A DNA stretch of 64,000 nt. Origin: Verrucomicrobiota bacterium. GTDB lineage: Bacteria; Verrucomicrobiota; Verrucomicrobiia; Opitutales; UBA953. Both the position numbers and the translations under genes were made by a program. Each line of letters opens with the position of its first letter. The first letter of the stretch is position 1. The notes under the pieces are model-generated. The model saw only the letters and a list, made by a program, of their open reading frames with translations, made no database searches and was not told the DNA's origin. The stretch is from NCBI GenBank assembly GCA_041191065.1, contig JBEEPO010000003.1, positions 51,946 through 115,945 on the forward strand, given 5' to 3'. This document shows positions 1 through 64,000 of the stretch, piece after piece.

Positions 1-963
1 GAGGCCGTCGAGCTTGTCCCAATTGCGGTCGAACTGGTTGAAGTAGAGCGCGCTGTCCAGGCGCAGGGACTTGTCCGGTTCGGCGCTCCACTTCAGGTAG
101 GTGCGCCACTGTTCGGCGACGTGGTGGTCGAACTGGGTCGAGGCGTAGCGACGGTCAGGGTTCGCGCGCAGGTCGGCCTCGGTCAGGCCGCCGTAGGTCT
201 CTTCGGCGTCGAAATCGGTCTGCCCGACCTTCAGCTCGAAGCGCTGCCGGAGGGCGCCCTTCGGCTCCCACGAGAGCTTGACCATCGGTTCGGTGAGGGT
301 GAATCCGCTGCGGCGGCCGATGCCGTCGATCGCGCGGAAGCCGTCGGTCAGCTGCGTGTGCAGTTCGACGACCGCGCCCACGCTGCCGGCCTCGGTCTGC
401 TGGGTGCCGCCGAGCCAGGTGTGGTTGAAGAAGTTGCCGTAGCTGCCGGCGGTCAGGCGCGAGAAGAAGCGACGTTCCTCCGTCGGGATGGGGGTGGACA
501 GGAAATTGACGACTCCGCCGGTGGTGTGCGGGCCGTACATCACCTGGCTCGATCCTTTGAGGAACTCGATACCCGCCATGCGGCCGGCCTTCGGGGCGTA
601 GTAGGCGTTGGGCGAGGAGTAAGGCGACGGCGCGGTGAGGATGCCGTCCTCCATCAGCGTGACCTTGGAGCTGCGGTTGCCGTCGACGCCGCGGATGGAG
701 ATGTTGGGGAAGTTGCCGAAGCCGTCTTCGTCGCGCACGAACACGCCGGGGGCGGTCGCGGCGATCTGCTTCAGGTTGGTGTAGCCGCGCGCGCGGAATT
801 CTTCGCCGTCCAGGATCACCGCCGAACCCGGCAGGGTGAAGGCGTCCGGCGCGATGCCGGTCACGGTCAGGGGCGCCAGTTCGCCGGTCTTCACGCCGGG
901 TGCGGCGGACTGAGCCACGGCGATCTGGCTGGCGGCGAGGAGGAAGAGGAGGTGCGGACGCAT
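1..963 (-). CDS. TonB-dependent outer-membrane receptor, N-terminal part (gene continues past the left edge of the window)
   Basis: Absent from the ORF track because it is edge-truncated. I translated the reverse strand by hand from the ATG (cat at 961-963). It reads MRPHLLFLLAASQIAVAQSAAPGVKTGELAPLTVTGIAPDAFTLPGSAVILDGEEFRARGYTNLKQIAATAPGVFVRDEDGFGNFPNISIRGVDGNRSSKVTLMEDGILTAPSPYSSPNAYYAPKAGRMAGIEFLKGSSQVMYGPHTTGGVVNFLSTP..., which is a signal peptide followed by typical TBDR plug-domain motifs. The frame stays open to position 1. Confidence 0.85.
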   Translation of the reverse strand, partial: MRPHLLFLLAASQIAVAQSAAPGVKTGELAPLTVTGIAPDAFTLPGSAVILDGEEFRARGYTNLKQIAATAPGVFVRDEDGFGNFPNISIRGVDGNRSSKVTLMEDGILTAPSPYSSPNAYYAPKAGRMAGIEFLKGSSQVMYGPHTTGGVVNFLSTPIPTEERRFFSRLTAGSYGNFFNHTWLGGTQQTEAGSVGAVVELHTQLTDGFRAIDGIGRRSGFTLTEPMVKLSWEPKGALRQRFELKVGQTDFDAEETYGGLTEADLRANPDRRYASTQFDHHVAEQWRTYLKWSAEPDKSLRLDSALYFNQFDRNWDKLDGL

Positions 964-987
964 GGGAAGCGGGTCGGCCTGCGAAAA

Positions 988-1036
988 TTGAGATTCAGTC
1001 TCAACAGTCAAATATGAAAATGAGTCTCAATCTCAT
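988..1036. promoter_or_regulatory. Candidate operator palindromes in the AT-rich divergent spacer between the TonB-dependent receptor and the GT2 gene
   Basis: TTGAGATTCAGTCTCAA (988-1004) is a perfect 6-N5-6 palindrome, which also reads as 7-1-7 TGAGATT-C-AGTCTCA. A related ATGAGTCTCAATCTCAT lies at 1020-1036. The surrounding DNA is locally AT-rich in an otherwise GC-rich window. The geometry resembles a Fur-family box, but the sequence is not the canonical GATAAT type. Confidence 0.3.
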
Positions 1037-1103
1037 CTCAATCGCAAAGGATGGACGTAAGGGTTGAGTTATCTCGGGAAATGGAGGATTTTAAACGTCC
1101 CCG

Positions 1104-1814
1104 ATGCCCCTCCTTATCGTCATCCCGGTCCGTAATGAGGAGCGTCGGCTGGGCCCGGGCTTGGCCCGGCTGGCCGAAAGCTTGCAGGCCAACGGCTGCG
1201 CGGACGCCCTGATCGTGGTTTCGGACAACGGCTCGACGGATTGGACGCGTTCGGTCGCCATCGAAGCGTCCGCCAAGATCCCGTATCGCGTCGTCTACCA
1301 TCGGGCGTGCGATCATGGCGACAAGGGCGTCGCGATCTTCTCCGCCTGGGAGTCGGCGCCGGAGGGCTATGACGTCCTCGCCTACTGCGACGCCGACATG
1401 GCGACGGATCCCGAAGCCTTGGTGCGCGGTTACCGTCTCATCGCGGAAGGGAAGGCTGACCTCGTCGCCGGCTCCCGTTGGCATCGCGACTCGCAGGTCA
1501 TCGGCCGCTCCTGGAAGCGCTCGCTCATCTCCGCGACGCTTTCCTTCTTCTGGCGGATGCTGCCCGGCGCGTGCCTGACCGATCCGGGCTGCGGCCTGAA
1601 GCTTGCGCGTCGTTCCGTCTTCGCTCAGCTCCAGATACCGGCCGAGGCGCGTGGCTTCTCTTTCGGCGCCGAAGCTTTCGTGCGTCTCGCCCGAGCGGGC
1701 GCCAAACTCGTCGAGATTCCCGTCAAATGGACCGACGACGACGCCGGCCGCATCCGCCTCGGCAAAGCCGCCGGCGATTACGCGCGGGCGTGGGGGAGGC
1801 TTATCAAGGGGTGA
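1104..1814 (+). CDS. Family 2 glycosyltransferase (dolichyl/polyprenyl-phosphate glycosyltransferase-like)
   Basis: 236-aa ORF with an ATG start. The N-terminus LLIVIPVRNEERRLG, then VVSDNGSTD and YCDADMATDP (DxD-like), is the usual GT-A/GT2 signature layout. Confidence 0.8.
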   Translation: MPLLIVIPVRNEERRLGPGLARLAESLQANGCADALIVVSDNGSTDWTRSVAIEASAKIPYRVVYHRACDHGDKGVAIFSAWESAPEGYDVLAYCDADMATDPEALVRGYRLIAEGKADLVAGSRWHRDSQVIGRSWKRSLISATLSFFWRMLPGACLTDPGCGLKLARRSVFAQLQIPAEARGFSFGAEAFVRLARAGAKLVEIPVKWTDDDAGRIRLGKAAGDYARAWGRLIKG

Positions 1815-1816
1815 AT

Positions 1817-1933
1817 TAGGGCTAGGGCCAGGGCTAGGGCCAGGCTGTTAAGTTCATCAGAGGAAAGAAGTAAGGCCTTCTTAGCTAAAATTACCCAGCC
1901 CTGTCCCCAGCCCTAGCCCTAGCCCTAGCCCTG
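1817..1933. repeat. Inverted hexamer-repeat arms forming a long hairpin between convergent genes (possible bidirectional terminator)
   Basis: The left arm TAGGGCTAGGGCCAGGGCTAGGGCCAGG (1817-1844) is largely complementary to the right arm CCCAGCCCTGTCCCCAGCCCTAGCCCTAGCCCTAGCCCTG (1894-1933). The spacer holds a small hairpin, AAGAAG-TAAGGC-CTTCTT. The element lies between the GT2 stop (1814) and the rnr stop (1941). There is no U-tract. Confidence 0.55.
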
Positions 1934-1940
1934 AACGTGC

Positions 1941-4262
1941 TTATCTCTGTCCCTTCCGTCGCTCCGGTCCGCGGGCCTTCTGGACCTGACGATCGTCGTA
2001 GAGGCGGAAGTCGACCTGCCGCTTGAAGCGATCCACGCGGTCGACGGTCACCTGGATGACGCCGCCGGGCATGAACTTCCGGCCGGTGCGGCTGCCGACG
2101 AGCATGTTGCCGCGGTCGTTGAGGCGGTAGTAGTCGTCGGTGAGCGTCGACATGTGCACGAGGCCGTAGGCCTGCGAGGCGTTGAGTTCGACCATGAGGC
2201 CGTGGGGTTTCACGTCGGTGATCGTGGCCTCGAACGGACGCTTGTCCGGGCGGGCGGCTTCGCGTTCGAAGAGCTCGAGGAGCTTGATCTTCACCGAGTC
2301 CCGCTCGGCTTCGGAGCTGTTGCGCTCGGTGATCGAGATGTGCTCGCAGGAGCGCGTCAGCTCGCTGAGGCCCGGCGAACGCAGGGGTTCCTTCGGCGCG
2401 GAGCGCACGCCCTGCTTCTGGATGAAGGCGTCGAAGATGCGGTGCTCCAGCAGGTCGGAGTAACGCCGGATCGGCGACGTGAAGTGCGAGTAGTGCCGCT
2501 TCGCGAGGCCGAAGTGGCCGTCGGGCGACGGACGGTAGCAGGCCTGCTTGAGCGAACGCAGGAGCTGGATGCGGATCGTATACCCGTCCTCGCGGTCCTT
2601 GAGGCTGGCGAGCAGCTTGACCATCTCGGAGCGGTGCGTGAGGTCGCCGACCTTGAAGCCGTTGCCGGCGAGTTCTTCGCGCAGGGCGGCGAGCTTCTCG
2701 GGGTCGGGGTCGTCGTGCACGCGGTTGACGTGCGGGATCGAGGCCTTGTCGAGGGCCGTCGCGACGCTCTCGTTGGCGAGGAGCATGAACTCCTCGATCA
2801 GCTGGTGTGATTCGTCGTGCTGCACGACCTCCGTGCGGTCGGCCCAGCCGTCCTTGTCGCAGTAGATCTTGATCTCCTTCATCTCCAGGTCGAGCGACCC
2901 GGCGCGGAAGCGTTCGGCGCGGAGCACCTTGGCGATGTTCCAGAGGTCGTCGATCATGCCCTGGATCAGGTCGAGCTCGGCGTCGGTGAGTTCGGCGAGC
3001 GGGCGGCCCGGCGAGCCGGTCTGGTGCGGCGGCGGGGCGGGCAGGGCGCGGATCTGTTCCTTCGTCAGGTGCCGCAGGAACGCGTAGGCCTGCTTGTAGG
3101 TCAGGCGCTTGACGCTGCGGATGACCGAGTTCGCGAACTCCGTCCGCACCAGGCGGGCGTCCGGGGTGAACTCGCAGATCACCGTCTTGACCAGGCGGTC
3201 TTCGGCTTCGACGAGCGAGCAGAGGCCGCTGGAGAGCGCGTGCGGGAGCATCGGGATGACCGTGCCGACGAGGTAGGTGGAGTTGCCGCGTTCGCGCGCC
3301 TCGACGTCGAGGGGCGAGCCGGTCTTCACGTAGGAGGAGACGTCGGCGATGTGGATGCCCACGCGGACGTTGCCGTTCGGCATGCGCTCCACGGACAGGG
3401 CGTCGTCGAAGTCCTTCGCGTCATCCGGGTCGATGGTGATCGTCGGGATCGCGCGGAAGTCCTCGCGGCCGACGCAGTCGGCCTTGGTGACGACCTTCCC
3501 GAAGGCGTTGGCCTCGGCGGCGACCGCGGGCGGGAATTCCGGGTTCAGGCCGTAGCGGCGCAGGATGGCGAGGTATTCGGCCATCGGCGTGTGGGTGACG
3601 CCGAGGACTTCGGTCACCGTGCCCGTCGGGCTGAGGTTGCGGCGTTCCCAGGCGTCGAGGCGGACGACGACCTTGTCGCCGGGCTTGGGCGCGGGCGTCA
3701 GGCCGGCGCGGGCGGGGTCGCGCACGATGATCTCGCGCGAGACGCGGGGATCGTCCGGGACGACGAACCACTGCAGGCGGTTGTTGCCGAGCGTGCCCGT
3801 CAGCTGGGTGAGCGCGCGCTTGACGACGCGCACGACCGTGCCCGTGCCCCAGTCGTCGCCGTTGCGGTCGCGGCGGTTGGCGTTGAGCTTCACCAGCACG
3901 CGGTCGCCGTGGAGCGCGACGTGCGTGTCGTCGGCGTCGATGTGCAGCTGTTCGCGGGGCGGCGAGCCGGGGACGGCGTCGAAGACCACGCGGGCGGAGC
4001 CGCTCGGGCGGAAGAGGATGGTGCCCTCGAGGAGCTCGGCGTCGGGCTTGCGGGCGCCGCCTCCCTGCCCGGCGGAGGGCAGGGCGAGCAGGTGGCCTTT
4101 GACGGTCACGACCGCCCCGGCCTTGATGAGGCGGGGGATCGTCTTGCTGAGGCGTCGCAGGTCTTCGCGCGTGCCGCCGAGGGCCTGCACGATGGCTTCG
4201 AGGCGCATCGGCTTGTAGCCGGGACGCGCGAGGAACTTCAGGAGGACTTCTTCGGCGCTCAT
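1941..4262 (-). CDS. rnr: Ribonuclease R (3'-5' exoribonuclease, RNB + S1 domains, basic C-terminal tail)
   Basis: The ORF 1941..4775 contains the RNase R-like sequence from MSAEEVLLKFLARPGYKPMRLEAIV onward. It has an RNB catalytic region (TIDPDDAKDFDDALSVE, HFGLAKRHYSHFTSPIRRYSDLLEHR), an S1 domain (FEATITDVKPHGLMVELN) and an Arg/Lys-rich tail. I place the start at the ATG at 4262 (cat 4260-4262), which overlaps the upstream stop as ATGA. The 171-aa Arg/Pro-rich extension in the track overlaps the upstream gene and is rejected. Confidence 0.9.
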   Translation of the reverse strand: MSAEEVLLKFLARPGYKPMRLEAIVQALGGTREDLRRLSKTIPRLIKAGAVVTVKGHLLALPSAGQGGGARKPDAELLEGTILFRPSGSARVVFDAVPGSPPREQLHIDADDTHVALHGDRVLVKLNANRRDRNGDDWGTGTVVRVVKRALTQLTGTLGNNRLQWFVVPDDPRVSREIIVRDPARAGLTPAPKPGDKVVVRLDAWERRNLSPTGTVTEVLGVTHTPMAEYLAILRRYGLNPEFPPAVAAEANAFGKVVTKADCVGREDFRAIPTITIDPDDAKDFDDALSVERMPNGNVRVGIHIADVSSYVKTGSPLDVEARERGNSTYLVGTVIPMLPHALSSGLCSLVEAEDRLVKTVICEFTPDARLVRTEFANSVIRSVKRLTYKQAYAFLRHLTKEQIRALPAPPPHQTGSPGRPLAELTDAELDLIQGMIDDLWNIAKVLRAERFRAGSLDLEMKEIKIYCDKDGWADRTEVVQHDESHQLIEEFMLLANESVATALDKASIPHVNRVHDDPDPEKLAALREELAGNGFKVGDLTHRSEMVKLLASLKDREDGYTIRIQLLRSLKQACYRPSPDGHFGLAKRHYSHFTSPIRRYSDLLEHRIFDAFIQKQGVRSAPKEPLRSPGLSELTRSCEHISITERNSSEAERDSVKIKLLELFEREAARPDKRPFEATITDVKPHGLMVELNASQAYGLVHMSTLTDDYYRLNDRGNMLVGSRTGRKFMPGGVIQVTVDRVDRFKRQVDFRLYDDRQVQKARGPERRKGQR

Positions 4263-5962
4263 GCGCTTTCGTTCGCGCCTCCGAGCAGGCTGCCCAGGTA
4301 GGGCATGAGCTGCTTCTTGCGGCTGACGATGCCGGGCAGGTCGAAGATGTCCGGCGGGCGTTTCTGCGGGTAGGTGATGGCCTGCACGACCTCGGCGTCG
4401 CCGCGGATCAGGAAGAGCGAGCTCTGGGTGTCGATGTCGGTCACGAGGAGGCAGGAGAAGTTCAGGCCGTTCTCCATCCGGTATTTCTCGAGGGCTTCGA
4501 GGAGGGCGTCCTCGCACTTCCAGAAGTTCGTGAAGCCGAGCTCTTCGACCTGCGAGACCGAGAAGCGGCGTTCGCCTTCGCGGTACTGCTTGCAGTCCGC
4601 GCGGACGGCGGCGGCCGGGCTGAGGGTCGAGAGCACCGAGCCGGCGTTGAAGATCATGTCGGCCAGCTGGCGCGGGTCCGCGTCGGCGATCCGCGCGAGC
4701 CACTGGAGCAGGTCGGCGTCGAGCGGCGTGGTCGTCGGGCTCTGCAGGAGCAGCGTGTCCGAGATGATGCCGCACATCATCAGGCCGGCGATCTGCGGCG
4801 TGGGCTTCAGGTCGGCGGTGCGGAACATGTCCGCGACGATCGAGCAGGTGGAGCCGAGCGGGCGGTTGATGAAGAGGATCGGCTGGTGCGTCGGCGCGTT
4901 GCCGAGGCGGTGGTGGTCGACGACCTCGGCGATCTCGACTTCGGCGGCGCCGTCGACGGCCTGCGAGAGCTCGTTGTGGTCGACGAGCACGAGCTTGGCG
5001 CGCGGCGGGTTGATGATGTCCGACTTGGTGAAGACGCCGAGCAGGCGGCCGTCCTCGTCGACGACATGGCAGATCAGGGCCGGGTTCTGGACGATGCGGC
5101 GGCGGGCCACGGAGAGCTTCTCCTGCGGCTTGAAGGTGAAGGCGTCGCGTTGGACGAGGCCGCCCACGAGCGTGGAGGCGCGCACGGCCCAGGCGGTCGT
5201 GGCGCTGTCGGTGTCGGCGTAGGCGACTGAGACCTTGGCGGCCTTGGCGCGCTCGAGGACTTCGGGCCTCATGCGGTGCCCGCCGGTGACGATGATGATG
5301 CGGACGCCCATCTCGATGGCGCGCAGGTGCACGTCGGCGCGGTCGCCCACGACGATCACGCTCTTGTTCGTCGGGATGCCTTCGACCGTCGCGGACTTGC
5401 CGAAGGAATCGAGTTCCATGGCGGCGACGCGCACGTAGAGGTCCTCGACGCTCGCGGCGTCGTAGGCGACGACCTCGGTGCCGCCGATGGAGCGGATGAT
5501 GGCGTTGATCGAGCTGGTGACCTTGCGCATCGAGGTCGCGCGCTTGGGCTTCGGGATGAAGTAGTCGCCGAGGCTGAAGATGGAGACGTAGCCTTCGAGG
5601 CGGCCGTCCTTGCCGACGACCGGGAGCGCGCGCACGTCATGCAGGTCGAGGAGCTCGAGCGCGCGGGCGCACGTGTCGTCGACGCTGACCTTGAACGGGT
5701 CGCGGTGCATGATGTCCTCGATGCGCGGGATGACGTCGCCCACGAATTCGGGCAGCGCGGCGCCGAAGCGACCGAGGATCGCGTCGATACGCGCGTTGGA
5801 ATTGCCGCAGCGGGCGGGCTTGAAGCCGGTCTGGCCGGAGGCTTCCTTGAAGGCGGCGTAGGCGAGGGCGGAGCAGATGGCGTCGGCGTCAGGATTCTTA
5901 TGGCCGATGATGTACGTCGGTTGGGCGGAACGGGCCAGGGGCAGGGGAGGAGGGACGGACAT
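4259..5962 (-). CDS. ppaC: CBS/DRTGG-domain-containing family II inorganic pyrophosphatase (DHH-CBS-DRTGG-CBS-DHH-DHHA2 architecture)
   Basis: 567 aa. It has the DHH motif region IIGHKNPDADAICSALAYA, a CBS-like insert, VLVDHNE and VVDHHRLG, and a C-terminal DHHA2-like region (SVSQVEELGF...LLVTDI). Its stop overlaps the rnr start. Confidence 0.8.
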   Translation of the reverse strand: MSVPPPLPLARSAQPTYIIGHKNPDADAICSALAYAAFKEASGQTGFKPARCGNSNARIDAILGRFGAALPEFVGDVIPRIEDIMHRDPFKVSVDDTCARALELLDLHDVRALPVVGKDGRLEGYVSIFSLGDYFIPKPKRATSMRKVTSSINAIIRSIGGTEVVAYDAASVEDLYVRVAAMELDSFGKSATVEGIPTNKSVIVVGDRADVHLRAIEMGVRIIIVTGGHRMRPEVLERAKAAKVSVAYADTDSATTAWAVRASTLVGGLVQRDAFTFKPQEKLSVARRRIVQNPALICHVVDEDGRLLGVFTKSDIINPPRAKLVLVDHNELSQAVDGAAEVEIAEVVDHHRLGNAPTHQPILFINRPLGSTCSIVADMFRTADLKPTPQIAGLMMCGIISDTLLLQSPTTTPLDADLLQWLARIADADPRQLADMIFNAGSVLSTLSPAAAVRADCKQYREGERRFSVSQVEELGFTNFWKCEDALLEALEKYRMENGLNFSCLLVTDIDTQSSLFLIRGDAEVVQAITYPQKRPPDIFDLPGIVSRKKQLMPYLGSLLGGANESA

Positions 5963-6140
5963 GGCGGACGACGCAGGGCGTAGGGCGTTTGTAAGGGTGG
6001 GACGCGCGGGAGGGAAGATTAATGGGGCGAAGCCGAGGATGGCTTAGGTGAGGGCGGTGAGCGGATAGCTCGCCTTTGTCCTGCCTAATTGATGCTTTGT
6101 GAAAAGGCGTCTGACCGTTGTCGTGCGCGAACGGGCTCGA

Positions 6141-6170
6141 GGCAGGGTCGGCACTGCGTGCTGCCCTAGC
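6141..6170. repeat. GC-rich hairpin module (variant of the GGGCAGCAC...GTGCTGCCC family)
   Basis: GGCAGGGTCGGCACTGCGTGCTGCCCTAGC. The GGCAC/GTGCTGCCC core is related to the copies at 7767-7791, 8110-8132, 49113-49137 and 50878-50905. Confidence 0.5.
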
Positions 6171-6199
6171 TGTCTCTGATTCGCCGCAGGGCGAGTCCA

Positions 6200-6262
6200 G
6201 GTAGGGGCACGATTCATCGTGCACTCCTTTGTCGGAGGGCGCGGCGAAGCCATGCCCCTACC
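6200..6262. repeat. GGTAGGGG...CCCCTACC-bracketed structured element
   Basis: GGTAGGGGCA (6200-6209) pairs with TGCCCCTACC (6253-6262). Internal hairpins are GCACGAT-TC-ATCGTGC and CTCC-TTTGTC-GGAG. The bracket is the same as at 7863-7918 and 11686-11744. Confidence 0.5.
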
Positions 6263-6329
6263 CGAGGCCGCCCTGCGGCGGCCCTATGTCGTGACGCGGT
6301 CCCGACCCTACCCGAGGCAACGGCTATCA

Positions 6330-6440
6330 GCTCAAGGGGAAACCGGAGACCGGATGATCGGCGGGGGACCACTTTCAGGTCCCAGGTCTCGGCCATCAGG
6401 ACTCAGGTACGGGTTTCCAGGTTCAGGTGCAGGTTCAGGA
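6330..6440 (+). repeat. Interspersed repeat, left arm of the inverted pair flanking the OYE gene (R1a motif plus tail)
   Basis: GCTCAAGGGGAAACCGGAGACCGGATGATCGGCGGGGGACCACTTTCAGGTCCCAGGTCTCGGCC (6330-6394) matches the reverse complement of 7977-8048, with 25-nt and 23-nt near-identical ends. Weaker homology continues through the GGGTT..TCAGGTG.. hexamer-like run to about 6440. Confidence 0.7.
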
Positions 6441-6561
6441 AATCTGCCCTCTGTCATCCGTCATCGATGCAGCCCTCCATTCAGCCCTCAACGCAGTCCT
6501 CCGGTCCTCGGGCCCTCAGCCCTCCTGCCCTCCGGTCCTCGAAACCTCCGTCTCTCCCCAT

Positions 6562-6590
6562 CCGCCAACCGCTAACCGCCAACCGCTACC
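6562..6590. repeat. CCGCCAACCGCTAA-type short tandem repeat
   Basis: CCGCCAACCGCTAACCGCCAACCGCTACC. A longer related run, CAGCCGCCAGCCGCCAGCCGCCAACCGCCAACCGCTAACCGCCAA, lies at 62404-62448. Confidence 0.6.
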
Positions 6591-6648
6591 ACCTCTCCCG
6601 CCTCCTTTCCTCCTGTCCTCTTTTCCTTCGTCCCTCTATCTTCCGCCA

Positions 6649-7728
6649 ATGTCCTCCCTCTTCACTCCTCTCCAAGTCGGCGCCCTGACGCTGCCCAACC
6701 GCATCCTGATGGCTCCGCTGACCCGTTGTCGCGCCGAGGGGGCCAATGTCCCGACGGACCTGATGGCGGAATATTACGCCCAGCGCGCCGGCGCGGGCCT
6801 GATCATCGCCGAGGCCACCACGGTCTCGCCCCGCGGCCATGGCTACCCTAACACCCCTGGCATCTACACCGATGAACAGGTCGCGGGCTGGAAGAAGGTC
6901 ACGTCCGCCGTGCATGCCAAGGGCGGCCGCATCTTCCTGCAGCTCTGGCATGTGGGTCGCATCTCGCACCCGGATTACCAGCCGAACGGCGAACTCCCCG
7001 TCGCCCCGTCCGCCATCAGGCCCAAGGGCCAGGTCTGGACCGGCAAGGCGATGGCCGACTACGTCACGCCCCGCGCCCTGCAACTGGAAGAGATCCCCGG
7101 CATCGTCGCCGAATACGTCCGCGGCGCGCGCCTGGCCAAGGAAGCCGGCTTCGACGGCGTCGAGATCCACAATGCCAACGGCTACCTCCTCGACCAGTTC
7201 CTCCGCAGCGGCACGAACACGCGCACCGACGGTTACGGCAGTTCGCTCGCCGCCCGCGCCCGCCTGACGCTCGAAGTCGCCAACGCCTGCGTCTCCGTCT
7301 GGGGCTCGGACCGCGTGGGTATCCGTCTTTCGCCCGGGGGCGTGTTCAATGACATGTCCGACGCCGACCCGGCCGAGACCTTCGGCTACGTCCTCCGCGA
7401 ACTCTCCAAGCTCGAGCTCGCCTACGCGCACGTCACGCGCGTCACCGCCCAGGACGTCGCGCATGGCGCGACGACCGGTGTCGGACCCGAGGAACTGCGT
7501 AAGGATTTCCAGGGCGTGCTCATCACCGCCGGCGGTTTCGATCGCGCGCAGGCCGAGCAGGCCATCGCCGAAGGCTGGGCGGACGCGGTCGCTTTCGGCG
7601 TGCCGTTCCTCGCGAACCCCGATCTCCCGCGTCGCCTCAAGGAAAATCTCGCGCTCAACACCCCCGACGAAAGCACCTTCTACGCCTCCGGCCCGAAGGG
7701 ATATACGGATTATCCGACCGCAGGCTGA
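6649..7728 (+). CDS. nemA: Old Yellow Enzyme family NADH:flavin oxidoreductase / alkene (N-ethylmaleimide) reductase
   Basis: From the ATG at 6649: MSSLFTPLQVGALTLPNRILMAPLTRCRAE...IFLQLWHVGRISHP...GFDGVEIHNANGYLLDQFL...RTDGYGGS-like...GIRLSP...FGVPFLANPDLPRRL. These are the classic OYE/NemA motifs, and the length (359 aa) fits. The track start at 6427 reads through Pro/Ser-rich repeat DNA and is rejected. Confidence 0.85.
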   Translation: MSSLFTPLQVGALTLPNRILMAPLTRCRAEGANVPTDLMAEYYAQRAGAGLIIAEATTVSPRGHGYPNTPGIYTDEQVAGWKKVTSAVHAKGGRIFLQLWHVGRISHPDYQPNGELPVAPSAIRPKGQVWTGKAMADYVTPRALQLEEIPGIVAEYVRGARLAKEAGFDGVEIHNANGYLLDQFLRSGTNTRTDGYGSSLAARARLTLEVANACVSVWGSDRVGIRLSPGGVFNDMSDADPAETFGYVLRELSKLELAYAHVTRVTAQDVAHGATTGVGPEELRKDFQGVLITAGGFDRAQAEQAIAEGWADAVAFGVPFLANPDLPRRLKENLALNTPDESTFYASGPKGYTDYPTAG

Positions 7729-7744
7729 AGCCTGCGGAGGGCCA

Positions 7745-7848
7745 GAGCTAGGGCTAGGTGATATTGGTAGGGGCAGCACCGCGTGCTGCCCTCGTTGTAT
7801 CGGGATAATCCTTCACTCAAAGGGAGACCGGAAACCGGATAGGATGCG
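7745..7848 (+). repeat. Composite interspersed element: (GGGCTA)n - TGATATTGG - GGGGCAGCAC/GTGCTGCCC hairpin - R1b motif
   Basis: AGCTAGGGCTAGGTGATATTGGTAGGGGCAGCACCGCGTGCTGCCC...CTCAAAGGGAGACCGGAAACCGGATAGGATGC. It is nearly collinear with 50845-51000. It is also an imperfect inverted copy of 8018-8195. Confidence 0.7.
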
Positions 7849-7862
7849 TCGGTTTTGCCTTG

Positions 7863-7918
7863 GGTAGGGTTGAGCGCCCTCGCTCAACCGCGGCTGACCA
7901 AGGGTGGTCAGCCCTACC
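7863..7918. repeat. GGTAGGG...CCCTACC-bracketed double hairpin
   Basis: GGTAGGG-TTGAGCG-CCCT-CGCTCAA-CCGC-GGCTGACCA-AGGG-TGGTCAGCC-CTACC. Two perfect internal stem-loops (7 bp and 9 bp) sit inside a closing stem. Confidence 0.55.
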
Positions 7919-7919
7919 T

Positions 7920-8048
7920 CGATGCCTTCATCCGCACCTCGCCACCTGAACCCGAATATCTCACCAGATACCCGACGGCCGAGACCTGGGACCTGAAAGT
8001 ATTTTTAGTTCCCCAGCCAATATCCCGGTCTCCGGTTTCCCTTTGAGC
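7920..8048 (-). repeat. Interspersed repeat, right arm of the inverted pair flanking the OYE gene (R1a motif plus tail, reverse orientation)
   Basis: The reverse complement of 7977-8048 is GCTCAAAGGGAAACCGGAGACCGGGATATTGGCTGGGGAACTAAAAATACTTTCAGGTCCCAGGTCTCGGCC. Its ends match 6330-6394, and weaker homology extends to about 7920. Confidence 0.7.
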
Positions 8049-8057
8049 GGGCATCAT

Positions 8058-8193
8058 CCCGCCGCCTGCCACCTGGGGCTGCCCCCACCACCTGGAAAGG
8101 AATGACACCGGGGCAGCACGCGGTGCTACCCCTGCCTCGATACGCCCGCGACCCTGCCAATATTACCTAGCCCTAGCCCTGTCCCTAGCCCTG
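8058..8193. repeat. Composite interspersed element: CCACCTGG-type motif - GGGGCAGCAC hairpin - CCAATATTACC - (CCCTAG)n
   Basis: CCCGCCGCCTGCCACCTGGGGCTGCCCCCACCACCTGG (8058-8095); GGGGCAGCACGCGGTGCTACCCC (8110-8132); CCAATATTACCTAGCCCTAGCCCTGTCCCTAGCCCTG (8157-8193). It ends 4 nt before the nuoI stop. Confidence 0.65.
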
Positions 8194-8196
8194 ATC

Positions 8197-8742
<546 letters not shown>

Positions 8743-8752
8743 GGGTTTGGTT

Positions 8753-9862
8753 TTATCCGTTGATCGCGTACCAGACGAAATAGGCGAGGAGGTTGAGGAC
8801 GGCCAGGGGCAGGAGCACGCGCCAGCCGATGCGCATCACCTGGTCATACCGGAAGCGCGGGATGGTCCAGCGCACCCAGACGAAGAAGAACAGGAAGAAG
8901 CACAGCTTGAGGAAGAACGTGGCGACGCCGATGAGCGAGGCGACCCAGCCCGAGCCGAGGGTCGGCATCCAGGGCAGGACGTGCCAGCCGCCGAGGAACA
9001 TCAGGATGAAGAGCGCGGAGCCGATGACCATGTGGCTGTATTCCGCGACGAAGAAGATGCCGAACTTGAACGCGCCGTACTCGGTGTGGAAGCCGCCGAC
9101 GAGGTCGGTCTCGGATTCCGGCATGTCGAACGGATGGCGGTTGGTCTCGGCGAACACGCAGATGAGGAAGACCAGCGCGGCGACGGGGTGGCAGAGGATG
9201 TTCCAGGCGCCGTCCTGGGCGTCGACCATCGCGACGAGGCTGAGGCCGTGGTCCTGGCCCGGGACCGAGGTCGCGAGGAAGACGGTCAGCACCGAGAGGC
9301 CCATCGCCAGCTCGTAGGAGATCAGCTGCGCGGCCCCGCGGACGGCGCCGAGGAAGGGGAACTTCGAGTTGGCGGACCAGCCGGCGAGGGCGATGCCGTA
9401 GACGCCGAGCGAGCTCACCGCGAACATCAGGAGCACGCCGACGTCGGCGCCCTGCGTGAGCGAGACGGCGTAACGCTTCCCTTCGTGGACGAATTCGCCG
9501 AAGGGCAGCATCGCGAGCACGGCGAGCGCCGGCGCGAGCGCGACGATCGGGGCGAGGACGTAGTAGAACTTGCGGACGTGGCCGGGGAGGGCGTCCTCCT
9601 TGAAGAGGAACTTGCCGCCGTCGGCCGCAGGCTGGATGAAGCCGCCCTTCTGCAGGAAGTTCCCGAGGAACGGGATCCAGCCGATGAGCGGGTGCATGGT
9701 GCGGTTAGGACCGATGCGGCCTTGGATCCAGGCGGAGGCCTTGCGTTCGAGGAGCACGCTGTAACCGGCGATCGTCATCACGATCAGGATCAGCGTCAGG
9801 CCGCGCGTCGCGGTGAAATGCCAGGCCGGCGAGAGGAGGAGGTCGTGGAGGAGTTGTTCCAT
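8753..9862 (-). CDS. nuoH: NADH-quinone oxidoreductase subunit H (membrane subunit)
   Basis: 369-aa polytopic hydrophobic protein with the conserved PFDMPESETDLVGGFHTEYGAFKF motif of NuoH/ND1. Confidence 0.9.
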   Translation of the reverse strand: MEQLLHDLLLSPAWHFTATRGLTLILIVMTIAGYSVLLERKASAWIQGRIGPNRTMHPLIGWIPFLGNFLQKGGFIQPAADGGKFLFKEDALPGHVRKFYYVLAPIVALAPALAVLAMLPFGEFVHEGKRYAVSLTQGADVGVLLMFAVSSLGVYGIALAGWSANSKFPFLGAVRGAAQLISYELAMGLSVLTVFLATSVPGQDHGLSLVAMVDAQDGAWNILCHPVAALVFLICVFAETNRHPFDMPESETDLVGGFHTEYGAFKFGIFFVAEYSHMVIGSALFILMFLGGWHVLPWMPTLGSGWVASLIGVATFFLKLCFFLFFFVWVRWTIPRFRYDQVMRIGWRVLLPLAVLNLLAYFVWYAING

Positions 9863-9875
9863 GGTCGACGCGGGC

Positions 9876-11534
9876 TCAGGCGATGGCGATCGGGGCGAAC
9901 TTCAGCAGCTTGCCTTCGGGGAACCTGTGGGCGGCGAACGCGGCGCCGTCGAGCTGCACGCCCTCGGCGGGGAGCCGGCGGCCGTCGAGGCCGGCGAGCA
10001 TCGGGACGTCGGCGGAGAGCTCGGCCCAGACCGTGGCGGCGTCGGCGCGGGCGAGGCGGGCGAGGGTCTGGACGTCGGGCAGCGTGCCGGCCGGGCCGGG
10101 GACGGCCTGGGCGAACGACTGCAGGCGGAACTGGCAGTTGATGAAGGTGCCGCTGCGCTCGAAGACCGTCAGCGCAGGCAGCACGACTTCGGCGGCCGCG
10201 GTGGTGACGTTGTGATGCGTGGCGAGCACGACGCTGCGGACCTTGGCGAGCGTCGAGGCGGGCAGGCCGAGCAGCGCGGCGTCTTCGCGCACGATGAGCA
10301 CGGACTTCACCTTGCCGGCGTCGATGTCGGCCGCGAGGGCCTTGAGGTCGGCGACGGGGGCGCGGTCGGTCAGGCCGGTGACGAGGGCGCCGCGGAAATT
10401 CGGGGTGCGGTCTTCCGAGACCAGGAGGCCGTCGCCCTTGCCCACGTGGGCCGGGACGTGGACCGTGGCGTTCTTCGCCTTGGCGAGACGCGCGAGGAGG
10501 CGCTGCTCTTCGACGGACATGTGCGAAGAACCGACGATCGCGAGCGAGCCGGCGGCGAGGACTTCGTCAGCGGCCGCGAGGGCGGCCTCGAGCGTGACCT
10601 TGGCGGTCTTCACCGTCGCGTAGTTCACGCGGTTCGGGGCGTCGACGGACTTGAAGAGCTCGCGGCCGGAGTCGGCCATCCAGGTGTCGTTCACCGCGTC
10701 GTTGCGGCGCGGAGTGACGCGGTAGATCTTGCCTTCGCGGGACCAGACGGTCGTGTTCGCGCCGGCGGAGGATTCGGTGTCGATGCTCGGGGTCTGCTTC
10801 AGGAACCAGACGCGCATCTTGAAGCGGAAGTCCGTGCTCGTGAGCGCGCCGACGGGACAGATGTCGACGGTGTTGAGCGAGTAGTTGTTATCCAGTTCGC
10901 GGCCCGGGAAGCAGGTCAGCGTGTTGTAGGAGCCGCGGTTCACGAAGCCTAGGACGGGATCCTTGGCGATCTCGCTGGAGAAGCGCACGCAGCGCGAGCA
11001 GAGGATGCAGCGTTCGTCGTCGAGCGTGACGCGGGGCCCGAGGCGGGTCTTCTTCGGCTTGGCGTTCTTCTCGTCGACGTAGCGCGAATAGCCGCGGCCG
11101 TATTCGGCGGAGAATTCCTGGAGCTTGCACTCGCCGGCCTGGTCGCAGATCGGGCAGTCGAGCGGGTGGTTGAGGAGGAGCATCTCCGTCACGCCTTCGC
11201 GGCAGGCCTTGACGCCGGGCGATTCGAGGCGGACATGCAGGCCCGGGGTGACGTTGGTGGCGCAGGCGATGGCCGGCTTGGGCTGCCAGCCGATCTTCGG
11301 CTGGCCGTTCTCCATGATCACCTCGTTCGTCGCCCGGTCGCGCATCGGCGAACCGAGTTCGACCAAGCACATGCGGCAGTTGCCGGCGACCGGGAGCTTG
11401 GGGTGGTAGCAATAGTGGGGGACTTCCTTGCCGATCTTGCCGAGGGCGTCGACCAGGTTGGCCCCGGCCGGGACTTGATGTTCGACGCCATCGACATTGA
11501 TGGTGACCAGAGAAGGTTTGTTGTCCGTGACCAT
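9876..11534 (-). CDS. nuoG: NADH-quinone oxidoreductase subunit G (short, 552-aa form)
   Basis: N-terminal 2Fe-2S region (HYCYHPKLPVAGNCRMCLVE), then HPLDCPICDQAGECKLQ, CILCSRCVRF and DICPVGALT. ATG start at 11534. Confidence 0.85.
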   Translation of the reverse strand: MVTDNKPSLVTINVDGVEHQVPAGANLVDALGKIGKEVPHYCYHPKLPVAGNCRMCLVELGSPMRDRATNEVIMENGQPKIGWQPKPAIACATNVTPGLHVRLESPGVKACREGVTEMLLLNHPLDCPICDQAGECKLQEFSAEYGRGYSRYVDEKNAKPKKTRLGPRVTLDDERCILCSRCVRFSSEIAKDPVLGFVNRGSYNTLTCFPGRELDNNYSLNTVDICPVGALTSTDFRFKMRVWFLKQTPSIDTESSAGANTTVWSREGKIYRVTPRRNDAVNDTWMADSGRELFKSVDAPNRVNYATVKTAKVTLEAALAAADEVLAAGSLAIVGSSHMSVEEQRLLARLAKAKNATVHVPAHVGKGDGLLVSEDRTPNFRGALVTGLTDRAPVADLKALAADIDAGKVKSVLIVREDAALLGLPASTLAKVRSVVLATHHNVTTAAAEVVLPALTVFERSGTFINCQFRLQSFAQAVPGPAGTLPDVQTLARLARADAATVWAELSADVPMLAGLDGRRLPAEGVQLDGAAFAAHRFPEGKLLKFAPIAIA

Positions 11535-11552
11535 GGGTCGGGAAAGTTAAGG

Positions 11553-11573
11553 GCAAGTTAGGGTACCCCCCAC
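11553..11573 (-). promoter_or_regulatory. Conserved leader block shared by the nuoG and nuoB upstream regions
   Basis: Plus-strand GCAAGTTAGGGTACCCCCCA (11553-11572) matches GCAAGTTAGGGTGACCCCCA (55397-55416). In the sense orientation this reads GGGGGT(C)ACCCTAACTTGC, lying 18 nt (nuoG) and 11 nt (nuoB) upstream of the ATG. Both leaders end in CGACC(C)ATG. Confidence 0.4.
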
Positions 11574-11610
11574 CTCCCGCAAGGGGAAAGGCGGGAAAAA
11601 GGGCTTCTAT

Positions 11611-11636
11611 TAGGGGTAGGGGTGGGGGTGGGGGTG
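11611..11636. repeat. G-run motif TAGGGGTAGGGGTGGGGGTGGGG (copy 1 of 2)
   Basis: The 23-mer at 11611-11633 is identical to 50819-50841 and in the same orientation. Each copy lies 60-77 nt upstream of a minus-strand gene start (nuoG and ppnP). It is a canonical (G4 N1-2)x4 G-quadruplex-type motif on the plus strand. Confidence 0.7.
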
Positions 11637-11685
11637 TCGAGGACTGGAGGACTCGCGGGCCCGAGGGCCGGAGGTATCCCTTTTT

Positions 11686-11744
11686 GGTAGGGACAACTCT
11701 CCGAGCCGTGCGTTCGGCGGCGGGTTCGGAGAACCCGCCCTACC
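11686..11744. repeat. GGTAGGG...CCCTACC-bracketed double hairpin downstream of the giant gene
   Basis: GGTAGGG-ACAACTCT-CCGA.GCCGTGCG.TTCGG-C-GGCGGGTTC-GGA-GAACCCGCC-CTACC. The bracket is the same as at 7863-7918, but the internal stems have a different sequence. No U-tract follows on the minus strand. Confidence 0.5.
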
Positions 11745-11798
11745 TCTGTCCCAGGTACGGATGCGATGACATCGCTTCCCGTACCCTTATCCCTCGGC

Positions 11799-14700
11799 TC
11801 AGAAGCGGCGGCGGTAGCCGACTTCGAAGCCCTCGGTCTTCGTCTCGCCGGCTTTTTCGAGCGACAGCGTGAGGTAATACGAACTGTTCCGGTCGGGCTG
11901 GTAGATGAAGGACGGCGCGACGCGGAAGCCCGCGCCTGGGCCGACCCTTCCTTCGGTGAGGAAACGGTCGCCGGAGCCGAAAGCGGCGTCGAATTCGGCG
12001 GTCTGGCTGCCGAGTTCGGTGAAGGCTTCGAGTTCGATCGAGAACCTGAACGAGGAAGCGATGCCGGCCGTGCTCCAGCCGAGGTTGGTTCCGAGGGTGG
12101 CGCGCGTCGAGTCGTAGGAGTAGCCCCGGACTTCGAGGGCGCTGAGGTCGCCCGTCTCGGTGAAGGCGTCTCCGTCGACGTGGACGAAATCAAGCCCGGC
12201 GTAAGGGGAAAGGGTGAAGCCCTGTTTGAGCCCATAGTCGGCGCCGATGCGGGCGAAGCCACCCAAGGACTGGGCCGTGGGTTGGGCGCGTTGCGTGCCG
12301 AGGAAAGTGGTCCGGGCGGTCTCGCTGTCCGTGCGGGCCAAGGTGGCGCCGATATTGAGGTAAGGCGTCCCCGTTTTCTCGCCGAGGAGCGAGGTGGCGA
12401 AGAGCGTCGCATGCATCGTGTTGCCTTCGATGGTGCCGCCGCCGCCCAGGGTGCCGTTCGTCGTATCGTGTCCCAGGGCGAAGCCATAGGAGGCATGGCG
12501 GGAGGTCCGTTTCATCAGGCCGCCCATGACCCCGTCCGCGCGGCTGCTGAAGTCGGCCGCCTCGGCCCCGGTCCCGCCGACGAAGCGGGACGTGTTCACC
12601 AAGACGAATCCTTCGCTATAAGGATGGAAACAATCGCAGCACGCGCAGGAGCCATCCTTGGGCGAGTGGTGTCCGGCGAGTTCGCGGTGGAGGGAGTTGG
12701 CGGCGGAGCGTTGGGCGAGGGCGAGGGTGCCCGGCACGGCCGCGAACGAGGCGGGCTCAAGGCTGTTCATGGCCGACGACAGCATCGGATCGCTCATCGT
12801 CATGAGCTGCGCGACGAGCGGGTCGAGGGCGCCGGGGACGTAGACCGTGCCGCCCAGCTCGAGGGGCTGTCCGGACAGGGTGAGGGCCTTCTCCTGGACG
12901 TAGCCGGTCAGACCCTGGCCGACGCCCGGCTGGACGTAGCCGGCGGCCCCACGCACGAGGTAGACCGCGTACTCGTTCGGGCGATGGACGAGGCCGTCGG
13001 CGTTGCGGACCTGGCCGTCATAAGCCGACGGGGTGGCGCCGGCGTCGATCGCGGCCGGGGCGACGACGAGGTAGCGGGCTTCGGGGTCGAGGTTGACCAC
13101 GGACCATGGGGTCGGGTTGATGAAGTAGGACGAGACCAAGGCCGGGTCCGTGACGGGCGTGCCGACTCCCTTGAAGAGGACGAAGCGGCGGCCATAGTCG
13201 GGCAGCTCGCCCGTCGGTTCGTAGCGGGCGATGGCGATTTCGCCCACGCCCGTCGGGTTGAGGTTGGCCTTGCCCGTGAATTCGACCGTGTCGTTGTAGT
13301 GTCCTCCGACCTGAGGCAGTTTCGAGATCTCGAACGTGCCGCGTCCCGTGAGGTTGATGTCCGCGAGCGTGAGGAAGCCCGGCGCATTGCCGGGGGCGAG
13401 GACGCCGTAGCTGAGCAGCTGCGGCACGGCCGTGAGCCACAGCACGTTGGACTCGAAGGACATCGCCCAGAGGTCGGTTTCGCTCGCGGCTCCGTCGGAG
13501 TCCGTGAATCCCGACAGGTCGTAGGTGAACAGGTCGGCGAACGGGGTGGCGTTCGTGACGAGGCTCCCGACTTCGGCGAACTTGAACCGGTTCACCTTCA
13601 TCGTGTCGAAGTTATTGGCGTCGCCCGGCGTCAGGTCGGTCGGGTTGGCCAGGGAGATGACGCGCACCGTGATCGGGTTGGCCGCCGAAGCGCCGCTGAT
13701 GTCAAGGACGCCGGTGATGGCCAGCGTGTCGTAGGCCGAGCCGGCGACCAGGGCGGAATCCGTCTTGCTGATGCCTGCGGCGAGCGCGTCGGTGACCTGC
13801 CATTCGATGATCGAGCCGCCCGTGAGCGTCAGGCTGGCGTGGGTGAGCGTGCCGGGGGAATTGCCCGGTGCGAGGATCGCGCCGGAGGCGATGGTCGTGG
13901 CCCCGACGACGCCCGCGCCCCGGAGGGAGCCGCCGAGCAGGTTGACGACATTGCCTTGGTCGTGGTTCGCGACGAGCGTGCCGGCGTTGACGGTGACCGT
14001 GCTGGTGCCGAGGGCGCCGTCGTGGGTCAGGTTCAGCGTGCCCGCGTCGACCACCGTGTCGCCGGCGAAGGTGGAGGCGCCGGCGAGCGTGAGGACGCCC
14101 GTGCCGGCCTTGACCAGCGAGCCCGTTCCGGCGATCGAACCCGCCATGGCGCGGTCGGCGGCGTCGCCCGTGGTGAGCGAGCCGCCGGCAAGCAGGACCG
14201 AACCGGCGTTCGTCAGCGCGGCGACGGTCTCGGCTCCGTTCACCTTGAGGGTGGCCCCCGTGGCGACGGTGACGCTGGCGGCCGTCCCCAGGGTCGCGGA
14301 CGCGCCCGTGGCGAGGGTGCCGGCGCTCACGACGATGTCGCCGGTGACGGCGCCGGCGCCGGAGAGGGTGAGCGTGGCGGAGCCTTCCTTGGTGAGGCCG
14401 GAGACGACGACCGCGCCGGCGAGGGTGACGTCGGCCGCCGTGGTGAGGGTGCGGTCCGTGCCGAGGGTGACCGTGCCCGAGAGGGTGAGGGCGCCGGCGT
14501 TGGTCACGTCGCCGAGGGTCACGTCGCCCGCGACGTTGAAGTCGTTGCCGAGGGCGACTCCGTCCGCGCCGGCGGCGGCGAAGGCGCCGGCGTTGAGCGT
14601 CACGGCGGCGGTGCCGAGGGCGCTGGCGTGGCCGACCTGGAGCACGCCGGCGTTGACGGTGGTGCCTCCGGTGAAGGTGTTGGCTCCGTCGACGACGAGC

Positions 14701-17700
14701 GTGCCGGCGCCGTCCTTGATGAGCACGCCGGCGCCGGAGACAAGTCCCCCGAGCGTCGAGGTGCCCGTCGCGATGGCCGCGGTGAGCGTGGCGTCGATCT
14801 GCAGGGTCCCGCTGCTGTCGATCGAGCTGAGCGTCTCGTCGCCGCCGAGCCGGACCGTGGCGCCGCTCGCGATGCTGACGCCGGCCGTGGAAGCGAGGAC
14901 GTTATCGCCCACGGTCGCAAGCGTGCCCGCCCCGACGGTCGTCGTGCCCGTGAAGGTGTTGTTCGCGCCCGAAAGCGTGAGGGTGCCGGCGCCGGATTTC
15001 GTCAGGCCGCCCGTCCCGGTGATGTCGCCGGCGAAGGTCGCGTCGGCGACGGTGGTCACCGTGCGGCTGGCCGCCCCGAGGTCGACCGCGCCGGTGAAGT
15101 TCAGCTCGCCGCCGAAGGTCGCGTCGCCGAGGGTGACGTCGCCGCCGAGGATGACGTCGCTCGCGACATTGCGAGAGCCGGCGCCGTCGCTCGTGAAGGT
15201 GGCTGCTCCTGCGACCACGAGCCCGCCCGTGGCGACGGCCGCGTCGTCGCCGAGGCGGACGGTGCCGCCGGAGACGGTATTGGTGCCGCCCGCGGCCGTA
15301 TTGGCCCCCGTGACCGTGACGACGCCGCCCGTGACGGAGGTGGTGTCGAGCGAGAAGGTCGTGACGATGCCGCCGGAGATGGTCGACTTGAGGTTGCCGG
15401 CGACGTTGACGACGCCGCCGCTGATGCCGCCGACGATGAAGGCGTCGGCCGCGAAGTGGGTCGTGCCCGCGCCGCTGAGGGAGCCCAGGGTGATGAGGCC
15501 GGAGGTGGCGCCGAAGTTGAGCGTGCCGTCGTTGGCCACCGTGCCGAGCGAGAGGCCGGCCCCGGAGAAGTCGCCGGCGCCCGTCGCGGCGACCGTCAGC
15601 GTGGCGCTTCCGTTGAGATCGACGGCCACGAGCGTGGCGGCCGCTCCGACCGAGACGGCGGACGTGCCGCCCAGGGCCCCCGCGGCGGCGGTGAGCGTGC
15701 CGCCGGAGACCGTGGTCGTGCCGCTGAAGGTATTCGCGCCGAGGAGGGTGAGGCTGCCCGCGCCGGTCTTGTCCAGGCCGCCCGTTCCGCTGATGATGCC
15801 GGCGGTGCTGCCTTCGGAGACCGAGAGCGTCGTGCCGGCGAGGGCGATGTCTCCCCCGGTGAGACGGCTGACGGCGGCGGTGGCGCCGTTGAAGGCGAGG
15901 GTGCCCCCGGAGATCGTCCCTGCCGTGACATTCCCGTCGACGGTGACCGTACCGGCGGAGATGTCGGACGTGAGGTCGCCGGTCACGTCGACCGTGCCTC
16001 CGCTGATGCCGCCGGTGAGGCTCGCATGGGAGGCGAAGGTCGTGGTGCCCGCGCCTCCGAGCGTAGCGAGGGTGATGGTGCCCGTCGTGCCGGTGAAGGC
16101 GACCGTGCCTGCATTGGTGACGGCGGCGAGCGAAAGGTCGGTGCCGGAAATCGTGGCGTTGGCCCCGGCGGCGACGCCGAGGGTGGCCGAGGAGTGGTAA
16201 TCGACGGCCGAGAGAGCCGCGTTGCCGTCGACCAGGATCGCGGACGTCGAGCCCAGCGAGCCGCCGGCCGCCGTGAGGGTGCCGGCGCCGACGGTGATGG
16301 AGCCCGTGAAGGTGTTGGCTCCGGAGAGCGACAGCGTGGCGGCGCCGGCCTTGGTGAGGTCGGCCGATCCGGAGACAACGCCCGCAAGCGTCGTATCCGC
16401 GTTGGTGGTCACCGTGCGGGCGACGGAGCCGAGTTCGGACGCGCCGCCGAAGGTCAGCGCGCCGTTGTTGGCCGTGGTCTCGCCGAAGGTCGCGTCGGCC
16501 GCGAGGGAGATGCCGTTCGTGAAGGTGCGCGCCGAGGAGCCGACGGCGGCGAGCGTGCCGCCGGCGAAGGTCACCGTGCCCGTGCCGAGCGCGCCGTCGG
16601 CCCCGGCGAGCAGCAGGCCGTCGTCCAAAGTGGCGCCCCCGCCGAACGTGTTGGCGCCGGAGAGCGTGAGCGTGCCGGCGCCGGCCTTGATGAGGGAACC
16701 GTTCGCGCCGGAGAGCGTGCCGGCGAAGGTCCCGCCGGCGACCGTGAGCGCCGTGGCGCCGAGGGCGACGTCGCCGCCGTCGAGCGTGCCGATCGACGCC
16801 GTCGCACCGCCGAGGCTGACCGTGCCGGCGCTGAGGGTGCCGATGGTGGCGATGCCGCTGACGGCGGTGGCGCCCCCGCTGATGGTCGTCGCGGCCAGGC
16901 TGCCGGCGGAGATCGTGCCTCCGGAGATGTCGGAGGTCAGCAGGCCCGCTGCCGAGACGACGCCCTGGGAGAGGCCGTGCGCGGAGATGGTCGCGTCGCT
17001 GGAGAAGGCGGCCGAGCCCCCGCCTCCCAGGGAGGCGAGCGTGATGACGCCGGTCGCGCCCGTGAAGCTGAGCGATCCGGCGTTTTGGACGTCGCCGAGC
17101 GACAGGCCGGCGCCGGAAATCGTGACGGTGGCGGCCCCGGCGATGCCAAGGGTCGCCGCAGGATTATAATCGACCGCGTCCAGGAGGCCGGCGCCGTTGA
17201 CGGCGATGGACGAGGTCCCGCCGAGCGAGCCGGCGGAAGCCACGAGCGAACCGGCATCGACCGTGGTGACCCCGGAGAACGTGTTGGCGGCCGTGAGCGT
17301 CAACGTGCCCGCGCCCGCCTTGGTGAGGCCTGCCGTTCCCGACACGACGCCGTCGAAGGCGACGGCGGAAGCGACGGTGAGCGTGCGGGTCGTCGCGCCC
17401 AGGTCGATCAGGCCGGCGAAGGCGAGGGCCCCGTTGTTCGTGGCGTCGCCGAGCGTGGCGTCGCCTCCGAGCGTGACGGCGTTCGCGAAGGCGCGGGCGT
17501 CGGCGCCGGCCGAAGAGAGGACGCCGCCGTTCAGCGCGAGCAAGCCGCTGCCGAAGGCGCCGTCATCGCCGGCGAGCACCGCTCCGGCGCCGAGGGTGAA
17601 ACCGCCGCCGAAGGTGTTGGCTCCGGAGAGCGTGAGCGTGCCCGCGGTGGTCTTCGTGGCGCCGCCGCCGGCGAGGACGGCGGAAACCGTGCCGGCCTCG

Positions 17701-20700
17701 AAAGCGAAGGAGGTGGCCGTGAGCGTGCCGTTGGCGATGGCGCCCCCGGTGAGCGTCACCACGCCGACCGCCTCGGCAAGGGTGCCGAGGTCGAACGCGC
17801 CGCCATTGACGGTCAAGGCACCGGCATCGGCCAGGTGGTCGCCGGCGCCGGAGAGCAGGAGGGTGCCGGCGTCGACGGTGGTGCCGCCGGCATGGGTGGT
17901 CAGCGAGGTCAGCGTGAGCGTGCCGCCACCTGCTTTGACGAGCGAACCGGCGCCGCCGAGCGCGCCGCCGAGCGTGTACGAAGAAGTGCCGGTCGTGAGG
18001 ATGCCTCCAAGGGTGATCGTGCCGGCGTTCGCGATGCCTTCGAGGGCTTCGTCGCCGCCCAGGGCGAGCGTGGCGCCGGCGGAGACGTTGACGGAAGCGG
18101 TCGCCGTCAGGGTCGAGTTGCCGACCGTGGCGAGGGTGCCGGCCGTGACGGAGGTGGCGCCCGCGTAGGTGTTCGGGCCCGAGAGCGTGAGCTTACCGTC
18201 GCCGGCCTTGGTCAGGCCGCCGTTGAAGACCATGCCGGCGAGCGTGACGTCCGAAACCGTGGTGAGCGTGCGCTCGCCGCCGCCGAGGTCGAGGGAGCCC
18301 CCGAAGGTCAGCGCGCCGTCGAGGGTCGCGTCACCGAGGGTGACGTCGGTGTTCGCGACGAGATCGTTGGCGAGGGAGCGCGCGGCGGAGCCGTCGCTCG
18401 AGAGCGTGCCGCCGTTGAGGGTGAGCGTGCCGTCCCCGAAGGCGGTGTCGCTGCCCGCCCGGAGCGCGCCGGCGTTCAAGGTGAGGCCGCCCGAGAAACC
18501 GTTGGTGCCCGAGAGCGTGAGCGCGCCGGCGCCGTCCTTGACCAGGCTGCCGTTGGCGACCGTGTTCGTGAAGGCGACGTCGGCCACGGTCGTGACCGTG
18601 CGGGTCGCCCCGCCGAGGTCGGTCGCGCCCGTGAAGGTGAGCGCGGCGTCGTCCGCGACGCTGCCGAAGGCGAAGTCGCCGCCGAAACGGACCGTGTTGC
18701 CGAAGGTGAGGGCCGCCGAGCCGATGCCGGTGAGGCTGCCTCCCAGGAGGCGGAGCTGGCCGCTCGGTCCGAAGGCGGCGGCGTCGCCGACGCGCAGCAC
18801 GCCCGCGTTGATGGAAGTGTATCCCGTGTAAGTATTGGCTCCGGCCATCGTCACGGTGCCCGCGGTCGTCTTGAGGACGTTGGCCGCGCCGTCGATGACG
18901 GTGCTGGCCGTCCCGGACTGCAGCTCGTAATTGGCGCTCGTCAGCGTGCCGTTGATGATGCTGCCGCCGGCGAGCGTGATGGTGCCGACCGTGTCGTCGA
19001 AGCCGTTGAGGTCGAGGGTGCCCCCCGCGTTGATGGTGACCGTGCTCTCGTCGTCGAGCAGGTCGGCGCCGGCGTAGAGGATCGTGCCTCCGTTGATGAT
19101 CGTGGAGCCCTTGTAGGTGAAGACGCCGGTCGCGGAGAGCGTCAGCGTGCCGGCGCCTTCCTTGAGGAGGTTGCCAAGGCCGGAGACGGCGCCGCCGAGG
19201 GTATAATCGGTCGCCCCGGTCGTGAGGGTGGTGCTCGCGAGCGCCAGGGTGACCGTGCCGGCGTTGTGGAGGGTGTTCAGCGTCTCGTCGCCGCCGAGGG
19301 CGAGCGTGGCGCCGGACGCGACCGTCAGCCCGGAAGTGCTGGCGAGGCGGCCGTCGCCGACCGTGGCGAGCGTGCCGGCGTTGACGGAAGTGGTGCCGGC
19401 GTAGGTATTGGCGCCCGAGAGGGTCAGGGTGCCGGCGCCGGTCTTGACCAGGTTGCCGTCGGCGACCGTGTTGGCGAAGGTGACGTCGGCGACCGTTTCG
19501 ATCACGAAGGAGCCCGCGCCGAGGTCGATCTGCCCGTTGAAGGTGAGGGTGCCGAGATTGAGCGCATCGCCGAAGGTGATGTCGCCGTTGATGTCGACGT
19601 CGTTGGCGAAGGTGCGGGCAGCGGAGCCGACGCTGGTGAGCGTCGGGTCGTTGACGCAGAGCGTGCCAGTGCCGAAGGCGGTGTCGCTGCCGGCGCGGAT
19701 GGTGCCCGCATCGAGGATGAGGCCGCCGCCGAAGGTGTTGTTGCCCGAGAGGATGACGACGCCGGCGGTGGTCTTGCGGGCGGAGACGCCGGCGCCCGCG
19801 AGGTCGGCCAGGAAGGAGCCCGACTGCAGTTCGTAGCTGCTGGCGACCAGGTTGCCATCGGTGACCGTGCCGCTTTCGAGGACGAACGCACCGACCGTCT
19901 CGGTGTGGCCGCCGAGGTCGAAGGTGCCGCCGGCGACGGTGAGCGCGCCGGTGTCGGCGAGCCGTTCGGCAGCGGCGAGGCGCAGCGTCCCGGCCGAGAC
20001 CGTCGTGCCGCCGATGTGATCGGCGGCCAGGGCGAGGGTCAGGGTGCCGGCGCCGGCCTTGTTGAGTGAGCCGGTGCCGTCGAGCACGCCGCCGAGCGTA
20101 TAATCGGAAGCCCCGGTCGTCAGGATGCCGCCGATCGTGACCGTGCCGCTGTTGAGCAGGACGTCGATCGTCTCGTCGCCGCCGAGTGACAGGGCCGCGC
20201 CGGCGGCGACGGTGACGCCGGAGGAGGCGGACAAGCGGTGGTTGCCGACGGTCACGAGCGAACCATCATTGATCGTCACCCCGCCCGCGAAGGTGCTGGC
20301 GCCGGCGAGGGTCAGCGAGCCGGCGCCCTCCTTCGTCAGGTCGCCGGATCCCGTGAACTCGCCGGTGAAGGACGTGTCGGCATCGGTGGTGAGGGTGCGG
20401 TCGGACGAGCCCACGGAAAGCGCGCCGAAGGAGAGGGCGCCGAGGTTGCCGGTCGCGCCGAAGGTGAGGTCTCCGCCGAGGACGACCGCGTTGCCGAAGA
20501 TGCGGGCGGCCGAGCCGACCGCCGAGATCACGCCTGCGTTGAGGGTGACCGTCCCCGTGCCGAAGGAGGTATCCGTGCCGGCGAAGACCGTGCCGGCATC
20601 CAGGGTGAATCCGCCGGTGAAGGTGTTGGCCGCGGAAAGCGTGAGGGTGCCGGCTCCGTCCTTGGTCAGGCCCCCGTTGGTGCCCGCGACGACGCCGGCG

Positions 20701-23700
20701 AAGGTGACGTCGGCGACCGTGGTCACCGCACGGACGGCGCCGCCGAGGGCGACCGCGCCGCCGAAGGCGAGCGCTCCGTCGTTCGTGGCGTCGCCGAGCG
20801 TGACCGCGCCGCCCAACGTCAGGTCGTTGGCGAAGGCGCGGGCGACGGAGCCGATGCTGGCGAGCTTGCCGCCGTCCAGCGTGATGGTCCCCGTGCCGAG
20901 GGCGGCGTCGTCGCCCGCGAGGAGGGTGCCCGCCGCAAGCGTGGTGCCGGCGCCGAAAGTGTTGGCACCCGTAAGCGTGAGGACTCCGCCGGAGTCCTTG
21001 ATCAGGGAGCCGTCGACGCCCGAGATCGAGCCTCCGAACGTGCCGGCCGATACCGTCAGGGCCGTCGTGCCGAGGGCGACCGTGCCGCCGTCAAGCGTGG
21101 CGACCGAGGAGGTGGTGCCATTCAGGTTCGCCGCGCCCGAGGTGAGCGTACCGATCGTGGCGACCCCTCCGACCGTGAGCGTGCCGCCGTTGAGGCTCGT
21201 CACGCCGGCGGCGCCCGTGACGGAAGTGGTGCCGCCGGTGACGGACGCGGAGGCGAGGGAGCCCGCGGCGACCGTGCCGCCGGAGATGTCGGCGGTGAGC
21301 AGGCCGACGACCTCGACGGTCCCGACGGAGACGCCGGCGCTGATCGTGGCGGCGCTGCCGAAGCGGGTGGACCCGGTGCCGGCGAGGGAGGCCAGGGTGA
21401 TGGTGTCCGTGGTCCCGGTGAAGTCCAGGCTGCCGGACGTCAGGTTCGCGTTGGTGACCGCCCCGGAGAGGGTCAGGCCGGTGCCCGAAATCACGGCGGA
21501 GCCCATGGCCCCCACGTCCAAGGTCGCGGCAGCGTTGTAATCGAAGGCCGTGAGCACGCCGCCGTCGACGACGATGCCGGAGGTGCCGGCAAGGGAGCCG
21601 GCGCCGGTGACGAGCGTGCCGGCTGACACCGTGGTCGTGCCGCCGTAGGTGTTGGCCCCGGAAAGGGTCAGGGTGCCGGCACCGGTCTTGACCAAGGATC
21701 CGTCGGCGCCGGAGATGACGCCGGCGCTCGTGCCGGCCGAGACGGTGAGGACCGTCGCGCCGAGGGCGACGGTGCCGCCATCGAGGTTCGTCACGGAAGC
21801 CGTCGCGCCGTTGAGGTTGGCCGTCCCCGCGGTCAGCGTCGTGATCGTCGTGGCGCCGCCCACGGTGAGCGTGCCCAGATTGAAGGAAGTGACGGTCGCG
21901 TCGCCGGCGATCGTCGTCGCGCCGCCGGTGACCGAAGCGGAACTGAGCGTAGCGGCGGAGACCGTGCCGCCTGAGATCGCGGAGGTCAGCAGGCCCGTGA
22001 CGACGACCGTGCCGCCGGAGATGCCGCCGGTGGTGGCCGCATCGCTGGCGAAGGAGGTATGGCCGCCGCCGCCGAGCGAGCCGATCGTGACCGTGCCCGT
22101 CACGCCCGTGAACTCCAAGGCGCCGACGGCGGTGTTGGCGTTGGTGACCGCCCCGAGGAAAAGGTCCGTGGCGGAGAACGTGGCGAAGCCCGTTCCGTCG
22201 AGCGCCAGGGTCGCGGTGGCATTGGCGTCGACCGCGGTGAGGGTGGCGTCGTTGACGGCGATGCCGGAGGTGCCGCCGAGGGCCCCCGCATCCGTGACGA
22301 GCGTACCGGCCGATACCGTGGTCGTGCCGGAGTAGGTGTTCGCGCCCGAGATCGTGACGGTGCCGGCGGTCGTCTTATCAAGAGAGGCCGTACCGGCGAG
22401 GTCGGCCGAGACCGTGCCGGCCTGGAGCGCGAAGGTGTCGGCCGCGTTGACCGTCAGCGTGCCGTTTTCGATCGTGCCTCCCGTCAAGGTGACCGTACCG
22501 ACCGTATCGGCGAAGCCCCCGAGGTCGAAGGCGCCGCCGTTGACCGTGACCGCGCCGGTGTCGGCGAGGCGGCTGTTCGCGCCGAGCAGGAGTTTGCCGG
22601 CATTGACGGTGGTGCCGCCCGTGTAGCTGAAGGTGCCGGCGGCGTCGAGGGTCAGGAGGCCGGCGCCGGACTTGATCAGCGAGCCCAGGCCGGAGACCGT
22701 GCCGCCGAGCGCGTAATCCGAGGCTCCGGTGGTCAGGACCGAGCCGGCTGCCGCGAGATCCACCTCGCCGGCGTTGTTCAGGGTGTTGATCGTCTCCGCG
22801 CCGCCGAGGCGGAGCGTCGCGCCGGCGAGGGTCGTGACGCCCGAGGTGGTCGCCAGTCGGGCGTCGCCCGACGTGGCGAGCGTGCCGGCGTTGACGGTGG
22901 TCGCGTCGGCGAAGGTGTTCGCGCCGGAAAGGGTGAGGGTGGCGGAACCTTCCTTGATGAGCCCGCCGTTGGAGACCACGCCCGAGAACGTGACCGCCGA
23001 ATCCGTCGTGAACGTGCGGCCGATGCCGCCGAGGTCGATGCCGGTCGTGAACGTGAGGGCGCCGGTGTTGACCGCGTCGCCCAGGGTGACGTCGCCGCCC
23101 AGCGTGACCGCGTTGGCGAGCGTGTAGGCGGTCGTGCTGCTGCTCGAGAGCTTGCCGGAAGCGAGGATCAGCGTGCCCGTGCCGAGGGCGGAGTTATTGC
23201 CGACCTGGAGCACGCCGCCGTTGAGGTCGAGTCCGCCCGAGAAGGTGTTGGCCCCGGAAAGCGTGACCGTGCCCGCGGTGGACTTCACCGCGGCGATTCC
23301 CGTGCCGCCCAAGATGGCCGAGGCCGAACCTGACTGCAGGTCGTAGGCTGAGCCGGTGAGCACGCCGCTCGTGCCCGTGATGGCGCCGCCGGACAGCTGC
23401 ACCAGTCCGACCGAGTCGCTGAAGGTGGCGATGTCCAGGGTGCCGCCGGTGGCGACGGTGACGAAGCCGGTGTCGTCCAGGGTGTTGCTGGCGCCGAAGC
23501 GGACCGTGCCGGCGTCGATCGTCGTGCCGCCCGAGTAGGTGTTGCCGTTCGTGAACGTCAGCACGCCGGCGCCGGTCTTGAGCAGCTGGCCGTTCGAGAC
23601 GACGCCGGAGAAGGTGACGGCGGAGTCGATCTGGGCCGTGCGGTTCGAGCCGCCGAGGTCCAGGTCGCCGAGGAAAGTGAGGGCGCCGTTCCTCACCGCG

Positions 23701-26700
23701 TCGCCGAGGACGATGTCTCCGGTGATCGAGAGCGCGTTGCCGAAGGTGCGGGCCGTCGCGCCGTCGCTGGACAGGACGCCACCGGTGATGGTGAGCGTTC
23801 CTGTGCCGAAAGCCGAATTGCTCGCGGCGTAGAGGTTGCCGGATTTGAGCGTGAATCCGCCCGCGTAGGCGTTGGTCGCCGCGCTGCCGATCGTCAGGGA
23901 GGAGGTGCCGTCCTTGACGATCGAGCCTGCGCCGTTGGTCAGGCCGGCGAGCGTCATCGCGACGTCGTTCGTGCCGAGGGTCAGGACGACGCCGGCGCCG
24001 TCGAGGGTCAGCGTGCCGCTGTTGGCGATCGAATTCAGCGTCTCGTTGCCCTGCAGCCTGATGGTCGCGCCGGAGGAGATGCTGATGCCGGAGGTGTTCG
24101 CCAGGATGCCGGCTCCGGAGGTCACGAGCGTGCCGGCGGTGACCGTGGTCAGGCCGGCGTAGGTGTTAAGGACGGACAGCGTCAGGGTGCCGGTGCCGGC
24201 CTTGGTCAGAGCGCCGTTCGAGATGACGCCGCTCATCACCACGTCTGAGGCCGTCGTGAGAGTCCGGGTCGCCGCGCCGAGGTCGGCCGTTCCGGTGAAG
24301 GTCAGTACGCCGGTATTGGCCGCGTCGCCCAACGTGACATCACCGCCGAAGGAGAGATCGTTGGCGATCGTGCGGGCGCCGCCGGCGGCGATGGTCGCGT
24401 CGCTGGCGAGCGTGCCGCCGTTGAGCGCGACGCCGTTGGCGCCGAGGGCCGTGTCCGATCCGATGAGCACCGTGCCGGTCGTCAGCGTGAAGCCGCCGCT
24501 GAAACCGTTGTTGCCGGTGAGGGTGACGATGCCGGCCGTGGTCTTGATGGCCGCGGCCGTACCGTCGAGGTCGACGGCCGCGGAGCCAGCCCGCAGGTCG
24601 ATGGTGTCGGTCGAGTTGACGGTCAGGGCGCCGGTGCCGGTGATGGCGCCGCCCGAGAGGGTGAGCTTGCCGATCGTGTCGGTGAAGGCGCCGACGCCGA
24701 AGGTGCCGCCGGAAACCGTGACCGCTCCGACCAGTTGGTCGTCGGCGGCGTAGGCGAGGATGCCGGCGGAGACGGTCGTCAGCCCGGCATAAGAGAAGGT
24801 GCCGGCGGCATCCAGCGTCACCGTGCCGGCGCCCGCCTTGGTCAGGTTGCCGGCGCCGTTGACGGCGCCGGAGAGGGAAAGCGTGTTGACACCCGTGGTG
24901 AGGGTGACCGCGGCTCCGTCGAGGACGATGGTGCTGGAGGCCGTCGTCGTGAGGGCGTTGATCGTCTCGCTGCCGCCGAGCCGGAGGGTGGCGCCGTCGG
25001 CGACGGATACGCCCGAAGTGTTGGCCAGCCGGTTGGACGCGGTGGTGACGAGCGTGCCGGCGGAGACGGTCGTCGCGCCGGTGTAGGTGTTGGCGCCGCC
25101 GAGGGTGAGCGTGCCGAGGCCTTGCTTGTCGAAGCCGCCGAGGGCTCCGCCGATGATGCCGTTGAAGGTGACCGCGGAGTCGACGGTCAGCGTGCGGACC
25201 GCGGCGCCGAGGCCGACCGTGCCGGAGAAGGTGAGGGCGCCGTCGTCGGTAGCCCCGCCGAGGGCGATGTTGCCCGAGATCGTGAGGGCGTTGGCCAGCG
25301 TCCGCGCGGTGGTGCCGTCCGACGAGAAGGTGCCGCCGGCGAGGTCGATCGTGCCGGTGCCGAAGGCCGTGGCGCCGCCCGCGCGGAGGACGCCTGCGTT
25401 CAGGGTGGTGCCGCCCGAGTAAGAGTTGGCGCCGGTGACGGTGAGGATGCCCGTGCCGGATTTCACCAGGGAGCCGGTGCCGGCGAGGGCGCCCCCGATC
25501 GTGCCATCGGCGTCGGCGGTGCCGGTCGTGAGGGCGCCGTTCGTCGTGATCGTGCCGCTGTTCGAGATCGTGTTGAGCGTCTCGTTGCCGCCGAGCGTCA
25601 GGAAGGCGCCGGAGGCGACCGTCACCGAGGCGCTCGAGGTCAGGACGGCGTTACCCGTGGTCGACAGCGTACCCTCCGAGACCGTGGTGGTGCCCGTGAA
25701 GTCGTTGGCGCCGGAAAGGGAGACCGTGCCGCCGGTGGTCTTGGTCAGGTTGCCCGAGCCCGAGAGCTTGGCCGAGACCGTGCCGGCCTGGAAGGCGTAG
25801 GCCGAGCCGGTCAGGGTGCCGTTGGAGATCGTGCCGGAGGTCAGCGAGACGTTGCCGACGGTGTCGGCGAAGCCGCCGAGGTTGAACGTGCCGCCGTTGA
25901 CCGTGAGGTCGCTGCCGTCCGCGATGACGTTGTTCGCGCCGAGCTGCAGGATGCCGGCGGTGACGGTCGTCGTGCCCGCGTAGGTGTTGGTCCCGGAGAG
26001 GATGACCGTGCCGGCGCCCGTCTTGGTGAGGCCGACCGCGCCCGTGGCGCCCGCGAGGATGGCCGAGACCGAGCCGGCCCGGACGTCGTAGGTGGCGGAA
26101 CTGGTCAGCACGCCGCCGGTCCCGGTGATGGAACCCGCCGTAAGCTGGACGGAGGCGACGGTGTCGCTGAAGGAGCCGATCGCGAAGGCGCCGCCGTTGA
26201 CGACGACCGGTCCGACCAGCTGATCATCGGCGGCGTAGGCGAGCGTGCCGTTCGAGATCGTGGTCGTGCCCGCGTAGTCGAAGAGACCGGCGGCATCCAG
26301 GGTCAGCGTCCCCGCGCTGTTCTTGGTCAGGTTGCCCGTGCCCGTCACGACGCCCTTGAGCGAGGTGACGCCGGAGCCGAGCGACAGGACGACGCCGGGT
26401 CCGTTCAGGTTGACCGTGCTGCCCGTGACAAGGCTGGCGGTGTTGACCGTCGTGAGCGCGTTGAGCGTCTCGTTGGCGCCGAGGGTGAGCGTGGCGCCCG
26501 CCGCGACGGAGACGCCGGAGGTCGTGGTGAAGCGGCCGGCCGTGGTCGTCGCGAGGGTGCCTTCGCTGACGGTCGTCGCGCCGGTGAAAGCATTGGCCGA
26601 GGCGCCGCCGAGCGTGAGGGTCCCCGCGCCGAGCTTGGTGATGCCGCCGTTGGCGCCCGAGATCACGCCGTTCATCGTCACGTTGACGCCGGAGCTGACC

Positions 26701-29700
26701 GTGAGGGAGCGGACCGAGGCGCCGAGGCCGACCGTGCCGTTGAGCGTCAGGTTGCCTACGTTGACGCCGTCGCCCAACGCGAGGTTTCCGGCGATGGTCG
26801 TGTTGTTCGCCAGCGTGTAGGCAGTGGCGGAAGCACTCGACAACGTGCCGCCGTTGAGGGTGAGGGCGCCCGTGCCGAAGGCGCTGTTGTTGCCGGCGTA
26901 GAGCGTGGCGCCGGCCGCGAGGGTCGTGCCCCCGGTGTAAGTGTTGACGCCGGAGAGCCTGAGGGAGCCGGCGTTGACCGTGACGGAGCCGCCCGTGCCC
27001 GTGCCGACGATGCCGCCTAACACCAGCGCGCCGGTCCCGGCCTTCGTGATGCCCAGGCCCGTGCCGCTGACCGCGCCGTTGAGCGTGAGCGTGCTGCCGT
27101 TCACCGTGATCGTCCGGCTGGCGCCGCCGAGGTTGATCGCCCCGCTGTTCTGGGTGAGGTTGGCCGTGCCCGTGAACACCAGGTTGGCGCCGAAAGTGAT
27201 CGCGTTGGTGATCGTGGCGTTGACGGAGGCGTCCAGGATGCCGCCGGTGAGTCCGAGGGTGCCGGCGGTGGAGCCGCTGCCGCCGAAGGCGAAGGTCGCC
27301 GAACCCGCGACGAGCGTGCCCGCGGAAAGGGTCGTGTTGCCGGTGTAGGTGTTGATGCCCGCGAGCTCAAGGGTGCCGGCGCCGGCCTTGGTGATGCCGA
27401 ACGTGGCGCCACCGACGACGCCGCCGAGGGAGAGCCTGCTGCCGCCGACCGTGATCGTACGGTTGGCGCCGAGCGTGATGGCTCCGGTGGTCTGGGTCAG
27501 GTTGGCCGAGCCGGTGAAGGTGAAGTCCGCGCCCAGCGTGATCGCGTTGGCGATCGTGGCGTTGACGGAAGCGTCCACCGAGCCGCCGTTGATCGTGAAA
27601 GTTCCGGCCGTACCGCCGCTGCCGCCGAGGGCGTGCGTGGCGGAGGCGAGGACGAGCGGACCCTGGGTCAGGGTCGTGCCGCCGGTGTAGGTGTTGGCGC
27701 CGGCCAGGATCAGCGTGCCGACGCCTTGTTTGGCGATGCCGACGCCGGCGTCGCCGCCGATGACGCCTCCCAGCGTGACGGTGCTGCCGCTGATCTGGAG
27801 CGTGCGGTTGGCCGCACCGAGCGTGATCGCGCCGGTATTCTGGGTCAGGCTGGCCGTGCCGGCATAGAGCAGGTTGCCGCCTAGGTTCACCGCGTTGGTG
27901 ATCGTGGCGGCGACGGTGGCGTCGAGGGTGCCGCCGTTGACGAACAGCGTACCCGCGGCGCCGCCGCTGCCGCCGAAGGCATAGGTCGCGGAGCCGGCGA
28001 TGAGCGTGCCCGCAGTGAGGGTGGTGTCGCCGGTGTAGGTATTTACGCCGGCGAGCCTGAGGGTGCCCGCGCTGACGCTCACGCCGCCCGTGCCCGTGCC
28101 GACGACGCCCAGGAGGTGGAGGCCGCCGGTGCCGGTCTTGGTGAGGCTGAAGGTGTCGCCCGAGACGTCTCCACCCAGGGTCACGGCCGCCGTGCTGCCG
28201 ACGGAGACGGAGCGCGAGCCGGTCAGCGTGATCGCGCCGGTGTTCTGCGTCAGGTTGCCGGAGCCCGTGAAGTTGAGGTCGGCCGCCAGCGTCACCGCGT
28301 TGGTGATCGTCGCGCCGCCGGAGGCGGCGTCGAGGACGCCGCCGTTGACGGTGAAGAGGCCGGCCGTGGAGCCGGAGCCGCCGAGGGCGAAGAAGGAGGA
28401 GGCCAGGACGAGCGTGCCGGCGTCGAGGTTCGTCGCGCCGGAGTAGGTGTTGGCCGCGGTGACCCTGAGCGTGCCCGCGCCGGCCTTCGTGAAGCCCGCG
28501 CCGCTGCCGCCGATGACGCCGCCCAAGGTCAGCGTGCTGCCGTTGACGGTGATGACGCGGTCCGCGCCGAGGGCGATCGCGCCGGTGCCCTGGGTCAGGT
28601 TGGCCGTGCCGGCGAAGGTGAGGTCCGCCCCGAGCGCGATGGCGTTGGTGATCGTGACCGCCGGCGAAGCGTCCACGACGCCGCCGTCGACCGTGAAGGT
28701 GCCCGTGCCGAGGGCGGCGTTGTTCGCGAGCACCAGGGTGCCGGCCGAGAGGGTGAGCCCGCCGCCGAAGGTGTTGGCGCCGCCCAGGATGAGCTTGCCC
28801 GCCCCGGACTTCGTGACGCCGAAGCCGGCGCCGGAGACGAGGCCGTTGAGCGTCAGGGTGTTCGCGGCGACGTTGATCGCGCGTGAACCCGTCAGGGTGA
28901 TGGCGCCGGTGTTCTGCGTCAGGTTGGCCGTGCCGACGAAATCGAGGGTCGCGCCGAGCGAGATCGCGTTGGTGATCGTGGCGGCGACGGAGGCGTCGAG
29001 CGAGCCGCCGTTGATCGTCAGGAGGCCGGCCGTGCCGCCCGCGCCGCCGAAGGCGAAGGTGGCGGAGCCGGCGACGAGCGTGCCGGCGTTCAGCGTGGTT
29101 CCGCCGAGGTAGGTGTTGATCGCCCCCAGGGTCAGCGAGGAGGCGCCGTCCTTGACGAAGCCGCCGTTGCTGAGGATGCCGTTGAAGGTGGCGGGCGAAT
29201 AGGTCGTGATGGTCCAGGCGGCCGCGCCGAGGTCGACGGATCCGTTGAAAGTCAGCGCTCCGGTGTTGACCAAGTCGCCCAGGAAGAGCTCGCCGTTGAT
29301 GAGGACCTCGTTGGCGAAGGTCCGGGCGGCCGTCGAATCGCTGGCGATCGTCGGATCGTTGATGCAGATCTGGCCGGCGCCGAAGGCGGTGTCGGAGCCC
29401 GCATAGATCGTGCCCTCGTTGAGGATGAACTTGCCCGTGAACGAGTTGTTGCCCGTGAGGGTCACGATGCCGGCGGTCGACTTGGTGGCGATGGCGCCCG
29501 CGCCCGCGAGGTTGGCGGTGATGACGCCGGCCTGGAGGTCGTATGCCGTCGCCGTGAGCACGCCCGTCGTGCCGGTGATGGTGCCGCCGGTGAGCTTGAC
29601 GGCACCGACCGTATCCGAGAAGGTAGAGAGGCGGAGTTCGCCGCCGTTCACCGTGACCGGGGCCGCGTTCGCCAGATGGTTGCTGGCGGCGAAGACGAGC

Positions 29701-32700
29701 GCACCGGCGTCGACGGTGGTGCCGCCGAGGTACGAATAGACGCCCGTCGCCGACAAGGTGATGGTGCCGACGCCGACCTTGGTGAACGTGCCATTGCCGG
29801 AGATCGTGCCGCCGAGGGTGTAGTTCGCGCCGGAGCCGGCGACGAGGTTCGAGCCGGCGTTCGGCAGGGTGATGGTGCCGGCGTTGGTGACCGTCTGGAT
29901 CGTCTCGACCCCGCCGAGCTGGAGGGTGGCGCCCAGGCTGACCGAGACGGCGGAGACGTCGGCGATGCGTTCGTCGCCCGTGGTGGCGAGCGTGCCGGCC
30001 GAGACGGCGGTGGCGCCGGTATAGGTGTTGCCGCCGGAGAAGGTGACCGTGCCGGAAGTGGTCTTGGTGACGGCGATGCCCGCTCCGGCGAGGATGCCGG
30101 AGACCGTGCCGGCCCGGACGGCGTAGCTGGCGCCCGTCAGCGTGCCGTTCGTGATCGCGCCGTTGGTGAGCGTGACCGCGCCGACGGTCTCGGAGAAGCC
30201 GCCGAGGTCGAAGGTGCCGCCCGTGTCGATCGTGAGCAGGCCGGCGTCGAGCAGGCGGTCGGCGGCGCCGAGGAGCAGCGTGCCCGCGTTGATCGTCGTG
30301 CCGGCGGCGTAAGTGGTCGACGCGTTGAGCGTCAGCGTACCCGCGCCTTCCTTGATGAAGGCGCCGGTGCCGGAGACGACGGAGTCGATCGTCGTCGCCG
30401 TGGCGAGGCCGGAGGTGATGACGCCGTTGTTGACGATCGTTCCGCTGTTGAAGATGCGGTTGAGCGTCTCGTTGCCCCCGACGGTGAGAGTGGCGCCGGA
30501 AGCGATCGTGACCGAGGAAGAGTTGGTCAGACGGGAGTTGCCCACCGTGATGAGGCCGCCGACGGAGACCGTGGTCGCTCCCTTGAACGCGTTGTTGCCG
30601 GACAGGGTCAGGTTGGCCGCGCCCAGTTTGATCAGCCCGCCGCTCGGGCGGATCATGCTCGACGGGTCGATGTCCCCCGAAATCGTGGTGTCGACGTTCG
30701 TCGTGAGCGTGCGGACCGTGTCCCCCAGGTCGGTCGTGCCCGAGAAGGTCAGCGTGCCGGTGTAGTCGGCGGAAGCGCCGAAGACGATGTCACCGCCGAA
30801 GACCAGCGCGTTGGCCAGGCTCCGGTTGCCGGCGCCGCCGGAGGTGAACGCGCCTCCGTTCAAGGTGAGCGGGCCGGTGCCGAGCGAGTTGTTCGAGGAG
30901 ACGCGCAGGGTCCCGGCGTTGAGGGTCGTGCCGCCGGAGTAGCTCTTGCCGCCCGTCATGAGCAGCGAGCCGGCGCCTTCCTTGATGAGGAAGCCCGTCC
31001 CGGTGACCGCGCCGGTCAGCGTGGTGTCGGCGTCGCCCGTACCGGTCGTCACCGTGCCGCCGTTGAGGAGCAGGGTGCCGTTGTTGGTCAGCGTATCGAG
31101 GGTCTCGAGCCCGCCGACGGAGAGGGTCGCCCCCGCGGCGATCGTGTAACCCGAGCCGTTGTTGCGCAGGACGCCGTCGCCGACGGTGGCCAGCACGCCC
31201 GTGCTGACCAAGGTCGCGCCCTCGTACGAGTTGGCGCCGGTCAGCGTCAGGGTGGCCGCGCCGAGCTTCGTCAGGCCGCCGTTGCTGATGATGCCGCCGA
31301 TCGTGACCGCCGAGTCGATCGTCAGCGTGCGGGTGGCCGCGCCGAGGTCGACATCGCCGGAGAAGGTGAGGGCGCCCGTGTCGGTCGTGCTGCCCAGCAG
31401 CATGTCGGCGCCGAGGACGAGGTCGTTCGCGAGCGAACGGGCGACCGCGCTGTTGGCCGAGACGCGGCCCGCGTTGAGCGTGACCGTGCCCGTGCCGAAG
31501 GCGGTGTCAGAGCCGGCGCGCAGCGTGCCTTGGCTGAGGGTCGTGCCCAGCGAGTAGGTGTTGTCGCCCGTCAGGGTCACGTCGCCCGCGCCGGTCTTGA
31601 TGAAGCCGCCGTTGGAGACGACGCCCGTGAAGTTGACGGTCGAGTCGGTCGTGATGCCGCGCACGCCGCCGCCGAGGCTGAAGGTGTTGGAGAAAGTGAG
31701 CGCGCCCGTGAAGGTGGACGTGTCGCCGAGGACGACGCCGCCGCCCAGGACGAGCGCGTTGCCGAGCGTGCGCGCCGTCGCGCCGTCGCTCGTGAAGCGG
31801 CCCGCGTTGAGGTTGAGGACGCTGACGCCGAAGGCCGTGTTGGAACCGGCGCGGAGCACGCCGGCCGTCAGGATCGTGTCGCCGGCGAAGGAATTCGCGC
31901 CCGTGACCGTCAGGGAACCCGTCCCGTCCTTGTTGAGGGTGCCGCCCGTGCCGGTGATCGTCCCGCCCAGGGTGGTGTTCGTGTTGGCCAGGCCGAGGTC
32001 CAGTCGTCCCGTGGCGAAATCGATGACTCCCGTGCTGACGAGGGCGTCGAGGCGTTCGGTCGTGCCGAGGCGCAAGGTGCCGGCGGCGGCGACGGTGACG
32101 CTGGCGGTGCTGCGGAGGACGCCGTCGTTGGTCGCCGTGGCGAGGACGCCGGCCGTGACCGTCGTGGTGCCGGTGTAGGTGTTGACGCCGGAGAGGATGA
32201 CCGTGCCGGCGGTGGTCTTGTTGACCGACTGCTTCTGGACGCCGGAGTTCATCTCCCCGAGGACGGCGCTGACCGCGCCGGACTTCAGCGCGTAGACGTT
32301 GCTCGTGTTGGCGTAGTTCGAGCCGATGAGCGTGCCGTTGGCGACCGTGCCGCCGTCGACCGTGACGACGGCGACCGTCTCGGTGAAGCCGCCGAGGTCG
32401 AAGGTGCCGCCGAGGGCCGCGAGGGTGCCGCGGTCGTCGAGGCGTTCGGCGGAGCCGAGGAGCAGCGTCCCGGCGGAGATGGTGGTGCCGCCCGTGTAGG
32501 TGTTGGCGGCGGTGAGCGTCAGCGTGCTCGCGCCGGCCTTGGTGATCGCGCCGTTGGCGAGGATGCCCGAGATCGTGGCGACCGAGTCGACGGTGAAGGT
32601 GCGGTTGAAGCCTTCGAGGCTGATGCCGCCGGCGAGGGTCACGCGGCCCGTGTTGGTCACGCTGCCCAGCGCGAGGTCGCCGTTCATCGTGATGTTGTTG

Positions 32701-35700
32701 CCGAGCGAGCGGTCGGTCGCGCCGTCGCTCGAGAGGCGGCCCGCGGTGACGAGCAGGTAGCTGCTGACCGCGTTGCCGAGCGCGTCATCCGAGCCGAGGC
32801 GGATCGTGCCGTTGGTGAGCGTGGTGTCGCCGGTGTAGGTGTTCGTGCCGGCCAGGGTCACGGACCCCGTGCCCGTCTTGGTGAAAGTGCCCGTCCCGGA
32901 CACGACGCTTCCGAGGACGTAGTCCCCGTTGTTCGTCCCCGTGGTCAGGCGGACGGCGGTGCCGTTCAGCACGACGCTGCCGGCGCCCGTGAGCAGGTTG
33001 ATGGTCTCGCTCGTGTTGAGCTGGAGGACCGCGCCCGCGGAAAGGGCGACCCCCGAGGTCGAGCCGAGCCGGCCGGCCGAACCGCCGGTGGCGACCATGC
33101 CGGCGGTGATGGTGGTGGCGCCGGCGTAGGTGTTCGCCGCCGAAGAACTGATGGTCAGCGTGCCCGCGCCGGCCTTGGTGAAGCCGCCGTTGGAGATCAC
33201 CCCCGTCAGGGTGATGGCCGAGTCGACGGTCATCGTGTGGGCCGCGCCGCCCAGGTTGAGGGTGCCGCTCAGCGTCAGCGGGCCGTAATAAGCGGCGTGT
33301 CCCAAGGCCACGTCGCCGCCGAGAGTGATGGCGTTGGCCAGCGTGTAGGCGTTGTTGTTGCCGTTGTTGGACGACAGACGGCCGGCGTTGAGGGTGACGG
33401 CGCTGGTGCTGAAGGCCGTGCTGGTACCGACGCCGGAATTGTTGCCGATGCGGATCCAGCCGGCGTTCAGGGTCGTCGGTCCGACGTAGGTGTTGGCGCC
33501 GGTGAGCGTGAGCGTCGCGGCGCCCGTCTTGTTCAGGCCGCCGTTCGAGACGACGCCGCTGAAGGAGAAATCCGAGTCCGTCAGGAGCGTCCGGTTGACG
33601 CCGCCGAGGTCGACCGTTCCGGCGTTATGCATCGCCCCGGTCTTCGTGAGGCTGCCGAGCGGGACGTCGGCGTTGAAGACGAGCGGGTTGTTGAAGCTGC
33701 GTCCGCCGGTGCTGTCGCTCGAGAGCCGGCCGGCGTTGAGGGTGACGATGCTCGTGGCGCCGCCGAAGCCGGAATTGCCCGCGAGCTGCAGCGTGCCGCC
33801 GTTCAAGGTGATGCCGCCGGTGAACGTGCTCTGGAAATCTCCGGTGGCGGTGCGCCAGCCCCAGATGCCGTCATGATACCAGTAGACGTGGGTGGTCGCG
33901 CCGGTGAGCGTCAGCGCGCCGGCGCCTTCCTTCACGATACGGCCGGCGCCGGTGATGCGCCCGATCAGCGTGGTGTCGCCGCCGGTCGTCCCGGTCGTGA
34001 GCACCGCCGAAGCGCCGTTGAGGTCGATCGTGCCGGAGTTGGCCTTGGTCTTGCCCGCCGTGACGAACGAGTTCAGCGTCTCGGCTCCCCCGATCTGCAG
34101 CGTGGTGAAGAGGTAGCTGTCGTTCCGATGCGGGTTCCAGGGGTCGTAGGTGCTGAGGTTCTGGACGTCGATGATCGCCGTCGAGGACAGGCGGTTGTCG
34201 CCTTCGGTGGCGAGGGTGCCGTACGCCACCACCGTGCCGCCGGTGTAGGTGTTCGTCCCGGCGAGGGTCATCTTGCCTTCGCCCGCCTTGGTGAAGCCCA
34301 GGCCGGCCGTGTCTTCGCCGATGCCGGCGCCGGAGAAGCGTACGCCGGTGTTGGCCGTGAAGGTGCGGTCGGCGGCCCGCAGCGTGGTCGCGCCCGAGAA
34401 GTCGAGCGTGCTGACCGCGTTCCAGGAATAGTAAGCGGAGTCGCCGTAGGTGACGTTGCCGGCGACGCCGTAAGCGCCCGCGTAGGTCCGGAGCGTGGCC
34501 CCTTGGTTGCTCGAGATGACGCCGGCGGTCGCGACGAGCCCGCCGGAGCCGAGGACGTTGTCCCCGGCGAAGTAGAGCGAGCCGCCGTCGAGCGTGGTGC
34601 CGCCGCGGTAGTCGCTGGTCGACTTGGTCAGCGTCGTCGCGGACGTGTTGCTGATGACCAGCGAGAGCTTCCCGTCGCCGGCGAGGGAGTCGGAGAGCCT
34701 TCCGGCGAAGCTGCCGGTCCCGGTCATGGTCAGCACCGAGGCGGTGCCGGCCGCGTTGGTCACGACGGACCCGTCGACCGTGGTGAAGTGCCGGACGGAT
34801 TCGCCGAACCCGTTCAGGTCGAAGGTGCCGCCCATGGCGCCGACGTCGTACTTGACCTGGTCCGAGGCGAGCAGCCGGACCGTGGCGCCGGCGGCGACGG
34901 AATTGACGAAACCGTTCAGGTTGGCGGAGGCGTTGCGGAGTTCGAGCGTGCCGCCGCTGACGGTCCAGTCGATGGTGTCGGCGTTCGCGACCGTCCCGTC
35001 GAAGACCACGCGCCCTCCGGTCACGGAGAGCAGGCCGTAGTAGCCCGAGCGGGTGATCTGGCCCGACATGGTCAGGGTCGCCCCGTCGGTGGAGTAGAAG
35101 GCGAGGTTGCCCGCGGGGTTCCAGTAGTTGGCCGAGCTCTGGATGGTCTGGCTCGTGATCGTCCGGTCATTCGACGCGTTCAGCCTCAGCGTCGTGCCGC
35201 TGTTGAAGACCGTGAAGTTGCCCGCCGGCGTCGCCAGCAGGGGGTCCATCCGCAGGTCCGTGACGCCGGCGTAGACGTTGGTCGCTCCCTGATAGCCCGC
35301 GGTGGCCGTGAGCGTGCCGGTGCCCACCTTTGATAGGCCGCCTGCGCCGGTCAGCGTCGTGGCGTAGGTCGGGCTCAGGCCGTTGGTGTCGATCCGGATG
35401 AACTGGCCGGCGCCGACGGCCGCGAATTTGCCCGAGGGGTCGGTGATGACGGACCGGTGGCGCAGGGTGCCGCCGAGGAAGCGGATGGCGTTGTCGCCCG
35501 CGCCCGTGAAGTTGGCGAACTGGTCGCTCGCGGAGACGTCGAGGTAGTAGCTGACGAGGTCCAGGCCGCCCGTGAAGGCATTGTAGGCGCCGAGCGTGAC
35601 GGCGCTGCCGTCCGTGTCGCCGCGTACCACCACCTTGGTGGGGTTGGCGCCGTCGCCGGCGTCGGCGATCACGCTGGCGAACGTCAGCCGGCCGGCGCCG

Positions 35701-38700
35701 CCGCCGAGGCGGTAGACCCGTCCGCCGGTCGAACTGTCCGCGGTGAAGCTCCCGGAGTAGGTGTGGTTGCCGGTCGCGCCGAGGGAAAGCAGCGGGTTAC
35801 CGACGAAAGTGATGGTCTCCGCCGAATCGCCGGTGATGGCGAGGCCGCCGGAGGGGTAGGAGCCGTCGGTGACGAGGCGGCCGCTGTTCAGCCAGGCCAT
35901 CACGCCGACGTAGGCGCCGCCCGCCGCGAGCGTGCCGCCGGCGATGCGCACCTTGCCGGCGGTCTCCGGATGGTTGACCGCGTCCAGTCCGGGCAGCGAG
36001 CCCGCGGCGATGTTCAGCTGGCCGAGGCTGACCGTGGTCAGGCCCGTGTAGGAGTTGGCTCCGGTGAGGTTGGCGACCTGGGTCGTCGTCTTGGTGATCT
36101 GGGCGCCGGTGGCGATGACGGCGCTGATCGTGTCCCGCTCGATGAAGATGTTGGCGCCATTGATCCGTCCGCCGCTGCTGGAGTCGATCAGGCCGCCGGA
36201 GACGAGGGTGATGGTGAACCCGTCGTTGGCGTCATAGAAGCCCGCGAGGTCGAGCACGCCGCCTTCGATCCGGATGTTGTTATTGGCCGGCAGGACGTTG
36301 TTCGTGCCCAGCCTCAAGGTGCCCTCGTAGATCGTGGTCGTCCCCGTGTATTCGTTCGCCGCCGACAGGATGAGGGTGCCGGCGCCGTATTTGAAGAGGG
36401 ATCCGTTCCTGACGTTGCTGGCGAAGTTGACCGTCGAATCGACGAAGATCCGGCGGGAACCGCCGAGGTTGACGCCGCCGGTGAAGGTGAGCACGCCGTT
36501 GTCCGTGGGGTTGCCGAGGCGAAGGTAGGCGCCTGAACCCAAGGTCAGCGGATTCGCCAGCGTGAAGTCGGCGGTCCCGGCCGCGCCGTTGCTGGAGAGC
36601 ACCGGGGCGAGGGTCCAGTCGGCGTTGCCGTTGATGGTCAGGCCGGTCGTGCCGAGCGCCGCGTCGTTGCCCACGCGGATCTTGCCGGCGTTGAGCGTGG
36701 TCCCGAGGGAGTAGGTGTTGGCGCCGCTCAGGGTCAGGGTGAGCTTGCCGTTCTTCGTGATCCCGCCGTTGCTGACGACGCCGGAGAAGCCGACGTTGGA
36801 ATCGTTGTCGATGGTGCGGACCGAGCCGTTGAGGTCCGTCCCGCCGGTGAAGATGAGCGCGCCCGAATAGGCCTGCGGGTTGCCGAAACCGTCGTAGATG
36901 TTCCCGAGCTGGACGTCGCCGGCGACGACGACATCGTTGGTGAAAGTGCGATCGGTGGCGCCGTTGCTGGACAGGCGGCCGGAGGTGAGCGTGAGCAGTC
37001 CGGTGCCCAGCGTGCCGTCGGCGCCGGCGAGGATCCAGCCGCCGTTGAGGTTGGTGCCGCCTGAGTAGGTGTTGGTCGTATAGATCCAGACATTCCCGCC
37101 GGTCTTGGTCATCGCCGACGGGCCGCCTGGTCCGTCGGCCAGCACGGCGTTGATCGAGCCGTTGCTGATGGCGTAGCTCGACGCCTTGAGCACGCCCTTG
37201 GAGCCCGCCGGGGCGGAGTCGGTCACGGTGCCGTTGGTCAGCGTGAAGGCGCCGATGGTCTCCGTGCGTCCCTTGAGGTCGAAGCTGCCGCCGGTGATCG
37301 TGACGGTCCCGGCGTCGACGAGGCGCTCGTCTGCGCCGAGCGTGAGGGTGCCGCCGGCGACGGTGGTGCCGCCGGCATAGGTGTTGGCGCCGGAAAGCGT
37401 CAGGTTGTTGTTGCCGCTCTTGTATAACCCGCCGTTGCTGACGACGCCGGTGAGGGTGACGTCCGCCTGCAGGTCGATGGTGCGGGGGGCGGCGCCGCCG
37501 AGGTCGACGTCGCCGGTCAGGGTCAGCGCGCCGTAGTCCGTGTAGTATTCCCCGAAATAAGCGGTGGCCGACAGGACGATGTCATTGGCCAAGGTCCGGG
37601 CCGTGGTCCCGGCGGCGCGCAGGTATCCGCCGGTGATCGTCAGGTCGCCGACGCCGAGGGCGCCGTCGTTCCCGACGCGCAGGATCCCGGCCTGGAGCGC
37701 CGTCCCGCCGGCGTAGGTGTTCGCGGCGTTCAGGGTGGAGGTGCCGCCGGTCTTCTTCGTCACGGCGCCGGAGGCGAGCACGGCGTCGACCGTCCCGGTC
37801 TGGAGCTCGAGGGTCGTGAACGAAAGGGAGCCGTTGCTGATCAGGCCGCCCGTCTGCGTGACGGCGACGAGCGTCTGGGCGTAGCCGCCCAGGTTGAACG
37901 TGCCGGCGGCGAGGGTCAGGTTGCCGGTCGTCAGCAGGCGGTCGTTGCCGGCGAGCACGAGCGAACCCGAAGTATTGATGGTGGTGCCGCCGGAGTAGGT
38001 GTTGGCGCCGCCGAGGGTGAGGGTGCCGTTGCCGTTGAGCACGACGGCCGCCGCCGAGGCCCCGCCGTCCTTGATCACGCCGGTGACGGTGACGGTGTTG
38101 TAGACCGCGAGCGTCCGCGCCGCTTGGTTGAGGTCGAGGTCGCCGGCGAGGGTGAGGGTGCCGCTGGAGCCGTTGCCGAGGGTCGCGTTGCCCAGCAGCC
38201 GGACTTCGTTCCGCAGCGTCTGCGGGGTCGCCGAGCTGGTGCCCAGCCCGACGCCGTTGGACATCGTCACCAGGCCGGTGCCGAGCGGGCCGCTGACGAT
38301 GGCGTTGGCCCCGTCGAGGACGGTGCTGCTGCCGATCCACATCGAACCGGCCAGGATGTTCGTGCCGCCGCCGTAGGTGTTCGCTCCGGACAAGACCACC
38401 GTCCCGTTGGTGCTCTTGTTCACGGGCACCGCCGCGCCGGTCAGGGCGATGCCGATCGAGCCTGATTCGAGGGAGTAACTCGACGCGTTGAGCGTGCCCG
38501 TGCCCGAGATGCTGCCGCCCAGCAGCTTGAGGACGTTGGTCGTCTGCGAATAGGTCGACAGGTCGAAGGTGCCGTTGGCGACGGTGATGCTCCCGGTGGT
38601 GAGCAGGGCGTCGTCACGGCCCAGCTGCAGCGTGCCGCCGTCGATGGTCGTGAGCCCGGTGTAGGTGTTCGCTCCGGAGAGGACGACCAGGCCTCCGCCG

Positions 38701-41700
38701 GTCTTGGTGGCGGCGACGCCCGTGCCGGCGAGGATGGCGGAGACCGTGCCGCCTTGGAGGTCGAACGTCGGCGTGCCGCCGGAGGTGACGGTGATGGTCC
38801 CGGTGGAGCTGGTGATGGAGCCGGAGGTGATCTGGAGCGTGCTGACGGACTGGGCCGTCGTCGTCAGGTCGAGCGTGCCGCCGTTGACGACCAAGGTCCG
38901 TCCGAGCGGCAGGGCCCCGTTCGCCCTGAGTTCGAGGGTGCCGCCGGTGACGAAAGTGCCGCCGGTGTAGGTGTTGACGTTGGAAAGGACGACGGTGCCG
39001 CCCCCGCCCGAGCCATCGGTCACCTTGTTGATGGCCGTCGCGGCGGCCGGGCTGGTCACGTTCCCGATGACCGCGGAGATCGCGCCGTTCATCAGCGTGT
39101 AACCGGACGCGTTGAGCGTGCCGTTGGCGATGGCGCCGCCGGTGAGCGTGACGAGGCCGGTCTTCTGGGCGACGCCGCCGAGGTCGAAGGTGCCGCCGCT
39201 GACGTTGATGACGCCCGTGCGGAACAGGGCGTTGGCCTGGACGAGGGCGAGCGTGCCCGCGGTGACGTTGGTCCCGCCGGTGTAGCTGTTGATCTCCGTC
39301 ATCGTCACCGTGCCCGCGGTCGTCTTGTTGACGGCGGTGGCTCCGCCGGACCCGTCGGCGACGACGGCGGACACCGTGCCGGACCGGAAGTCGTAGGAAG
39401 CGCCGGACAGGTTGCCGTTCCGGATGGTGCCGGTCTGCAGCGTGACCGCCCCTACCTGCTGGGCGAAGCCGCCGAGGTCGAAGATGCCGCCGTCGACCGT
39501 CACGATGCCCGCGGCGTTGAGGCGGTTGCGGTCCTTCAGCAGCAGGATGCCGTCATTGATGAACGTCCCGCCCGAGTAGGTGTTGACGCCGTAGAGGGCG
39601 GTGGTGCCGGCCCCGCTCAGCGTCAGGCTGGCCCCCGTGCCGGCGAGGACGGCGCGGATCTCGGACGCGTCGAGGACGGTGTTGGTCGAGGTGAACGACG
39701 TGCCGGTCAGGACGCCCGTGAAGCCGAGCGTGCTCGTGACGTCGCCGCCGTTGAAGACGATCGCGGTCGAGTTCGCGTTGTTGTACGCGCCCATCGCGAG
39801 CACGCCGCCGTAACGGCCGTTCTCGACGCCCCCGTTGAGGGTGATGCTGCCAGGAAGGACGTTGTGGGCCCCCATCGCGAGGATGCCGTCGTCGACGACC
39901 GTGCCGCCGGTGAAATTATTGGCGCCGGAGATGGTGAGCGTGCCCGTGCCGGTCTTGTTGAACCTGCCCGGCCCGGACAGCACCGCGCTGATGGTGCCCG
40001 CCTCGACCACGAGCTGCGAAGCGAGCAACGTCCCGCCGATCAGGCTGCCACCCGTGAAGTAGACCATGTTGCCGATGGTCTTCCCGTTCAGGTCGAGGGT
40101 CGCGCCTTGCAGGTAGACGTTGCCGGTGCTGAACGCCGCGTCATCGCCGACGACCAACGTGCCCGCGCTGAGCGTCGTCGTGCCGGTGAAGGTGTTGGCG
40201 TGTCCGAGGGTCTGGCTGGCGGAACCGGTCTTGTTCAGGCTGATGGCGCCGGAGATCAGGCCGGTGAAGCTGCTGCTGACCGCGCCGCCGAGCGTCAGGG
40301 TGGCGGCGACGCCGGTGTTGGTGAACGTGCCGCCCGCGGCGGAGATGTCCGCGAGCCCGCCGATCGTGGCGGCGTTGCCTTGGAGGTCGACGGAGGTGCC
40401 GGCGCCGACGGCGATGAGGTTGGAAGCCGCGCCCAGGCCCGTCGCGCTGCCGACCAGGACGTCGCCGGCGGCGATGTTGAAGCCGCCGGAGAAAGTGTTG
40501 GCCCCGTTGAGGGTCAGGGTACCGGCGCCGGCCTTAGTCCAGCCGCCGGTGCCGGAGGTCACGCCGTTGACCGTGAGGTCGGTGAGGAGGGTGACGGTGC
40601 GGGCGGAGGCGCTGGTGGCGAAGTTTCCGCCGAAGGTGATCGCGCCGGTGTCGACCGCGTCGCCGAGGGTGACGTCGCCGCCGAGGGTGACGTTGTTGGC
40701 GAAGGAGCGGGCGGTGGCGCCCACGCTGCTGAGCTTGCCGCCGCTCAGGGTGAGCGCGCTCGTGCCGAAGGCGGCGTCATCGCCCGCTCGCAGGACGCCG
40801 GCAGTGAGGGTCGTCGTGCCGGCGTAGGTATTGGCGCTGGCCAGCGTGACCGTGCCGGTCGTGCTCTTCGTGAGGGCGGTCGAGACCAGGCCGCCGCCGT
40901 TGGCCAGCACGGCGTCGATCGTGCCGTTCTGCAGGCCGAGGGTCGTGACGGAGAGGTTGCCGTCCTGGACGGTGCCGTCGACGAGCGTGAACGTGCCGAG
41001 CTGCTGGTCGAAGCCGCCGAGGTCGAAGACGCCGGCGTTCTGGGTCATGGCGCCCGTGGTCCGCAGACGGTTCGCGCCCCCGAGGGCGAGCGTGCCCGTG
41101 TTGAGCGTGGTGCCTCCGGTGAAGGTGCTGATGCTGTTGAGCGTCAGGGTCGCGGCGCCATTCTTCACCAGCGCGCTCGTACCGCCGAGGATCGCGTCGA
41201 GGCTGAGGTCGCCGGCGTTGGTCACCGTCAGCGAGCTCGCGGTGAGGACGCCCGACGCCCCGGTGATGGAGCCCGACGCGTAGGCGACCGCGCCCGAAGC
41301 GTTGTTGTTAGTCGTGAGGTCCAGCGTGCCGCCGTCGACCACGAGGTTGCCGCCCAGGGCGTTGACCGCGCCGAGTTCGAGTTTGCCCTCGGTGAGGGTG
41401 GTGCCTCCGGTGAAGCTATTGGCCCCGGTCAGGATCTGGGTGAAGGTGCCGACCTTGCGCAGGGCGATCGCCCCGGTGATCGCCCCGGCGAAGGTCTTGT
41501 TGACCGAGCCGTCGAGCGTGAGCGTCGCGGCGGAGCCGGTGTTCGTCACCACGCCGCCCGCGCCCGAGATGTTGGCCAGGCCGGAGACCGTGAGCGCGAA
41601 GCCCTTGAGGTCGACCGTGCCGGCGGAACCGACGGTAAGGAGATTGGCGACCGCGCCCAGGGCGTTGGCGCGACCTTGGAACAGCGAACCGGCGGAGACG

Positions 41701-44700
41701 GTGGTATCGCCGGCGTAGGTGTTGGCGGCGTTCAGCGTCAGGGTGCCGGTACCGGCCTTGGTCAGGCCGCCGTTGCTGACCACGCCCGAGAGGCTGACCC
41801 CGGAGGTGACGGTCAGGGTGCGGGTCGTGCCGGTGAAATCGACGGTACCGGTCAGGTCGAGCGCGCCCGCGAAGGTGGCGCTGCCCAGGGCGACGTCGGC
41901 CGTGAGGCTGAGGTCATTGGCGATCGTGATCGCCGTGGACCCCGCGTTGGAGAGGCCGCCGCCGTTGAGGGTGAGTCCGGCGCTGCCGAGGGCGCGGTCA
42001 TGTCCGACGCGCAAGGTGCCGGTCGTGACGGTCGTGCCGCCCGAGTAGGTGTTGTCACCGGACAGCACCAAGGCGCCGGCTCCGTTGAGAGTGACGGCCG
42101 TGGCGCCCCCGATGATCGCGGAAATCGTCGCCGTCCCGGCCGGGGTGGCCGAGATCGCCGAGGTCGAGAGCACGCCGGTCGAGCCGGCGATCGTGCCTCC
42201 CGAGATTGCGACCGAAGTCGGCGTCGCATCGAACGTCGTGAGGTCGAACGTGCCGCCGGAGAGCGTGAGGACGCCGGGGGCGGCGTCGGTGGCGCCGAGG
42301 GCCAGGGTGCCGTTGCTGACCGTCGTGCCCCCGGTGTAATCGTTCGCGGCGTTGGTGAGCGTGAGGATGCCCGTCGTCGCCTTGGTCAGCGCCACGGTGC
42401 CCGTGATCTTCGCGCCGATCGTGCCGGTCTCGAAGGTCGCCTTGCTCGCGTCGATGGTCCCGCCCGTGATGGCGCCGCCCGCGAAGACGAGCGTGTTGGC
42501 GATCGTCAGGTTGTTGAGGTCGAGCGTGCCGCCCGAGAGGGTGATGGTGCTCGTACCGAAGGCCGTGGCCGAGCCTGCGACCAGGGTGCCGGCCATGACC
42601 GTCGTGCCGCCGGCGTAGAGGTTGGCGCCCGAGACCGTGAGGGTGCCCGCGCCGTTCATCGTCAGCGTGCCCGCGCCGTCGAGGATGGCGGAGATCGTGG
42701 CCGTGCCGGTGCCGGTGACCGAGGCGGCGGTCAGCTTGCCGGTGGTGCCCGTGATCGAGCCCGCGGAGATCGTCACCGCCCCGACCGTGTTGTTATATGT
42801 AGAGAGGGCCAGCGTACCGCCGTCGACGGTCACCGCCCTGGCCGTGGGAAGGGAGCTGTCCAGACCGAGGGCCAAGGTGCCCGCCGTCACGGTCGTGCCG
42901 CCGGTGTAGGTGTTGAGGCGGGTCAGCGAGAGCGTGCCGCCCGCGCCGTTCATCGTCACGGAGGTCGAGCCTCCGACGAGCGCGGCCAGGGTCAGGGTGC
43001 CGCCGGTGTGGGTCGCCGTCAGGGAAGTCGCCGAAAGGACGCCGGTCGTTCCGGTGATCGATCCCGCGGAGAAGGTGACCGCGCCGAGCGTGTTGTTGAA
43101 GGTGGCGAGGTCCAGCGTGCCGCCGCTGACGGCGTAGGCGCCGACGAGGGACGACGTCGAGCCGGCCCGGATCGTGCCGGCGGACAGCGTCGTGCCGCCG
43201 GAGTAGGTGTTGGCTCCGGACAGCGTGACGAGTCCGGCCGTCGACTTGGTCAAGGCGCCGGCGCCGCCGAGGATGGCCGAGACCGTGCCGGCCGTCGGGG
43301 TGAGCAGCGAGGCCGACAGCGTTCCGCCGGTGAGCGTCCCGCCGGTCATGATGACGCTGTTGCCGATCGTCTTGCCGTTGAGGTCAAGGATGCCGGCGGT
43401 GAGGCGGACCGTGCTCGTGCCGAAGGCCGCGTCGGCGCCGGCCAGCAAGGTGCCCGCGTTGATCGTGGTATCGCCGGTGTAAGTGTTCGTGCCGTTGAGC
43501 GTGAGGACGCCGGCGCCGTTCTTGGTCAGCGTGCCGGCGCCGCCGAGGAGGCCGGCGATGGTCGCGGCGGCCGCGTTGTTCGCCGTGAGGGAGGTCGCGC
43601 GGAGTTCGCCCGTGGTGCTCGTGATCGTGCCGGCGGAGAAGGTGACGGCGCCGGCCGCGTTGTTGAAGGCGCCGAGGGAGAGGGCGCCAGAGCCGCTGAT
43701 CGCGATGGCCCCGGGGAGGGCGTCGGTCGCGCCGACCACGAGGGTGCCGGCGGAGAGCGTGGTACCGCCCGCGAAGGTGTTCGCGCCGGTGAGGGTGACC
43801 GAGCCCGCGGTGGACTTGGTCAGCGCGCCCGAGCCGAGGATGGCCGAGATCGTGCCGCTGGTGAGCGTGAGCTGCGAGGCCGAGATCGTGCCGCCGGCGA
43901 GCGTGCCCGCGGTCAACGTGATGGCGTTCGTGAGCGTCTTGCCGTTGAGGTCGAGCGTGCCCGTGCCGCTGACCGTGATGACGGCCGTGCCGAAGGCGGC
44001 GTCGTCGCCGGCCCGGAGCGTGCCGGCCGAGACCGAGGTCGCGCCGCTGAAGGTCGAGTTCGCCCGGGTGACGGCCAGCGTGCCCGAGCCGCTCATCGTC
44101 AGCGTTCCGGAGCCGCCGATCAACGCGTCGAGGGAAAGCGTCCCGGTCGTCGCCGAGGCGAGGGAGGTGGCGCTCAGGATCCCCGTCGTACCGGTGATAT
44201 TGCCCGCGGTGAACGTGACGGCGCCCGAGGTCTTGTTGAACGAGGCGAGCGACAGCGTGCCGCCATTGACGGTCACCGCCCCCGGGAGCGCGTTGGCGAG
44301 ACCGAGGGCCAGGGTGCCGGCGGTGACGGTGGTGCCGCCGGTGAAGGTGTTGGCCCTGGTCAGGGTGAGCGTGCCGTCGGCGCCGTTCATCGTCAGGGTC
44401 GTCGCGCCGCCGAGGATGGCGTCGAGCGAGACGGCCGTGGTGGCGTTCGCGGTGAAGGAAGCGCCCGAGAGCACGCCGGTGCCGCCGGTGATGCTGCCGG
44501 AGGCGTAGGTGATCGCGCCGGCGAGCTGGTTGAAGTTGCCCAGGCTGAGCGTGCCGCCGTCGACCGTCAGCGCGCCGCTGGTGAGGAGCGTGTTGGTCGC
44601 CCCGATGACCAGCGTGCCGGCGGTGACGGCGGTGCCGCCGGAGAAGGTGTTGGCGCCCGACAGGGTCAGCGTGCCGCTGCCCGACTTGGCCAGCGCGGAG

Positions 44701-47513
44701 CCGACGCCGGCAAGGTTGGCTGAGATCGTACCGCTGTCGGCGGTGACCTTGTTCAGGGCGACGGTGCCGCCGCTCAGCGTGCCGCCCGCGATCGTGAAGC
44801 TGTTGGCGACCGTCTGGCCGCCGAGGTTGACCGTGCCGCCGGTGTTGACCGTCACCGTGCCGGTACCGAAGGCCGCGGCGTTGCCGGCGGTCAGCGTGCC
44901 GCCATCGACGACCGTGTCGCCGGAGTAGGTGTTGGCGCCGGAGAGCGTGACCGTGCCGGCGCCCGACTTCGTGGCCGCCGCCGCGCCGGCGAGGATGGCC
45001 GAGGCCGTGCCGGCCCGGAGGTCGTAGCTGGCGGCGGTCAGGACACCGGTGGTTCCGGAGATCGTGCCGCCCGCGAGGGTGACGGCGCCGACGGTCTCAG
45101 AAAGGGCGCCAAGCGCGAGCGTGCCGCCGGTGTTGACCGTGACCGCTCCGCCGTCGGCGAGGTGGTCGACCGCGTTGGCGAAGGCCAACGTGCCGCCGTT
45201 GATCGTGGTACCGCCGGTGAAGTCATTGGCGGCGGAAAGCGTGAGCGTGCTGGCCCCGGTCTTAGTGAGCGCCCCCGCCCCGGTCAGGCTGGCGGAGACC
45301 GTGCCACCCGTCGCCGTGAGCTGCGCGACCGCGAAGGTGCCGCCGCTGAGGGTGCCGCCGACATTGATCGTGACGTTGTTGGCGAGCGTCAGCGCATTGA
45401 GGTCGAAGGTGCCGCCGTTGACGGCGATGGCGCTCGTGCCGAAGGCGTCGGCGTTCGTGCCTCTGAGCGTGCCGGCGGTGACCGTCGTCGTCCCGGTGAA
45501 ACCGGTGTTCGTGCCGTTGACCGAGAGCGTGCCGCCCGCGCCGTTCATCGTCAACGAACCGGCGCCGCCGAGGGTGAGGTCGAGGTTCAGCGTGCCCGAG
45601 GTGTTGGTCGCGGTGAGCGAGGTCGGGGAGAAGGTCCCGGCTGTCTGCGTGATCGTCCCGCCCGCGAAGGTGATCGCGCCGCCGGTCTTCGAGAATGCGC
45701 CCAGGGCGAGGGTGCCGCCGTTGACCGTGATCGCGCCGGGCAGGGCGTCGTCGACGCCGAAGGCCAGCGTCCCGGCGGTGAGCGTCGTCGTCCCGGCGAA
45801 GGTCGTGTTGGCCCGGGCGATCGTCAACGTGCCGCCGACGCCGTTGAGGCTCAGCGTGCCTGCTCCGCCGATGAGCGCGTCGAGCGAGACCGCCGAAGTC
45901 GCGGTGACGTTGAGGGCCGTGGCGGAGAGCACGCCGGTCGTGCCCGTGAGGTTGCCGGAGGCGAAGGTGACCGCGCCCGTCGCCTGGTTGAAGGCGCCGA
46001 GGTCGAGCGTGCCGCCGCCGAGTGTGAAGGCGTTGGTGCCCGTCAGCTGGTTGGCCTTGCCGAAGGCGAGCGTGCCGGCGTCGACCGACGTGGCGCCCGC
46101 GTAGGAGAACGTGCTCGCCGCGTCGAGGGTCAGCGTGCCGCCGCCGATCTTGGTCAGGCCACCGGCGCCGGAGAACGTCCCCGTCAGCGTCCCGCCGGCG
46201 GTCCCCGTCGAAAGACGCGCGCCGCTGCCGTTCAGGTTGACCGTGCCGCCGTTCGTCAGGGACTCGATGGTCTCCGACCCGCCGAGGGAGAGCGTGGCGC
46301 CGGCGGCGATCGTGACGCCGGAAGTCGCGGAGAGGCGGTTGTCGCCCGTCGTCGCGAGCGTGCCGGCGCCGACCGTGGTCGCGCCGCTATAGGTATTGGC
46401 GCCGGAGAGCCTCAGGGTGCCCGCGCCGGCCTTGGTGAGCGAGAGGCCGCTGCCCCCGATGACGCCGCCGAGGGCGAGCGTATTGGCCGAGACCGTGATC
46501 GTGCGGTCGGCGCCGAGCGCGATCGCCCCGGTCGTCTGCGTGAGGTTGGCCGTACCGACGAAGGTGAAGTCCGCGGAGAGCGTCAGCGCGTTGTTGATGC
46601 TGAACGCACCGGCGGCGTCCAGGTTGCCGCCGTCGAGGGTGACCGTGGTGCCGCTGCCGAAGGCGTTGTTCGCGCCGGCGGCGAGCGTGCCCGCGGTGAG
46701 GGTCGTGGCGCCGTAGCCGTTGCCCGCCGAGGAAAGGGTGAGCTTGCCCGACCCGAGCTTGATCAGGCCGCCGGTGCCGGTGACGGCTCCGCTCAGCACG
46801 ACGTCGGAAGCGGTCGTGAGCGACAGGGAGGAGGCTCCCGTGGCGACCGTGCCGCTGATCGTCAGGATGCCGGTATTCGTCGCGTCACCGAGCGTCGCGG
46901 CGGAGCCCAACGTGAAGTTGTTCGACAGCGATCGTGCCGTGGAGCCGTTGGCCGAGAGCGTCGTGCCGGAGGCCATCGACACCGCGCCCGCGCCGAGGGC
47001 ATTGTTGGCGCCGATCCGGATCGCGCCGGCGGCGAGGGTGGTCGTGCCCGTGAGGACGTTGCTCGCGTTCGTGAGCACCAGCGTGCCGTCACCGTTCTTG
47101 GTGATGGAAGCGCCCGACAGGATCGAATTGACCGTCGCGGTGAACCCCGAGCCGACGGTCAGCGATGGCGAGGTCCCCGATAAGGTCAGCGTCCCGCTGT
47201 TGAGCACCACGTCGTTGTTGAACGTGACCGAGTTGGCGTAGGCGCCGGAGACCGTGACCGTCGCCGCCGAGCCGAAGGTCGCGGCGTTGCCGCCGCCGTT
47301 CGTGGAGTTCCACGGGTTCGTGCCGGAGGGAGTCCAGTTGGTCGTCGTCGTGCCCCAGGTCGCGTTCGGCGCGCCGGTCCATTCGAAGTTGGCGCCCTCC
47401 GCCGTGCCGGCGGCGAGCAACATCGCCATCATCGCCCCGGCCGCCAAGCCGGGTTTCCCCTGCGGCCGACGCCGGAAAGCCCAGAAGGGCGCTCTGTGGG
47501 AGGAATGCGGCAC
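11799..47513 (-). CDS. Giant classical (type Va) autotransporter, 11,904 aa: signal peptide, about 11,000 aa of autotransporter-associated beta-strand (PATR-like) repeats, C-terminal beta-barrel translocator
   Basis: One uninterrupted ORF. It starts with GTG at 47513 (in-frame ATGs at 47432 and 47429). The N-terminus ...FRRRPQGKPGLAAGAMMAMLLAAGTAEG/ANFEW looks like a signal peptide. The passenger shows a repeated core of the type G(A/T)LTLSGANT(Y/F)xGxTTVxAGTL about every 100 aa. Near the C-terminus there are two APGN(S/A)PG motifs. The last ~250 aa are an amphipathic beta-strand region ending in GFEVGYRRRF with a terminal aromatic residue, as in autotransporter beta-domains. Confidence 0.9.
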   Translation of the reverse strand: MPHSSHRAPFWAFRRRPQGKPGLAAGAMMAMLLAAGTAEGANFEWTGAPNATWGTTTTNWTPSGTNPWNSTNGGGNAATFGSAATVTVSGAYANSVTFNNDVVLNSGTLTLSGTSPSLTVGSGFTATVNSILSGASITKNGDGTLVLTNASNVLTGTTTLAAGAIRIGANNALGAGAVSMASGTTLSANGSTARSLSNNFTLGSAATLGDATNTGILTISGTVATGASSLSLTTASDVVLSGAVTGTGGLIKLGSGKLTLSSAGNGYGATTLTAGTLAAGANNAFGSGTTVTLDGGNLDAAGAFSINNALTLSADFTFVGTANLTQTTGAIALGADRTITVSANTLALGGVIGGSGLSLTKAGAGTLRLSGANTYSGATTVGAGTLATTGDNRLSATSGVTIAAGATLSLGGSETIESLTNGGTVNLNGSGARLSTGTAGGTLTGTFSGAGGLTKIGGGTLTLDAASTFSYAGATSVDAGTLAFGKANQLTGTNAFTLGGGTLDLGAFNQATGAVTFASGNLTGTTGVLSATALNVTATSAVSLDALIGGAGTLSLNGVGGTLTIARANTTFAGTTTLTAGTLAFGVDDALPGAITVNGGTLALGAFSKTGGAITFAGGTITQTAGTFSPTSLTATNTSGTLNLDLTLGGAGSLTMNGAGGTLSVNGTNTGFTGTTTVTAGTLRGTNADAFGTSAIAVNGGTFDLNALTLANNVTINVGGTLSGGTFAVAQLTATGGTVSASLTGAGALTKTGASTLTLSAANDFTGGTTINGGTLAFANAVDHLADGGAVTVNTGGTLALGALSETVGAVTLAGGTISGTTGVLTAASYDLRAGTASAILAGAAAATKSGAGTVTLSGANTYSGDTVVDGGTLTAGNAAAFGTGTVTVNTGGTVNLGGQTVANSFTIAGGTLSGGTVALNKVTADSGTISANLAGVGSALAKSGSGTLTLSGANTFSGGTAVTAGTLVIGATNTLLTSGALTVDGGTLSLGNFNQLAGAITYASGSITGGTGVLSGASFTANATTAVSLDAILGGATTLTMNGADGTLTLTRANTFTGGTTVTAGTLALGLANALPGAVTVNGGTLSLASFNKTSGAVTFTAGNITGTTGILSATSLASATTGTLSLDALIGGSGTLTMSGSGTLAVTRANSTFSGATSVSAGTLRAGDDAAFGTAVITVSGTGTLDLNGKTLTNAITLTAGTLAGGTISASQLTLTSGTISAILGSGALTKSTAGSVTLTGANTFAGGTTLSAGTLVVGATDALPGAIAISGSGALSLGAFNNAAGAVTFSAGTITSTTGELRATSLTANNAAAATIAGLLGGAGTLTKNGAGVLTLNGTNTYTGDTTINAGTLLAGADAAFGTSTVRLTAGILDLNGKTIGNSVIMTGGTLTGGTLSASLLTPTAGTVSAILGGAGALTKSTAGLVTLSGANTYSGGTTLSAGTIRAGSTSSLVGAYAVSGGTLDLATFNNTLGAVTFSAGSITGTTGVLSATSLTATHTGGTLTLAALVGGSTSVTMNGAGGTLSLTRLNTYTGGTTVTAGTLALGLDSSLPTARAVTVDGGTLALSTYNNTVGAVTISAGSITGTTGKLTAASVTGTGTATISAILDGAGTLTMNGAGTLTVSGANLYAGGTTVMAGTLVAGSATAFGTSTITLSGGTLDLNNLTIANTLVFAGGAITGGTIDASKATFETGTIGAKITGTVALTKATTGILTLTNAANDYTGGTTVSNGTLALGATDAAPGVLTLSGGTFDLTTFDATPTSVAISGGTIAGSTGVLSTSAISATPAGTATISAIIGGATAVTLNGAGALVLSGDNTYSGGTTVTTGTLRVGHDRALGSAGLTLNGGGLSNAGSTAITIANDLSLTADVALGSATFAGALDLTGTVDFTGTTRTLTVTSGVSLSGVVSNGGLTKAGTGTLTLNAANTYAGDTTVSAGSLFQGRANALGAVANLLTVGSAGTVDLKGFALTVSGLANISGAGGVVTNTGSAATLTLDGSVNKTFAGAITGAIALRKVGTFTQILTGANSFTGGTTLTEGKLELGAVNALGGNLVVDGGTLDLTTNNNASGAVAYASGSITGASGVLTASSLTVTNAGDLSLDAILGGTSALVKNGAATLTLNSISTFTGGTTLNTGTLALGGANRLRTTGAMTQNAGVFDLGGFDQQLGTFTLVDGTVQDGNLSVTTLGLQNGTIDAVLANGGGLVSTALTKSTTGTVTLASANTYAGTTTLTAGVLRAGDDAAFGTSALTLSGGKLSSVGATARSFANNVTLGGDVTLGDAVDTGAITFGGNFATSASARTVTLLTDLTVNGVTSGTGGWTKAGAGTLTLNGANTFSGGFNIAAGDVLVGSATGLGAASNLIAVGAGTSVDLQGNAATIGGLADISAAGGTFTNTGVAATLTLGGAVSSSFTGLISGAISLNKTGSASQTLGHANTFTGTTTLSAGTLVVGDDAAFSTGNVYLQGATLDLNGKTIGNMVYFTGGSLIGGTLLASQLVVEAGTISAVLSGPGRFNKTGTGTLTISGANNFTGGTVVDDGILAMGAHNVLPGSITLNGGVENGRYGGVLAMGAYNNANSTAIVFNGGDVTSTLGFTGVLTGTSFTSTNTVLDASEIRAVLAGTGASLTLSGAGTTALYGVNTYSGGTFINDGILLLKDRNRLNAAGIVTVDGGIFDLGGFAQQVGAVTLQTGTIRNGNLSGASYDFRSGTVSAVVADGSGGATAVNKTTAGTVTMTEINSYTGGTNVTAGTLALVQANALFRTGVINVSGGTFDLGGVAQKTGLVTLTGGAIANGTLNASGYTLMNGAISAVIGNVTSPAAATAINKVTDGSGGGGTVVLSNVNTYTGGTFVTGGTLELRANGALPLGRTLVVNGGTLDLTTTAQSVSTLQITSGSITSSTGTITVTSGGTPTFDLQGGTVSAILAGTGVAATKTGGGLVVLSGANTYTGLTTIDGGTLQLGRDDALLTTGSITVANGTFDLSTYSQTTNVLKLLGGSISGTGTLNASSYSLESGSIGIALTGAAVPVNKSTNGTVVLSGANTYGGGTNILAGSMWIGSSTVLDGANAIVSGPLGTGLVTMSNGVGLGTSSATPQTLRNEVRLLGNATLGNGSSGTLTLAGDLDLNQAARTLAVYNTVTVTGVIKDGGASAAAVVLNGNGTLTLGGANTYSGGTTINTSGSLVLAGNDRLLTTGNLTLAAGTFNLGGYAQTLVAVTQTGGLISNGSLSFTTLELQTGTVDAVLASGAVTKKTGGTSTLNAANTYAGGTALQAGILRVGNDGALGVGDLTITGGYLRAAGTTARTLANDIVLSATAYFGEYYTDYGALTLTGDVDLGGAAPRTIDLQADVTLTGVVSNGGLYKSGNNNLTLSGANTYAGGTTVAGGTLTLGADERLVDAGTVTITGGSFDLKGRTETIGAFTLTNGTVTDSAPAGSKGVLKASSYAISNGSINAVLADGPGGPSAMTKTGGNVWIYTTNTYSGGTNLNGGWILAGADGTLGTGLLTLTSGRLSSNGATDRTFTNDVVVAGDVQLGNIYDGFGNPQAYSGALIFTGGTDLNGSVRTIDNDSNVGFSGVVSNGGITKNGKLTLTLSGANTYSLGTTLNAGKIRVGNDAALGTTGLTINGNADWTLAPVLSSNGAAGTADFTLANPLTLGSGAYLRLGNPTDNGVLTFTGGVNLGGSRRIFVDSTVNFASNVRNGSLFKYGAGTLILSAANEYTGTTTIYEGTLRLGTNNVLPANNNIRIEGGVLDLAGFYDANDGFTITLVSGGLIDSSSGGRINGANIFIERDTISAVIATGAQITKTTTQVANLTGANSYTGLTTVSLGQLNIAAGSLPGLDAVNHPETAGKVRIAGGTLAAGGAYVGVMAWLNSGRLVTDGSYPSGGLAITGDSAETITFVGNPLLSLGATGNHTYSGSFTADSSTGGRVYRLGGGAGRLTFASVIADAGDGANPTKVVVRGDTDGSAVTLGAYNAFTGGLDLVSYYLDVSASDQFANFTGAGDNAIRFLGGTLRHRSVITDPSGKFAAVGAGQFIRIDTNGLSPTYATTLTGAGGLSKVGTGTLTATAGYQGATNVYAGVTDLRMDPLLATPAGNFTVFNSGTTLRLNASNDRTITSQTIQSSANYWNPAGNLAFYSTDGATLTMSGQITRSGYYGLLSVTGGRVVFDGTVANADTIDWTVSGGTLELRNASANLNGFVNSVAAGATVRLLASDQVKYDVGAMGGTFDLNGFGESVRHFTTVDGSVVTNAAGTASVLTMTGTGSFAGRLSDSLAGDGKLSLVISNTSATTLTKSTSDYRGGTTLDGGSLYFAGDNVLGSGGLVATAGVISSNQGATLRTYAGAYGVAGNVTYGDSAYYSWNAVSTLDFSGATTLRAADRTFTANTGVRFSGAGIGEDTAGLGFTKAGEGKMTLAGTNTYTGGTVVAYGTLATEGDNRLSSTAIIDVQNLSTYDPWNPHRNDSYLFTTLQIGGAETLNSFVTAGKTKANSGTIDLNGASAVLTTGTTGGDTTLIGRITGAGRIVKEGAGALTLTGATTHVYWYHDGIWGWRTATGDFQSTFTGGITLNGGTLQLAGNSGFGGATSIVTLNAGRLSSDSTGGRSFNNPLVFNADVPLGSLTKTGAMHNAGTVDLGGVNRTLLTDSDFSFSGVVSNGGLNKTGAATLTLTGANTYVGPTTLNAGWIRIGNNSGVGTSTAFSTSAVTLNAGRLSSNNGNNNAYTLANAITLGGDVALGHAAYYGPLTLSGTLNLGGAAHTMTVDSAITLTGVISNGGFTKAGAGTLTISSSAANTYAGATTITAGMVATGGSAGRLGSTSGVALSAGAVLQLNTSETINLLTGAGSVVLNGTAVRLTTGTNNGDYVLGSVVSGTGTFTKTGTGSVTLAGTNTYTGDTTLTNGTIRLGSDDALGNAVSSYLLVTAGRLSSDGATDRSLGNNITMNGDLALGSVTNTGRVTLAGGISLEGFNRTFTVDSVATISGILANGAITKAGASTLTLTAANTYTGGTTISAGTLLLGSAERLDDRGTLAALGGTFDLGGFTETVAVVTVDGGTVANGTLIGSNYANTSNVYALKSGAVSAVLGEMNSGVQKQSVNKTTAGTVILSGVNTYTGTTTVTAGVLATATNDGVLRSTASVTVAAAGTLRLGTTERLDALVSTGVIDFATGRLDLGLANTNTTLGGTITGTGGTLNKDGTGSLTVTGANSFAGDTILTAGVLRAGSNTAFGVSVLNLNAGRFTSDGATARTLGNALVLGGGVVLGDTSTFTGALTFSNTFSLGGGVRGITTDSTVNFTGVVSNGGFIKTGAGDVTLTGDNTYSLGTTLSQGTLRAGSDTAFGTGTVTLNAGRVSANSAVARSLANDLVLGADMLLGSTTDTGALTFSGDVDLGAATRTLTIDSAVTIGGIISNGGLTKLGAATLTLTGANSYEGATLVSTGVLATVGDGVLRNNGSGYTIAAGATLSVGGLETLDTLTNNGTLLLNGGTVTTGTGDADTTLTGAVTGTGFLIKEGAGSLLMTGGKSYSGGTTLNAGTLRVSSNNSLGTGPLTLNGGAFTSGGAGNRSLANALVFGGDIVFGASADYTGTLTFSGTTDLGDTVRTLTTNVDTTISGDIDPSSMIRPSGGLIKLGAANLTLSGNNAFKGATTVSVGGLITVGNSRLTNSSSVTIASGATLTVGGNETLNRIFNSGTIVNNGVITSGLATATTIDSVVSGTGAFIKEGAGTLTLNASTTYAAGTTINAGTLLLGAADRLLDAGLLTIDTGGTFDLGGFSETVGAVTLTNGAITNGTLTGASYAVRAGTVSGILAGAGIAVTKTTSGTVTFSGGNTYTGATAVSAGTLATTGDERIADVSAVSVSLGATLQLGGVETIQTVTNAGTITLPNAGSNLVAGSGANYTLGGTISGNGTFTKVGVGTITLSATGVYSYLGGTTVDAGALVFAASNHLANAAPVTVNGGELRLSTFSDTVGAVKLTGGTITGTTGVLTATAYDLQAGVITANLAGAGAIATKSTAGIVTLTGNNSFTGKFILNEGTIYAGSDTAFGAGQICINDPTIASDSTAARTFANEVLINGELFLGDLVNTGALTFNGSVDLGAAAWTITTYSPATFNGILSNGGFVKDGASSLTLGAINTYLGGTTLNAGTLVAGSATFAFGGAGGTAGLLTINGGSLDASVAATITNAISLGATLDFVGTANLTQNTGAITLTGSRAINVAANTLTLNGLVSGAGFGVTKSGAGKLILGGANTFGGGLTLSAGTLVLANNAALGTGTFTVDGGVVDASPAVTITNAIALGADLTFAGTANLTQGTGAIALGADRVITVNGSTLTLGGVIGGSGAGFTKAGAGTLRVTAANTYSGATNLDAGTLVLASSFFALGGSGSTAGLFTVNGGVLDAASGGATITNAVTLAADLNFTGSGNLTQNTGAITLTGSRSVSVGSTAAVTLGGDVSGDTFSLTKTGTGGLHLLGVVGTGTGGVSVSAGTLRLAGVNTYTGDTTLTAGTLIAGSATYAFGGSGGAAGTLFVNGGTLDATVAATITNAVNLGGNLLYAGTASLTQNTGAITLGAANRTLQISGSTVTLGGVIGGDAGVGIAKQGVGTLILAGANTYTGGTTLTQGPLVLASATHALGGSGGTAGTFTINGGSVDASVNATIANAITLGADFTFTGSANLTQTTGAITLGANRTITVGGSRLSLGGVVGGATFGITKAGAGTLELAGINTYTGNTTLSAGTLVAGSATFAFGGSGSTAGTLGLTGGILDASVNATITNAITFGANLVFTGTANLTQNSGAINLGGASRTITVNGSTLTLNGAVSGTGLGITKAGTGALVLGGIVGTGTGGSVTVNAGSLRLSGVNTYTGGTTLAAGATLYAGNNSAFGTGALTLNGGTLSSASATAYTLANNTTIAGNLALGDGVNVGNLTLNGTVGLGASVRSLTVSSGVNVTMNGVISGANGGITKLGAGTLTLGGASANAFTGATTVSEGTLATTTAGRFTTTSGVSVAAGATLTLGANETLNALTTVNTASLVTGSTVNLNGPGVVLSLGSGVTSLKGVVTGTGNLTKNSAGTLTLDAAGLFDYAGTTTISNGTLAYAADDQLVGPVVVNGGAFAIGSFSDTVASVQLTAGSITGTGGVLTSSATYDVRAGSVSAILAGATGAVGLTKTGAGTVILSGTNTYAGTTTVTAGILQLGANNVIADGSDLTVNGGTFNLGGFADTVGNVSLTSGTISNGTLTGSAYAFQAGTVSAKLSGSGNLTKTTGGTVSLSGANDFTGTTTVSEGTLSTTGNAVLTSSASVTVASGAFLTLGGNETLNTISNSGTITTNGALTTGTADADGTIGGALAGTGSLVKSGTGILTVTGANSYSGGTTLNAGVLRAGGATAFGTGTIDLAGGTFSSDGTTARTLANALTISGNIALGGATDDGALTFSGTVGLGAAVRTLTVDSAVTFNGIIGGALGGFDKQGLGTLTLGGANTYTGATTVSAGTLVTTASNRLANTSGVSVADGATLRLGGSETINALTTTASSTIVLDGAAVTLTTGVNTLSLSGAVNGAGNLTKAGAGTVTLDAAGTFSYAGLTTVSAGILAYAADDQLVGAVTVSGGTFGVGAFTDTIGKLTLSGGAITGTGALTVNSTDTIDLRAGSAAVDLDGTAAAIKTTAGIVTLTGNNGFSGGFTLTTGTVLIGSDTALGANGVALNGGTLASDATIAAGGARTIANDLSFGGDVTLGDAANTGVLTFTGTADLGAATRTLTTASDVVMSGVISNGALTKAGTGTLTLSVLNTYAGLTTVTAGTLVTSGAGILANTSGISISSGATIRLQGNETLNSIANSGTLTLDGAGVVLTLGTNDVAMTLAGLTNGAGSIVKDGTSSLTIGSAATNAYAGGFTLKSGNLYAASNSAFGTGTLTITGGVLSSDGATARTFGNALSITGDIVLGDAVRNGALTFLGDLDLGGSNRTAQIDSAVTFSGVVSNGQLLKTGAGVLTFTNGNTYSGGTTIDAGTVRFGASNTLDDTGFVTVATGGTLDIATFSDSVGLVQLSGGAITGTSGVLTGSAYDLQSGSASAILGGTGIAAVKSTAGTVTLSGANTFSGGLDLNGGVLQVGNNSALGTGTLILASGKLSSSSTTAYTLANAVTLGGDVTLGDAVNTGALTFTTGIDLGGIGRTFTTDSAVTFSGVVSNGGLIKEGSATLTLSGANTFADATTVNAGTLATSGDARLATTSGVTTLAGATLRLGGAETINTLNNAGEVDLAAAGSVLTTGASDYALGGTVSGLGSLIKSGAGLLTLDAAGTFSYTGGTTVNAGKLLLGANSRLADTGAVTVNGGAFDLGGFADTVGTVTLTGGTIENGTLTVNAADTFALQAGTVSADLAGTASLDKTTAGTVTISGANTYSGTTTVSAGTLVTDAGALGGTSGIAVNDATLTAVDANATATLALDGTGFATFSATDLFLGAVTNANTAVGALEFTGVTGTVTIGSLGGGGHTSFASDAATTGGISGGTVVVTGLLTSAISGGTVSAATLSSASVTGGATTIAGDATVTSFNLGTLTVGGATTITTLTAGTANLNGATASVTNLDGGTVALGATVLTVSAGTSAGVISGADGSLVKTGAGTLTLSGANTYGGTTTVSAGTLVTGAGSLAGTSGIVVDGGVLTAFDYNAAATLDVGAMGSAVISGTGLTLSGAVTNANLTSGSLDFTGTTDTITLASLAGTGSTRFGSAATISAGVSVGTVEVVGLLTADISGGTVAAGSLASASVTGGTTSVTGAAGVTSLNGGTLTVGGVATIGTLTSGAANLNGTTSSVATLDGGTVALGTTALTVSAGTFGGSISGVDGSLIKDSGGVLTLTGANTFGAGTTLAAGTLLAGDDAALGTGTITLDGGKLASIGSVARAFANDLTLGGAVTLGDATNDGALAFGGAVALGGAVRAVTTVADVTFAGVVAGTNGGLTKDGAGTLTLSAANTFTGGFTLDAGTVFAGTDTSFGTGTVTLNAGVISAVGSAARIFGNAVVLGGDLTFGATGNLGALSFGALSVGSSDRTLTTDADTSFTGEFTGSGDLTKEGAGSLTLAGASTFAGGVTINDGSLVTVGNHRLSASSGVTVAAGAALSLGGDETIDVLLNSGTVTIGGILTTGASDYTLGGVLDGTGSLNKAGAGTLTLALAADHIGGTTVSAGTLRLAAAERLADTGALTVAGGTFDLGGHTETVGAFVLESGTVTDGNLVASSYELQSGSFLADLAGAGVSARKTTAGVVILSGNNTFGGGLILDAGTIRAGSDTAFGTGTLCVNDPTLTSVGSAARTFANDVDINGDITFGDALNLGTLTFNGQIDLGAGSFVIETVADVTFANTVADGNLVKTGAGTLTLSGANTYAGTTSVNAGTLATVGDGRLASTSGLTVASGATLALGGDETLNTLHNAGTVTLALASTTLTTGATDYTLGGAVSGLGNLLKEGAGTLTLSATGVFTYKGSTIINGGTILYAGADLLDDESTVTINAGGTLDLNGFDDTVGTITLAGGSIINGTLTSANYELQSGTASTVIDGAANVLKTTAGTVTMAGANTYTGYTSINAGVLRVGDAAAFGPSGQLRLLGGSLTGIGSAALTFGNTVRFGGDFAFGSVADDAALTFTGATDLGGATRTVTTVADVAFTNTVANGSLVKDGAGALTLSGTNGFSGGLTLNAGALRAGSDTAFGDGTLTLNGGTLSSDGSAARSLANDLVANTDVTLGDATLDGALTFGGSLDLGGGERTLTTVSDVTLAGMVFNGGLTKAGDGKLTLSGPNTYAGATSVTAGTLATVGNSTLTATASVNVSAGATLALGGDEALEGIANAGTITLGGILTTGTSSYTLGGALGGAGSLVKAGGGTLTLTSLTTHAGGTTVDAGTLLLSGAGDHLADAGALTVNGGAFDLGTLAEAVGVVTLTGGAIANGTLTATSFAFEAGTVSAVLAGGGATKTTAGTLTLSGANTFGGGFTLGAGAVLAGDDGAFGSGLLALNGGVLSSAGADARAFANAVTLGGDATLGDATNNGALAFAGLIDLGATTRTLTVASAVAFDGVVSGTAGLTKAGAGTLTLTAANTFSGVTTVDAGSLVASAGSLGGTSSIAVNGAGLLDAVDYNPAATLGIAGAATVTISGAGLSLGDVQNAGSLSFTGATGVITLASLGGGGSAAFSSDATISAHGLSQGVVSAAGLLTSDISGGTISAGSLAATTISGGATAVSGIATIGTLSAGTVSLGGATASIGTLDGGDVALGATALTVAGGTFAGTLSGANGSLIKAGAGTLTLSGANTFGGGATLDDGLLLAGADGALGTGTVTFAGGTLAAVGSSARTFTNGISLAADATFGETTANNGALTFGGASELGSVARTVTTNADTTLAGVVSGSADLTKAGAATLSLSGANTFTGSITVGAGTLTAAGGSLGSTSAILVDGNAALSAVDYHSSATLGVAAGANATISGTDLSLAAVTNAGTVAFTGTTGTITLATLGGAGTTTFASHASLTGGISGGTVDVTGDLTSDISAGTVTVDGNVTAGTISGGTLAFNGATAAVSRLTGGDIALAGTTLSVSEGSTAGIISGTGGLDKTGAGSLTLLGANTFSGTTTVSGGTLTAAAGALGGTSAVSVGAAATLVAVDLNGSATLTVAATGAGDFSGAGLSLGTVANDGTLNFGATSGLITLGSLSGAGTTHFAADAFIVGGISGGVVNVAGNLKSTISGGIVTTFSLDTTSVTGGVVTVTGANTAAGGTNTVSGGTVRLGDDAAVATGGLVVAGAATFTSDGAGSRNVASDVILGGDVTLGDATFGGELNFTGAVDLGAASRTVTTVADATFAGDITGTGGLTKSGAGTLTLSGANNTFTGTTTVGAGTLATVGDNVLASTAGVSIASGATVRLGGDETLSSIDSSGTLQIDATLTAAIATGTSTLGGLVSGAGVLIKDGAGTLVVDGANTFTGGTTVNAGVLQVGHASALGTAAVTLNAGAFAAAGADGVALGNDFNVAGDVTLGDVTNAGALTLSGTVTLGTDRTLTTAADVTLAGAVVVSGLTKEGSATLTLSGAGAVTGDIVVSAGTLATGASATLGTAASVTVATGATLKVNGAETVAALTNAGSVLLAGGSLTTGDAADRAMAGSIAGTGSLVKAGTGVLTLAGASTFAGDTVVDAGTLNLTHDGALGTSTVTVNAGTLVANHDQGNVVNLLGGSLRGAGVVGATTIASGAILAPGNSPGTLTHASLTLTGGSIIEWQVTDALAAGISKTDSALVAGSAYDTLAITGVLDISGASAANPITVRVISLANPTDLTPGDANNFDTMKVNRFKFAEVGSLVTNATPFADLFTYDLSGFTDSDGAASETDLWAMSFESNVLWLTAVPQLLSYGVLAPGNAPGFLTLADINLTGRGTFEISKLPQVGGHYNDTVEFTGKANLNPTGVGEIAIARYEPTGELPDYGRRFVLFKGVGTPVTDPALVSSYFINPTPWSVVNLDPEARYLVVAPAAIDAGATPSAYDGQVRNADGLVHRPNEYAVYLVRGAAGYVQPGVGQGLTGYVQEKALTLSGQPLELGGTVYVPGALDPLVAQLMTMSDPMLSSAMNSLEPASFAAVPGTLALAQRSAANSLHRELAGHHSPKDGSCACCDCFHPYSEGFVLVNTSRFVGGTGAEAADFSSRADGVMGGLMKRTSRHASYGFALGHDTTNGTLGGGGTIEGNTMHATLFATSLLGEKTGTPYLNIGATLARTDSETARTTFLGTQRAQPTAQSLGGFARIGADYGLKQGFTLSPYAGLDFVHVDGDAFTETGDLSALEVRGYSYDSTRATLGTNLGWSTAGIASSFRFSIELEAFTELGSQTAEFDAAFGSGDRFLTEGRVGPGAGFRVAPSFIYQPDRNSSYYLTLSLEKAGETKTEGFEVGYRRRF
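11802..12560 (-). other. Autotransporter beta-barrel translocator domain of the giant protein
   Basis: About 250 aa from ...DGVMGGLMKRTSRHASYGFALGH to ...LSLEKAGETKTEGFEVGYRRRF, with an alternating hydrophobic pattern and a terminal F. A CACCDC cluster and a non-repeat junction region (12,560-13,880) precede it. Confidence 0.75.
27000..29110 (-). repeat. Six tandem, diverged copies of a ~342-nt (114-aa) super-repeat inside the giant gene
   Basis: The landmark GATCGCGTTGGTGATCGTGGC and its variants recur at 27198, 27540, 27888, 28293, 28638 and 28962, spaced 342, 348, 405, 345 and 324 nt apart. The protein unit is ...SATFAFGG.G..G.....GG.LDASV.ATITNAI.LGA.L.F.GTANLTQ.TGAI.L...R.I.V....L.L.G.V.G..FG.TK.G.G.L.L.G.NT..GG.TL.AGTLV. 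By-eye DNA identity between copies is roughly 70-85%. Confidence 0.75.
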
Positions 47514-47952
47514 TGCTCTTCAGACACCTAGCAGGTTTCGCTCCCGTCTGCCTAGCCTGATTGTTCAGATTTCTATATTTTTAATATCTGCTGCCGCATG
47601 GAATCGCGGTCCGGTCAGGCTTGGGCACCAAGGCGAATCATCATAAGTTTGGTCCTCTTCTTGGTGATGAGAGCGGGCGGCGGCGGCGGGGCCGAGCGCG
47701 CCGATTCTGCTGATCCGGAGACCAGGAGTATGCCAAGTCGATGGCTCCCCCTTGCGCCGCCACCGGAGGAGATGAAAGCATCGTTTAATGAACTTATTCA
47801 GTCATATAATGGAAGCAGGCTTGGTTTTTCGCTTTAGGGAGCTCATCGATGGCCTTTCTATTCATTAAACAATTAAATCTGACCAATCTGACAGTCAAAA
47901 AAATGGTGGCTTTTGGTAAATCAGCCGAGATGATTTATGCTTATAAATCGAC
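47514..47952. promoter_or_regulatory. AT-rich divergent control region between the giant autotransporter gene and the AraR-like regulator gene
   Basis: This 439-nt spacer has the lowest GC content I could see in the window (for example TTCAGATTTCTATATTTTTAATATCTG, CATTAAACAATTAAATCTGACCAATCTGACAGTCAAAAAAATGG, TTTATGCTTATAAATCGAC). It contains CAGAT-N15-ATCTG (47566-47590) and the direct repeat AATCTGAC-C-AATCTGAC (47875-47891). Promoters were not mapped. Confidence 0.5.
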
Positions 47953-49035
47953 ATGCCAGCCGCTAAATTCGAGAAAAAAGCCGTATTTGAGTTCCTTGCG
48001 GACAGTATCGAAGCTCAGATTCGGCAGGAGGGTTGGAAGGGGTTGCTGCCATCGGGAAGAGCCTTGGCCCAACAGCACAAGGTCAGTCTGCCTACGGTCC
48101 AAAAGGCCGTCGCCCTATTGATCGCACGCCAGATCTTGGTCAATCGAGGAGGGAAGCGCCGGCTTGAGATCGCCCCCGCATTGATCGGAGCGCCGCCTGC
48201 CTCCGGACCGTTGAACATCCTGGTGATTTCCACCCTGCCCTTGATCACGTATGACGCCTCCATCTCCATGGGTATCCTTAGGCTCGGCGAGAACCTGAAA
48301 GCCAAGGGCGACGGCTTCAGGTTCGTCGACCTGAGCCACGTGCAGGGTTCGGAGCGCCGCAAGGCCGCGCACGCCGAGGTGGTGAAATCGCGCCCGACGC
48401 ACGTCATCCTGATGACGCCGGATGCGTCGCTTTTCGCCGGCGTCGCGCGCCATCCGGTGAAGCTCGCCTCGATGTTCGGCACCTTGCGTTCCAGACGCGT
48501 CACCCGATTAGGGGTCAGGTACGGCTACCTGGTCGATATCGCGCTGAAACATCTGATACCATTGGGCCATCGACACTTCCTGATGCCGTTCTTCGCCCGC
48601 AAGTCGAAGATGCGCGAGTCGATGGCCGCCATCGCCCGGCTGGCTGAGGAGCAGGGCGTGCGGATCGAGGTGAAGCTCTCTTCGCAGCCGCTGACGACCG
48701 CGAACATGGGCGGCTTCCTCGGCGCCGGTCTGGCCCGCGGAGCCACCGCGGTGATCTTCCCGCAGTGGACCGACTTCATGCCGGCCATCGGCTATTTCGC
48801 CACCCGTGGACTGGAGTTTCCGCGGGATCTCTCGGTCGTGGCCCTCGTCGGCAACTCCACCACCCGCGCGTATGTGCCGCCGGTGGCCTGTTGTCTGAGC
48901 TCACCCGACAGCATCGCCCAGCAGGCCGAGATCTGGGCCCGATTCCAGAAGGTCGAAGATGAAGCTTACATCACGGTCTACCAAAAGACCTGGGAGGCCG
49001 GCGCTTCCACCGGACCGGCGCCGATCAGAAGTTAG
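47953..49035 (+). CDS. Transcriptional regulator with an N-terminal GntR-type winged HTH and a C-terminal LacI/PBP1-type sugar-binding domain (AraR-like architecture)
   Basis: 360 aa. The N-terminus ...LPSGRALAQQHKVSLPTVQKAVALLIARQILVNRGGKRRLEI is a GntR-type HTH. The remaining ~280 aa show the alternating beta/alpha pattern of periplasmic-binding-protein-like I effector domains. The 5' part of the gene is visibly less GC-rich than its neighbours. Confidence 0.65.
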   Translation: MPAAKFEKKAVFEFLADSIEAQIRQEGWKGLLPSGRALAQQHKVSLPTVQKAVALLIARQILVNRGGKRRLEIAPALIGAPPASGPLNILVISTLPLITYDASISMGILRLGENLKAKGDGFRFVDLSHVQGSERRKAAHAEVVKSRPTHVILMTPDASLFAGVARHPVKLASMFGTLRSRRVTRLGVRYGYLVDIALKHLIPLGHRHFLMPFFARKSKMRESMAAIARLAEEQGVRIEVKLSSQPLTTANMGGFLGAGLARGATAVIFPQWTDFMPAIGYFATRGLEFPRDLSVVALVGNSTTRAYVPPVACCLSSPDSIAQQAEIWARFQKVEDEAYITVYQKTWEAGASTGPAPIRS

Positions 49036-49082
49036 CGCGGCGGAGCCGCGAGGGGACACGTGGGCACGGGGAGAGCGCAAAT

Positions 49083-49172
49083 CTCAAGGGGAGACCGGAA
49101 ACCGGATAGGATGCTGCGGTGCTGCCCCTACCAATATTGCCCGGCCCCGGCCCTAGCCCTGCCTCTGGCCCT
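49083..49172. repeat. Composite interspersed element: R1b motif - half hairpin - CCAATATTGCC - (CCCTAG)-like run
   Basis: CTCAAGGGGAGACCGGAAACCGGATAGGATGC-TGCGGTGCTGCCCCTACCAATATTGCCCGGCCCCGGCCCTAGCCCTGCCTCTGGCCCTA. It lies between the convergent regulator gene and rlmI. Confidence 0.65.
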
Positions 49173-49173
49173 A

Positions 49174-50385
49174 TTACGCTATCCTGCTCCAGAGCACCTT
49201 GAGGTAGCGTCCCTCGGGGTGGTTGGAGGCGTTGGGGTGATCGCCGCCGGGGCCGGTGCGGTCGAAGATCTGGAGCCGCTTCTGGTAGCGGTGCGCGGCC
49301 TTGCTGACGAGGTCCTCGAAGGATTCGGGCGAGACGAGGCCGGAGCACGAGCAGGTCACGAAGAGGCCGCCGGGGGCGACGAGCTGCATGGCGAGGACGT
49401 TGAGGTCGTTATATTTCTTCAGACCCTCGGCTTCGAATTCCTCGTCGCGGCTGTCGACGAACTTGGGCGGATCGCAGAGGACGAGGTCCCAAGTCTTGCC
49501 GTTCTTCTGCATCTGGCGGATCCACGTGAACGCGTCCGCATGCACGAAGTCGATGCGGACGTTGTTCAGGTTCATGTTCCGCTTGGCCATCTCGATGGCC
49601 TTCTCGTCGAGGTCGACCGCGGTGACCTCGGCGGCGCCGGCGAGCTTGGCGGCGATGGAGAAGCCGCCGGAGTAGCAGCAGAGGTCGAGGACCTTGAGGC
49701 CCTTGGCGAGGGCGCCGAAGCGGCGACGGTTGTCGCGCTGGTCGCAGAAGAAACCGGTCTTGTGGCCTTCGGCGAAGTCGACCTCCTGGACCATGCCGAA
49801 CTCCTTGATCTTCACGAAGCGGACGGACGACTTCGGGACGTCGGTCGGCATGATGCCTTCGATGCGGGCCACGTGGGGGTCGACCTGGACGATCTCGCGC
49901 TTGGTGCCGACGGCGTCGTGCAGGATGGGGATCCAGCGGGGGAGGCGGCGCATCACGCCGATCGAGGACACTTCGATCGAAAGGACGTCGCCGAGGCGGT
50001 CGACGATCAGGCCGGAGAGGAAGTCCGCGTCGGCGTTGACCACGCGATAGGCGTCCGTGTCGGCGTCGAGCTTGAGGATGTCCTTGCGCAGGGCGGCGGC
50101 GCGGCGGAGGGCCTGTTCGAACCAGGCGTCGTCGGGCTTGCCCGGGGTGGCCTTCAGGATGCGGAGGGCGATGGGGGCGCCGGCGTTCCAGAAGCCATAG
50201 CCGATGAAGGAGCCCTGCTTATCGTAGGCCGTGACCACGTCGCCCTGGCGGGCGTCGGGCGACACCTCTCCCACCATCGAGCGGAAGATCGCTGGCTTGG
50301 AAGTGAAGGTCTTCAGCTGCACCCATGGCTTCTCGCGCGCGATGGGCGCGGGGATGTTGGGCAGCATGCTGGTCGGCTCGGACAT
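49174..50385 (-). CDS. rlmI: Class I SAM-dependent 23S rRNA (cytosine-C5) methyltransferase, RlmI/RlmK-like (PUA + Rossmann fold)
   Basis: 403 aa with a PUA-like N-terminus, EGHKTGFFCDQRDNR, a SAM-binding VLDLCCYSGGFS motif, and a DPPKF catalytic motif. Confidence 0.8.
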   Translation of the reverse strand: MSEPTSMLPNIPAPIAREKPWVQLKTFTSKPAIFRSMVGEVSPDARQGDVVTAYDKQGSFIGYGFWNAGAPIALRILKATPGKPDDAWFEQALRRAAALRKDILKLDADTDAYRVVNADADFLSGLIVDRLGDVLSIEVSSIGVMRRLPRWIPILHDAVGTKREIVQVDPHVARIEGIMPTDVPKSSVRFVKIKEFGMVQEVDFAEGHKTGFFCDQRDNRRRFGALAKGLKVLDLCCYSGGFSIAAKLAGAAEVTAVDLDEKAIEMAKRNMNLNNVRIDFVHADAFTWIRQMQKNGKTWDLVLCDPPKFVDSRDEEFEAEGLKKYNDLNVLAMQLVAPGGLFVTCSCSGLVSPESFEDLVSKAAHRYQKRLQIFDRTGPGGDHPNASNHPEGRYLKVLWSRIA

Positions 50386-50444
50386 GACGACAGGTTCGGC
50401 GGGGCCGACTCGTTGGCAAGCCCCGGCCGCTCCGACGGGCCAGA

Positions 50445-50759
50445 TTACCCGATGAAGCTGCAGATATACTGGCAGATGCCGGACTGCACGGTGATCGTGA
50501 AGCCGGACTTCGGGGCCACGTAGAAGTGGGTGCCCGCGCCATAGGTCTTCTCTTCCTTGGAACCGTCCTGGACCACGACGCAGGAGCCGTCGGTGATTTC
50601 CATGATCTCGGCCTTGTCGGTGCCGAAGTGGTAGGTACCGGCGTAGATCAGCCCGACCGTCTTCTTGGCGCCATCGGCGGTGAGGATCGTGTGGGAGACG
50701 ACCTTGCCATCGAAGTAGACGTTGGCTTTGGCGACGGCGGTGACGTTCTTGAATTCCAT
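50445..50759 (-). CDS. ppnP: Pyrimidine/purine nucleoside phosphorylase PpnP (DUF1255/UPF0345 cupin)
   Basis: From the ATG at 50759: MEFKNVTAVAKANVYFDGKVVSHTILTADGAKKTVGLIYAGTYHFGTDKAEIMEITDGSCVV..., 104 aa, typical of the family. The longer track ORF (to 50912) reads through Pro/Ser-rich repeat DNA and is rejected. Confidence 0.8.
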   Translation of the reverse strand: MEFKNVTAVAKANVYFDGKVVSHTILTADGAKKTVGLIYAGTYHFGTDKAEIMEITDGSCVVVQDGSKEEKTYGAGTHFYVAPKSGFTITVQSGICQYICSFIG

Positions 50760-50818
50760 GGGACGGATTAGGTAAGGGGAGGGGGAGGGAGGGTAAAGGG
50801 AGAAAGGAGGAAGAGGGA

Positions 50819-51008
50819 TAGGGGTAGGGGTGGGGGTGGGGCTAGAGCTAGGGCTAGGGATTGGGCTAGGTGATATTGGTAGGGGCAGCACCGCGTGCTG
50901 CCCTAGTTGCATCTATTCTCAGCTGGCGGGTGGCGGCTCCGGGTGGCAGGTGGCGGGAAGAGTTGACGGGTGCTCAACGGGAAAACGGAGACCGGATGAT
51001 TAGCTGGG
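50819..51008 (+). repeat. Composite interspersed element: G-run 23-mer (copy 2) - (GGGCTA)n - TGATATTGG - GGGGCAGCAC hairpin - GGTGGC motif - R1a motif
   Basis: TAGGGGTAGGGGTGGGGGTGGGG (50819-50841); GCTAGAGCTAGGGCTAGGGATTGGGCTAGG (50841-50870); GGTAGGGGCAGCACCGCGTGCTGCCCTAG (50878-50905); GGCGGGTGGCGGCTCCGGGTGGCAGGTGGCGGG (50925-50957); GCTCAACGGGAAAACGGAGACCGGATGATTAGCTGGG (50972-51008). It is collinear with the reverse complement of 8018-8195. Confidence 0.7.
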
Positions 51009-51011
51009 CAC

Positions 51012-51040
51012 AAAAAAAGACCGCACATGGTGCGGTCCTT
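51012..51040 (-). terminator. Rho-independent terminator downstream of nuoF
   Basis: The minus strand reads AAGGACCGCAC-CAT-GTGCGGTC-TTTTTTT-G: an 8-bp GC-rich stem and a 3-nt loop, followed immediately by a 7-T run. It lies 44-72 nt after the nuoF stop at 51084. Confidence 0.75.
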
Positions 51041-51083
51041 ATTCCCCGATACCCGATACTCGGGCCAACGATACTCGCTGGGT

Positions 51084-52433
51084 TCAGATCAACTTCAGCT
51101 TCGGGACTTCCTCGCCCTTCTGGCGCTTGCGGATGGATTCGAGGTACTCGTCCTTGAACTTCGGGACGGCGGACTGCACGGGCCACGCGACGGCTTCGCC
51201 GTGGGCGCAGATCGTGCGTCCGGCCACCTGGTTCGCGATGTCGAGCAGCAGGGGGACGTCGGTCTCGAGGCCGCCTCCGGTCGTGATGCGCTTCGAGACG
51301 CGGGAGAGCCAGAGGGAACCTTCGCGGCAAGGCGTGCACTGACCGCAGGTCTCGTGGGCGTAGAAAGCGTTGAGGTTGGAGAGCGCCTGGATCATCTCGA
51401 CGGAGTCGTCGATGACGATGGTGCCGCCGGTGCCGAGGCCCGTGCCGCAGGCCGCGATGCTGTTGGAGTCGAGGGGGATGTCCTCGAGCGCCCAGTCGAA
51501 CTCGGTGCCGTTGGCGAGCTTGCCCTTGAAGCGTTCGCCGAACTTGAGGATCTTGGTGGAGGAGCCGCCGGGGATGATCGCCTTGAACTTGCGGCCGTCG
51601 AGCGGGCCGCCGCAGAGGTCGTAGAGCAGCTCGCCGAAGGTGGCCTTGCCGGCTTCGATCTCGTAGAGACCCGGACGCTTCACCAGGCCGCTGACGCCCC
51701 AGATGTGCGTGCCGCTGTCGCCGGGGATGCCGATCTTGGCGAACTCCGCGCCGCCGAAGGCGAGCACGTGCTTCACCTGCGCCATCGTCTCCGCGTTGTT
51801 GACGATGGTCGGGCAGTTGTAGAGGCCGAGGACGGCCGGGAAATACGGGGGCTTGATGCGCGGGTAGCCGCGCTTGCCTTCGAGGGACTCGATCAGGCCG
51901 GTCTCTTCGCCGCAGACGTAGCAGCCTCCGCCGCGGTGGATGACGACCTCGCAGGAGTAGCCCGAGCCGAGGATGTTCTGGCCGAGGAAACCCTTGGCCT
52001 TCGCTTCGGCGATGGCGCGTTCGAGGATCTTGGCGCCGTGGATGAACTCGCCGCGGATGTAGACGAAGGCCTGCTTGGCCTGGATGGCCCACGCGGTGAT
52101 CGCGATGCCTTCCAGCATCTGGTGCGGGTCCTTGTAGATGATCTGGCGGTCCTTGTAGGTGCCGGGCTCGGATTCGTCCGCGTTGACGACGAGGTAGGCG
52201 GGCTTGCCTGACTTCCGGTCGAGGAACTTCCACTTCATGCCGGTCGGGAAGCCGGCGCCGCCGCGGCCGCGCAGGCCGGAGACTTCGACTTCCTTGCAGA
52301 CATCCTCGGGCTTGAGGGCGACGGCTTTCCTGAGGGCTTCGTAACCCCCGTGGCGCAGGTAGCAGTCGATATCGACCGTGTACCCCGGCTGGCGGAGGTT
52401 GGCGTAGATGAGAGGGCGTTCGACGGCGGGCAT
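51084..52433 (-). CDS. nuoF: NADH-quinone oxidoreductase subunit F (FMN/NADH-binding, N3 cluster)
   Basis: 449 aa with GLRGRGGAGFPTGMKW (the FMN/NADH site) and ETCGQCTPCREG (4Fe-4S). Confidence 0.92.
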   Translation of the reverse strand: MPAVERPLIYANLRQPGYTVDIDCYLRHGGYEALRKAVALKPEDVCKEVEVSGLRGRGGAGFPTGMKWKFLDRKSGKPAYLVVNADESEPGTYKDRQIIYKDPHQMLEGIAITAWAIQAKQAFVYIRGEFIHGAKILERAIAEAKAKGFLGQNILGSGYSCEVVIHRGGGCYVCGEETGLIESLEGKRGYPRIKPPYFPAVLGLYNCPTIVNNAETMAQVKHVLAFGGAEFAKIGIPGDSGTHIWGVSGLVKRPGLYEIEAGKATFGELLYDLCGGPLDGRKFKAIIPGGSSTKILKFGERFKGKLANGTEFDWALEDIPLDSNSIAACGTGLGTGGTIVIDDSVEMIQALSNLNAFYAHETCGQCTPCREGSLWLSRVSKRITTGGGLETDVPLLLDIANQVAGRTICAHGEAVAWPVQSAVPKFKDEYLESIRKRQKGEEVPKLKLI

Positions 52434-52452
52434 GTCGCTTAAGATCGGGAGA

Positions 52453-53034
52453 TTAGCCGTACCACTCGGGCGTGCCGGGGACGGGAGGTTTCTGGCCGTA
52501 GGACGGATCCTTGAGCGTGGCCTTTAGCTGGGCGGCGAACTGGTCGGCGTCCTCGGGCTTCACGTTCTCGTGCATCGCGGCGTCGACGTGGACGACCGGT
52601 CCGCAACCGCAGTCGGCGATGCATTCGACGAACTCCAGGGTGAAGTCGCCGTCGGGCGAGGTCTCGCCGCGTTTGCAGTTGAGGGATCTCTCGAGGTTCT
52701 CCATCAGCGCGTAGGAACCGCGGAGCGCGCAGGACAGCGTGCGGCAGACGCGCACGTGGCGGCGGCCGATCGGCGCCTGGCGATACATGGGGTAGAACGT
52801 GACCACCTCGAGCACCTGCATCGGCGTCACGCCGACCTGCTCGGCGACCCAGTGCATGTCCTCCTTGGTGATGTAGCCGCGGTCTTCCTGCACGAGGTGC
52901 AGCAGAGGCATGGTCGCGCTGCGCGGCTGCGGATACTGCGCGACGATGGCGGGAGCCTGCGCGAGCGTCTCGGGCTTGAGCGCGCGGGCGGGGGCGGAGG
53001 AAGGAGATTCGTGCATGGGGGTCAGCGGTCGCAT
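52453..53034 (-). CDS. nuoE: NADH-quinone oxidoreductase subunit E (2Fe-2S)
   Basis: 193 aa with cluster ligands in VCRTLSCALRG and ECIADCGCGPV. The ATG at 53034 overlaps the nuoD end by 13 nt. The alternative in-frame ATG at 53016 (MHESP...) gives no overlap, so the start is uncertain. Confidence 0.88.
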   Translation of the reverse strand: MRPLTPMHESPSSAPARALKPETLAQAPAIVAQYPQPRSATMPLLHLVQEDRGYITKEDMHWVAEQVGVTPMQVLEVVTFYPMYRQAPIGRRHVRVCRTLSCALRGSYALMENLERSLNCKRGETSPDGDFTLEFVECIADCGCGPVVHVDAAMHENVKPEDADQFAAQLKATLKDPSYGQKPPVPGTPEWYG

Positions 53035-54248
53035 TCGCCCATGACGAAGTCGAGCGAACCGAGGATGGAAGCGATGTCGGTGAGGAAGTTGCCGGGGACG
53101 ATGGCGGGCAGGATGGAGAGCGAGACGAAGCTCGGTCCGCGGATGCGGAGGCGGTAGGGGACGCCGCCGCCGTTGGAGACGACGTAGAAGCCGAGGGCTC
53201 CCTTCGGATTCTCGGCCTCGAAGTAGACTTCGCCGGCGGGGATCTGCGGGCCTTCGGTCACCAGCATGAAGTTCTGGATGAGCTCTTCCATCTTCGTCAT
53301 CACCTTGGCCTTGGGCGGAAGGAAGATCTTCTTGGCGTCCTCGGCGTACCAGGCGCCGCCCGGCATCGACTTGATGACCTGGCGAAGGATGCGCACCGAC
53401 TGGCGGAGCTCCTCCATGCGGACGAGGTAGCGGTCGAAGCAGTCGCCCTTGGTGCCCACGGGCACGTCGAATTCATACTGCTCGTAGCCGGAGTAGGGCT
53501 TGTCCTTGCGGAGATCGAAGGGCACGCCGGAAGCGCGGAGGTTCGGGCCGGTGAGGCCGTAGCCGAGCGCCATCTCCTTCGAGATGGGGGCGATGCCTTC
53601 GGTGCGCTCGAGGAAGATGCCGTTGCGGGTGAGGAGCTTGTCGACCTCGTCGATGGTGCGTTCGACGCCGTCGCAGAAGGCCGAGACCTTCGGGAGCCAG
53701 CCGTCCGGGATGTCGCGCGTGACGCCGCCGATGCGGGTGTAGCTCGTGGTGAAGCGGGCGCCGGTGAGCTCTTCGAAGAGCGTGTAGAGCTTCTCGCGCT
53801 CGTTGAAGGTGTACATGAACACCGTCCACGCGCCGGTATCCATCGCGTAGACGCCGATGCCGAGGAGATGGGAAGAGATGCGGGCCATCTCGCAGGTGAG
53901 CACGCGGATCGCCTCGCAGCGGGCGGGCAGCCTGAGGCCGGCGAGCTTCTCGACGGCGATGGCGTAGGCGACGTTGTTGGCGAGGGGGGCGAGGTAGTCC
54001 AGGCGGTCCGTGTACGGGACGAACTGGTTATAAGTCATGTTCTCGGCGATCTTCTCGTCGCCGCGGTGCAGGTAACCGATGACCGGGTCGCACTTCACGA
54101 CCTTGTCGCCGTCGAGCTCGAGGCTCAGGCGGAGCACGCCGTGCGTCGCCGGGTGGGAGGGACCCATGTTGAGGGTCATGTTCTCTCCGCGCAGTTCTTC
54201 CGAACGGGCGGCGACGTCGCCGATGGAGATTTCCTTGGTGATCTTCAC
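53022..54248 (-). CDS. nuoD: NADH-quinone oxidoreductase subunit D (49-kDa subunit)
   Basis: 408 aa. MTLNMGPSHPATHGVLRL near the N-terminus and ...ILGSLDFVMGECDR at the C-terminus are hallmark NuoD motifs. The start codon is GTG (cac at 54246-54248). Confidence 0.92.
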   Translation of the reverse strand: MKITKEISIGDVAARSEELRGENMTLNMGPSHPATHGVLRLSLELDGDKVVKCDPVIGYLHRGDEKIAENMTYNQFVPYTDRLDYLAPLANNVAYAIAVEKLAGLRLPARCEAIRVLTCEMARISSHLLGIGVYAMDTGAWTVFMYTFNEREKLYTLFEELTGARFTTSYTRIGGVTRDIPDGWLPKVSAFCDGVERTIDEVDKLLTRNGIFLERTEGIAPISKEMALGYGLTGPNLRASGVPFDLRKDKPYSGYEQYEFDVPVGTKGDCFDRYLVRMEELRQSVRILRQVIKSMPGGAWYAEDAKKIFLPPKAKVMTKMEELIQNFMLVTEGPQIPAGEVYFEAENPKGALGFYVVSNGGGVPYRLRIRGPSFVSLSILPAIVPGNFLTDIASILGSLDFVMGECDR

Positions 54249-54255
54249 GTTAAGG

Positions 54256-54843
54256 TCAGGCTTTGGGTTTTTCCTCGGTCCAGGACTGGTCGAGCGCGGA
54301 AGGCTCGCCTTCGGAAAGCTTGCCCCCGTGCGAGACGAACGGTCCGCCCATCATCGGCGCGGGCTCGACCTTCTGGCCGGTGACTTCCGCGACGTCGGCG
54401 GCGGGGAAGGGGACTTCGATGCCGGCGAGGGGGAAGTCCTTGCGGAGCGGATGATACGGATAAGCGTCCCACATCAGGATGCGGCGCGGGTCCGGGTGGC
54501 CTTCGAAGACGATGCCGAACATGTCGTACGCTTCGCGCTCGTGCCAGTTGGCGCCGGGGTGGAGCGAGGCGACGCTCGGGACGCGGTCGTCGACGGCGTC
54601 GACGTGCAGGCGGACGTATTCCTTGTTCGCCGTGCTGAGCAGATGGATGACGACGCCGAAGCGGGCCGGGCGGGCCTGCAGTTCGAGGCCGCAGAGGTCG
54701 GCGAGCAGGTCGAAGCCCTGCGTGTCGCGCAGCCAGGCCACGGCGGCGAGCAGGTCGCCACCCGCGACGCGGAAGGTCGGCATGTCCTTGCCGGCAAGGT
54801 CTTGCGTGGCAGGGAAACGGGAGGTGAGCGCGGCGGCGTCCAT
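54256..54843 (-). CDS. nuoC: NADH-quinone oxidoreductase subunit C (30-kDa subunit, not fused to NuoD)
   Basis: 195 aa with the NuoC signature HPGANWHEREAYDMFGIVFEGHPD. Confidence 0.9.
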   Translation of the reverse strand: MDAAALTSRFPATQDLAGKDMPTFRVAGGDLLAAVAWLRDTQGFDLLADLCGLELQARPARFGVVIHLLSTANKEYVRLHVDAVDDRVPSVASLHPGANWHEREAYDMFGIVFEGHPDPRRILMWDAYPYHPLRKDFPLAGIEVPFPAADVAEVTGQKVEPAPMMGGPFVSHGGKLSEGEPSALDQSWTEEKPKA

Positions 54844-54851
54844 GTCCGTGC

Positions 54852-55385
54852 TCAGCTGACGATCTTCGTTTCGACCGTGCGACCGCGGAAGGTGCGGCGC
54901 AACGAGCCGCCTTCCTGGCGGATCTTCTCCTGAAGGAGCATCATGCCGTCGAGGAGGGCCTCGGGACGGGGCGGGCAGCCGGAGATGTAGATGTCGACCG
55001 GGACGATGTTATCCACGCCTTGGAGGGTGGCGTAGGAGCGGTACATGCCGCCGGTGGAAGCGCAGGCGCCCATGGCGACGACCCACTTCGGTTCGGCCAT
55101 CTGGTCGTAGATGCGGCGGACGACTTCGGCCATCTTGTAGGTGACGGTGCCGGCGACGATCATGCAGTCGGCCTGCCGGGGAGAGAAGCGCATGACCTCC
55201 ATGCCGAAGCGGGAGATGTCGAAGCGGGAGCCGCCGGCGGCCATGAGCTCGATGGCGCAGCAGGCCAGGCCCATGGGCATCGGCCACACGGAGTTGCTGC
55301 GCACCCAGTTGACGACGGCGTCGGCGCGGGTCACGATGACCTCGCCCTCCACCTTGCTGTTGTAGCCGAAATCGGATTTGACCAT
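54852..55385 (-). CDS. nuoB: NADH-quinone oxidoreductase subunit B (N2 cluster)
   Basis: [21 protein letters not shown] and ISGCPPRPE are the NuoB cluster motifs. I prefer the ATG at 55385 (MVKSDFGY...). The track start at 55400 is a TTG that would overlap the conserved leader block. Confidence 0.9.
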
Positions 55386-55545
55386 GGTCGTTCGCCGCAA
55401 GTTAGGGTGACCCCCATGGGGAGCAAGCGGGAAGGGGCGAAAACGGCGTTTTTATCGCTTCTAATCGGGGTCGATAGGGTGACGAGAGGCTCGGGAGCGA
55501 GGCTTGCAACTAAAGCCCGAGGGTACTGTTCTAGAGTCGTACCCC

Positions 55546-57456
55546 ATGAAGACGCTTTTCGTCCTGTTGGCCGCCTTGCTTTCGGCCCCCATCGTCGCCG
55601 CCCGCCCGCCTAACGTGGTGGTGATCTTCATCGACGACCTAGGGTACGGGGACATCGGCCCTTTTGGGGCGACCAAGCAGCGCACCCCACACCTCGACCG
55701 GATGGCCAAGGAGGGCATGAAATTGACTAGTTTCTATGCCACCCCTGTCTGTTCGGTCTCCCGAGCCCAGATGATGACGGGTTGTTACGGCGCCCGAATC
55801 TCCGTACCAGGGGTCTATTTTCCGGGGCAATCGGTGGGATTAAATCCTTCAGAAATAACTGTAGCCGAGAGACTTAAGGAAAAAGGATACGCCACCCAGA
55901 TGGTCGGGAAGTGGCACTTGGGCGATCAGCCTGAATTCCTACCCACCCGGCAGGGTTTTGACCACTATTACGGCATCCCCTATTCTAACGACATGCTCAA
56001 GAAGAGCGCCGAGACCAAGGTCCCGGTCGTGCCCCTCCTCCGCGATGAGAAGGTCGTCGAGCTGATGGACGGGGAGGGGCAGCGCCGCATGGTGGAGCTC
56101 TATACCAAGGAGGCCGTCGACTTCATCACCCGCAGCAAGGACCAGCCCTTCTACCTCTACTTCGCCCATAACGCCGTCCACACGCCGATCTGGCCTGGCG
56201 CCGCCTTCGCCGGCAAATCCCAGAACGGTCGCTTCGGCGATTGGGTCGAAGAAGTCGACTGGAGCGTCGGACAAGTGCTCGATACCCTGCGTGCGCAGGG
56301 CCTCGATAAGGACACGCTCGTGGTCTTCACTTCCGATAACGGCCCGTGGCTCGTCAAGGGCACCGACGGTGGCAGCGCCGGTCCGCTCCGCGGCGGCAAG
56401 GGTTCGACCTGGGAAGGCGGCGTGCGCGTGCCGACCCTCGCTTGGTGGCCGGGGCACGTGCCCGCCGGTTCCGTCAACGACGCCGTCGCCGCGACGATCG
56501 ACCTCCTGCCGACCTTCGTCGCGCTCGCCGGCGGCGTCGTGCCCGCGACGCCGGTCATCGACGGGCGTGACATCACGCCGATCCTGCTCGGCCAGTCGAA
56601 GGAGTCTGCGCGCGAGGCGCATTACTATTTCGCCGGCTACGACCTGCAGGCCGTCCGCCAAGGACGCTGGAAGCTCGCCCTCGCTCCTCAGTCGGACGGA
56701 CTGGGGAAGAACGCCGCCAAGACCGCGCCCGGCCTCCGTCTTTACGACCTCGACGCCGAGATCGGCGAGCAGACCGACGTCGCCGCGCGGCATCCGGAAG
56801 TCGTCGCGAAACTGAAGGCGCTCGCCGACAAGATGTCGGCCGAGATCGGCGGCAAGAGCCCGACCGCTCGCCGCCCCGCCGGCGAGGTGAAGGCCGCCAA
56901 GACGCTTTATCCCACGGTCGATTACGTCCCGAACGACGTCAAGAAGACGGACGCGAAAGCGGCGGCGAAGAAAGGCGCGACGAAGGCCGCGGCCAAGGCC
57001 GTCGCTCTCGCGCAGGCGAAGTCCGGCGATGCGATCGTTTCGGCCGCCGCCCCGCAGGTCGGCCATAAGGCCTTCACCGTCGCCGTCACCGTCGAGACCG
57101 CGCAGCGCGACGCCGTCCTCCTCGCCCAAGGCGGGCTCATCGGCCATGCGCTCTATCTCAAAGGCGGCCGCGTCGCCTTCGCCGTGCGCCACGGCGCCGA
57201 CGAGGTCGTTGAGATCCTGTCGCCCGCCGAGGTCAGGGGCCCCTTCGCCGTCACCGCCAGCCTCGCCGCTGACGGCGCGATGAAACTCGTCGTCGCCGGC
57301 CAGGAAACCGTCGCCGGCAAGGCCAAGGGCACGCTGCCGCGCCAGCCGGCCGAGGATTTCTGCGTCGGCCACGACAACGGCAAGCCCGTCGGGCTCTACG
57401 GCGAGCCCAAGACGCTCCAAGGTTCGGTCTCCGGCCTCGCGGTCACGGCTCCATGA
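55546..57456 (+). CDS. Secreted sulfatase (S1 family, arylsulfatase-like) with a ~170-aa C-terminal lectin/LamG-like extension
   Basis: From the ATG at 55546: MKTLFVLLAALLSAPIVAARPPNVVVIFIDDLGYGDIGPFG...ATPVCSVSRAQMMTG...GKWHLG. This gives a signal peptide and a sulfatase N-terminal domain. The active-site box reads C-S-V-S-R rather than the canonical C-x-P-x-R. The stop overlaps the next start (ATGA at 57453-57456). Confidence 0.85.
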   Translation: MKTLFVLLAALLSAPIVAARPPNVVVIFIDDLGYGDIGPFGATKQRTPHLDRMAKEGMKLTSFYATPVCSVSRAQMMTGCYGARISVPGVYFPGQSVGLNPSEITVAERLKEKGYATQMVGKWHLGDQPEFLPTRQGFDHYYGIPYSNDMLKKSAETKVPVVPLLRDEKVVELMDGEGQRRMVELYTKEAVDFITRSKDQPFYLYFAHNAVHTPIWPGAAFAGKSQNGRFGDWVEEVDWSVGQVLDTLRAQGLDKDTLVVFTSDNGPWLVKGTDGGSAGPLRGGKGSTWEGGVRVPTLAWWPGHVPAGSVNDAVAATIDLLPTFVALAGGVVPATPVIDGRDITPILLGQSKESAREAHYYFAGYDLQAVRQGRWKLALAPQSDGLGKNAAKTAPGLRLYDLDAEIGEQTDVAARHPEVVAKLKALADKMSAEIGGKSPTARRPAGEVKAAKTLYPTVDYVPNDVKKTDAKAAAKKGATKAAAKAVALAQAKSGDAIVSAAAPQVGHKAFTVAVTVETAQRDAVLLAQGGLIGHALYLKGGRVAFAVRHGADEVVEILSPAEVRGPFAVTASLAADGAMKLVVAGQETVAGKAKGTLPRQPAEDFCVGHDNGKPVGLYGEPKTLQGSVSGLAVTAP

Positions 57457-58646
57457 TGCTCCGGATCTTTCTCTTCCTGGCCGCTGCGGTGCTCTTCGCC
57501 GCCGAGCCGGTTCCGGTCTTCCATGGCGCCCGTCCTGGCGCCTTGGAGAAAGCGAAGGCCTTGGTGGCCTCGGGTCATGAGTCCGCCGGGAAGGCGCTGA
57601 AGAAACTGATCGCCGACGCCGACAAGGCCTTGGCCGTGGTCCCGCCTTCGGTGATGCAGAAGACGAAGGTGCCGCCGAGCGGCGACAAGCACGACTACAT
57701 GAGCATCGCCCCTTATTTCTGGCCTGACCCGGCCACGAAGGACGGGCTGCCGTATGTCCGCAAGGACGGCAAGGTGAATCCCGAATCCCGCGAAGAAGCC
57801 GCGAACGACACTCTGCGCGCGCGCTTGGTCGGCTCTTCCGTCGAGACCTTGGCCCTCGCCTATCATTTCACCGGTGAGCAGAAATATGCCGAGCACGCGG
57901 CCAGGATCCTGCGTGCCTGGTTCCTCGATCCGGCGACCAGGATGACGCCGCACTTTCGTTTCGCCCAGGCGATGCCCGGCGTGAACGACGGTCGCGGCAC
58001 GGGCATCCTCGAAGCCCGCGGACTCGCCGACGCCGCCGATGCCGCCGCCTTGCTCCATGGTTCCAAGCATTGGTCCGCCGCCGACCAGCAGGCGCTGCTC
58101 GCCTGGGCGGCGGCTTATTTCGAATGGCTGACCACGAGCAAGAACGGCTTGGACGAGCGGGCCGCCAAGAACAACCACGGCACGTGGTATGACGTCCAGG
58201 CCGTCAAGTGGGCGCTGGTGCTCGACCGGAAGGACCAAGCCAAGGAGATCTGCGCCGAAGCGGCCACGCGCCGCATCGGCGTGCAGATCCAGCCGGACGG
58301 CAAGCAGCCTCTGGAACTGGTCCGCACGGCCTCGTTCAGCTATTCCTGCTTCAATCTCCGCGCGCTTTCCGCGCTGGCCGTTCTCGGCGAGCATGTCGGC
58401 GTCGATCTCTGGAAGCATCGCAGCGCGGACGGCCGTTCCCTGGTGGTCGCGTTGGATTTCCTCGCGCCTTACCTCGGCAAGAACCCCAAGCCTTGGACGA
58501 TGCCGCAGATTCACGAGACCAACGACGACGACGTACTCCCCGTCCTGCGCGCCGCGGCGCTCGCCACCGGCGATGCCCGTTACGAGTCGTTGCTGAAGGA
58601 ATATTCGGATCACCGGAGCAAACGTCTGCAACTGCTGGCACCTTGA
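57453..58646 (+). CDS. Alginate-lyase-family (PL5/AlgL-like all-alpha) polysaccharide lyase, secreted
   Basis: 397 aa with a signal peptide MMLRIFLFLAAAVLFAA and AlgL-type motifs (KHDYMSIAPYFWPDP, NNHGTWY). It overlaps both neighbouring genes. Confidence 0.7.
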   Translation: MMLRIFLFLAAAVLFAAEPVPVFHGARPGALEKAKALVASGHESAGKALKKLIADADKALAVVPPSVMQKTKVPPSGDKHDYMSIAPYFWPDPATKDGLPYVRKDGKVNPESREEAANDTLRARLVGSSVETLALAYHFTGEQKYAEHAARILRAWFLDPATRMTPHFRFAQAMPGVNDGRGTGILEARGLADAADAAALLHGSKHWSAADQQALLAWAAAYFEWLTTSKNGLDERAAKNNHGTWYDVQAVKWALVLDRKDQAKEICAEAATRRIGVQIQPDGKQPLELVRTASFSYSCFNLRALSALAVLGEHVGVDLWKHRSADGRSLVVALDFLAPYLGKNPKPWTMPQIHETNDDDVLPVLRAAALATGDARYESLLKEYSDHRSKRLQLLAP

Positions 58647-60295
58647 TGAGCCGGCTCCTCTTTCTGTTCGCTTTGACCCTGGCCGCGACGCTCGCCGCCG
58701 AGACGCGCCGGCCCAACGTGCTCGTCATCCTGGCCGATGATCTCGGCTATTCCGATCTCGGCTGCTACGGCGGCGAGATCCCGACCCCGAATCTCGACCG
58801 ACTCGCCCGGGGCGGCGCGCGTTTCGAGAAGGTCTACACGTCCGCGCGTTGCTGTCCGACGCGCGCGTCGCTGCTCACCGGCCTGCACCCGCACGAAGCG
58901 GGCATCGGTGATTTCGTCTCCGCCAAGCCGGCGCCGAAACGCGGCCCCGCCTACGCGGGTCATCTGCTCGACGACAACATCACCATCCCCGAGCTCCTGA
59001 AGCAGTCCGGCTACAGCACCTGGATGGTCGGCAAGTGGCACATGGGTTCGCCCGGGCCGATCCAGCGCGGCTTCGACGCCTATTACGGCTACAAGAACCT
59101 GCAGGCGCATTCCAACGACCAGTGGGACCCGGCGGCCTACGTGCGCCTGCCCGCCGGCACGCCTGCCGAGCTGTCGTATGCGCCGGACAAGTTCTACGTC
59201 ACCGACGTCTTCACCGATTACGCCCTCGAGTTCCTGCGCCAGGCGCGCAGACAGAAGGACAAGCCGTGGTTCCTCTATCTCGCGCACTCCTCGCCGCACT
59301 TCCCGGTGCAGGCGCCGAAGGCTTCGATCGACCGGCACATGCCGACCTATCGTCGGGGCTGGGACGTCCTGCGGGCCGAGCGCTTCGCGCGGATGAAGGC
59401 GCTGGGGCTCGTCGCCGCGGACGCGGTCCTGCCGCCGCTTTCGCTCGTGCCCGTCGAGACGGACGACGCCATCGCCAACGGTTTCTCCGGGAAGCCCAAT
59501 CCCGCCTGGGACAGTCTCCCGGCGGACCGTCGCGAGGACCTCGCGCGCCGCATGGCCACCTTCGCCGCGATGGTCGAGCATGTCGACCAAGGCGTCGGCC
59601 GGCTGCTCGCCGACCTCGAGCGCAACGGCGAACGCGCGGACACCCTCGTCGTCTTCACGTCCGACAACGGCGCCTGCTACGAGTGGGGCCCGTTCGGTTT
59701 CGACGGACGTTCCCGCGCCGGTCGCACCGACCTGCATGTCGGCGCCGCGCTCGACGGCATGGGCCAGGCCGGCACGCACTCTTCCTACGGCTCCGCCTGG
59801 GCCAATCTCGGCAACACGCCGCTCAACCTTTATAAGCACTTCTGCCACGAAGGCGGCATCAGCGCGCCGCTGCTCGTCGCCTGGCCGGCCGGCTTGAAAC
59901 CTGCGACGGAATGGATCCGCTCCCCCGCGCACGTCATGGACCTCTTGCCGACCATCGCCGCGGCCACCGGCACCACGTATCCGCGGGAACGGGCCGGTAA
60001 GCCGATCCGTCCGGTCTCCGGTCGTTCGTTGTTGCCTGACTTGCGGGGCGAACCGACTCCTGAGCGCGGCATCCCGACCGCCCATGAAGGCGCGCGCGGT
60101 TATCGTCTCGGCCAATGGAAGATCGTCTGGGGCAAACGCCAGATCGCGCCCGTCACCTGGCAGCTTTTCGACCTCTCCCAGGATCCCTCCGAGCAGCACG
60201 ATCTCGCCGCCGCGCACCCCGCCAAGCTCAAGGAGCTGGCGGATGCTTGGATGGCGTGGGCTATGCAGGCCGGCGTCGACCTCAGCTCCCGCTGA
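58646..60295 (+). CDS. Secreted sulfatase (S1 family, arylsulfatase A-like)
   Basis: From the ATG at 58646 (TGATG overlap): MSRLLFLFALTLAATLAAETRRPNVLVILADDLGYSDLGCYG...SARCCPTRASLLTG...GKWHMG. The C-x-P-x-R box is canonical. The track start at 58208 lies inside the previous gene and is rejected. Confidence 0.88.
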   Translation: MSRLLFLFALTLAATLAAETRRPNVLVILADDLGYSDLGCYGGEIPTPNLDRLARGGARFEKVYTSARCCPTRASLLTGLHPHEAGIGDFVSAKPAPKRGPAYAGHLLDDNITIPELLKQSGYSTWMVGKWHMGSPGPIQRGFDAYYGYKNLQAHSNDQWDPAAYVRLPAGTPAELSYAPDKFYVTDVFTDYALEFLRQARRQKDKPWFLYLAHSSPHFPVQAPKASIDRHMPTYRRGWDVLRAERFARMKALGLVAADAVLPPLSLVPVETDDAIANGFSGKPNPAWDSLPADRREDLARRMATFAAMVEHVDQGVGRLLADLERNGERADTLVVFTSDNGACYEWGPFGFDGRSRAGRTDLHVGAALDGMGQAGTHSSYGSAWANLGNTPLNLYKHFCHEGGISAPLLVAWPAGLKPATEWIRSPAHVMDLLPTIAAATGTTYPRERAGKPIRPVSGRSLLPDLRGEPTPERGIPTAHEGARGYRLGQWKIVWGKRQIAPVTWQLFDLSQDPSEQHDLAAAHPAKLKELADAWMAWAMQAGVDLSSR

Positions 60296-60302
60296 GGCTC
60301 GA

Positions 60303-60326
60303 GCCCTAGCCCTAGCCCTAGCCCTG
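60303..60326. repeat. (GCCCTA)4 hexamer run between convergent genes
   Basis: GCCCTAGCCCTAGCCCTAGCCCTG fills most of the 33-nt gap between the sulfatase stop (60295) and the pit stop (60329). Confidence 0.7.
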
Positions 60327-60328
60327 AA

Positions 60329-61447
60329 TTACTTCGCCCAGCCGAAGAGCACTGTCGCGCGGTAGAACAGGTAACCGAGCGTGAGCGTGATGGGGATGGT
60401 CAGCACCCAGGCCCAGACGATGCGGCCGACGAGACCCCACTTCACCGCGTCGAAGCGCTTCGTCGCGCCGACGCCTAGGATGGAGGTCGAGATCACGTGC
60501 GTGGTGGAAAGCGGGATGCCCATCTCGGAGGCGCCGTGGATCGTGATGGCCGCGGCGGTCTCGGCCGCGAAGCCGTGGACCGGCTGCAGCTTCACCATCT
60601 TGTGGCCCATCGTGCGGATGATCTTCCAGCCGCCGGCCGCCGTCCCGAGGGCCATCGTGATGGCGCAGAGCACGATCACCCAATAGGGCGCGTGGTCGAC
60701 GACGCCCTTCGCGTTGAGTTCGGGCCTGATGGCCTGGGCCCAGGACGGGGCGTGGGCCGGGTCGAAGGCGCCGGAGGTGACGCCGACGATGAGGGCGAAG
60801 GTGATGATGCCGACCGTCTTCTGGGCGTCGTTGGAACCGTGCGAGAAGCCCATCATGCCGGCCGAGAGCAGCTGCAGCTTGCCGAAGGATTTCTGGACCT
60901 TGCTCGGGCGCATCGCGAAGCGGACGATCACGATCGTGAGCAGCGCCATGAAAGCCACGCCCAAGCTGAAGCCGATGAAGGGAGAGATGATCATCGGCTT
61001 GATCAGCTTCGGCCAAAGGCCGACCGTCTTGCCGGCGGAGTCCGTCGCCGACCAGATCAGGCGGCCCCATTCGAGGTGGGATTGCCCGAGCACGCCGCCG
61101 CAGAGGCCGCCGACGAGCGCGTGCGAGGAGCTGGAGGGGATGCCGAACCACCAGGTGAGCAGGTTCCAGACGATGCCGCCCATCAGCCCGCAGGCGATGG
61201 CGAGCTGCGCGACCTGGAACTCGGCGGAGACGGCGATGTAGCCCGAGTAGATCGTCTTCGCCACCGCGGTGCCCCAGAAGGCGCCGACGAGGTTGGTGAA
61301 GGCCGCGAGCATGATCGCCTGGCGGGGCGTCAGGACGCGCGTCGAGACGACGGTCGCGATGGCGTTGGCCGCGTCATGGAAGCCGTTGATGTATTCGAAC
61401 ACCACGGCCACCACGATGACCAGCACCATCAGCAGGAAGGGATCCAT
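60329..61447 (-). CDS. pitA: Inorganic phosphate transporter, PiT family
   Basis: 372-aa polytopic protein. The N-terminal FEYINGFHDAANAIATVVSTR and the second GSNDAQKTVG repeat are the PiT signatures. Confidence 0.88.
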   Translation of the reverse strand: MDPFLLMVLVIVVAVVFEYINGFHDAANAIATVVSTRVLTPRQAIMLAAFTNLVGAFWGTAVAKTIYSGYIAVSAEFQVAQLAIACGLMGGIVWNLLTWWFGIPSSSSHALVGGLCGGVLGQSHLEWGRLIWSATDSAGKTVGLWPKLIKPMIISPFIGFSLGVAFMALLTIVIVRFAMRPSKVQKSFGKLQLLSAGMMGFSHGSNDAQKTVGIITFALIVGVTSGAFDPAHAPSWAQAIRPELNAKGVVDHAPYWVIVLCAITMALGTAAGGWKIIRTMGHKMVKLQPVHGFAAETAAAITIHGASEMGIPLSTTHVISTSILGVGATKRFDAVKWGLVGRIVWAWVLTIPITLTLGYLFYRATVLFGWAK

Positions 61448-61468
61448 GACCGGGGACGGGGCGCGGGC

Positions 61469-62110
61469 TCAGGCGTACTTGAGGGCGATCTGGAACACGA
61501 CCTTGCCGGCGTCACGGCAGTGGTCGATCGCCCGTTCGAGCAGCTCGTAGATGTCCTTGAGGACGACGACTTCCTTGGCGTCGACGTTGCCTTGGTAGAG
61601 GTCGCGGAGGAGGCCCACCATCAGGCGGTCGGCGTCGCCTTCGATCGTCTGCAGGGTCTCGTAGTCGTCCTGGATCTCCTCGACGTTCGAGAGCTTGCGC
61701 AGCTTGCGGACGAGGGAAGCGGTGACCTCGGTGGCCTGCTCGAGCATGCGCACCTGCTTGTCGACGATGTCCGTCGAGAACTGGGAAGGACAGATGGCGA
61801 GACGCTCGCCGATCTTCTCGCAGGTCTTCGGGATCTTGTAGAGGGCGTTGGCGAGGGCCTCGATGTCCTCGCGCTCGAGCGGGGTCACGAAGGTCTGGCA
61901 GAGTTCCTGGGTGATCGAGAGCCCGATGCGCTTGTCGACGCGGCGGGCGACGACCAGTTCGGTGAAGCATTGCTCGAAGTCCGGCTTGCCGACCTGGGCG
62001 TAGAGCTTCGAGAGCGACTTGGCGCTCTTCTGCGCCTCATCGGCGCTGGCTTCGAGGAGTTCGTAGAACTTTTCGTCCTTACCGAGGACCTTCTTGAGGA
62101 AGTCTTTCAT
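61469..62110 (-). CDS. DUF47-family (PhoU-like) phosphate transport regulator partner of PiT
   Basis: 213-aa helical protein (MKDFLKKVLGKDEKFYELLEASADEA...) directly upstream of pit, which is the usual pairing. Confidence 0.75.
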   Translation of the reverse strand: MKDFLKKVLGKDEKFYELLEASADEAQKSAKSLSKLYAQVGKPDFEQCFTELVVARRVDKRIGLSITQELCQTFVTPLEREDIEALANALYKIPKTCEKIGERLAICPSQFSTDIVDKQVRMLEQATEVTASLVRKLRKLSNVEEIQDDYETLQTIEGDADRLMVGLLRDLYQGNVDAKEVVVLKDIYELLERAIDHCRDAGKVVFQIALKYA

Positions 62111-62178
62111 GGGCGTTTGGGTGAAATCGTTTCAAGGTGGGGGCAGGGGAGGGGCGCAAGCCCCGTTCGACACGTTTC

Positions 62179-62221
62179 CGTAACAATCGTAACATCAGGC
62201 TATTACGATTGTTACGATTGT
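62179..62221. promoter_or_regulatory. Perfect 14-bp inverted repeat plus a tandem 9-mer; candidate operator upstream of the DUF47-pit operon
   Basis: CGTAACAATCGTAA (62179-62192), a 10-nt spacer, then TTACGATTGTTACG (62203-62216). The 9-mer TACGATTGT occurs twice in tandem (62204-62221) and once inverted on the left arm. The site lies 69-111 nt upstream of the DUF47 start, in a divergent spacer. Confidence 0.45.
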
Positions 62222-62273
62222 GTGACGGAGGGTCGGCAAAGGGAGGGCTGAAAGGAGGACTGAATTGAAAAAG

Positions 62274-62448
62274 CCCCGCCACCGGCCACCCGGGGCTGCC
62301 ACCTGCCACCCGAAGCGAAATCATAAAATCCAAAGGGAGACCGGAGACCAGATGATTGGCTGGGGTGTCATGGCCCCAACCTTTTGGGCGCTTGGACTCT
62401 TCCCAGCCGCCAGCCGCCAGCCGCCAACCGCCAACCGCTAACCGCCAA
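62274..62448. repeat. Composite interspersed element: CCACC/GGGGCTGCC motif - R1a motif - CCGCCAACCG tandem run
   Basis: CCCCGCCACCGGCCACCCGGGGCTGCCACCTGCCACCCG (62274-62312); TCCAAAGGGAGACCGGAGACCAGATGATTGGCTGGGG (62329-62365); CAGCCGCCAGCCGCCAGCCGCCAACCGCCAACCGCTAACCGCCAA (62404-62448). Confidence 0.65.
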
Positions 62449-62524
62449 TGCCCGATACCGCTGTTTCCTTATTAAGACGCACCTGACGCGGGACTGACAC
62501 CATCGTCACGTAATCTTCGGAACC

Positions 62525-63394
62525 ATGGAACAAGCCACCAAGGTCCCTGGGCAGCACAAGATCCACTTCCGGACGTTGGTCCTTTCGGACCTCCATCTGG
62601 GCACCAAGGACGCCCAGGCGCGCGAGCTGCTCGACGTGCTGCGCGGCATCCGCTGCGACAAGCTCATCCTCAACGGCGACATCATCGACCTCTGGTCGCT
62701 GCAGCGGAAGAACCACTGGAGCCCGGCGCACACGGCCGTCATCCGGCGCATCATGAAGATGGCGGAGAAGGACGGCACGAAGGTCGTCTACCTGCGAGGC
62801 AACCACGACGACTTCATCCGTCGGCTGATCCCCCTCGTCCTTGACCGCATCGAGCTCGCCGAGGAGCACATCCACGTCGCCCAGGACGGCCGCAAGTACC
62901 TCTGCATCCATGGCGACGCGTTCGATACGGTGACGGTCAAGATGCGCTGGCTGGCCGTGGTCGGCGACATCAGCTACCAGATCCTCCTCGACCTGAACCG
63001 CTTCTACAACAGGTGGCGCGCGTGGCGAGGCAAGGAATACTTCTCCCTCTCCCAGGCCATCAAGGCCAAGGTGAAGTCGGCGGTGAGCTTCATCTCGAGC
63101 TTCGAAGAGCACCTGCAGACCCTGGCCGCGCGCCGCGGTTGCGAAGGCGTGATGTGCGGCCACATCCACAAGGCCGAGGACCGCATGATCGGCAACGTCC
63201 GTTACATCAACTCCGGCGACTGGGTCGAATCCCTGACCGCGGTGGTCGAAGAGGACGACGGCGCCATCCGCGTCGTCGAACGTCCGGAGCTCCTCCGGCG
63301 CATCGCCGAACGCCGCGCCGCCTTCGAAGCCGCCAAGCATGCTCCGGCCGCTCTCGCCGGCGAGGCCGGCGCCACGATCGCGTTCGTCGCGTGA
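62525..63394 (+). CDS. LpxH-family calcineurin-like metallophosphoesterase (UDP-2,3-diacylglucosamine diphosphatase-like)
   Basis: 289 aa with the metallophosphoesterase motifs LVLSDLHLG, LNGDIIDLW, LRGNHD, IHGD and CGHIH. The length and motif order resemble LpxH. The substrate cannot be assigned from sequence. Confidence 0.65.
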   Translation: MEQATKVPGQHKIHFRTLVLSDLHLGTKDAQARELLDVLRGIRCDKLILNGDIIDLWSLQRKNHWSPAHTAVIRRIMKMAEKDGTKVVYLRGNHDDFIRRLIPLVLDRIELAEEHIHVAQDGRKYLCIHGDAFDTVTVKMRWLAVVGDISYQILLDLNRFYNRWRAWRGKEYFSLSQAIKAKVKSAVSFISSFEEHLQTLAARRGCEGVMCGHIHKAEDRMIGNVRYINSGDWVESLTAVVEEDDGAIRVVERPELLRRIAERRAAFEAAKHAPAALAGEAGATIAFVA

Positions 63395-64000
63395 TGAGCG
63401 TCATCCCCGTCCTCACGGCCGGATTCGGCGAAGGCCATAACGCCGCCGCCCGCTCGATCATCGAGGCGCTCGCCCGCAAGCCCGGCCTGACCGGCGAGCT
63501 GCACGACCTCTTCCTCGAGGCTTACGGGGCCGAGAAGGCCAAGAGCCAGCGCGACAGCTACATCGGCGTCGCGAACAAGTATCCGCGCCTCTGGGGCTGT
63601 CTGTATGCGGCGCTCGACCGCCTGCCGCTCGTGCGCGCTTCGCTGCCGTTCGTGCGTCCGGTCGAGAAGACCTTGAACGCGATGCTCGACGCCACGCAGC
63701 CGTCGGTCGTGGTCTCGGCCTACCCGCTCTACAATTACATGATGGCCCGGCGCTGGCACCGCGACGATCCCAAGCGTCCGCGCCTGATCACCGTCGTCAC
63801 CGATTCCATCTCCGTGAACCGCGCCTGGCATCGCGCGCACTCCGATTGGTTCGTGACCCCGAACCAAGCGACGGCCGACGTCATGATCCGCCAGGGCGTG
63901 CCCGCCGCGAAGGTCCTCCCTTACGGCTTCCCGGTCTCGTCGCGCCTCGCCCCCCGTTCTTCGGCCAAGGCCGGCGAACGCCCGCGCGTGCTCCTGATGC
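63394..64000 (+). CDS. MGDG-synthase-like / processive diacylglycerol glycosyltransferase (GT28 family), N-terminal part (runs off the right edge)
   Basis: Absent from the track because it is edge-truncated. Hand translation from the ATG at 63394 (TGATG overlap with the previous stop) gives MSVIPVLTAGFGEGHNAAARSIIEALARKPGL...VVVSAYPLYNYMM...LITVVTDSISVNRAWHRAHSDWFVTPNQATADVMIRQGVPAAKV.... The frame is open to 64000. The GxGHxxAA and TD..S.N..W motifs fit the MGDG_synth N-terminal domain. Confidence 0.7.
   Translation, partial: MSVIPVLTAGFGEGHNAAARSIIEALARKPGLTGELHDLFLEAYGAEKAKSQRDSYIGVANKYPRLWGCLYAALDRLPLVRASLPFVRPVEKTLNAMLDATQPSVVVSAYPLYNYMMARRWHRDDPKRPRLITVVTDSISVNRAWHRAHSDWFVTPNQATADVMIRQGVPAAKVLPYGFPVSSRLAPRSSAKAGERPRVLLM

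Follow-up and report, generated by a model that had tools for sequence, protein, structure and literature searches.

The question raised by this locus is whether a 35.7-kb stop-free frame is a real gene and, if it is, what its product might do. The frame lies on the minus strand of the 64,000-nt stretch of DNA that was analysed (the window) and forms a single ORF with a GTG start, 11,904 codons and a stop:

11799..47513, minus strand: whole ORF (ORF listing; GC3 0.94; dN/dS 0.18 against the orthologue on contig L020 over 5,492 codons)

Its translation has a lone terminal stop, and the ORF listing and the translation agree on the extent, length and start codon given by the initial annotation. 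By our own arithmetic, the chance of 11,904 stop-free codons is ~e^-230 (at ~70% GC, where stops make up ~1.9% of random codons). The GC of the three codon positions, 0.58/0.60/0.94, is a coding pattern, and the long ORFs in other frames, for example 11766-20069 on the plus strand, have a non-coding pattern. The predicted protein has a mass of 1,137 kDa (1.137 MDa; about 1 MDa had been anticipated) and a pI of 4.45, and is composed largely of Gly (17.9%), Thr (16.9%), Ala (13.7%) and Leu (11.1%). Charged residues are indeed scarce (D+E+K+R 8.4%), but the initial description of "almost no" charge was an overstatement. Horizontal insertion was considered as the source of the gene's higher GC and dropped, because the excess is in keeping with its Gly/Ala/Thr-rich codon content and its position adjoining nuoG is conserved in relatives.

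We conclude, with a probability of roughly 0.8, that this is a genuine, selectively maintained giant type Va autotransporter gene of the PATR subtype in a freshwater bacterium of the Opitutae (Verrucomicrobiota), and that its product is most likely a surface-anchored beta-helical adhesin fibre. The two ends of the protein, the passenger between them and the conservation of the whole are taken in turn below.

The start of the gene carries a predicted export signal and is preceded by a conserved block:

47394..47513, minus strand: predicted Sec signal peptide, aa 1-40 (as read from the sequence, a basic n-region, then LAAGAMMAMLLAAG as h-region and a cleavage site following AEG)
47553..47572, minus strand: conserved AAATCTGAAYAATCAGRCTA element with the inverted repeat CTGA..TCAG, lying 40-59 nt ahead of the GTG

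The basic-then-hydrophobic N-terminus noticed initially, RRRPQGKPGLAAGAMMAMLLAAGTAEG/A, is present in the translation, and its n/h/c layout, judged by eye, is conserved in the orthologue L018. Since L018 retains PFWAFRR.PQGK ahead of the internal ATGs and differs there by an in-frame 12-nt indel, the GTG start is supported. No Pfam match to ESPR was found in the giant protein. The AAATCTGAAYAATCAGRCTA element is the sole upstream block conserved between the window and L018 and is possibly an operator or promoter element. Scans on both sides of the gene gave no sigma-70 consensus promoter (a scan that is uninformative for Verrucomicrobiota) and no flanking intrinsic terminator, and Rfam and tRNA scans over the whole window had no match.

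Nearly all of the remaining protein is a repetitive passenger with two exceptional stretches:

13953..47105, minus strand: array of ~104 units containing PATRs, aa 137-11187, most of them 92-120 aa long, with about five 19-residue beta-helix rungs per unit
34653..36098, minus strand: PATR-poor, non-repetitive insert, aa 3806-4287, with more charged residues, Pro and Trp
25854..29603, minus strand: species-variable stretch, aa ~5971-7220, with orthologue indels and 32-63% identity (windowed comparison with L020)

The PATR passenger proposed initially is borne out by both family models: PF12951 matches in all twelve ~1,000-aa chunks (89 significant stretches), and TIGR02601 gives an E value of 5e-42. 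With a self-trained HMM the PATR hits number 104, their spacing peaking at 90-100 and 110-120 aa, and the units have a mean pairwise amino acid identity of 40% (maximum 69%). AlphaFold2 (AF2) models three units as all-beta at pLDDT 96.6, a confidence that may be inflated by an alignment built from internal repeats (23 non-overlapping three-unit windows). Hydrophobic residues recur every 19 residues and Gly every 6-7, periods that fit a triangular beta-helix. The repeat-unit profile matches the IcsA passenger (5ke1, E 8.6e-14) and also the PATR-bearing Ssp and fusolisin passengers. One ORF, the all-beta prediction, the 19-residue period and these profile matches together describe a single-chain passenger N-terminal to the translocator. 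When the passenger model was compared with the PDB by Foldseek, nothing was significant (best IcsA 5ke1, E 0.74, TM 0.25). Structure search has a known weakness on beta-solenoids, and we put the null result down to this and to the difference in rung size; a new passenger fold is not claimed.

The insert corresponds to a 481-aa gap between successive PATR hits at 3806 and 4287. It matches no other Pfam family, is 83% identical in three independent contigs and has a dN/dS of 0.185. From aa 471 to 5970 the passenger is 80-93% identical to that of L020 and essentially gapless; the flanks of the variable stretch are likewise 82-93% identical and essentially gapless.

At the C-terminal end lie five further features:

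13422..13871, minus strand: first APGNSPG-initiated module, aa 11215-11364, past the last PATR unit, aligning with homologues P0001 and P0002
12756..13421, minus strand: conserved junction domain, aa 11365-11586, opening with the second motif, APGNAPG
12675..12755, minus strand: predicted alpha-helical linker, aa 11587-11613 (AF2 helix H223-249 of a 540-aa module), directly before the barrel
12630..12647, minus strand: CxCCxC cysteine cluster, aa 11623-11628, past the linker helix and ahead of the first barrel strand
11802..12617, minus strand: autotransporter beta-barrel, aa 11633-11904, ending in an invariant GYRRRF

The barrel is the most readily classified of these. PF03797 matches at aa ~11647-11877 (E 1.5e-26, 94 bits against a 26-bit cut-off), and AF2 models the domain with pLDDT 80-94 and 13-15 DSSP segments, bulges included. 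Foldseek matches it to EstA (3kvn), AaaA (9oqa, E 3.5e-15), EspP, NalP, Hbp, AIDA-I and BrkA (TM 0.85), and the top hits are all type Va barrels (E 1e-15 to 1e-8). The initial assignment of a PF03797 barrel ending in GYRRRF is thus upheld by the translation, by Pfam and by the model's Foldseek matches to solved structures. The alpha-helical linker just N-terminal to the barrel that is typical of type Va is present in the AF2 prediction, and the predicted linker plus barrel aligns by Foldseek with full-length EstA and pre-cleavage EspP. The CxCCxC cluster holds four of the six Cys of the giant protein and is conserved in the closest homologues only: it is complete in P0001-P0003, P0004 and P0007 keep two of the Cys, and the others lack it.

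The two APGN[SA]PG motifs reported initially were located at aa 11215 and 11373. From aa 11155 to 11640 there is no Pfam match even at E 10, and within the last 1,000 aa the Pfam models for pertactin and autochaperone domains, which the initial annotation had proposed as a check, had no hit at E 0.01. An autochaperone or pertactin-like domain is common in beta-helical autotransporters and is not universal. The junction nevertheless has many invariant columns over 11 homologues (for example VLFKG..TP, RYLVV.PAA and PNEYAVY.VR) and a dN/dS of 0.17; AF2 models it with low confidence (pLDDT 24-43 across residues 1-160 of the module), which rises near the C-terminal end of that part. We regard it as a candidate autochaperone or passenger cap.

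From these parts a conventional secretion route can be proposed. Sec would export the protein to the periplasm, the barrel would be inserted into the outer membrane by BAM, and the passenger would thread through it as a hairpin, C to N, folding outside rung by rung from the conserved junction, with a PATR motif every ~100 aa as a regularly spaced aid to folding and secretion. The product would be an outer-membrane-anchored, acidic, Gly/Thr/Ala-rich beta-helical fibre of ~180-270 nm, as estimated from the 19-residue rung period or from the ratio to Fap2 (below), so the reach of hundreds of nm suggested initially is plausible. By analogy, its role would most likely be adhesion, to particles, algae or other cells, and the aa 3806-4287 insert and the variable aa ~5971-7220 stretch would be candidate specificity regions. 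A bolder version of this reading, which we offer tentatively, is that all ~11,300 residues pass through the single barrel in one piece to make a continuous ~200-270 nm fibre on a planktonic freshwater Opitutae cell, perhaps the longest type Va passenger described, seeded by a previously undescribed, Pfam-less junction with the CxCCxC on its periplasmic side.

Type Va passengers are often cleaved once secreted. The strongest competitor to the anchored adhesin keeps the gene intact and has the passenger cleaved off or cut after export, giving a coat or matrix protein that is released or stays loosely attached. Release by proteolysis is documented for some autotransporter passengers (PMC3419190), and the tandem APGNxPG modules and the junction without a Pfam match sit where cleavage usually happens. 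We nonetheless judge this unlikely, as no chunk of the giant protein contains a protease domain or a known cleavage motif, and the near-gapless colinear conservation of aa 471-5970 is consistent with selection acting on a single long structure.

Somewhat less probable still is a passenger that serves mainly as a polysaccharide-binding or -degrading surface scaffold of a glycan-degrading lifestyle and not as a generic adhesin. Two sulfatases and an alginate lyase are encoded near the giant gene, and the weak Foldseek matches to the passenger include beta-helical fucoidan and alginate lyases. Those matches, however, are insignificant (E above 1, TM 0.2-0.3), no lyase or hydrolase family matches in any chunk of the giant protein, and the glycan genes lie on the opposite strand with nuo genes between them and the autotransporter. 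The anchored adhesin fibre stays our preferred reading of the function.

Whether the gene is maintained at all can be judged from its divergence. The value of 0.18 for dN/dS against L020 comes from passenger codons, the barrel gives 0.15 against L004, and across passenger, junction and barrel the range is 0.15-0.2 at dS ~0.45; these comparisons point clearly to purifying selection on the giant gene. Two orthologue contigs, L018 and L019, do carry frameshifts, which could be assembly errors or real decay in those lineages. Together with the missing promoter consensus they might suggest a silent or decaying relic that is still open by chance, but this is very improbable given the dN/dS values, a frame of 35.7 kb that would not remain open by chance, its GC3 of 0.94 and a promoter scan that says little in this phylum.

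The assembly itself is supported from several directions. No internal DNA repeat is exact over more than 32 nt, and most repeat copies show 60-85% nucleotide identity, which leaves nothing to act as a template for repeat collapse. Three independent metagenome contigs of 31-37 kb (L019, L020 and L021) carry a colinear orthologue over >7,100 codons: L020 and L021 are open across all 7,144 codons fetched and are colinear with aa 475-7690 at 76% identity, and L019 is likewise colinear, broken by its single frameshift. The C-terminal end of the gene is reproduced on L004, L008, L009 and L006 and the N-terminal end on L018. The public homologues are mostly fragments from short contigs, and word-indexed protein searches with C-terminal, N-terminal and interior queries returned only such fragments and no giant orthologue. 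Database homologues of 885-1,004 aa are probably N-terminally truncated gene calls, and one apparent 592-aa "passenger-less" homologue, on L016, was rejected, being a frameshifted gene of ~2,660 aa. The idea that the single frame arose in assembly by joining or collapsing multiple paralogous PATR genes or repeat copies, which the motif-level repetitiveness and the fragmentary public record might favour and which the initial annotation had named as what would undo its proposal, is scarcely credible against the short exact repeats, the colinear contigs (two in one open frame, the third with one frameshift), the nearly gapless alignment to L020 and gene ends found again elsewhere.

The predicted type Va adhesin can be set beside systems already described. 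BigE, a predicted classical autotransporter of 10,429 aa from a Betaproteobacterium (Celik et al. 2012; PMC3419190), shares the type Va layout, a length above 10,000 aa and a passenger grown by internal replication of beta-strand repeats, and both are known from sequence alone. Compared by description only, BigE belongs to another phylum and has a BrkA-like passenger, described as a common passenger domain replicated eight-fold; the giant protein is 14% longer and has ~104 old, diverged PATR units (mean 40% identity) and an Opitutae-specific junction and barrel module. With IcsA/VirG, ShdA, MisL and BmaA/B/C it shares the PATR motif, a beta-helical passenger and a PF03797 barrel. The Brucella proteins BmaA and BmaB have 5-6 PATRs (BmaB is 1,593 aa long, and BmaC ~340 kDa; PMC8111173), against ~89-104 here. 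There are partial matches to the ShdA model, but the NCBIfam equivalogs ShdA, EprS and fusolisin were rejected as assignments, scoring far below their cut-offs (65 vs 2,249, 64 vs 1,700 and 20 vs 999 bits) and matching only the shared repeat and barrel parts.

Fap2 of Fusobacterium nucleatum, with 3,744 mature residues, ~3,430 aa of them extracellular, and a 47-nm helix of 2,905 residues (PMC12397386), is the largest structurally characterised type Va adhesin that we found. The giant protein resembles it in a rod-shaped beta-helical passenger, predicted here, a C-terminal barrel anchor, a ~200-aa linker from helix to barrel and an adhesin function, here putative. The giant passenger is ~3.3 times as long as that of Fap2, with rungs of ~19 residues as opposed to the ~30 implied for Fap2 if the typical rise of 0.48 nm per rung is assumed.

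Large PATR autotransporters from public genomes and metagenomes (P0063, P0039, P0080 and others, 5,000-7,100 aa) have passengers 35-43% identical to the giant one. When the last 320 aa of the ten largest barrel candidates (5,161-7,080 aa) were scanned with Pfam, PF03797 was found in all ten. The largest barrel-confirmed relative has 7,080 aa, and the longest of the 150 best-scoring relatives, at 7,441 aa, lacks a barrel-type C-terminus; the giant protein is ~1.6-1.7 times longer than these. A paralogous clade sharing the junction and barrel module (42-46% identity) reaches only ~2,400-2,700 aa. Type Va export of so long a passenger seems feasible, since all ten large relatives share the architecture and a 3,230-aa Fap2 passenger fragment was exported through the heterologous AIDA-I barrel (PMC12397386).

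As a megadalton fibre of ~100 repeats of ~100 aa that would project a binding region far from an aquatic cell, the giant protein would also work like the giant repetitive adhesins secreted by type I systems, such as MpIBP (~1.5 MDa, ~120 repeats of 104 aa) and the LapA-type RTX adhesins. Those adhesins are made of Ig-like beads with near-identical repeats. The giant protein differs in its type Va layout, its predicted continuous beta-solenoid and its strongly diverged repeats.

The giant protein is an extreme member of a known family and not a new kind of system, and nothing supports the new kind of sheath raised initially. No new secretion principle is revealed, as similar autotransporters of 5,000-10,000 aa are already on record, and proteins of at least 10,000 aa are reported to be frequent in Verrucomicrobiota and other PVC phyla (bioRxiv 10.1101/2023.11.21.568195). 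Among the predicted type Va proteins described so far, the giant protein may be the longest. The initial statement that its passenger is several times larger than any studied holds only for passengers studied experimentally, such as that of Fap2 (~3,430 aa extracellular).

What the locus does is extend the predicted sizes of classical autotransporters up to 1.14 MDa and, unlike most giant ORFs, do so with independent assemblies, purifying selection and unit-for-unit conservation over ~5,500 colinear residues. It is a credible natural case for asking whether a single 12-strand barrel is able to secrete a passenger ~3 times the longest studied experimentally, and how a ~560-rung beta-helix would fold vectorially. 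If export in one piece were true, type Va secretion would have no practical length limit and the junction would be a new class of autochaperone or plug. For the organisms themselves, abundant freshwater Opitutae would be spending ~36 kb of a small genome on one surface fibre, which bears on attachment to particles and algae in lakes.

The open reading frame at 11799-47513 (-) agrees exactly with the ORF listing; it starts with GTG, encodes 11,904 aa (computed mass 1,137 kDa, pI 4.45) and holds one stop, the terminal one. As about 1.9% of random codons are stops at ~70% GC, the chance of a stop-free frame this long is ~e^-230. GC by codon position (0.58/0.60/0.94) resembles that of the other real genes in the window, and where long ORFs overlap it in other frames, for example a 2,767-aa one at 11766-20069 (+), they have the mirror, non-coding pattern. 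The N-terminal sequence quoted in the initial annotation, its two APGN[SA]PG motifs (aa 11215 and aa 11373) and the C-terminal GYRRRF are all found in the translation; charge content is indeed low, but at 8.4% of the protein it is more than the "almost no charged residues" described there.

The passenger is built of PATR motifs as proposed, with PF12951 matches in all 12 chunks of ~1,000 aa (89 significant stretches in Pfam) and matches to TIGR02601 as well. No other passenger family is among the Pfam matches in the twelve chunks, and matches to the ShdA, EprS and fusolisin models are partial, with scores far under their cut-offs. Trained on motifs from the protein itself, a model places 104 PATR sites in it with spacing clustered at 90-100 and 110-120 aa, and the passenger thus comprises about 104 units of ~100 aa, each of the form LTKxGxGTLTLSGANTYxGGTTVxAGTL... 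followed by about 70 more residues of beta-strand. The array is old and diverged: units are on average 40% identical (maximum 69%), neighbouring units are no more alike than distant ones, and Tandem Repeats Finder reports a single array in the gene (342 nt, 2.7 copies, 73%). Hydrophobic residues show a period of 19 positions and glycines one of 6-7, consistent with a triangular beta-helix that has about 19-20 residues in each rung and about five rungs in each unit. AlphaFold2 gives an all-beta model for three units (pLDDT 96.6, pTM 0.92), a confidence that may be inflated by the repeat-derived alignment of 22 other three-unit windows of the same protein. The unit profile, run against PDB sequences, hits passengers that bear PATR motifs, namely those of IcsA (5ke1, E 8.6e-14), Ssp (8e7f) and fusolisin (8axg). 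Foldseek with the passenger model found no significant structural match (best IcsA, E 0.74, TM 0.25), probably in the main because solenoid rods behave poorly in structure search and rung size differs. One passenger stretch, aa 3806-4287, is non-repetitive and contains no PATR motifs.

The C-terminal 540 aa are common to homologues in Verrucomicrobiota (Opitutae) MAGs, in this order:

second APGNAPG motif, at the start of the junction
junction, aa 11365-11586
predicted helix, aa 11587-11613
CxCCxC, aa 11623-11628
barrel, ending in GYRRRF

The barrel is that of an autotransporter (PF03797, E 1.5e-26; AF2 pLDDT 80-94), and its top Foldseek matches are exclusively classical autotransporter barrels, with EstA and AaaA at E 3.5e-15, further matches to EspP, NalP, Hbp and AIDA-I, and BrkA at TM 0.85. 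The junction is strongly conserved (VLFKG..TP, RYLVV.PAA, PNEYAVY.VR and many further invariant columns). The pertactin/autochaperone check was negative at the sequence level, since Pfam matches nothing in aa 11155-11640 (the APGNSPG module plus junction) at a threshold as loose as E 10, and AF2 models the region with low confidence; the conserved domain nevertheless occupies the position expected of an autochaperone and is under strong constraint (dN/dS 0.17). The CxCCxC cluster (window 12630-12647) holds four of the protein's six cysteines and is conserved in the closest homologues only; its place, after the predicted lumen helix and before barrel strand 1, probably puts it at the periplasmic mouth of the barrel. 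Anything new is most likely to be found in the junction domain and this cluster.

We also note two features of the barrel itself. The GYRRRF tail (window 11802-11819, the last six codons) is invariant in 11/11 aligned homologues, and its third residue from the C-terminus (position -3) is Arg, where a hydrophobic residue is canonical in the outer-membrane beta-signal; this lineage may have its own variant of the motif recognised by BAM. Measured against L008 and L009 (orthologous loci from other assemblies, 59-65% identical), the barrel (window 11802-12617) is far more diverged, at dN/dS 0.7-0.8, than the adjoining junction at 0.17-0.19. In the comparison with L004, a close orthologue, no part is better conserved than the barrel (0.15). 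The pattern points to replacement or recombination of the barrel, or to saturation of the estimate.

The PATR passenger, helix and PF03797 barrel support the initial reading as a classical autotransporter. In the best-supported route, export would begin through Sec, the barrel would be inserted with BAM assistance, and the passenger would thread as a hairpin from C to N and fold vectorially, with the conserved junction seeding the beta-helix and the evenly spaced PATR motifs aiding secretion and folding, a role proposed for PATR by Doyle et al. (2015) as cited in PMC8111173. Fap2, the largest structurally characterised type Va adhesin found (3,744 mature residues), has a 47-nm helix of 2,905 residues, and a 3,230-residue fragment of its passenger is exported via the foreign AIDA-I barrel (PMC12397386). 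The suggested reach of hundreds of nm is plausible: a straight, continuous helix would measure ~180-270 nm, the upper figure (about 270 nm) from about 11,050 aa in rungs of 19.5 residues that each rise 0.48 nm, the lower (about 180 nm) from the Fap2 ratio. Family precedent points to a putative adhesin or spacer role, with aa 3806-4287 and aa ~5971-7220 as candidate specificity regions. It is unlikely, though the strongest of the alternatives, that the passenger is cleaved or released after export; a glycan-directed scaffold is somewhat less likely again, and a silent relic very improbable.

Least probable of all is mis-assembly, which the initial annotation had raised and which is all but refuted by the 32-nt longest exact repeat within the gene and by a colinear orthologue on independent contigs. 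Repeat copies are mostly 60-85% identical at the DNA level. In the decisive test, a non-repetitive interior stretch searched against metagenome contigs returned three independent contigs of 37.2, 36.0 and 30.8 kb. On two of these (orthologous loci L020 and L021), a single stop-free frame of 7,144 codons, open at either end, fills the full 21.4 kb fetched and is colinear with aa 475-7690 at 76% identity; the third (L019) is the same but for one frameshift. From aa 471 to 5970, L020 is 80-93% identical, unit for unit and essentially gap-free, with dN/dS 0.18 at dS 0.45 (5,492 aligned passenger codons). Since 2.5 kb and 13.3 kb exist beyond the fetched locus, contig Ga0114982_1000133 could just accommodate a complete orthologue of about 35.7 kb. 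The C-terminal part recurs colinearly in other species, the frame being open each time up to the end of the contig or fetched locus:

L004, 78% identity, 1,474 aa aligned
L009, 65% identity, 1,397 aa aligned
L008, 59% identity, 1,866 aa aligned
L006, 47% identity, 3,874 aa aligned

Relative to the 76%-identical orthologue, aa ~5971-7220 (window 25854-29603) are rearranged, with deletions of 20-136 aa, a 314-aa insertion and 32-63% identity, between flanks that run for thousands of residues without gaps at 82-93%; this may be a hypervariable or specificity region. Single ORF-splitting frameshifts occur in three orthologous or paralogous genes (L018, nt ~1131-1213; L019, nt ~4445-4646; L016, nt ~9803-9821) and reflect either mistakes in assembly or sequencing or genuine pseudogenisation in the lineages concerned.

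The GTG at 47513 is the likely start by sequence comparison, because the orthologous contig L018 (82% identity) retains it and, ahead of the internal ATGs, the peptide PFWAFRR.PQGK, differs from the window by an in-frame 12-nt indel, and loses similarity upstream of the GTG. From this start the predicted signal peptide, read by eye, spans ~40 aa: the n-region is basic, the h-region is 14 residues long and cleavage would fall at AEG/A. The sole upstream block conserved with L018, AAATCTGAACAATCAGGCTA, lies 40-59 nt upstream of the GTG (window 47553-47572, -) and includes an inverted repeat (CTGA..TCAG); a promoter element is one possibility, an operator serving the neighbouring regulator gene (47953-49035, +) another.

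The gene sits, on the minus strand, within a split nuo (complex I) cluster:

51084-55400 (-), nuoB-C-D-E-F
8197-11534 (-), nuoG-H-I, starting 264 nt downstream of the autotransporter gene

The intervening 39.5 kb or so contain, in order, a Ppnp-family gene, a PUA-SAM methyltransferase, the divergent GntR/Peripla_BP_3 regulator and the autotransporter; neither nuoA nor nuoJ-N is adjacent to the split cluster in the window. Homologous loci derive from freshwater Opitutae/Opitutales MAGs, and adjacency to nuoG is kept in four related contigs (L004, L005, L007, L008), with the entire downstream synteny in L008. Beside nuoB (55504-60295, +) lie a sulfatase, an alginate lyase (PF05426) and a second sulfatase, which fits a lifestyle of degrading sulfated polysaccharides. 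Two loci carry discordant MAG labels, L004 (CALPIW020000119.1, autotransporter plus nuoG) as Polynucleobacter meluiroseus and L010 (JBAWZV010000031.1, Opitutae autotransporter) as Actinomycetes, probably through bin contamination.

When 1.84 billion representative proteins are searched in full with HMMER, the first 1,200 aa have 20,834 relatives, the 150 best of which reach up to 7,441 aa; PF03797 is present in 10/10 of the largest barrel-candidate relatives tested (5,161-7,080 aa), and a sister clade with the same junction and barrel module (42-46% identity) is about 2,400-2,700 aa long. Proteins of at least 10,000 aa are frequently detected in PVC phyla including Verrucomicrobiota, and BV-BRC holds 7,478 proteins of at least 10,624 aa (West-Roberts et al. 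2023, bioRxiv 10.1101/2023.11.21.568195); Omnitrophota giants have up to 38 PATR copies (2026 preprint). BigE, a predicted autotransporter reported as the largest known (Celik et al. 2012, PMC3419190), has 10,429 aa, and the present protein is about 14% longer. Thus, "several times larger than any studied" stands as about 3 times any experimentally studied protein, but the size is not unprecedented, and the novelty was overstated: with BigE and the 5,161-7,080-aa relatives on the same continuum, this is an extreme member of a known architecture. What it chiefly offers is a natural, well-corroborated case for testing how long a protein type Va secretion can handle.
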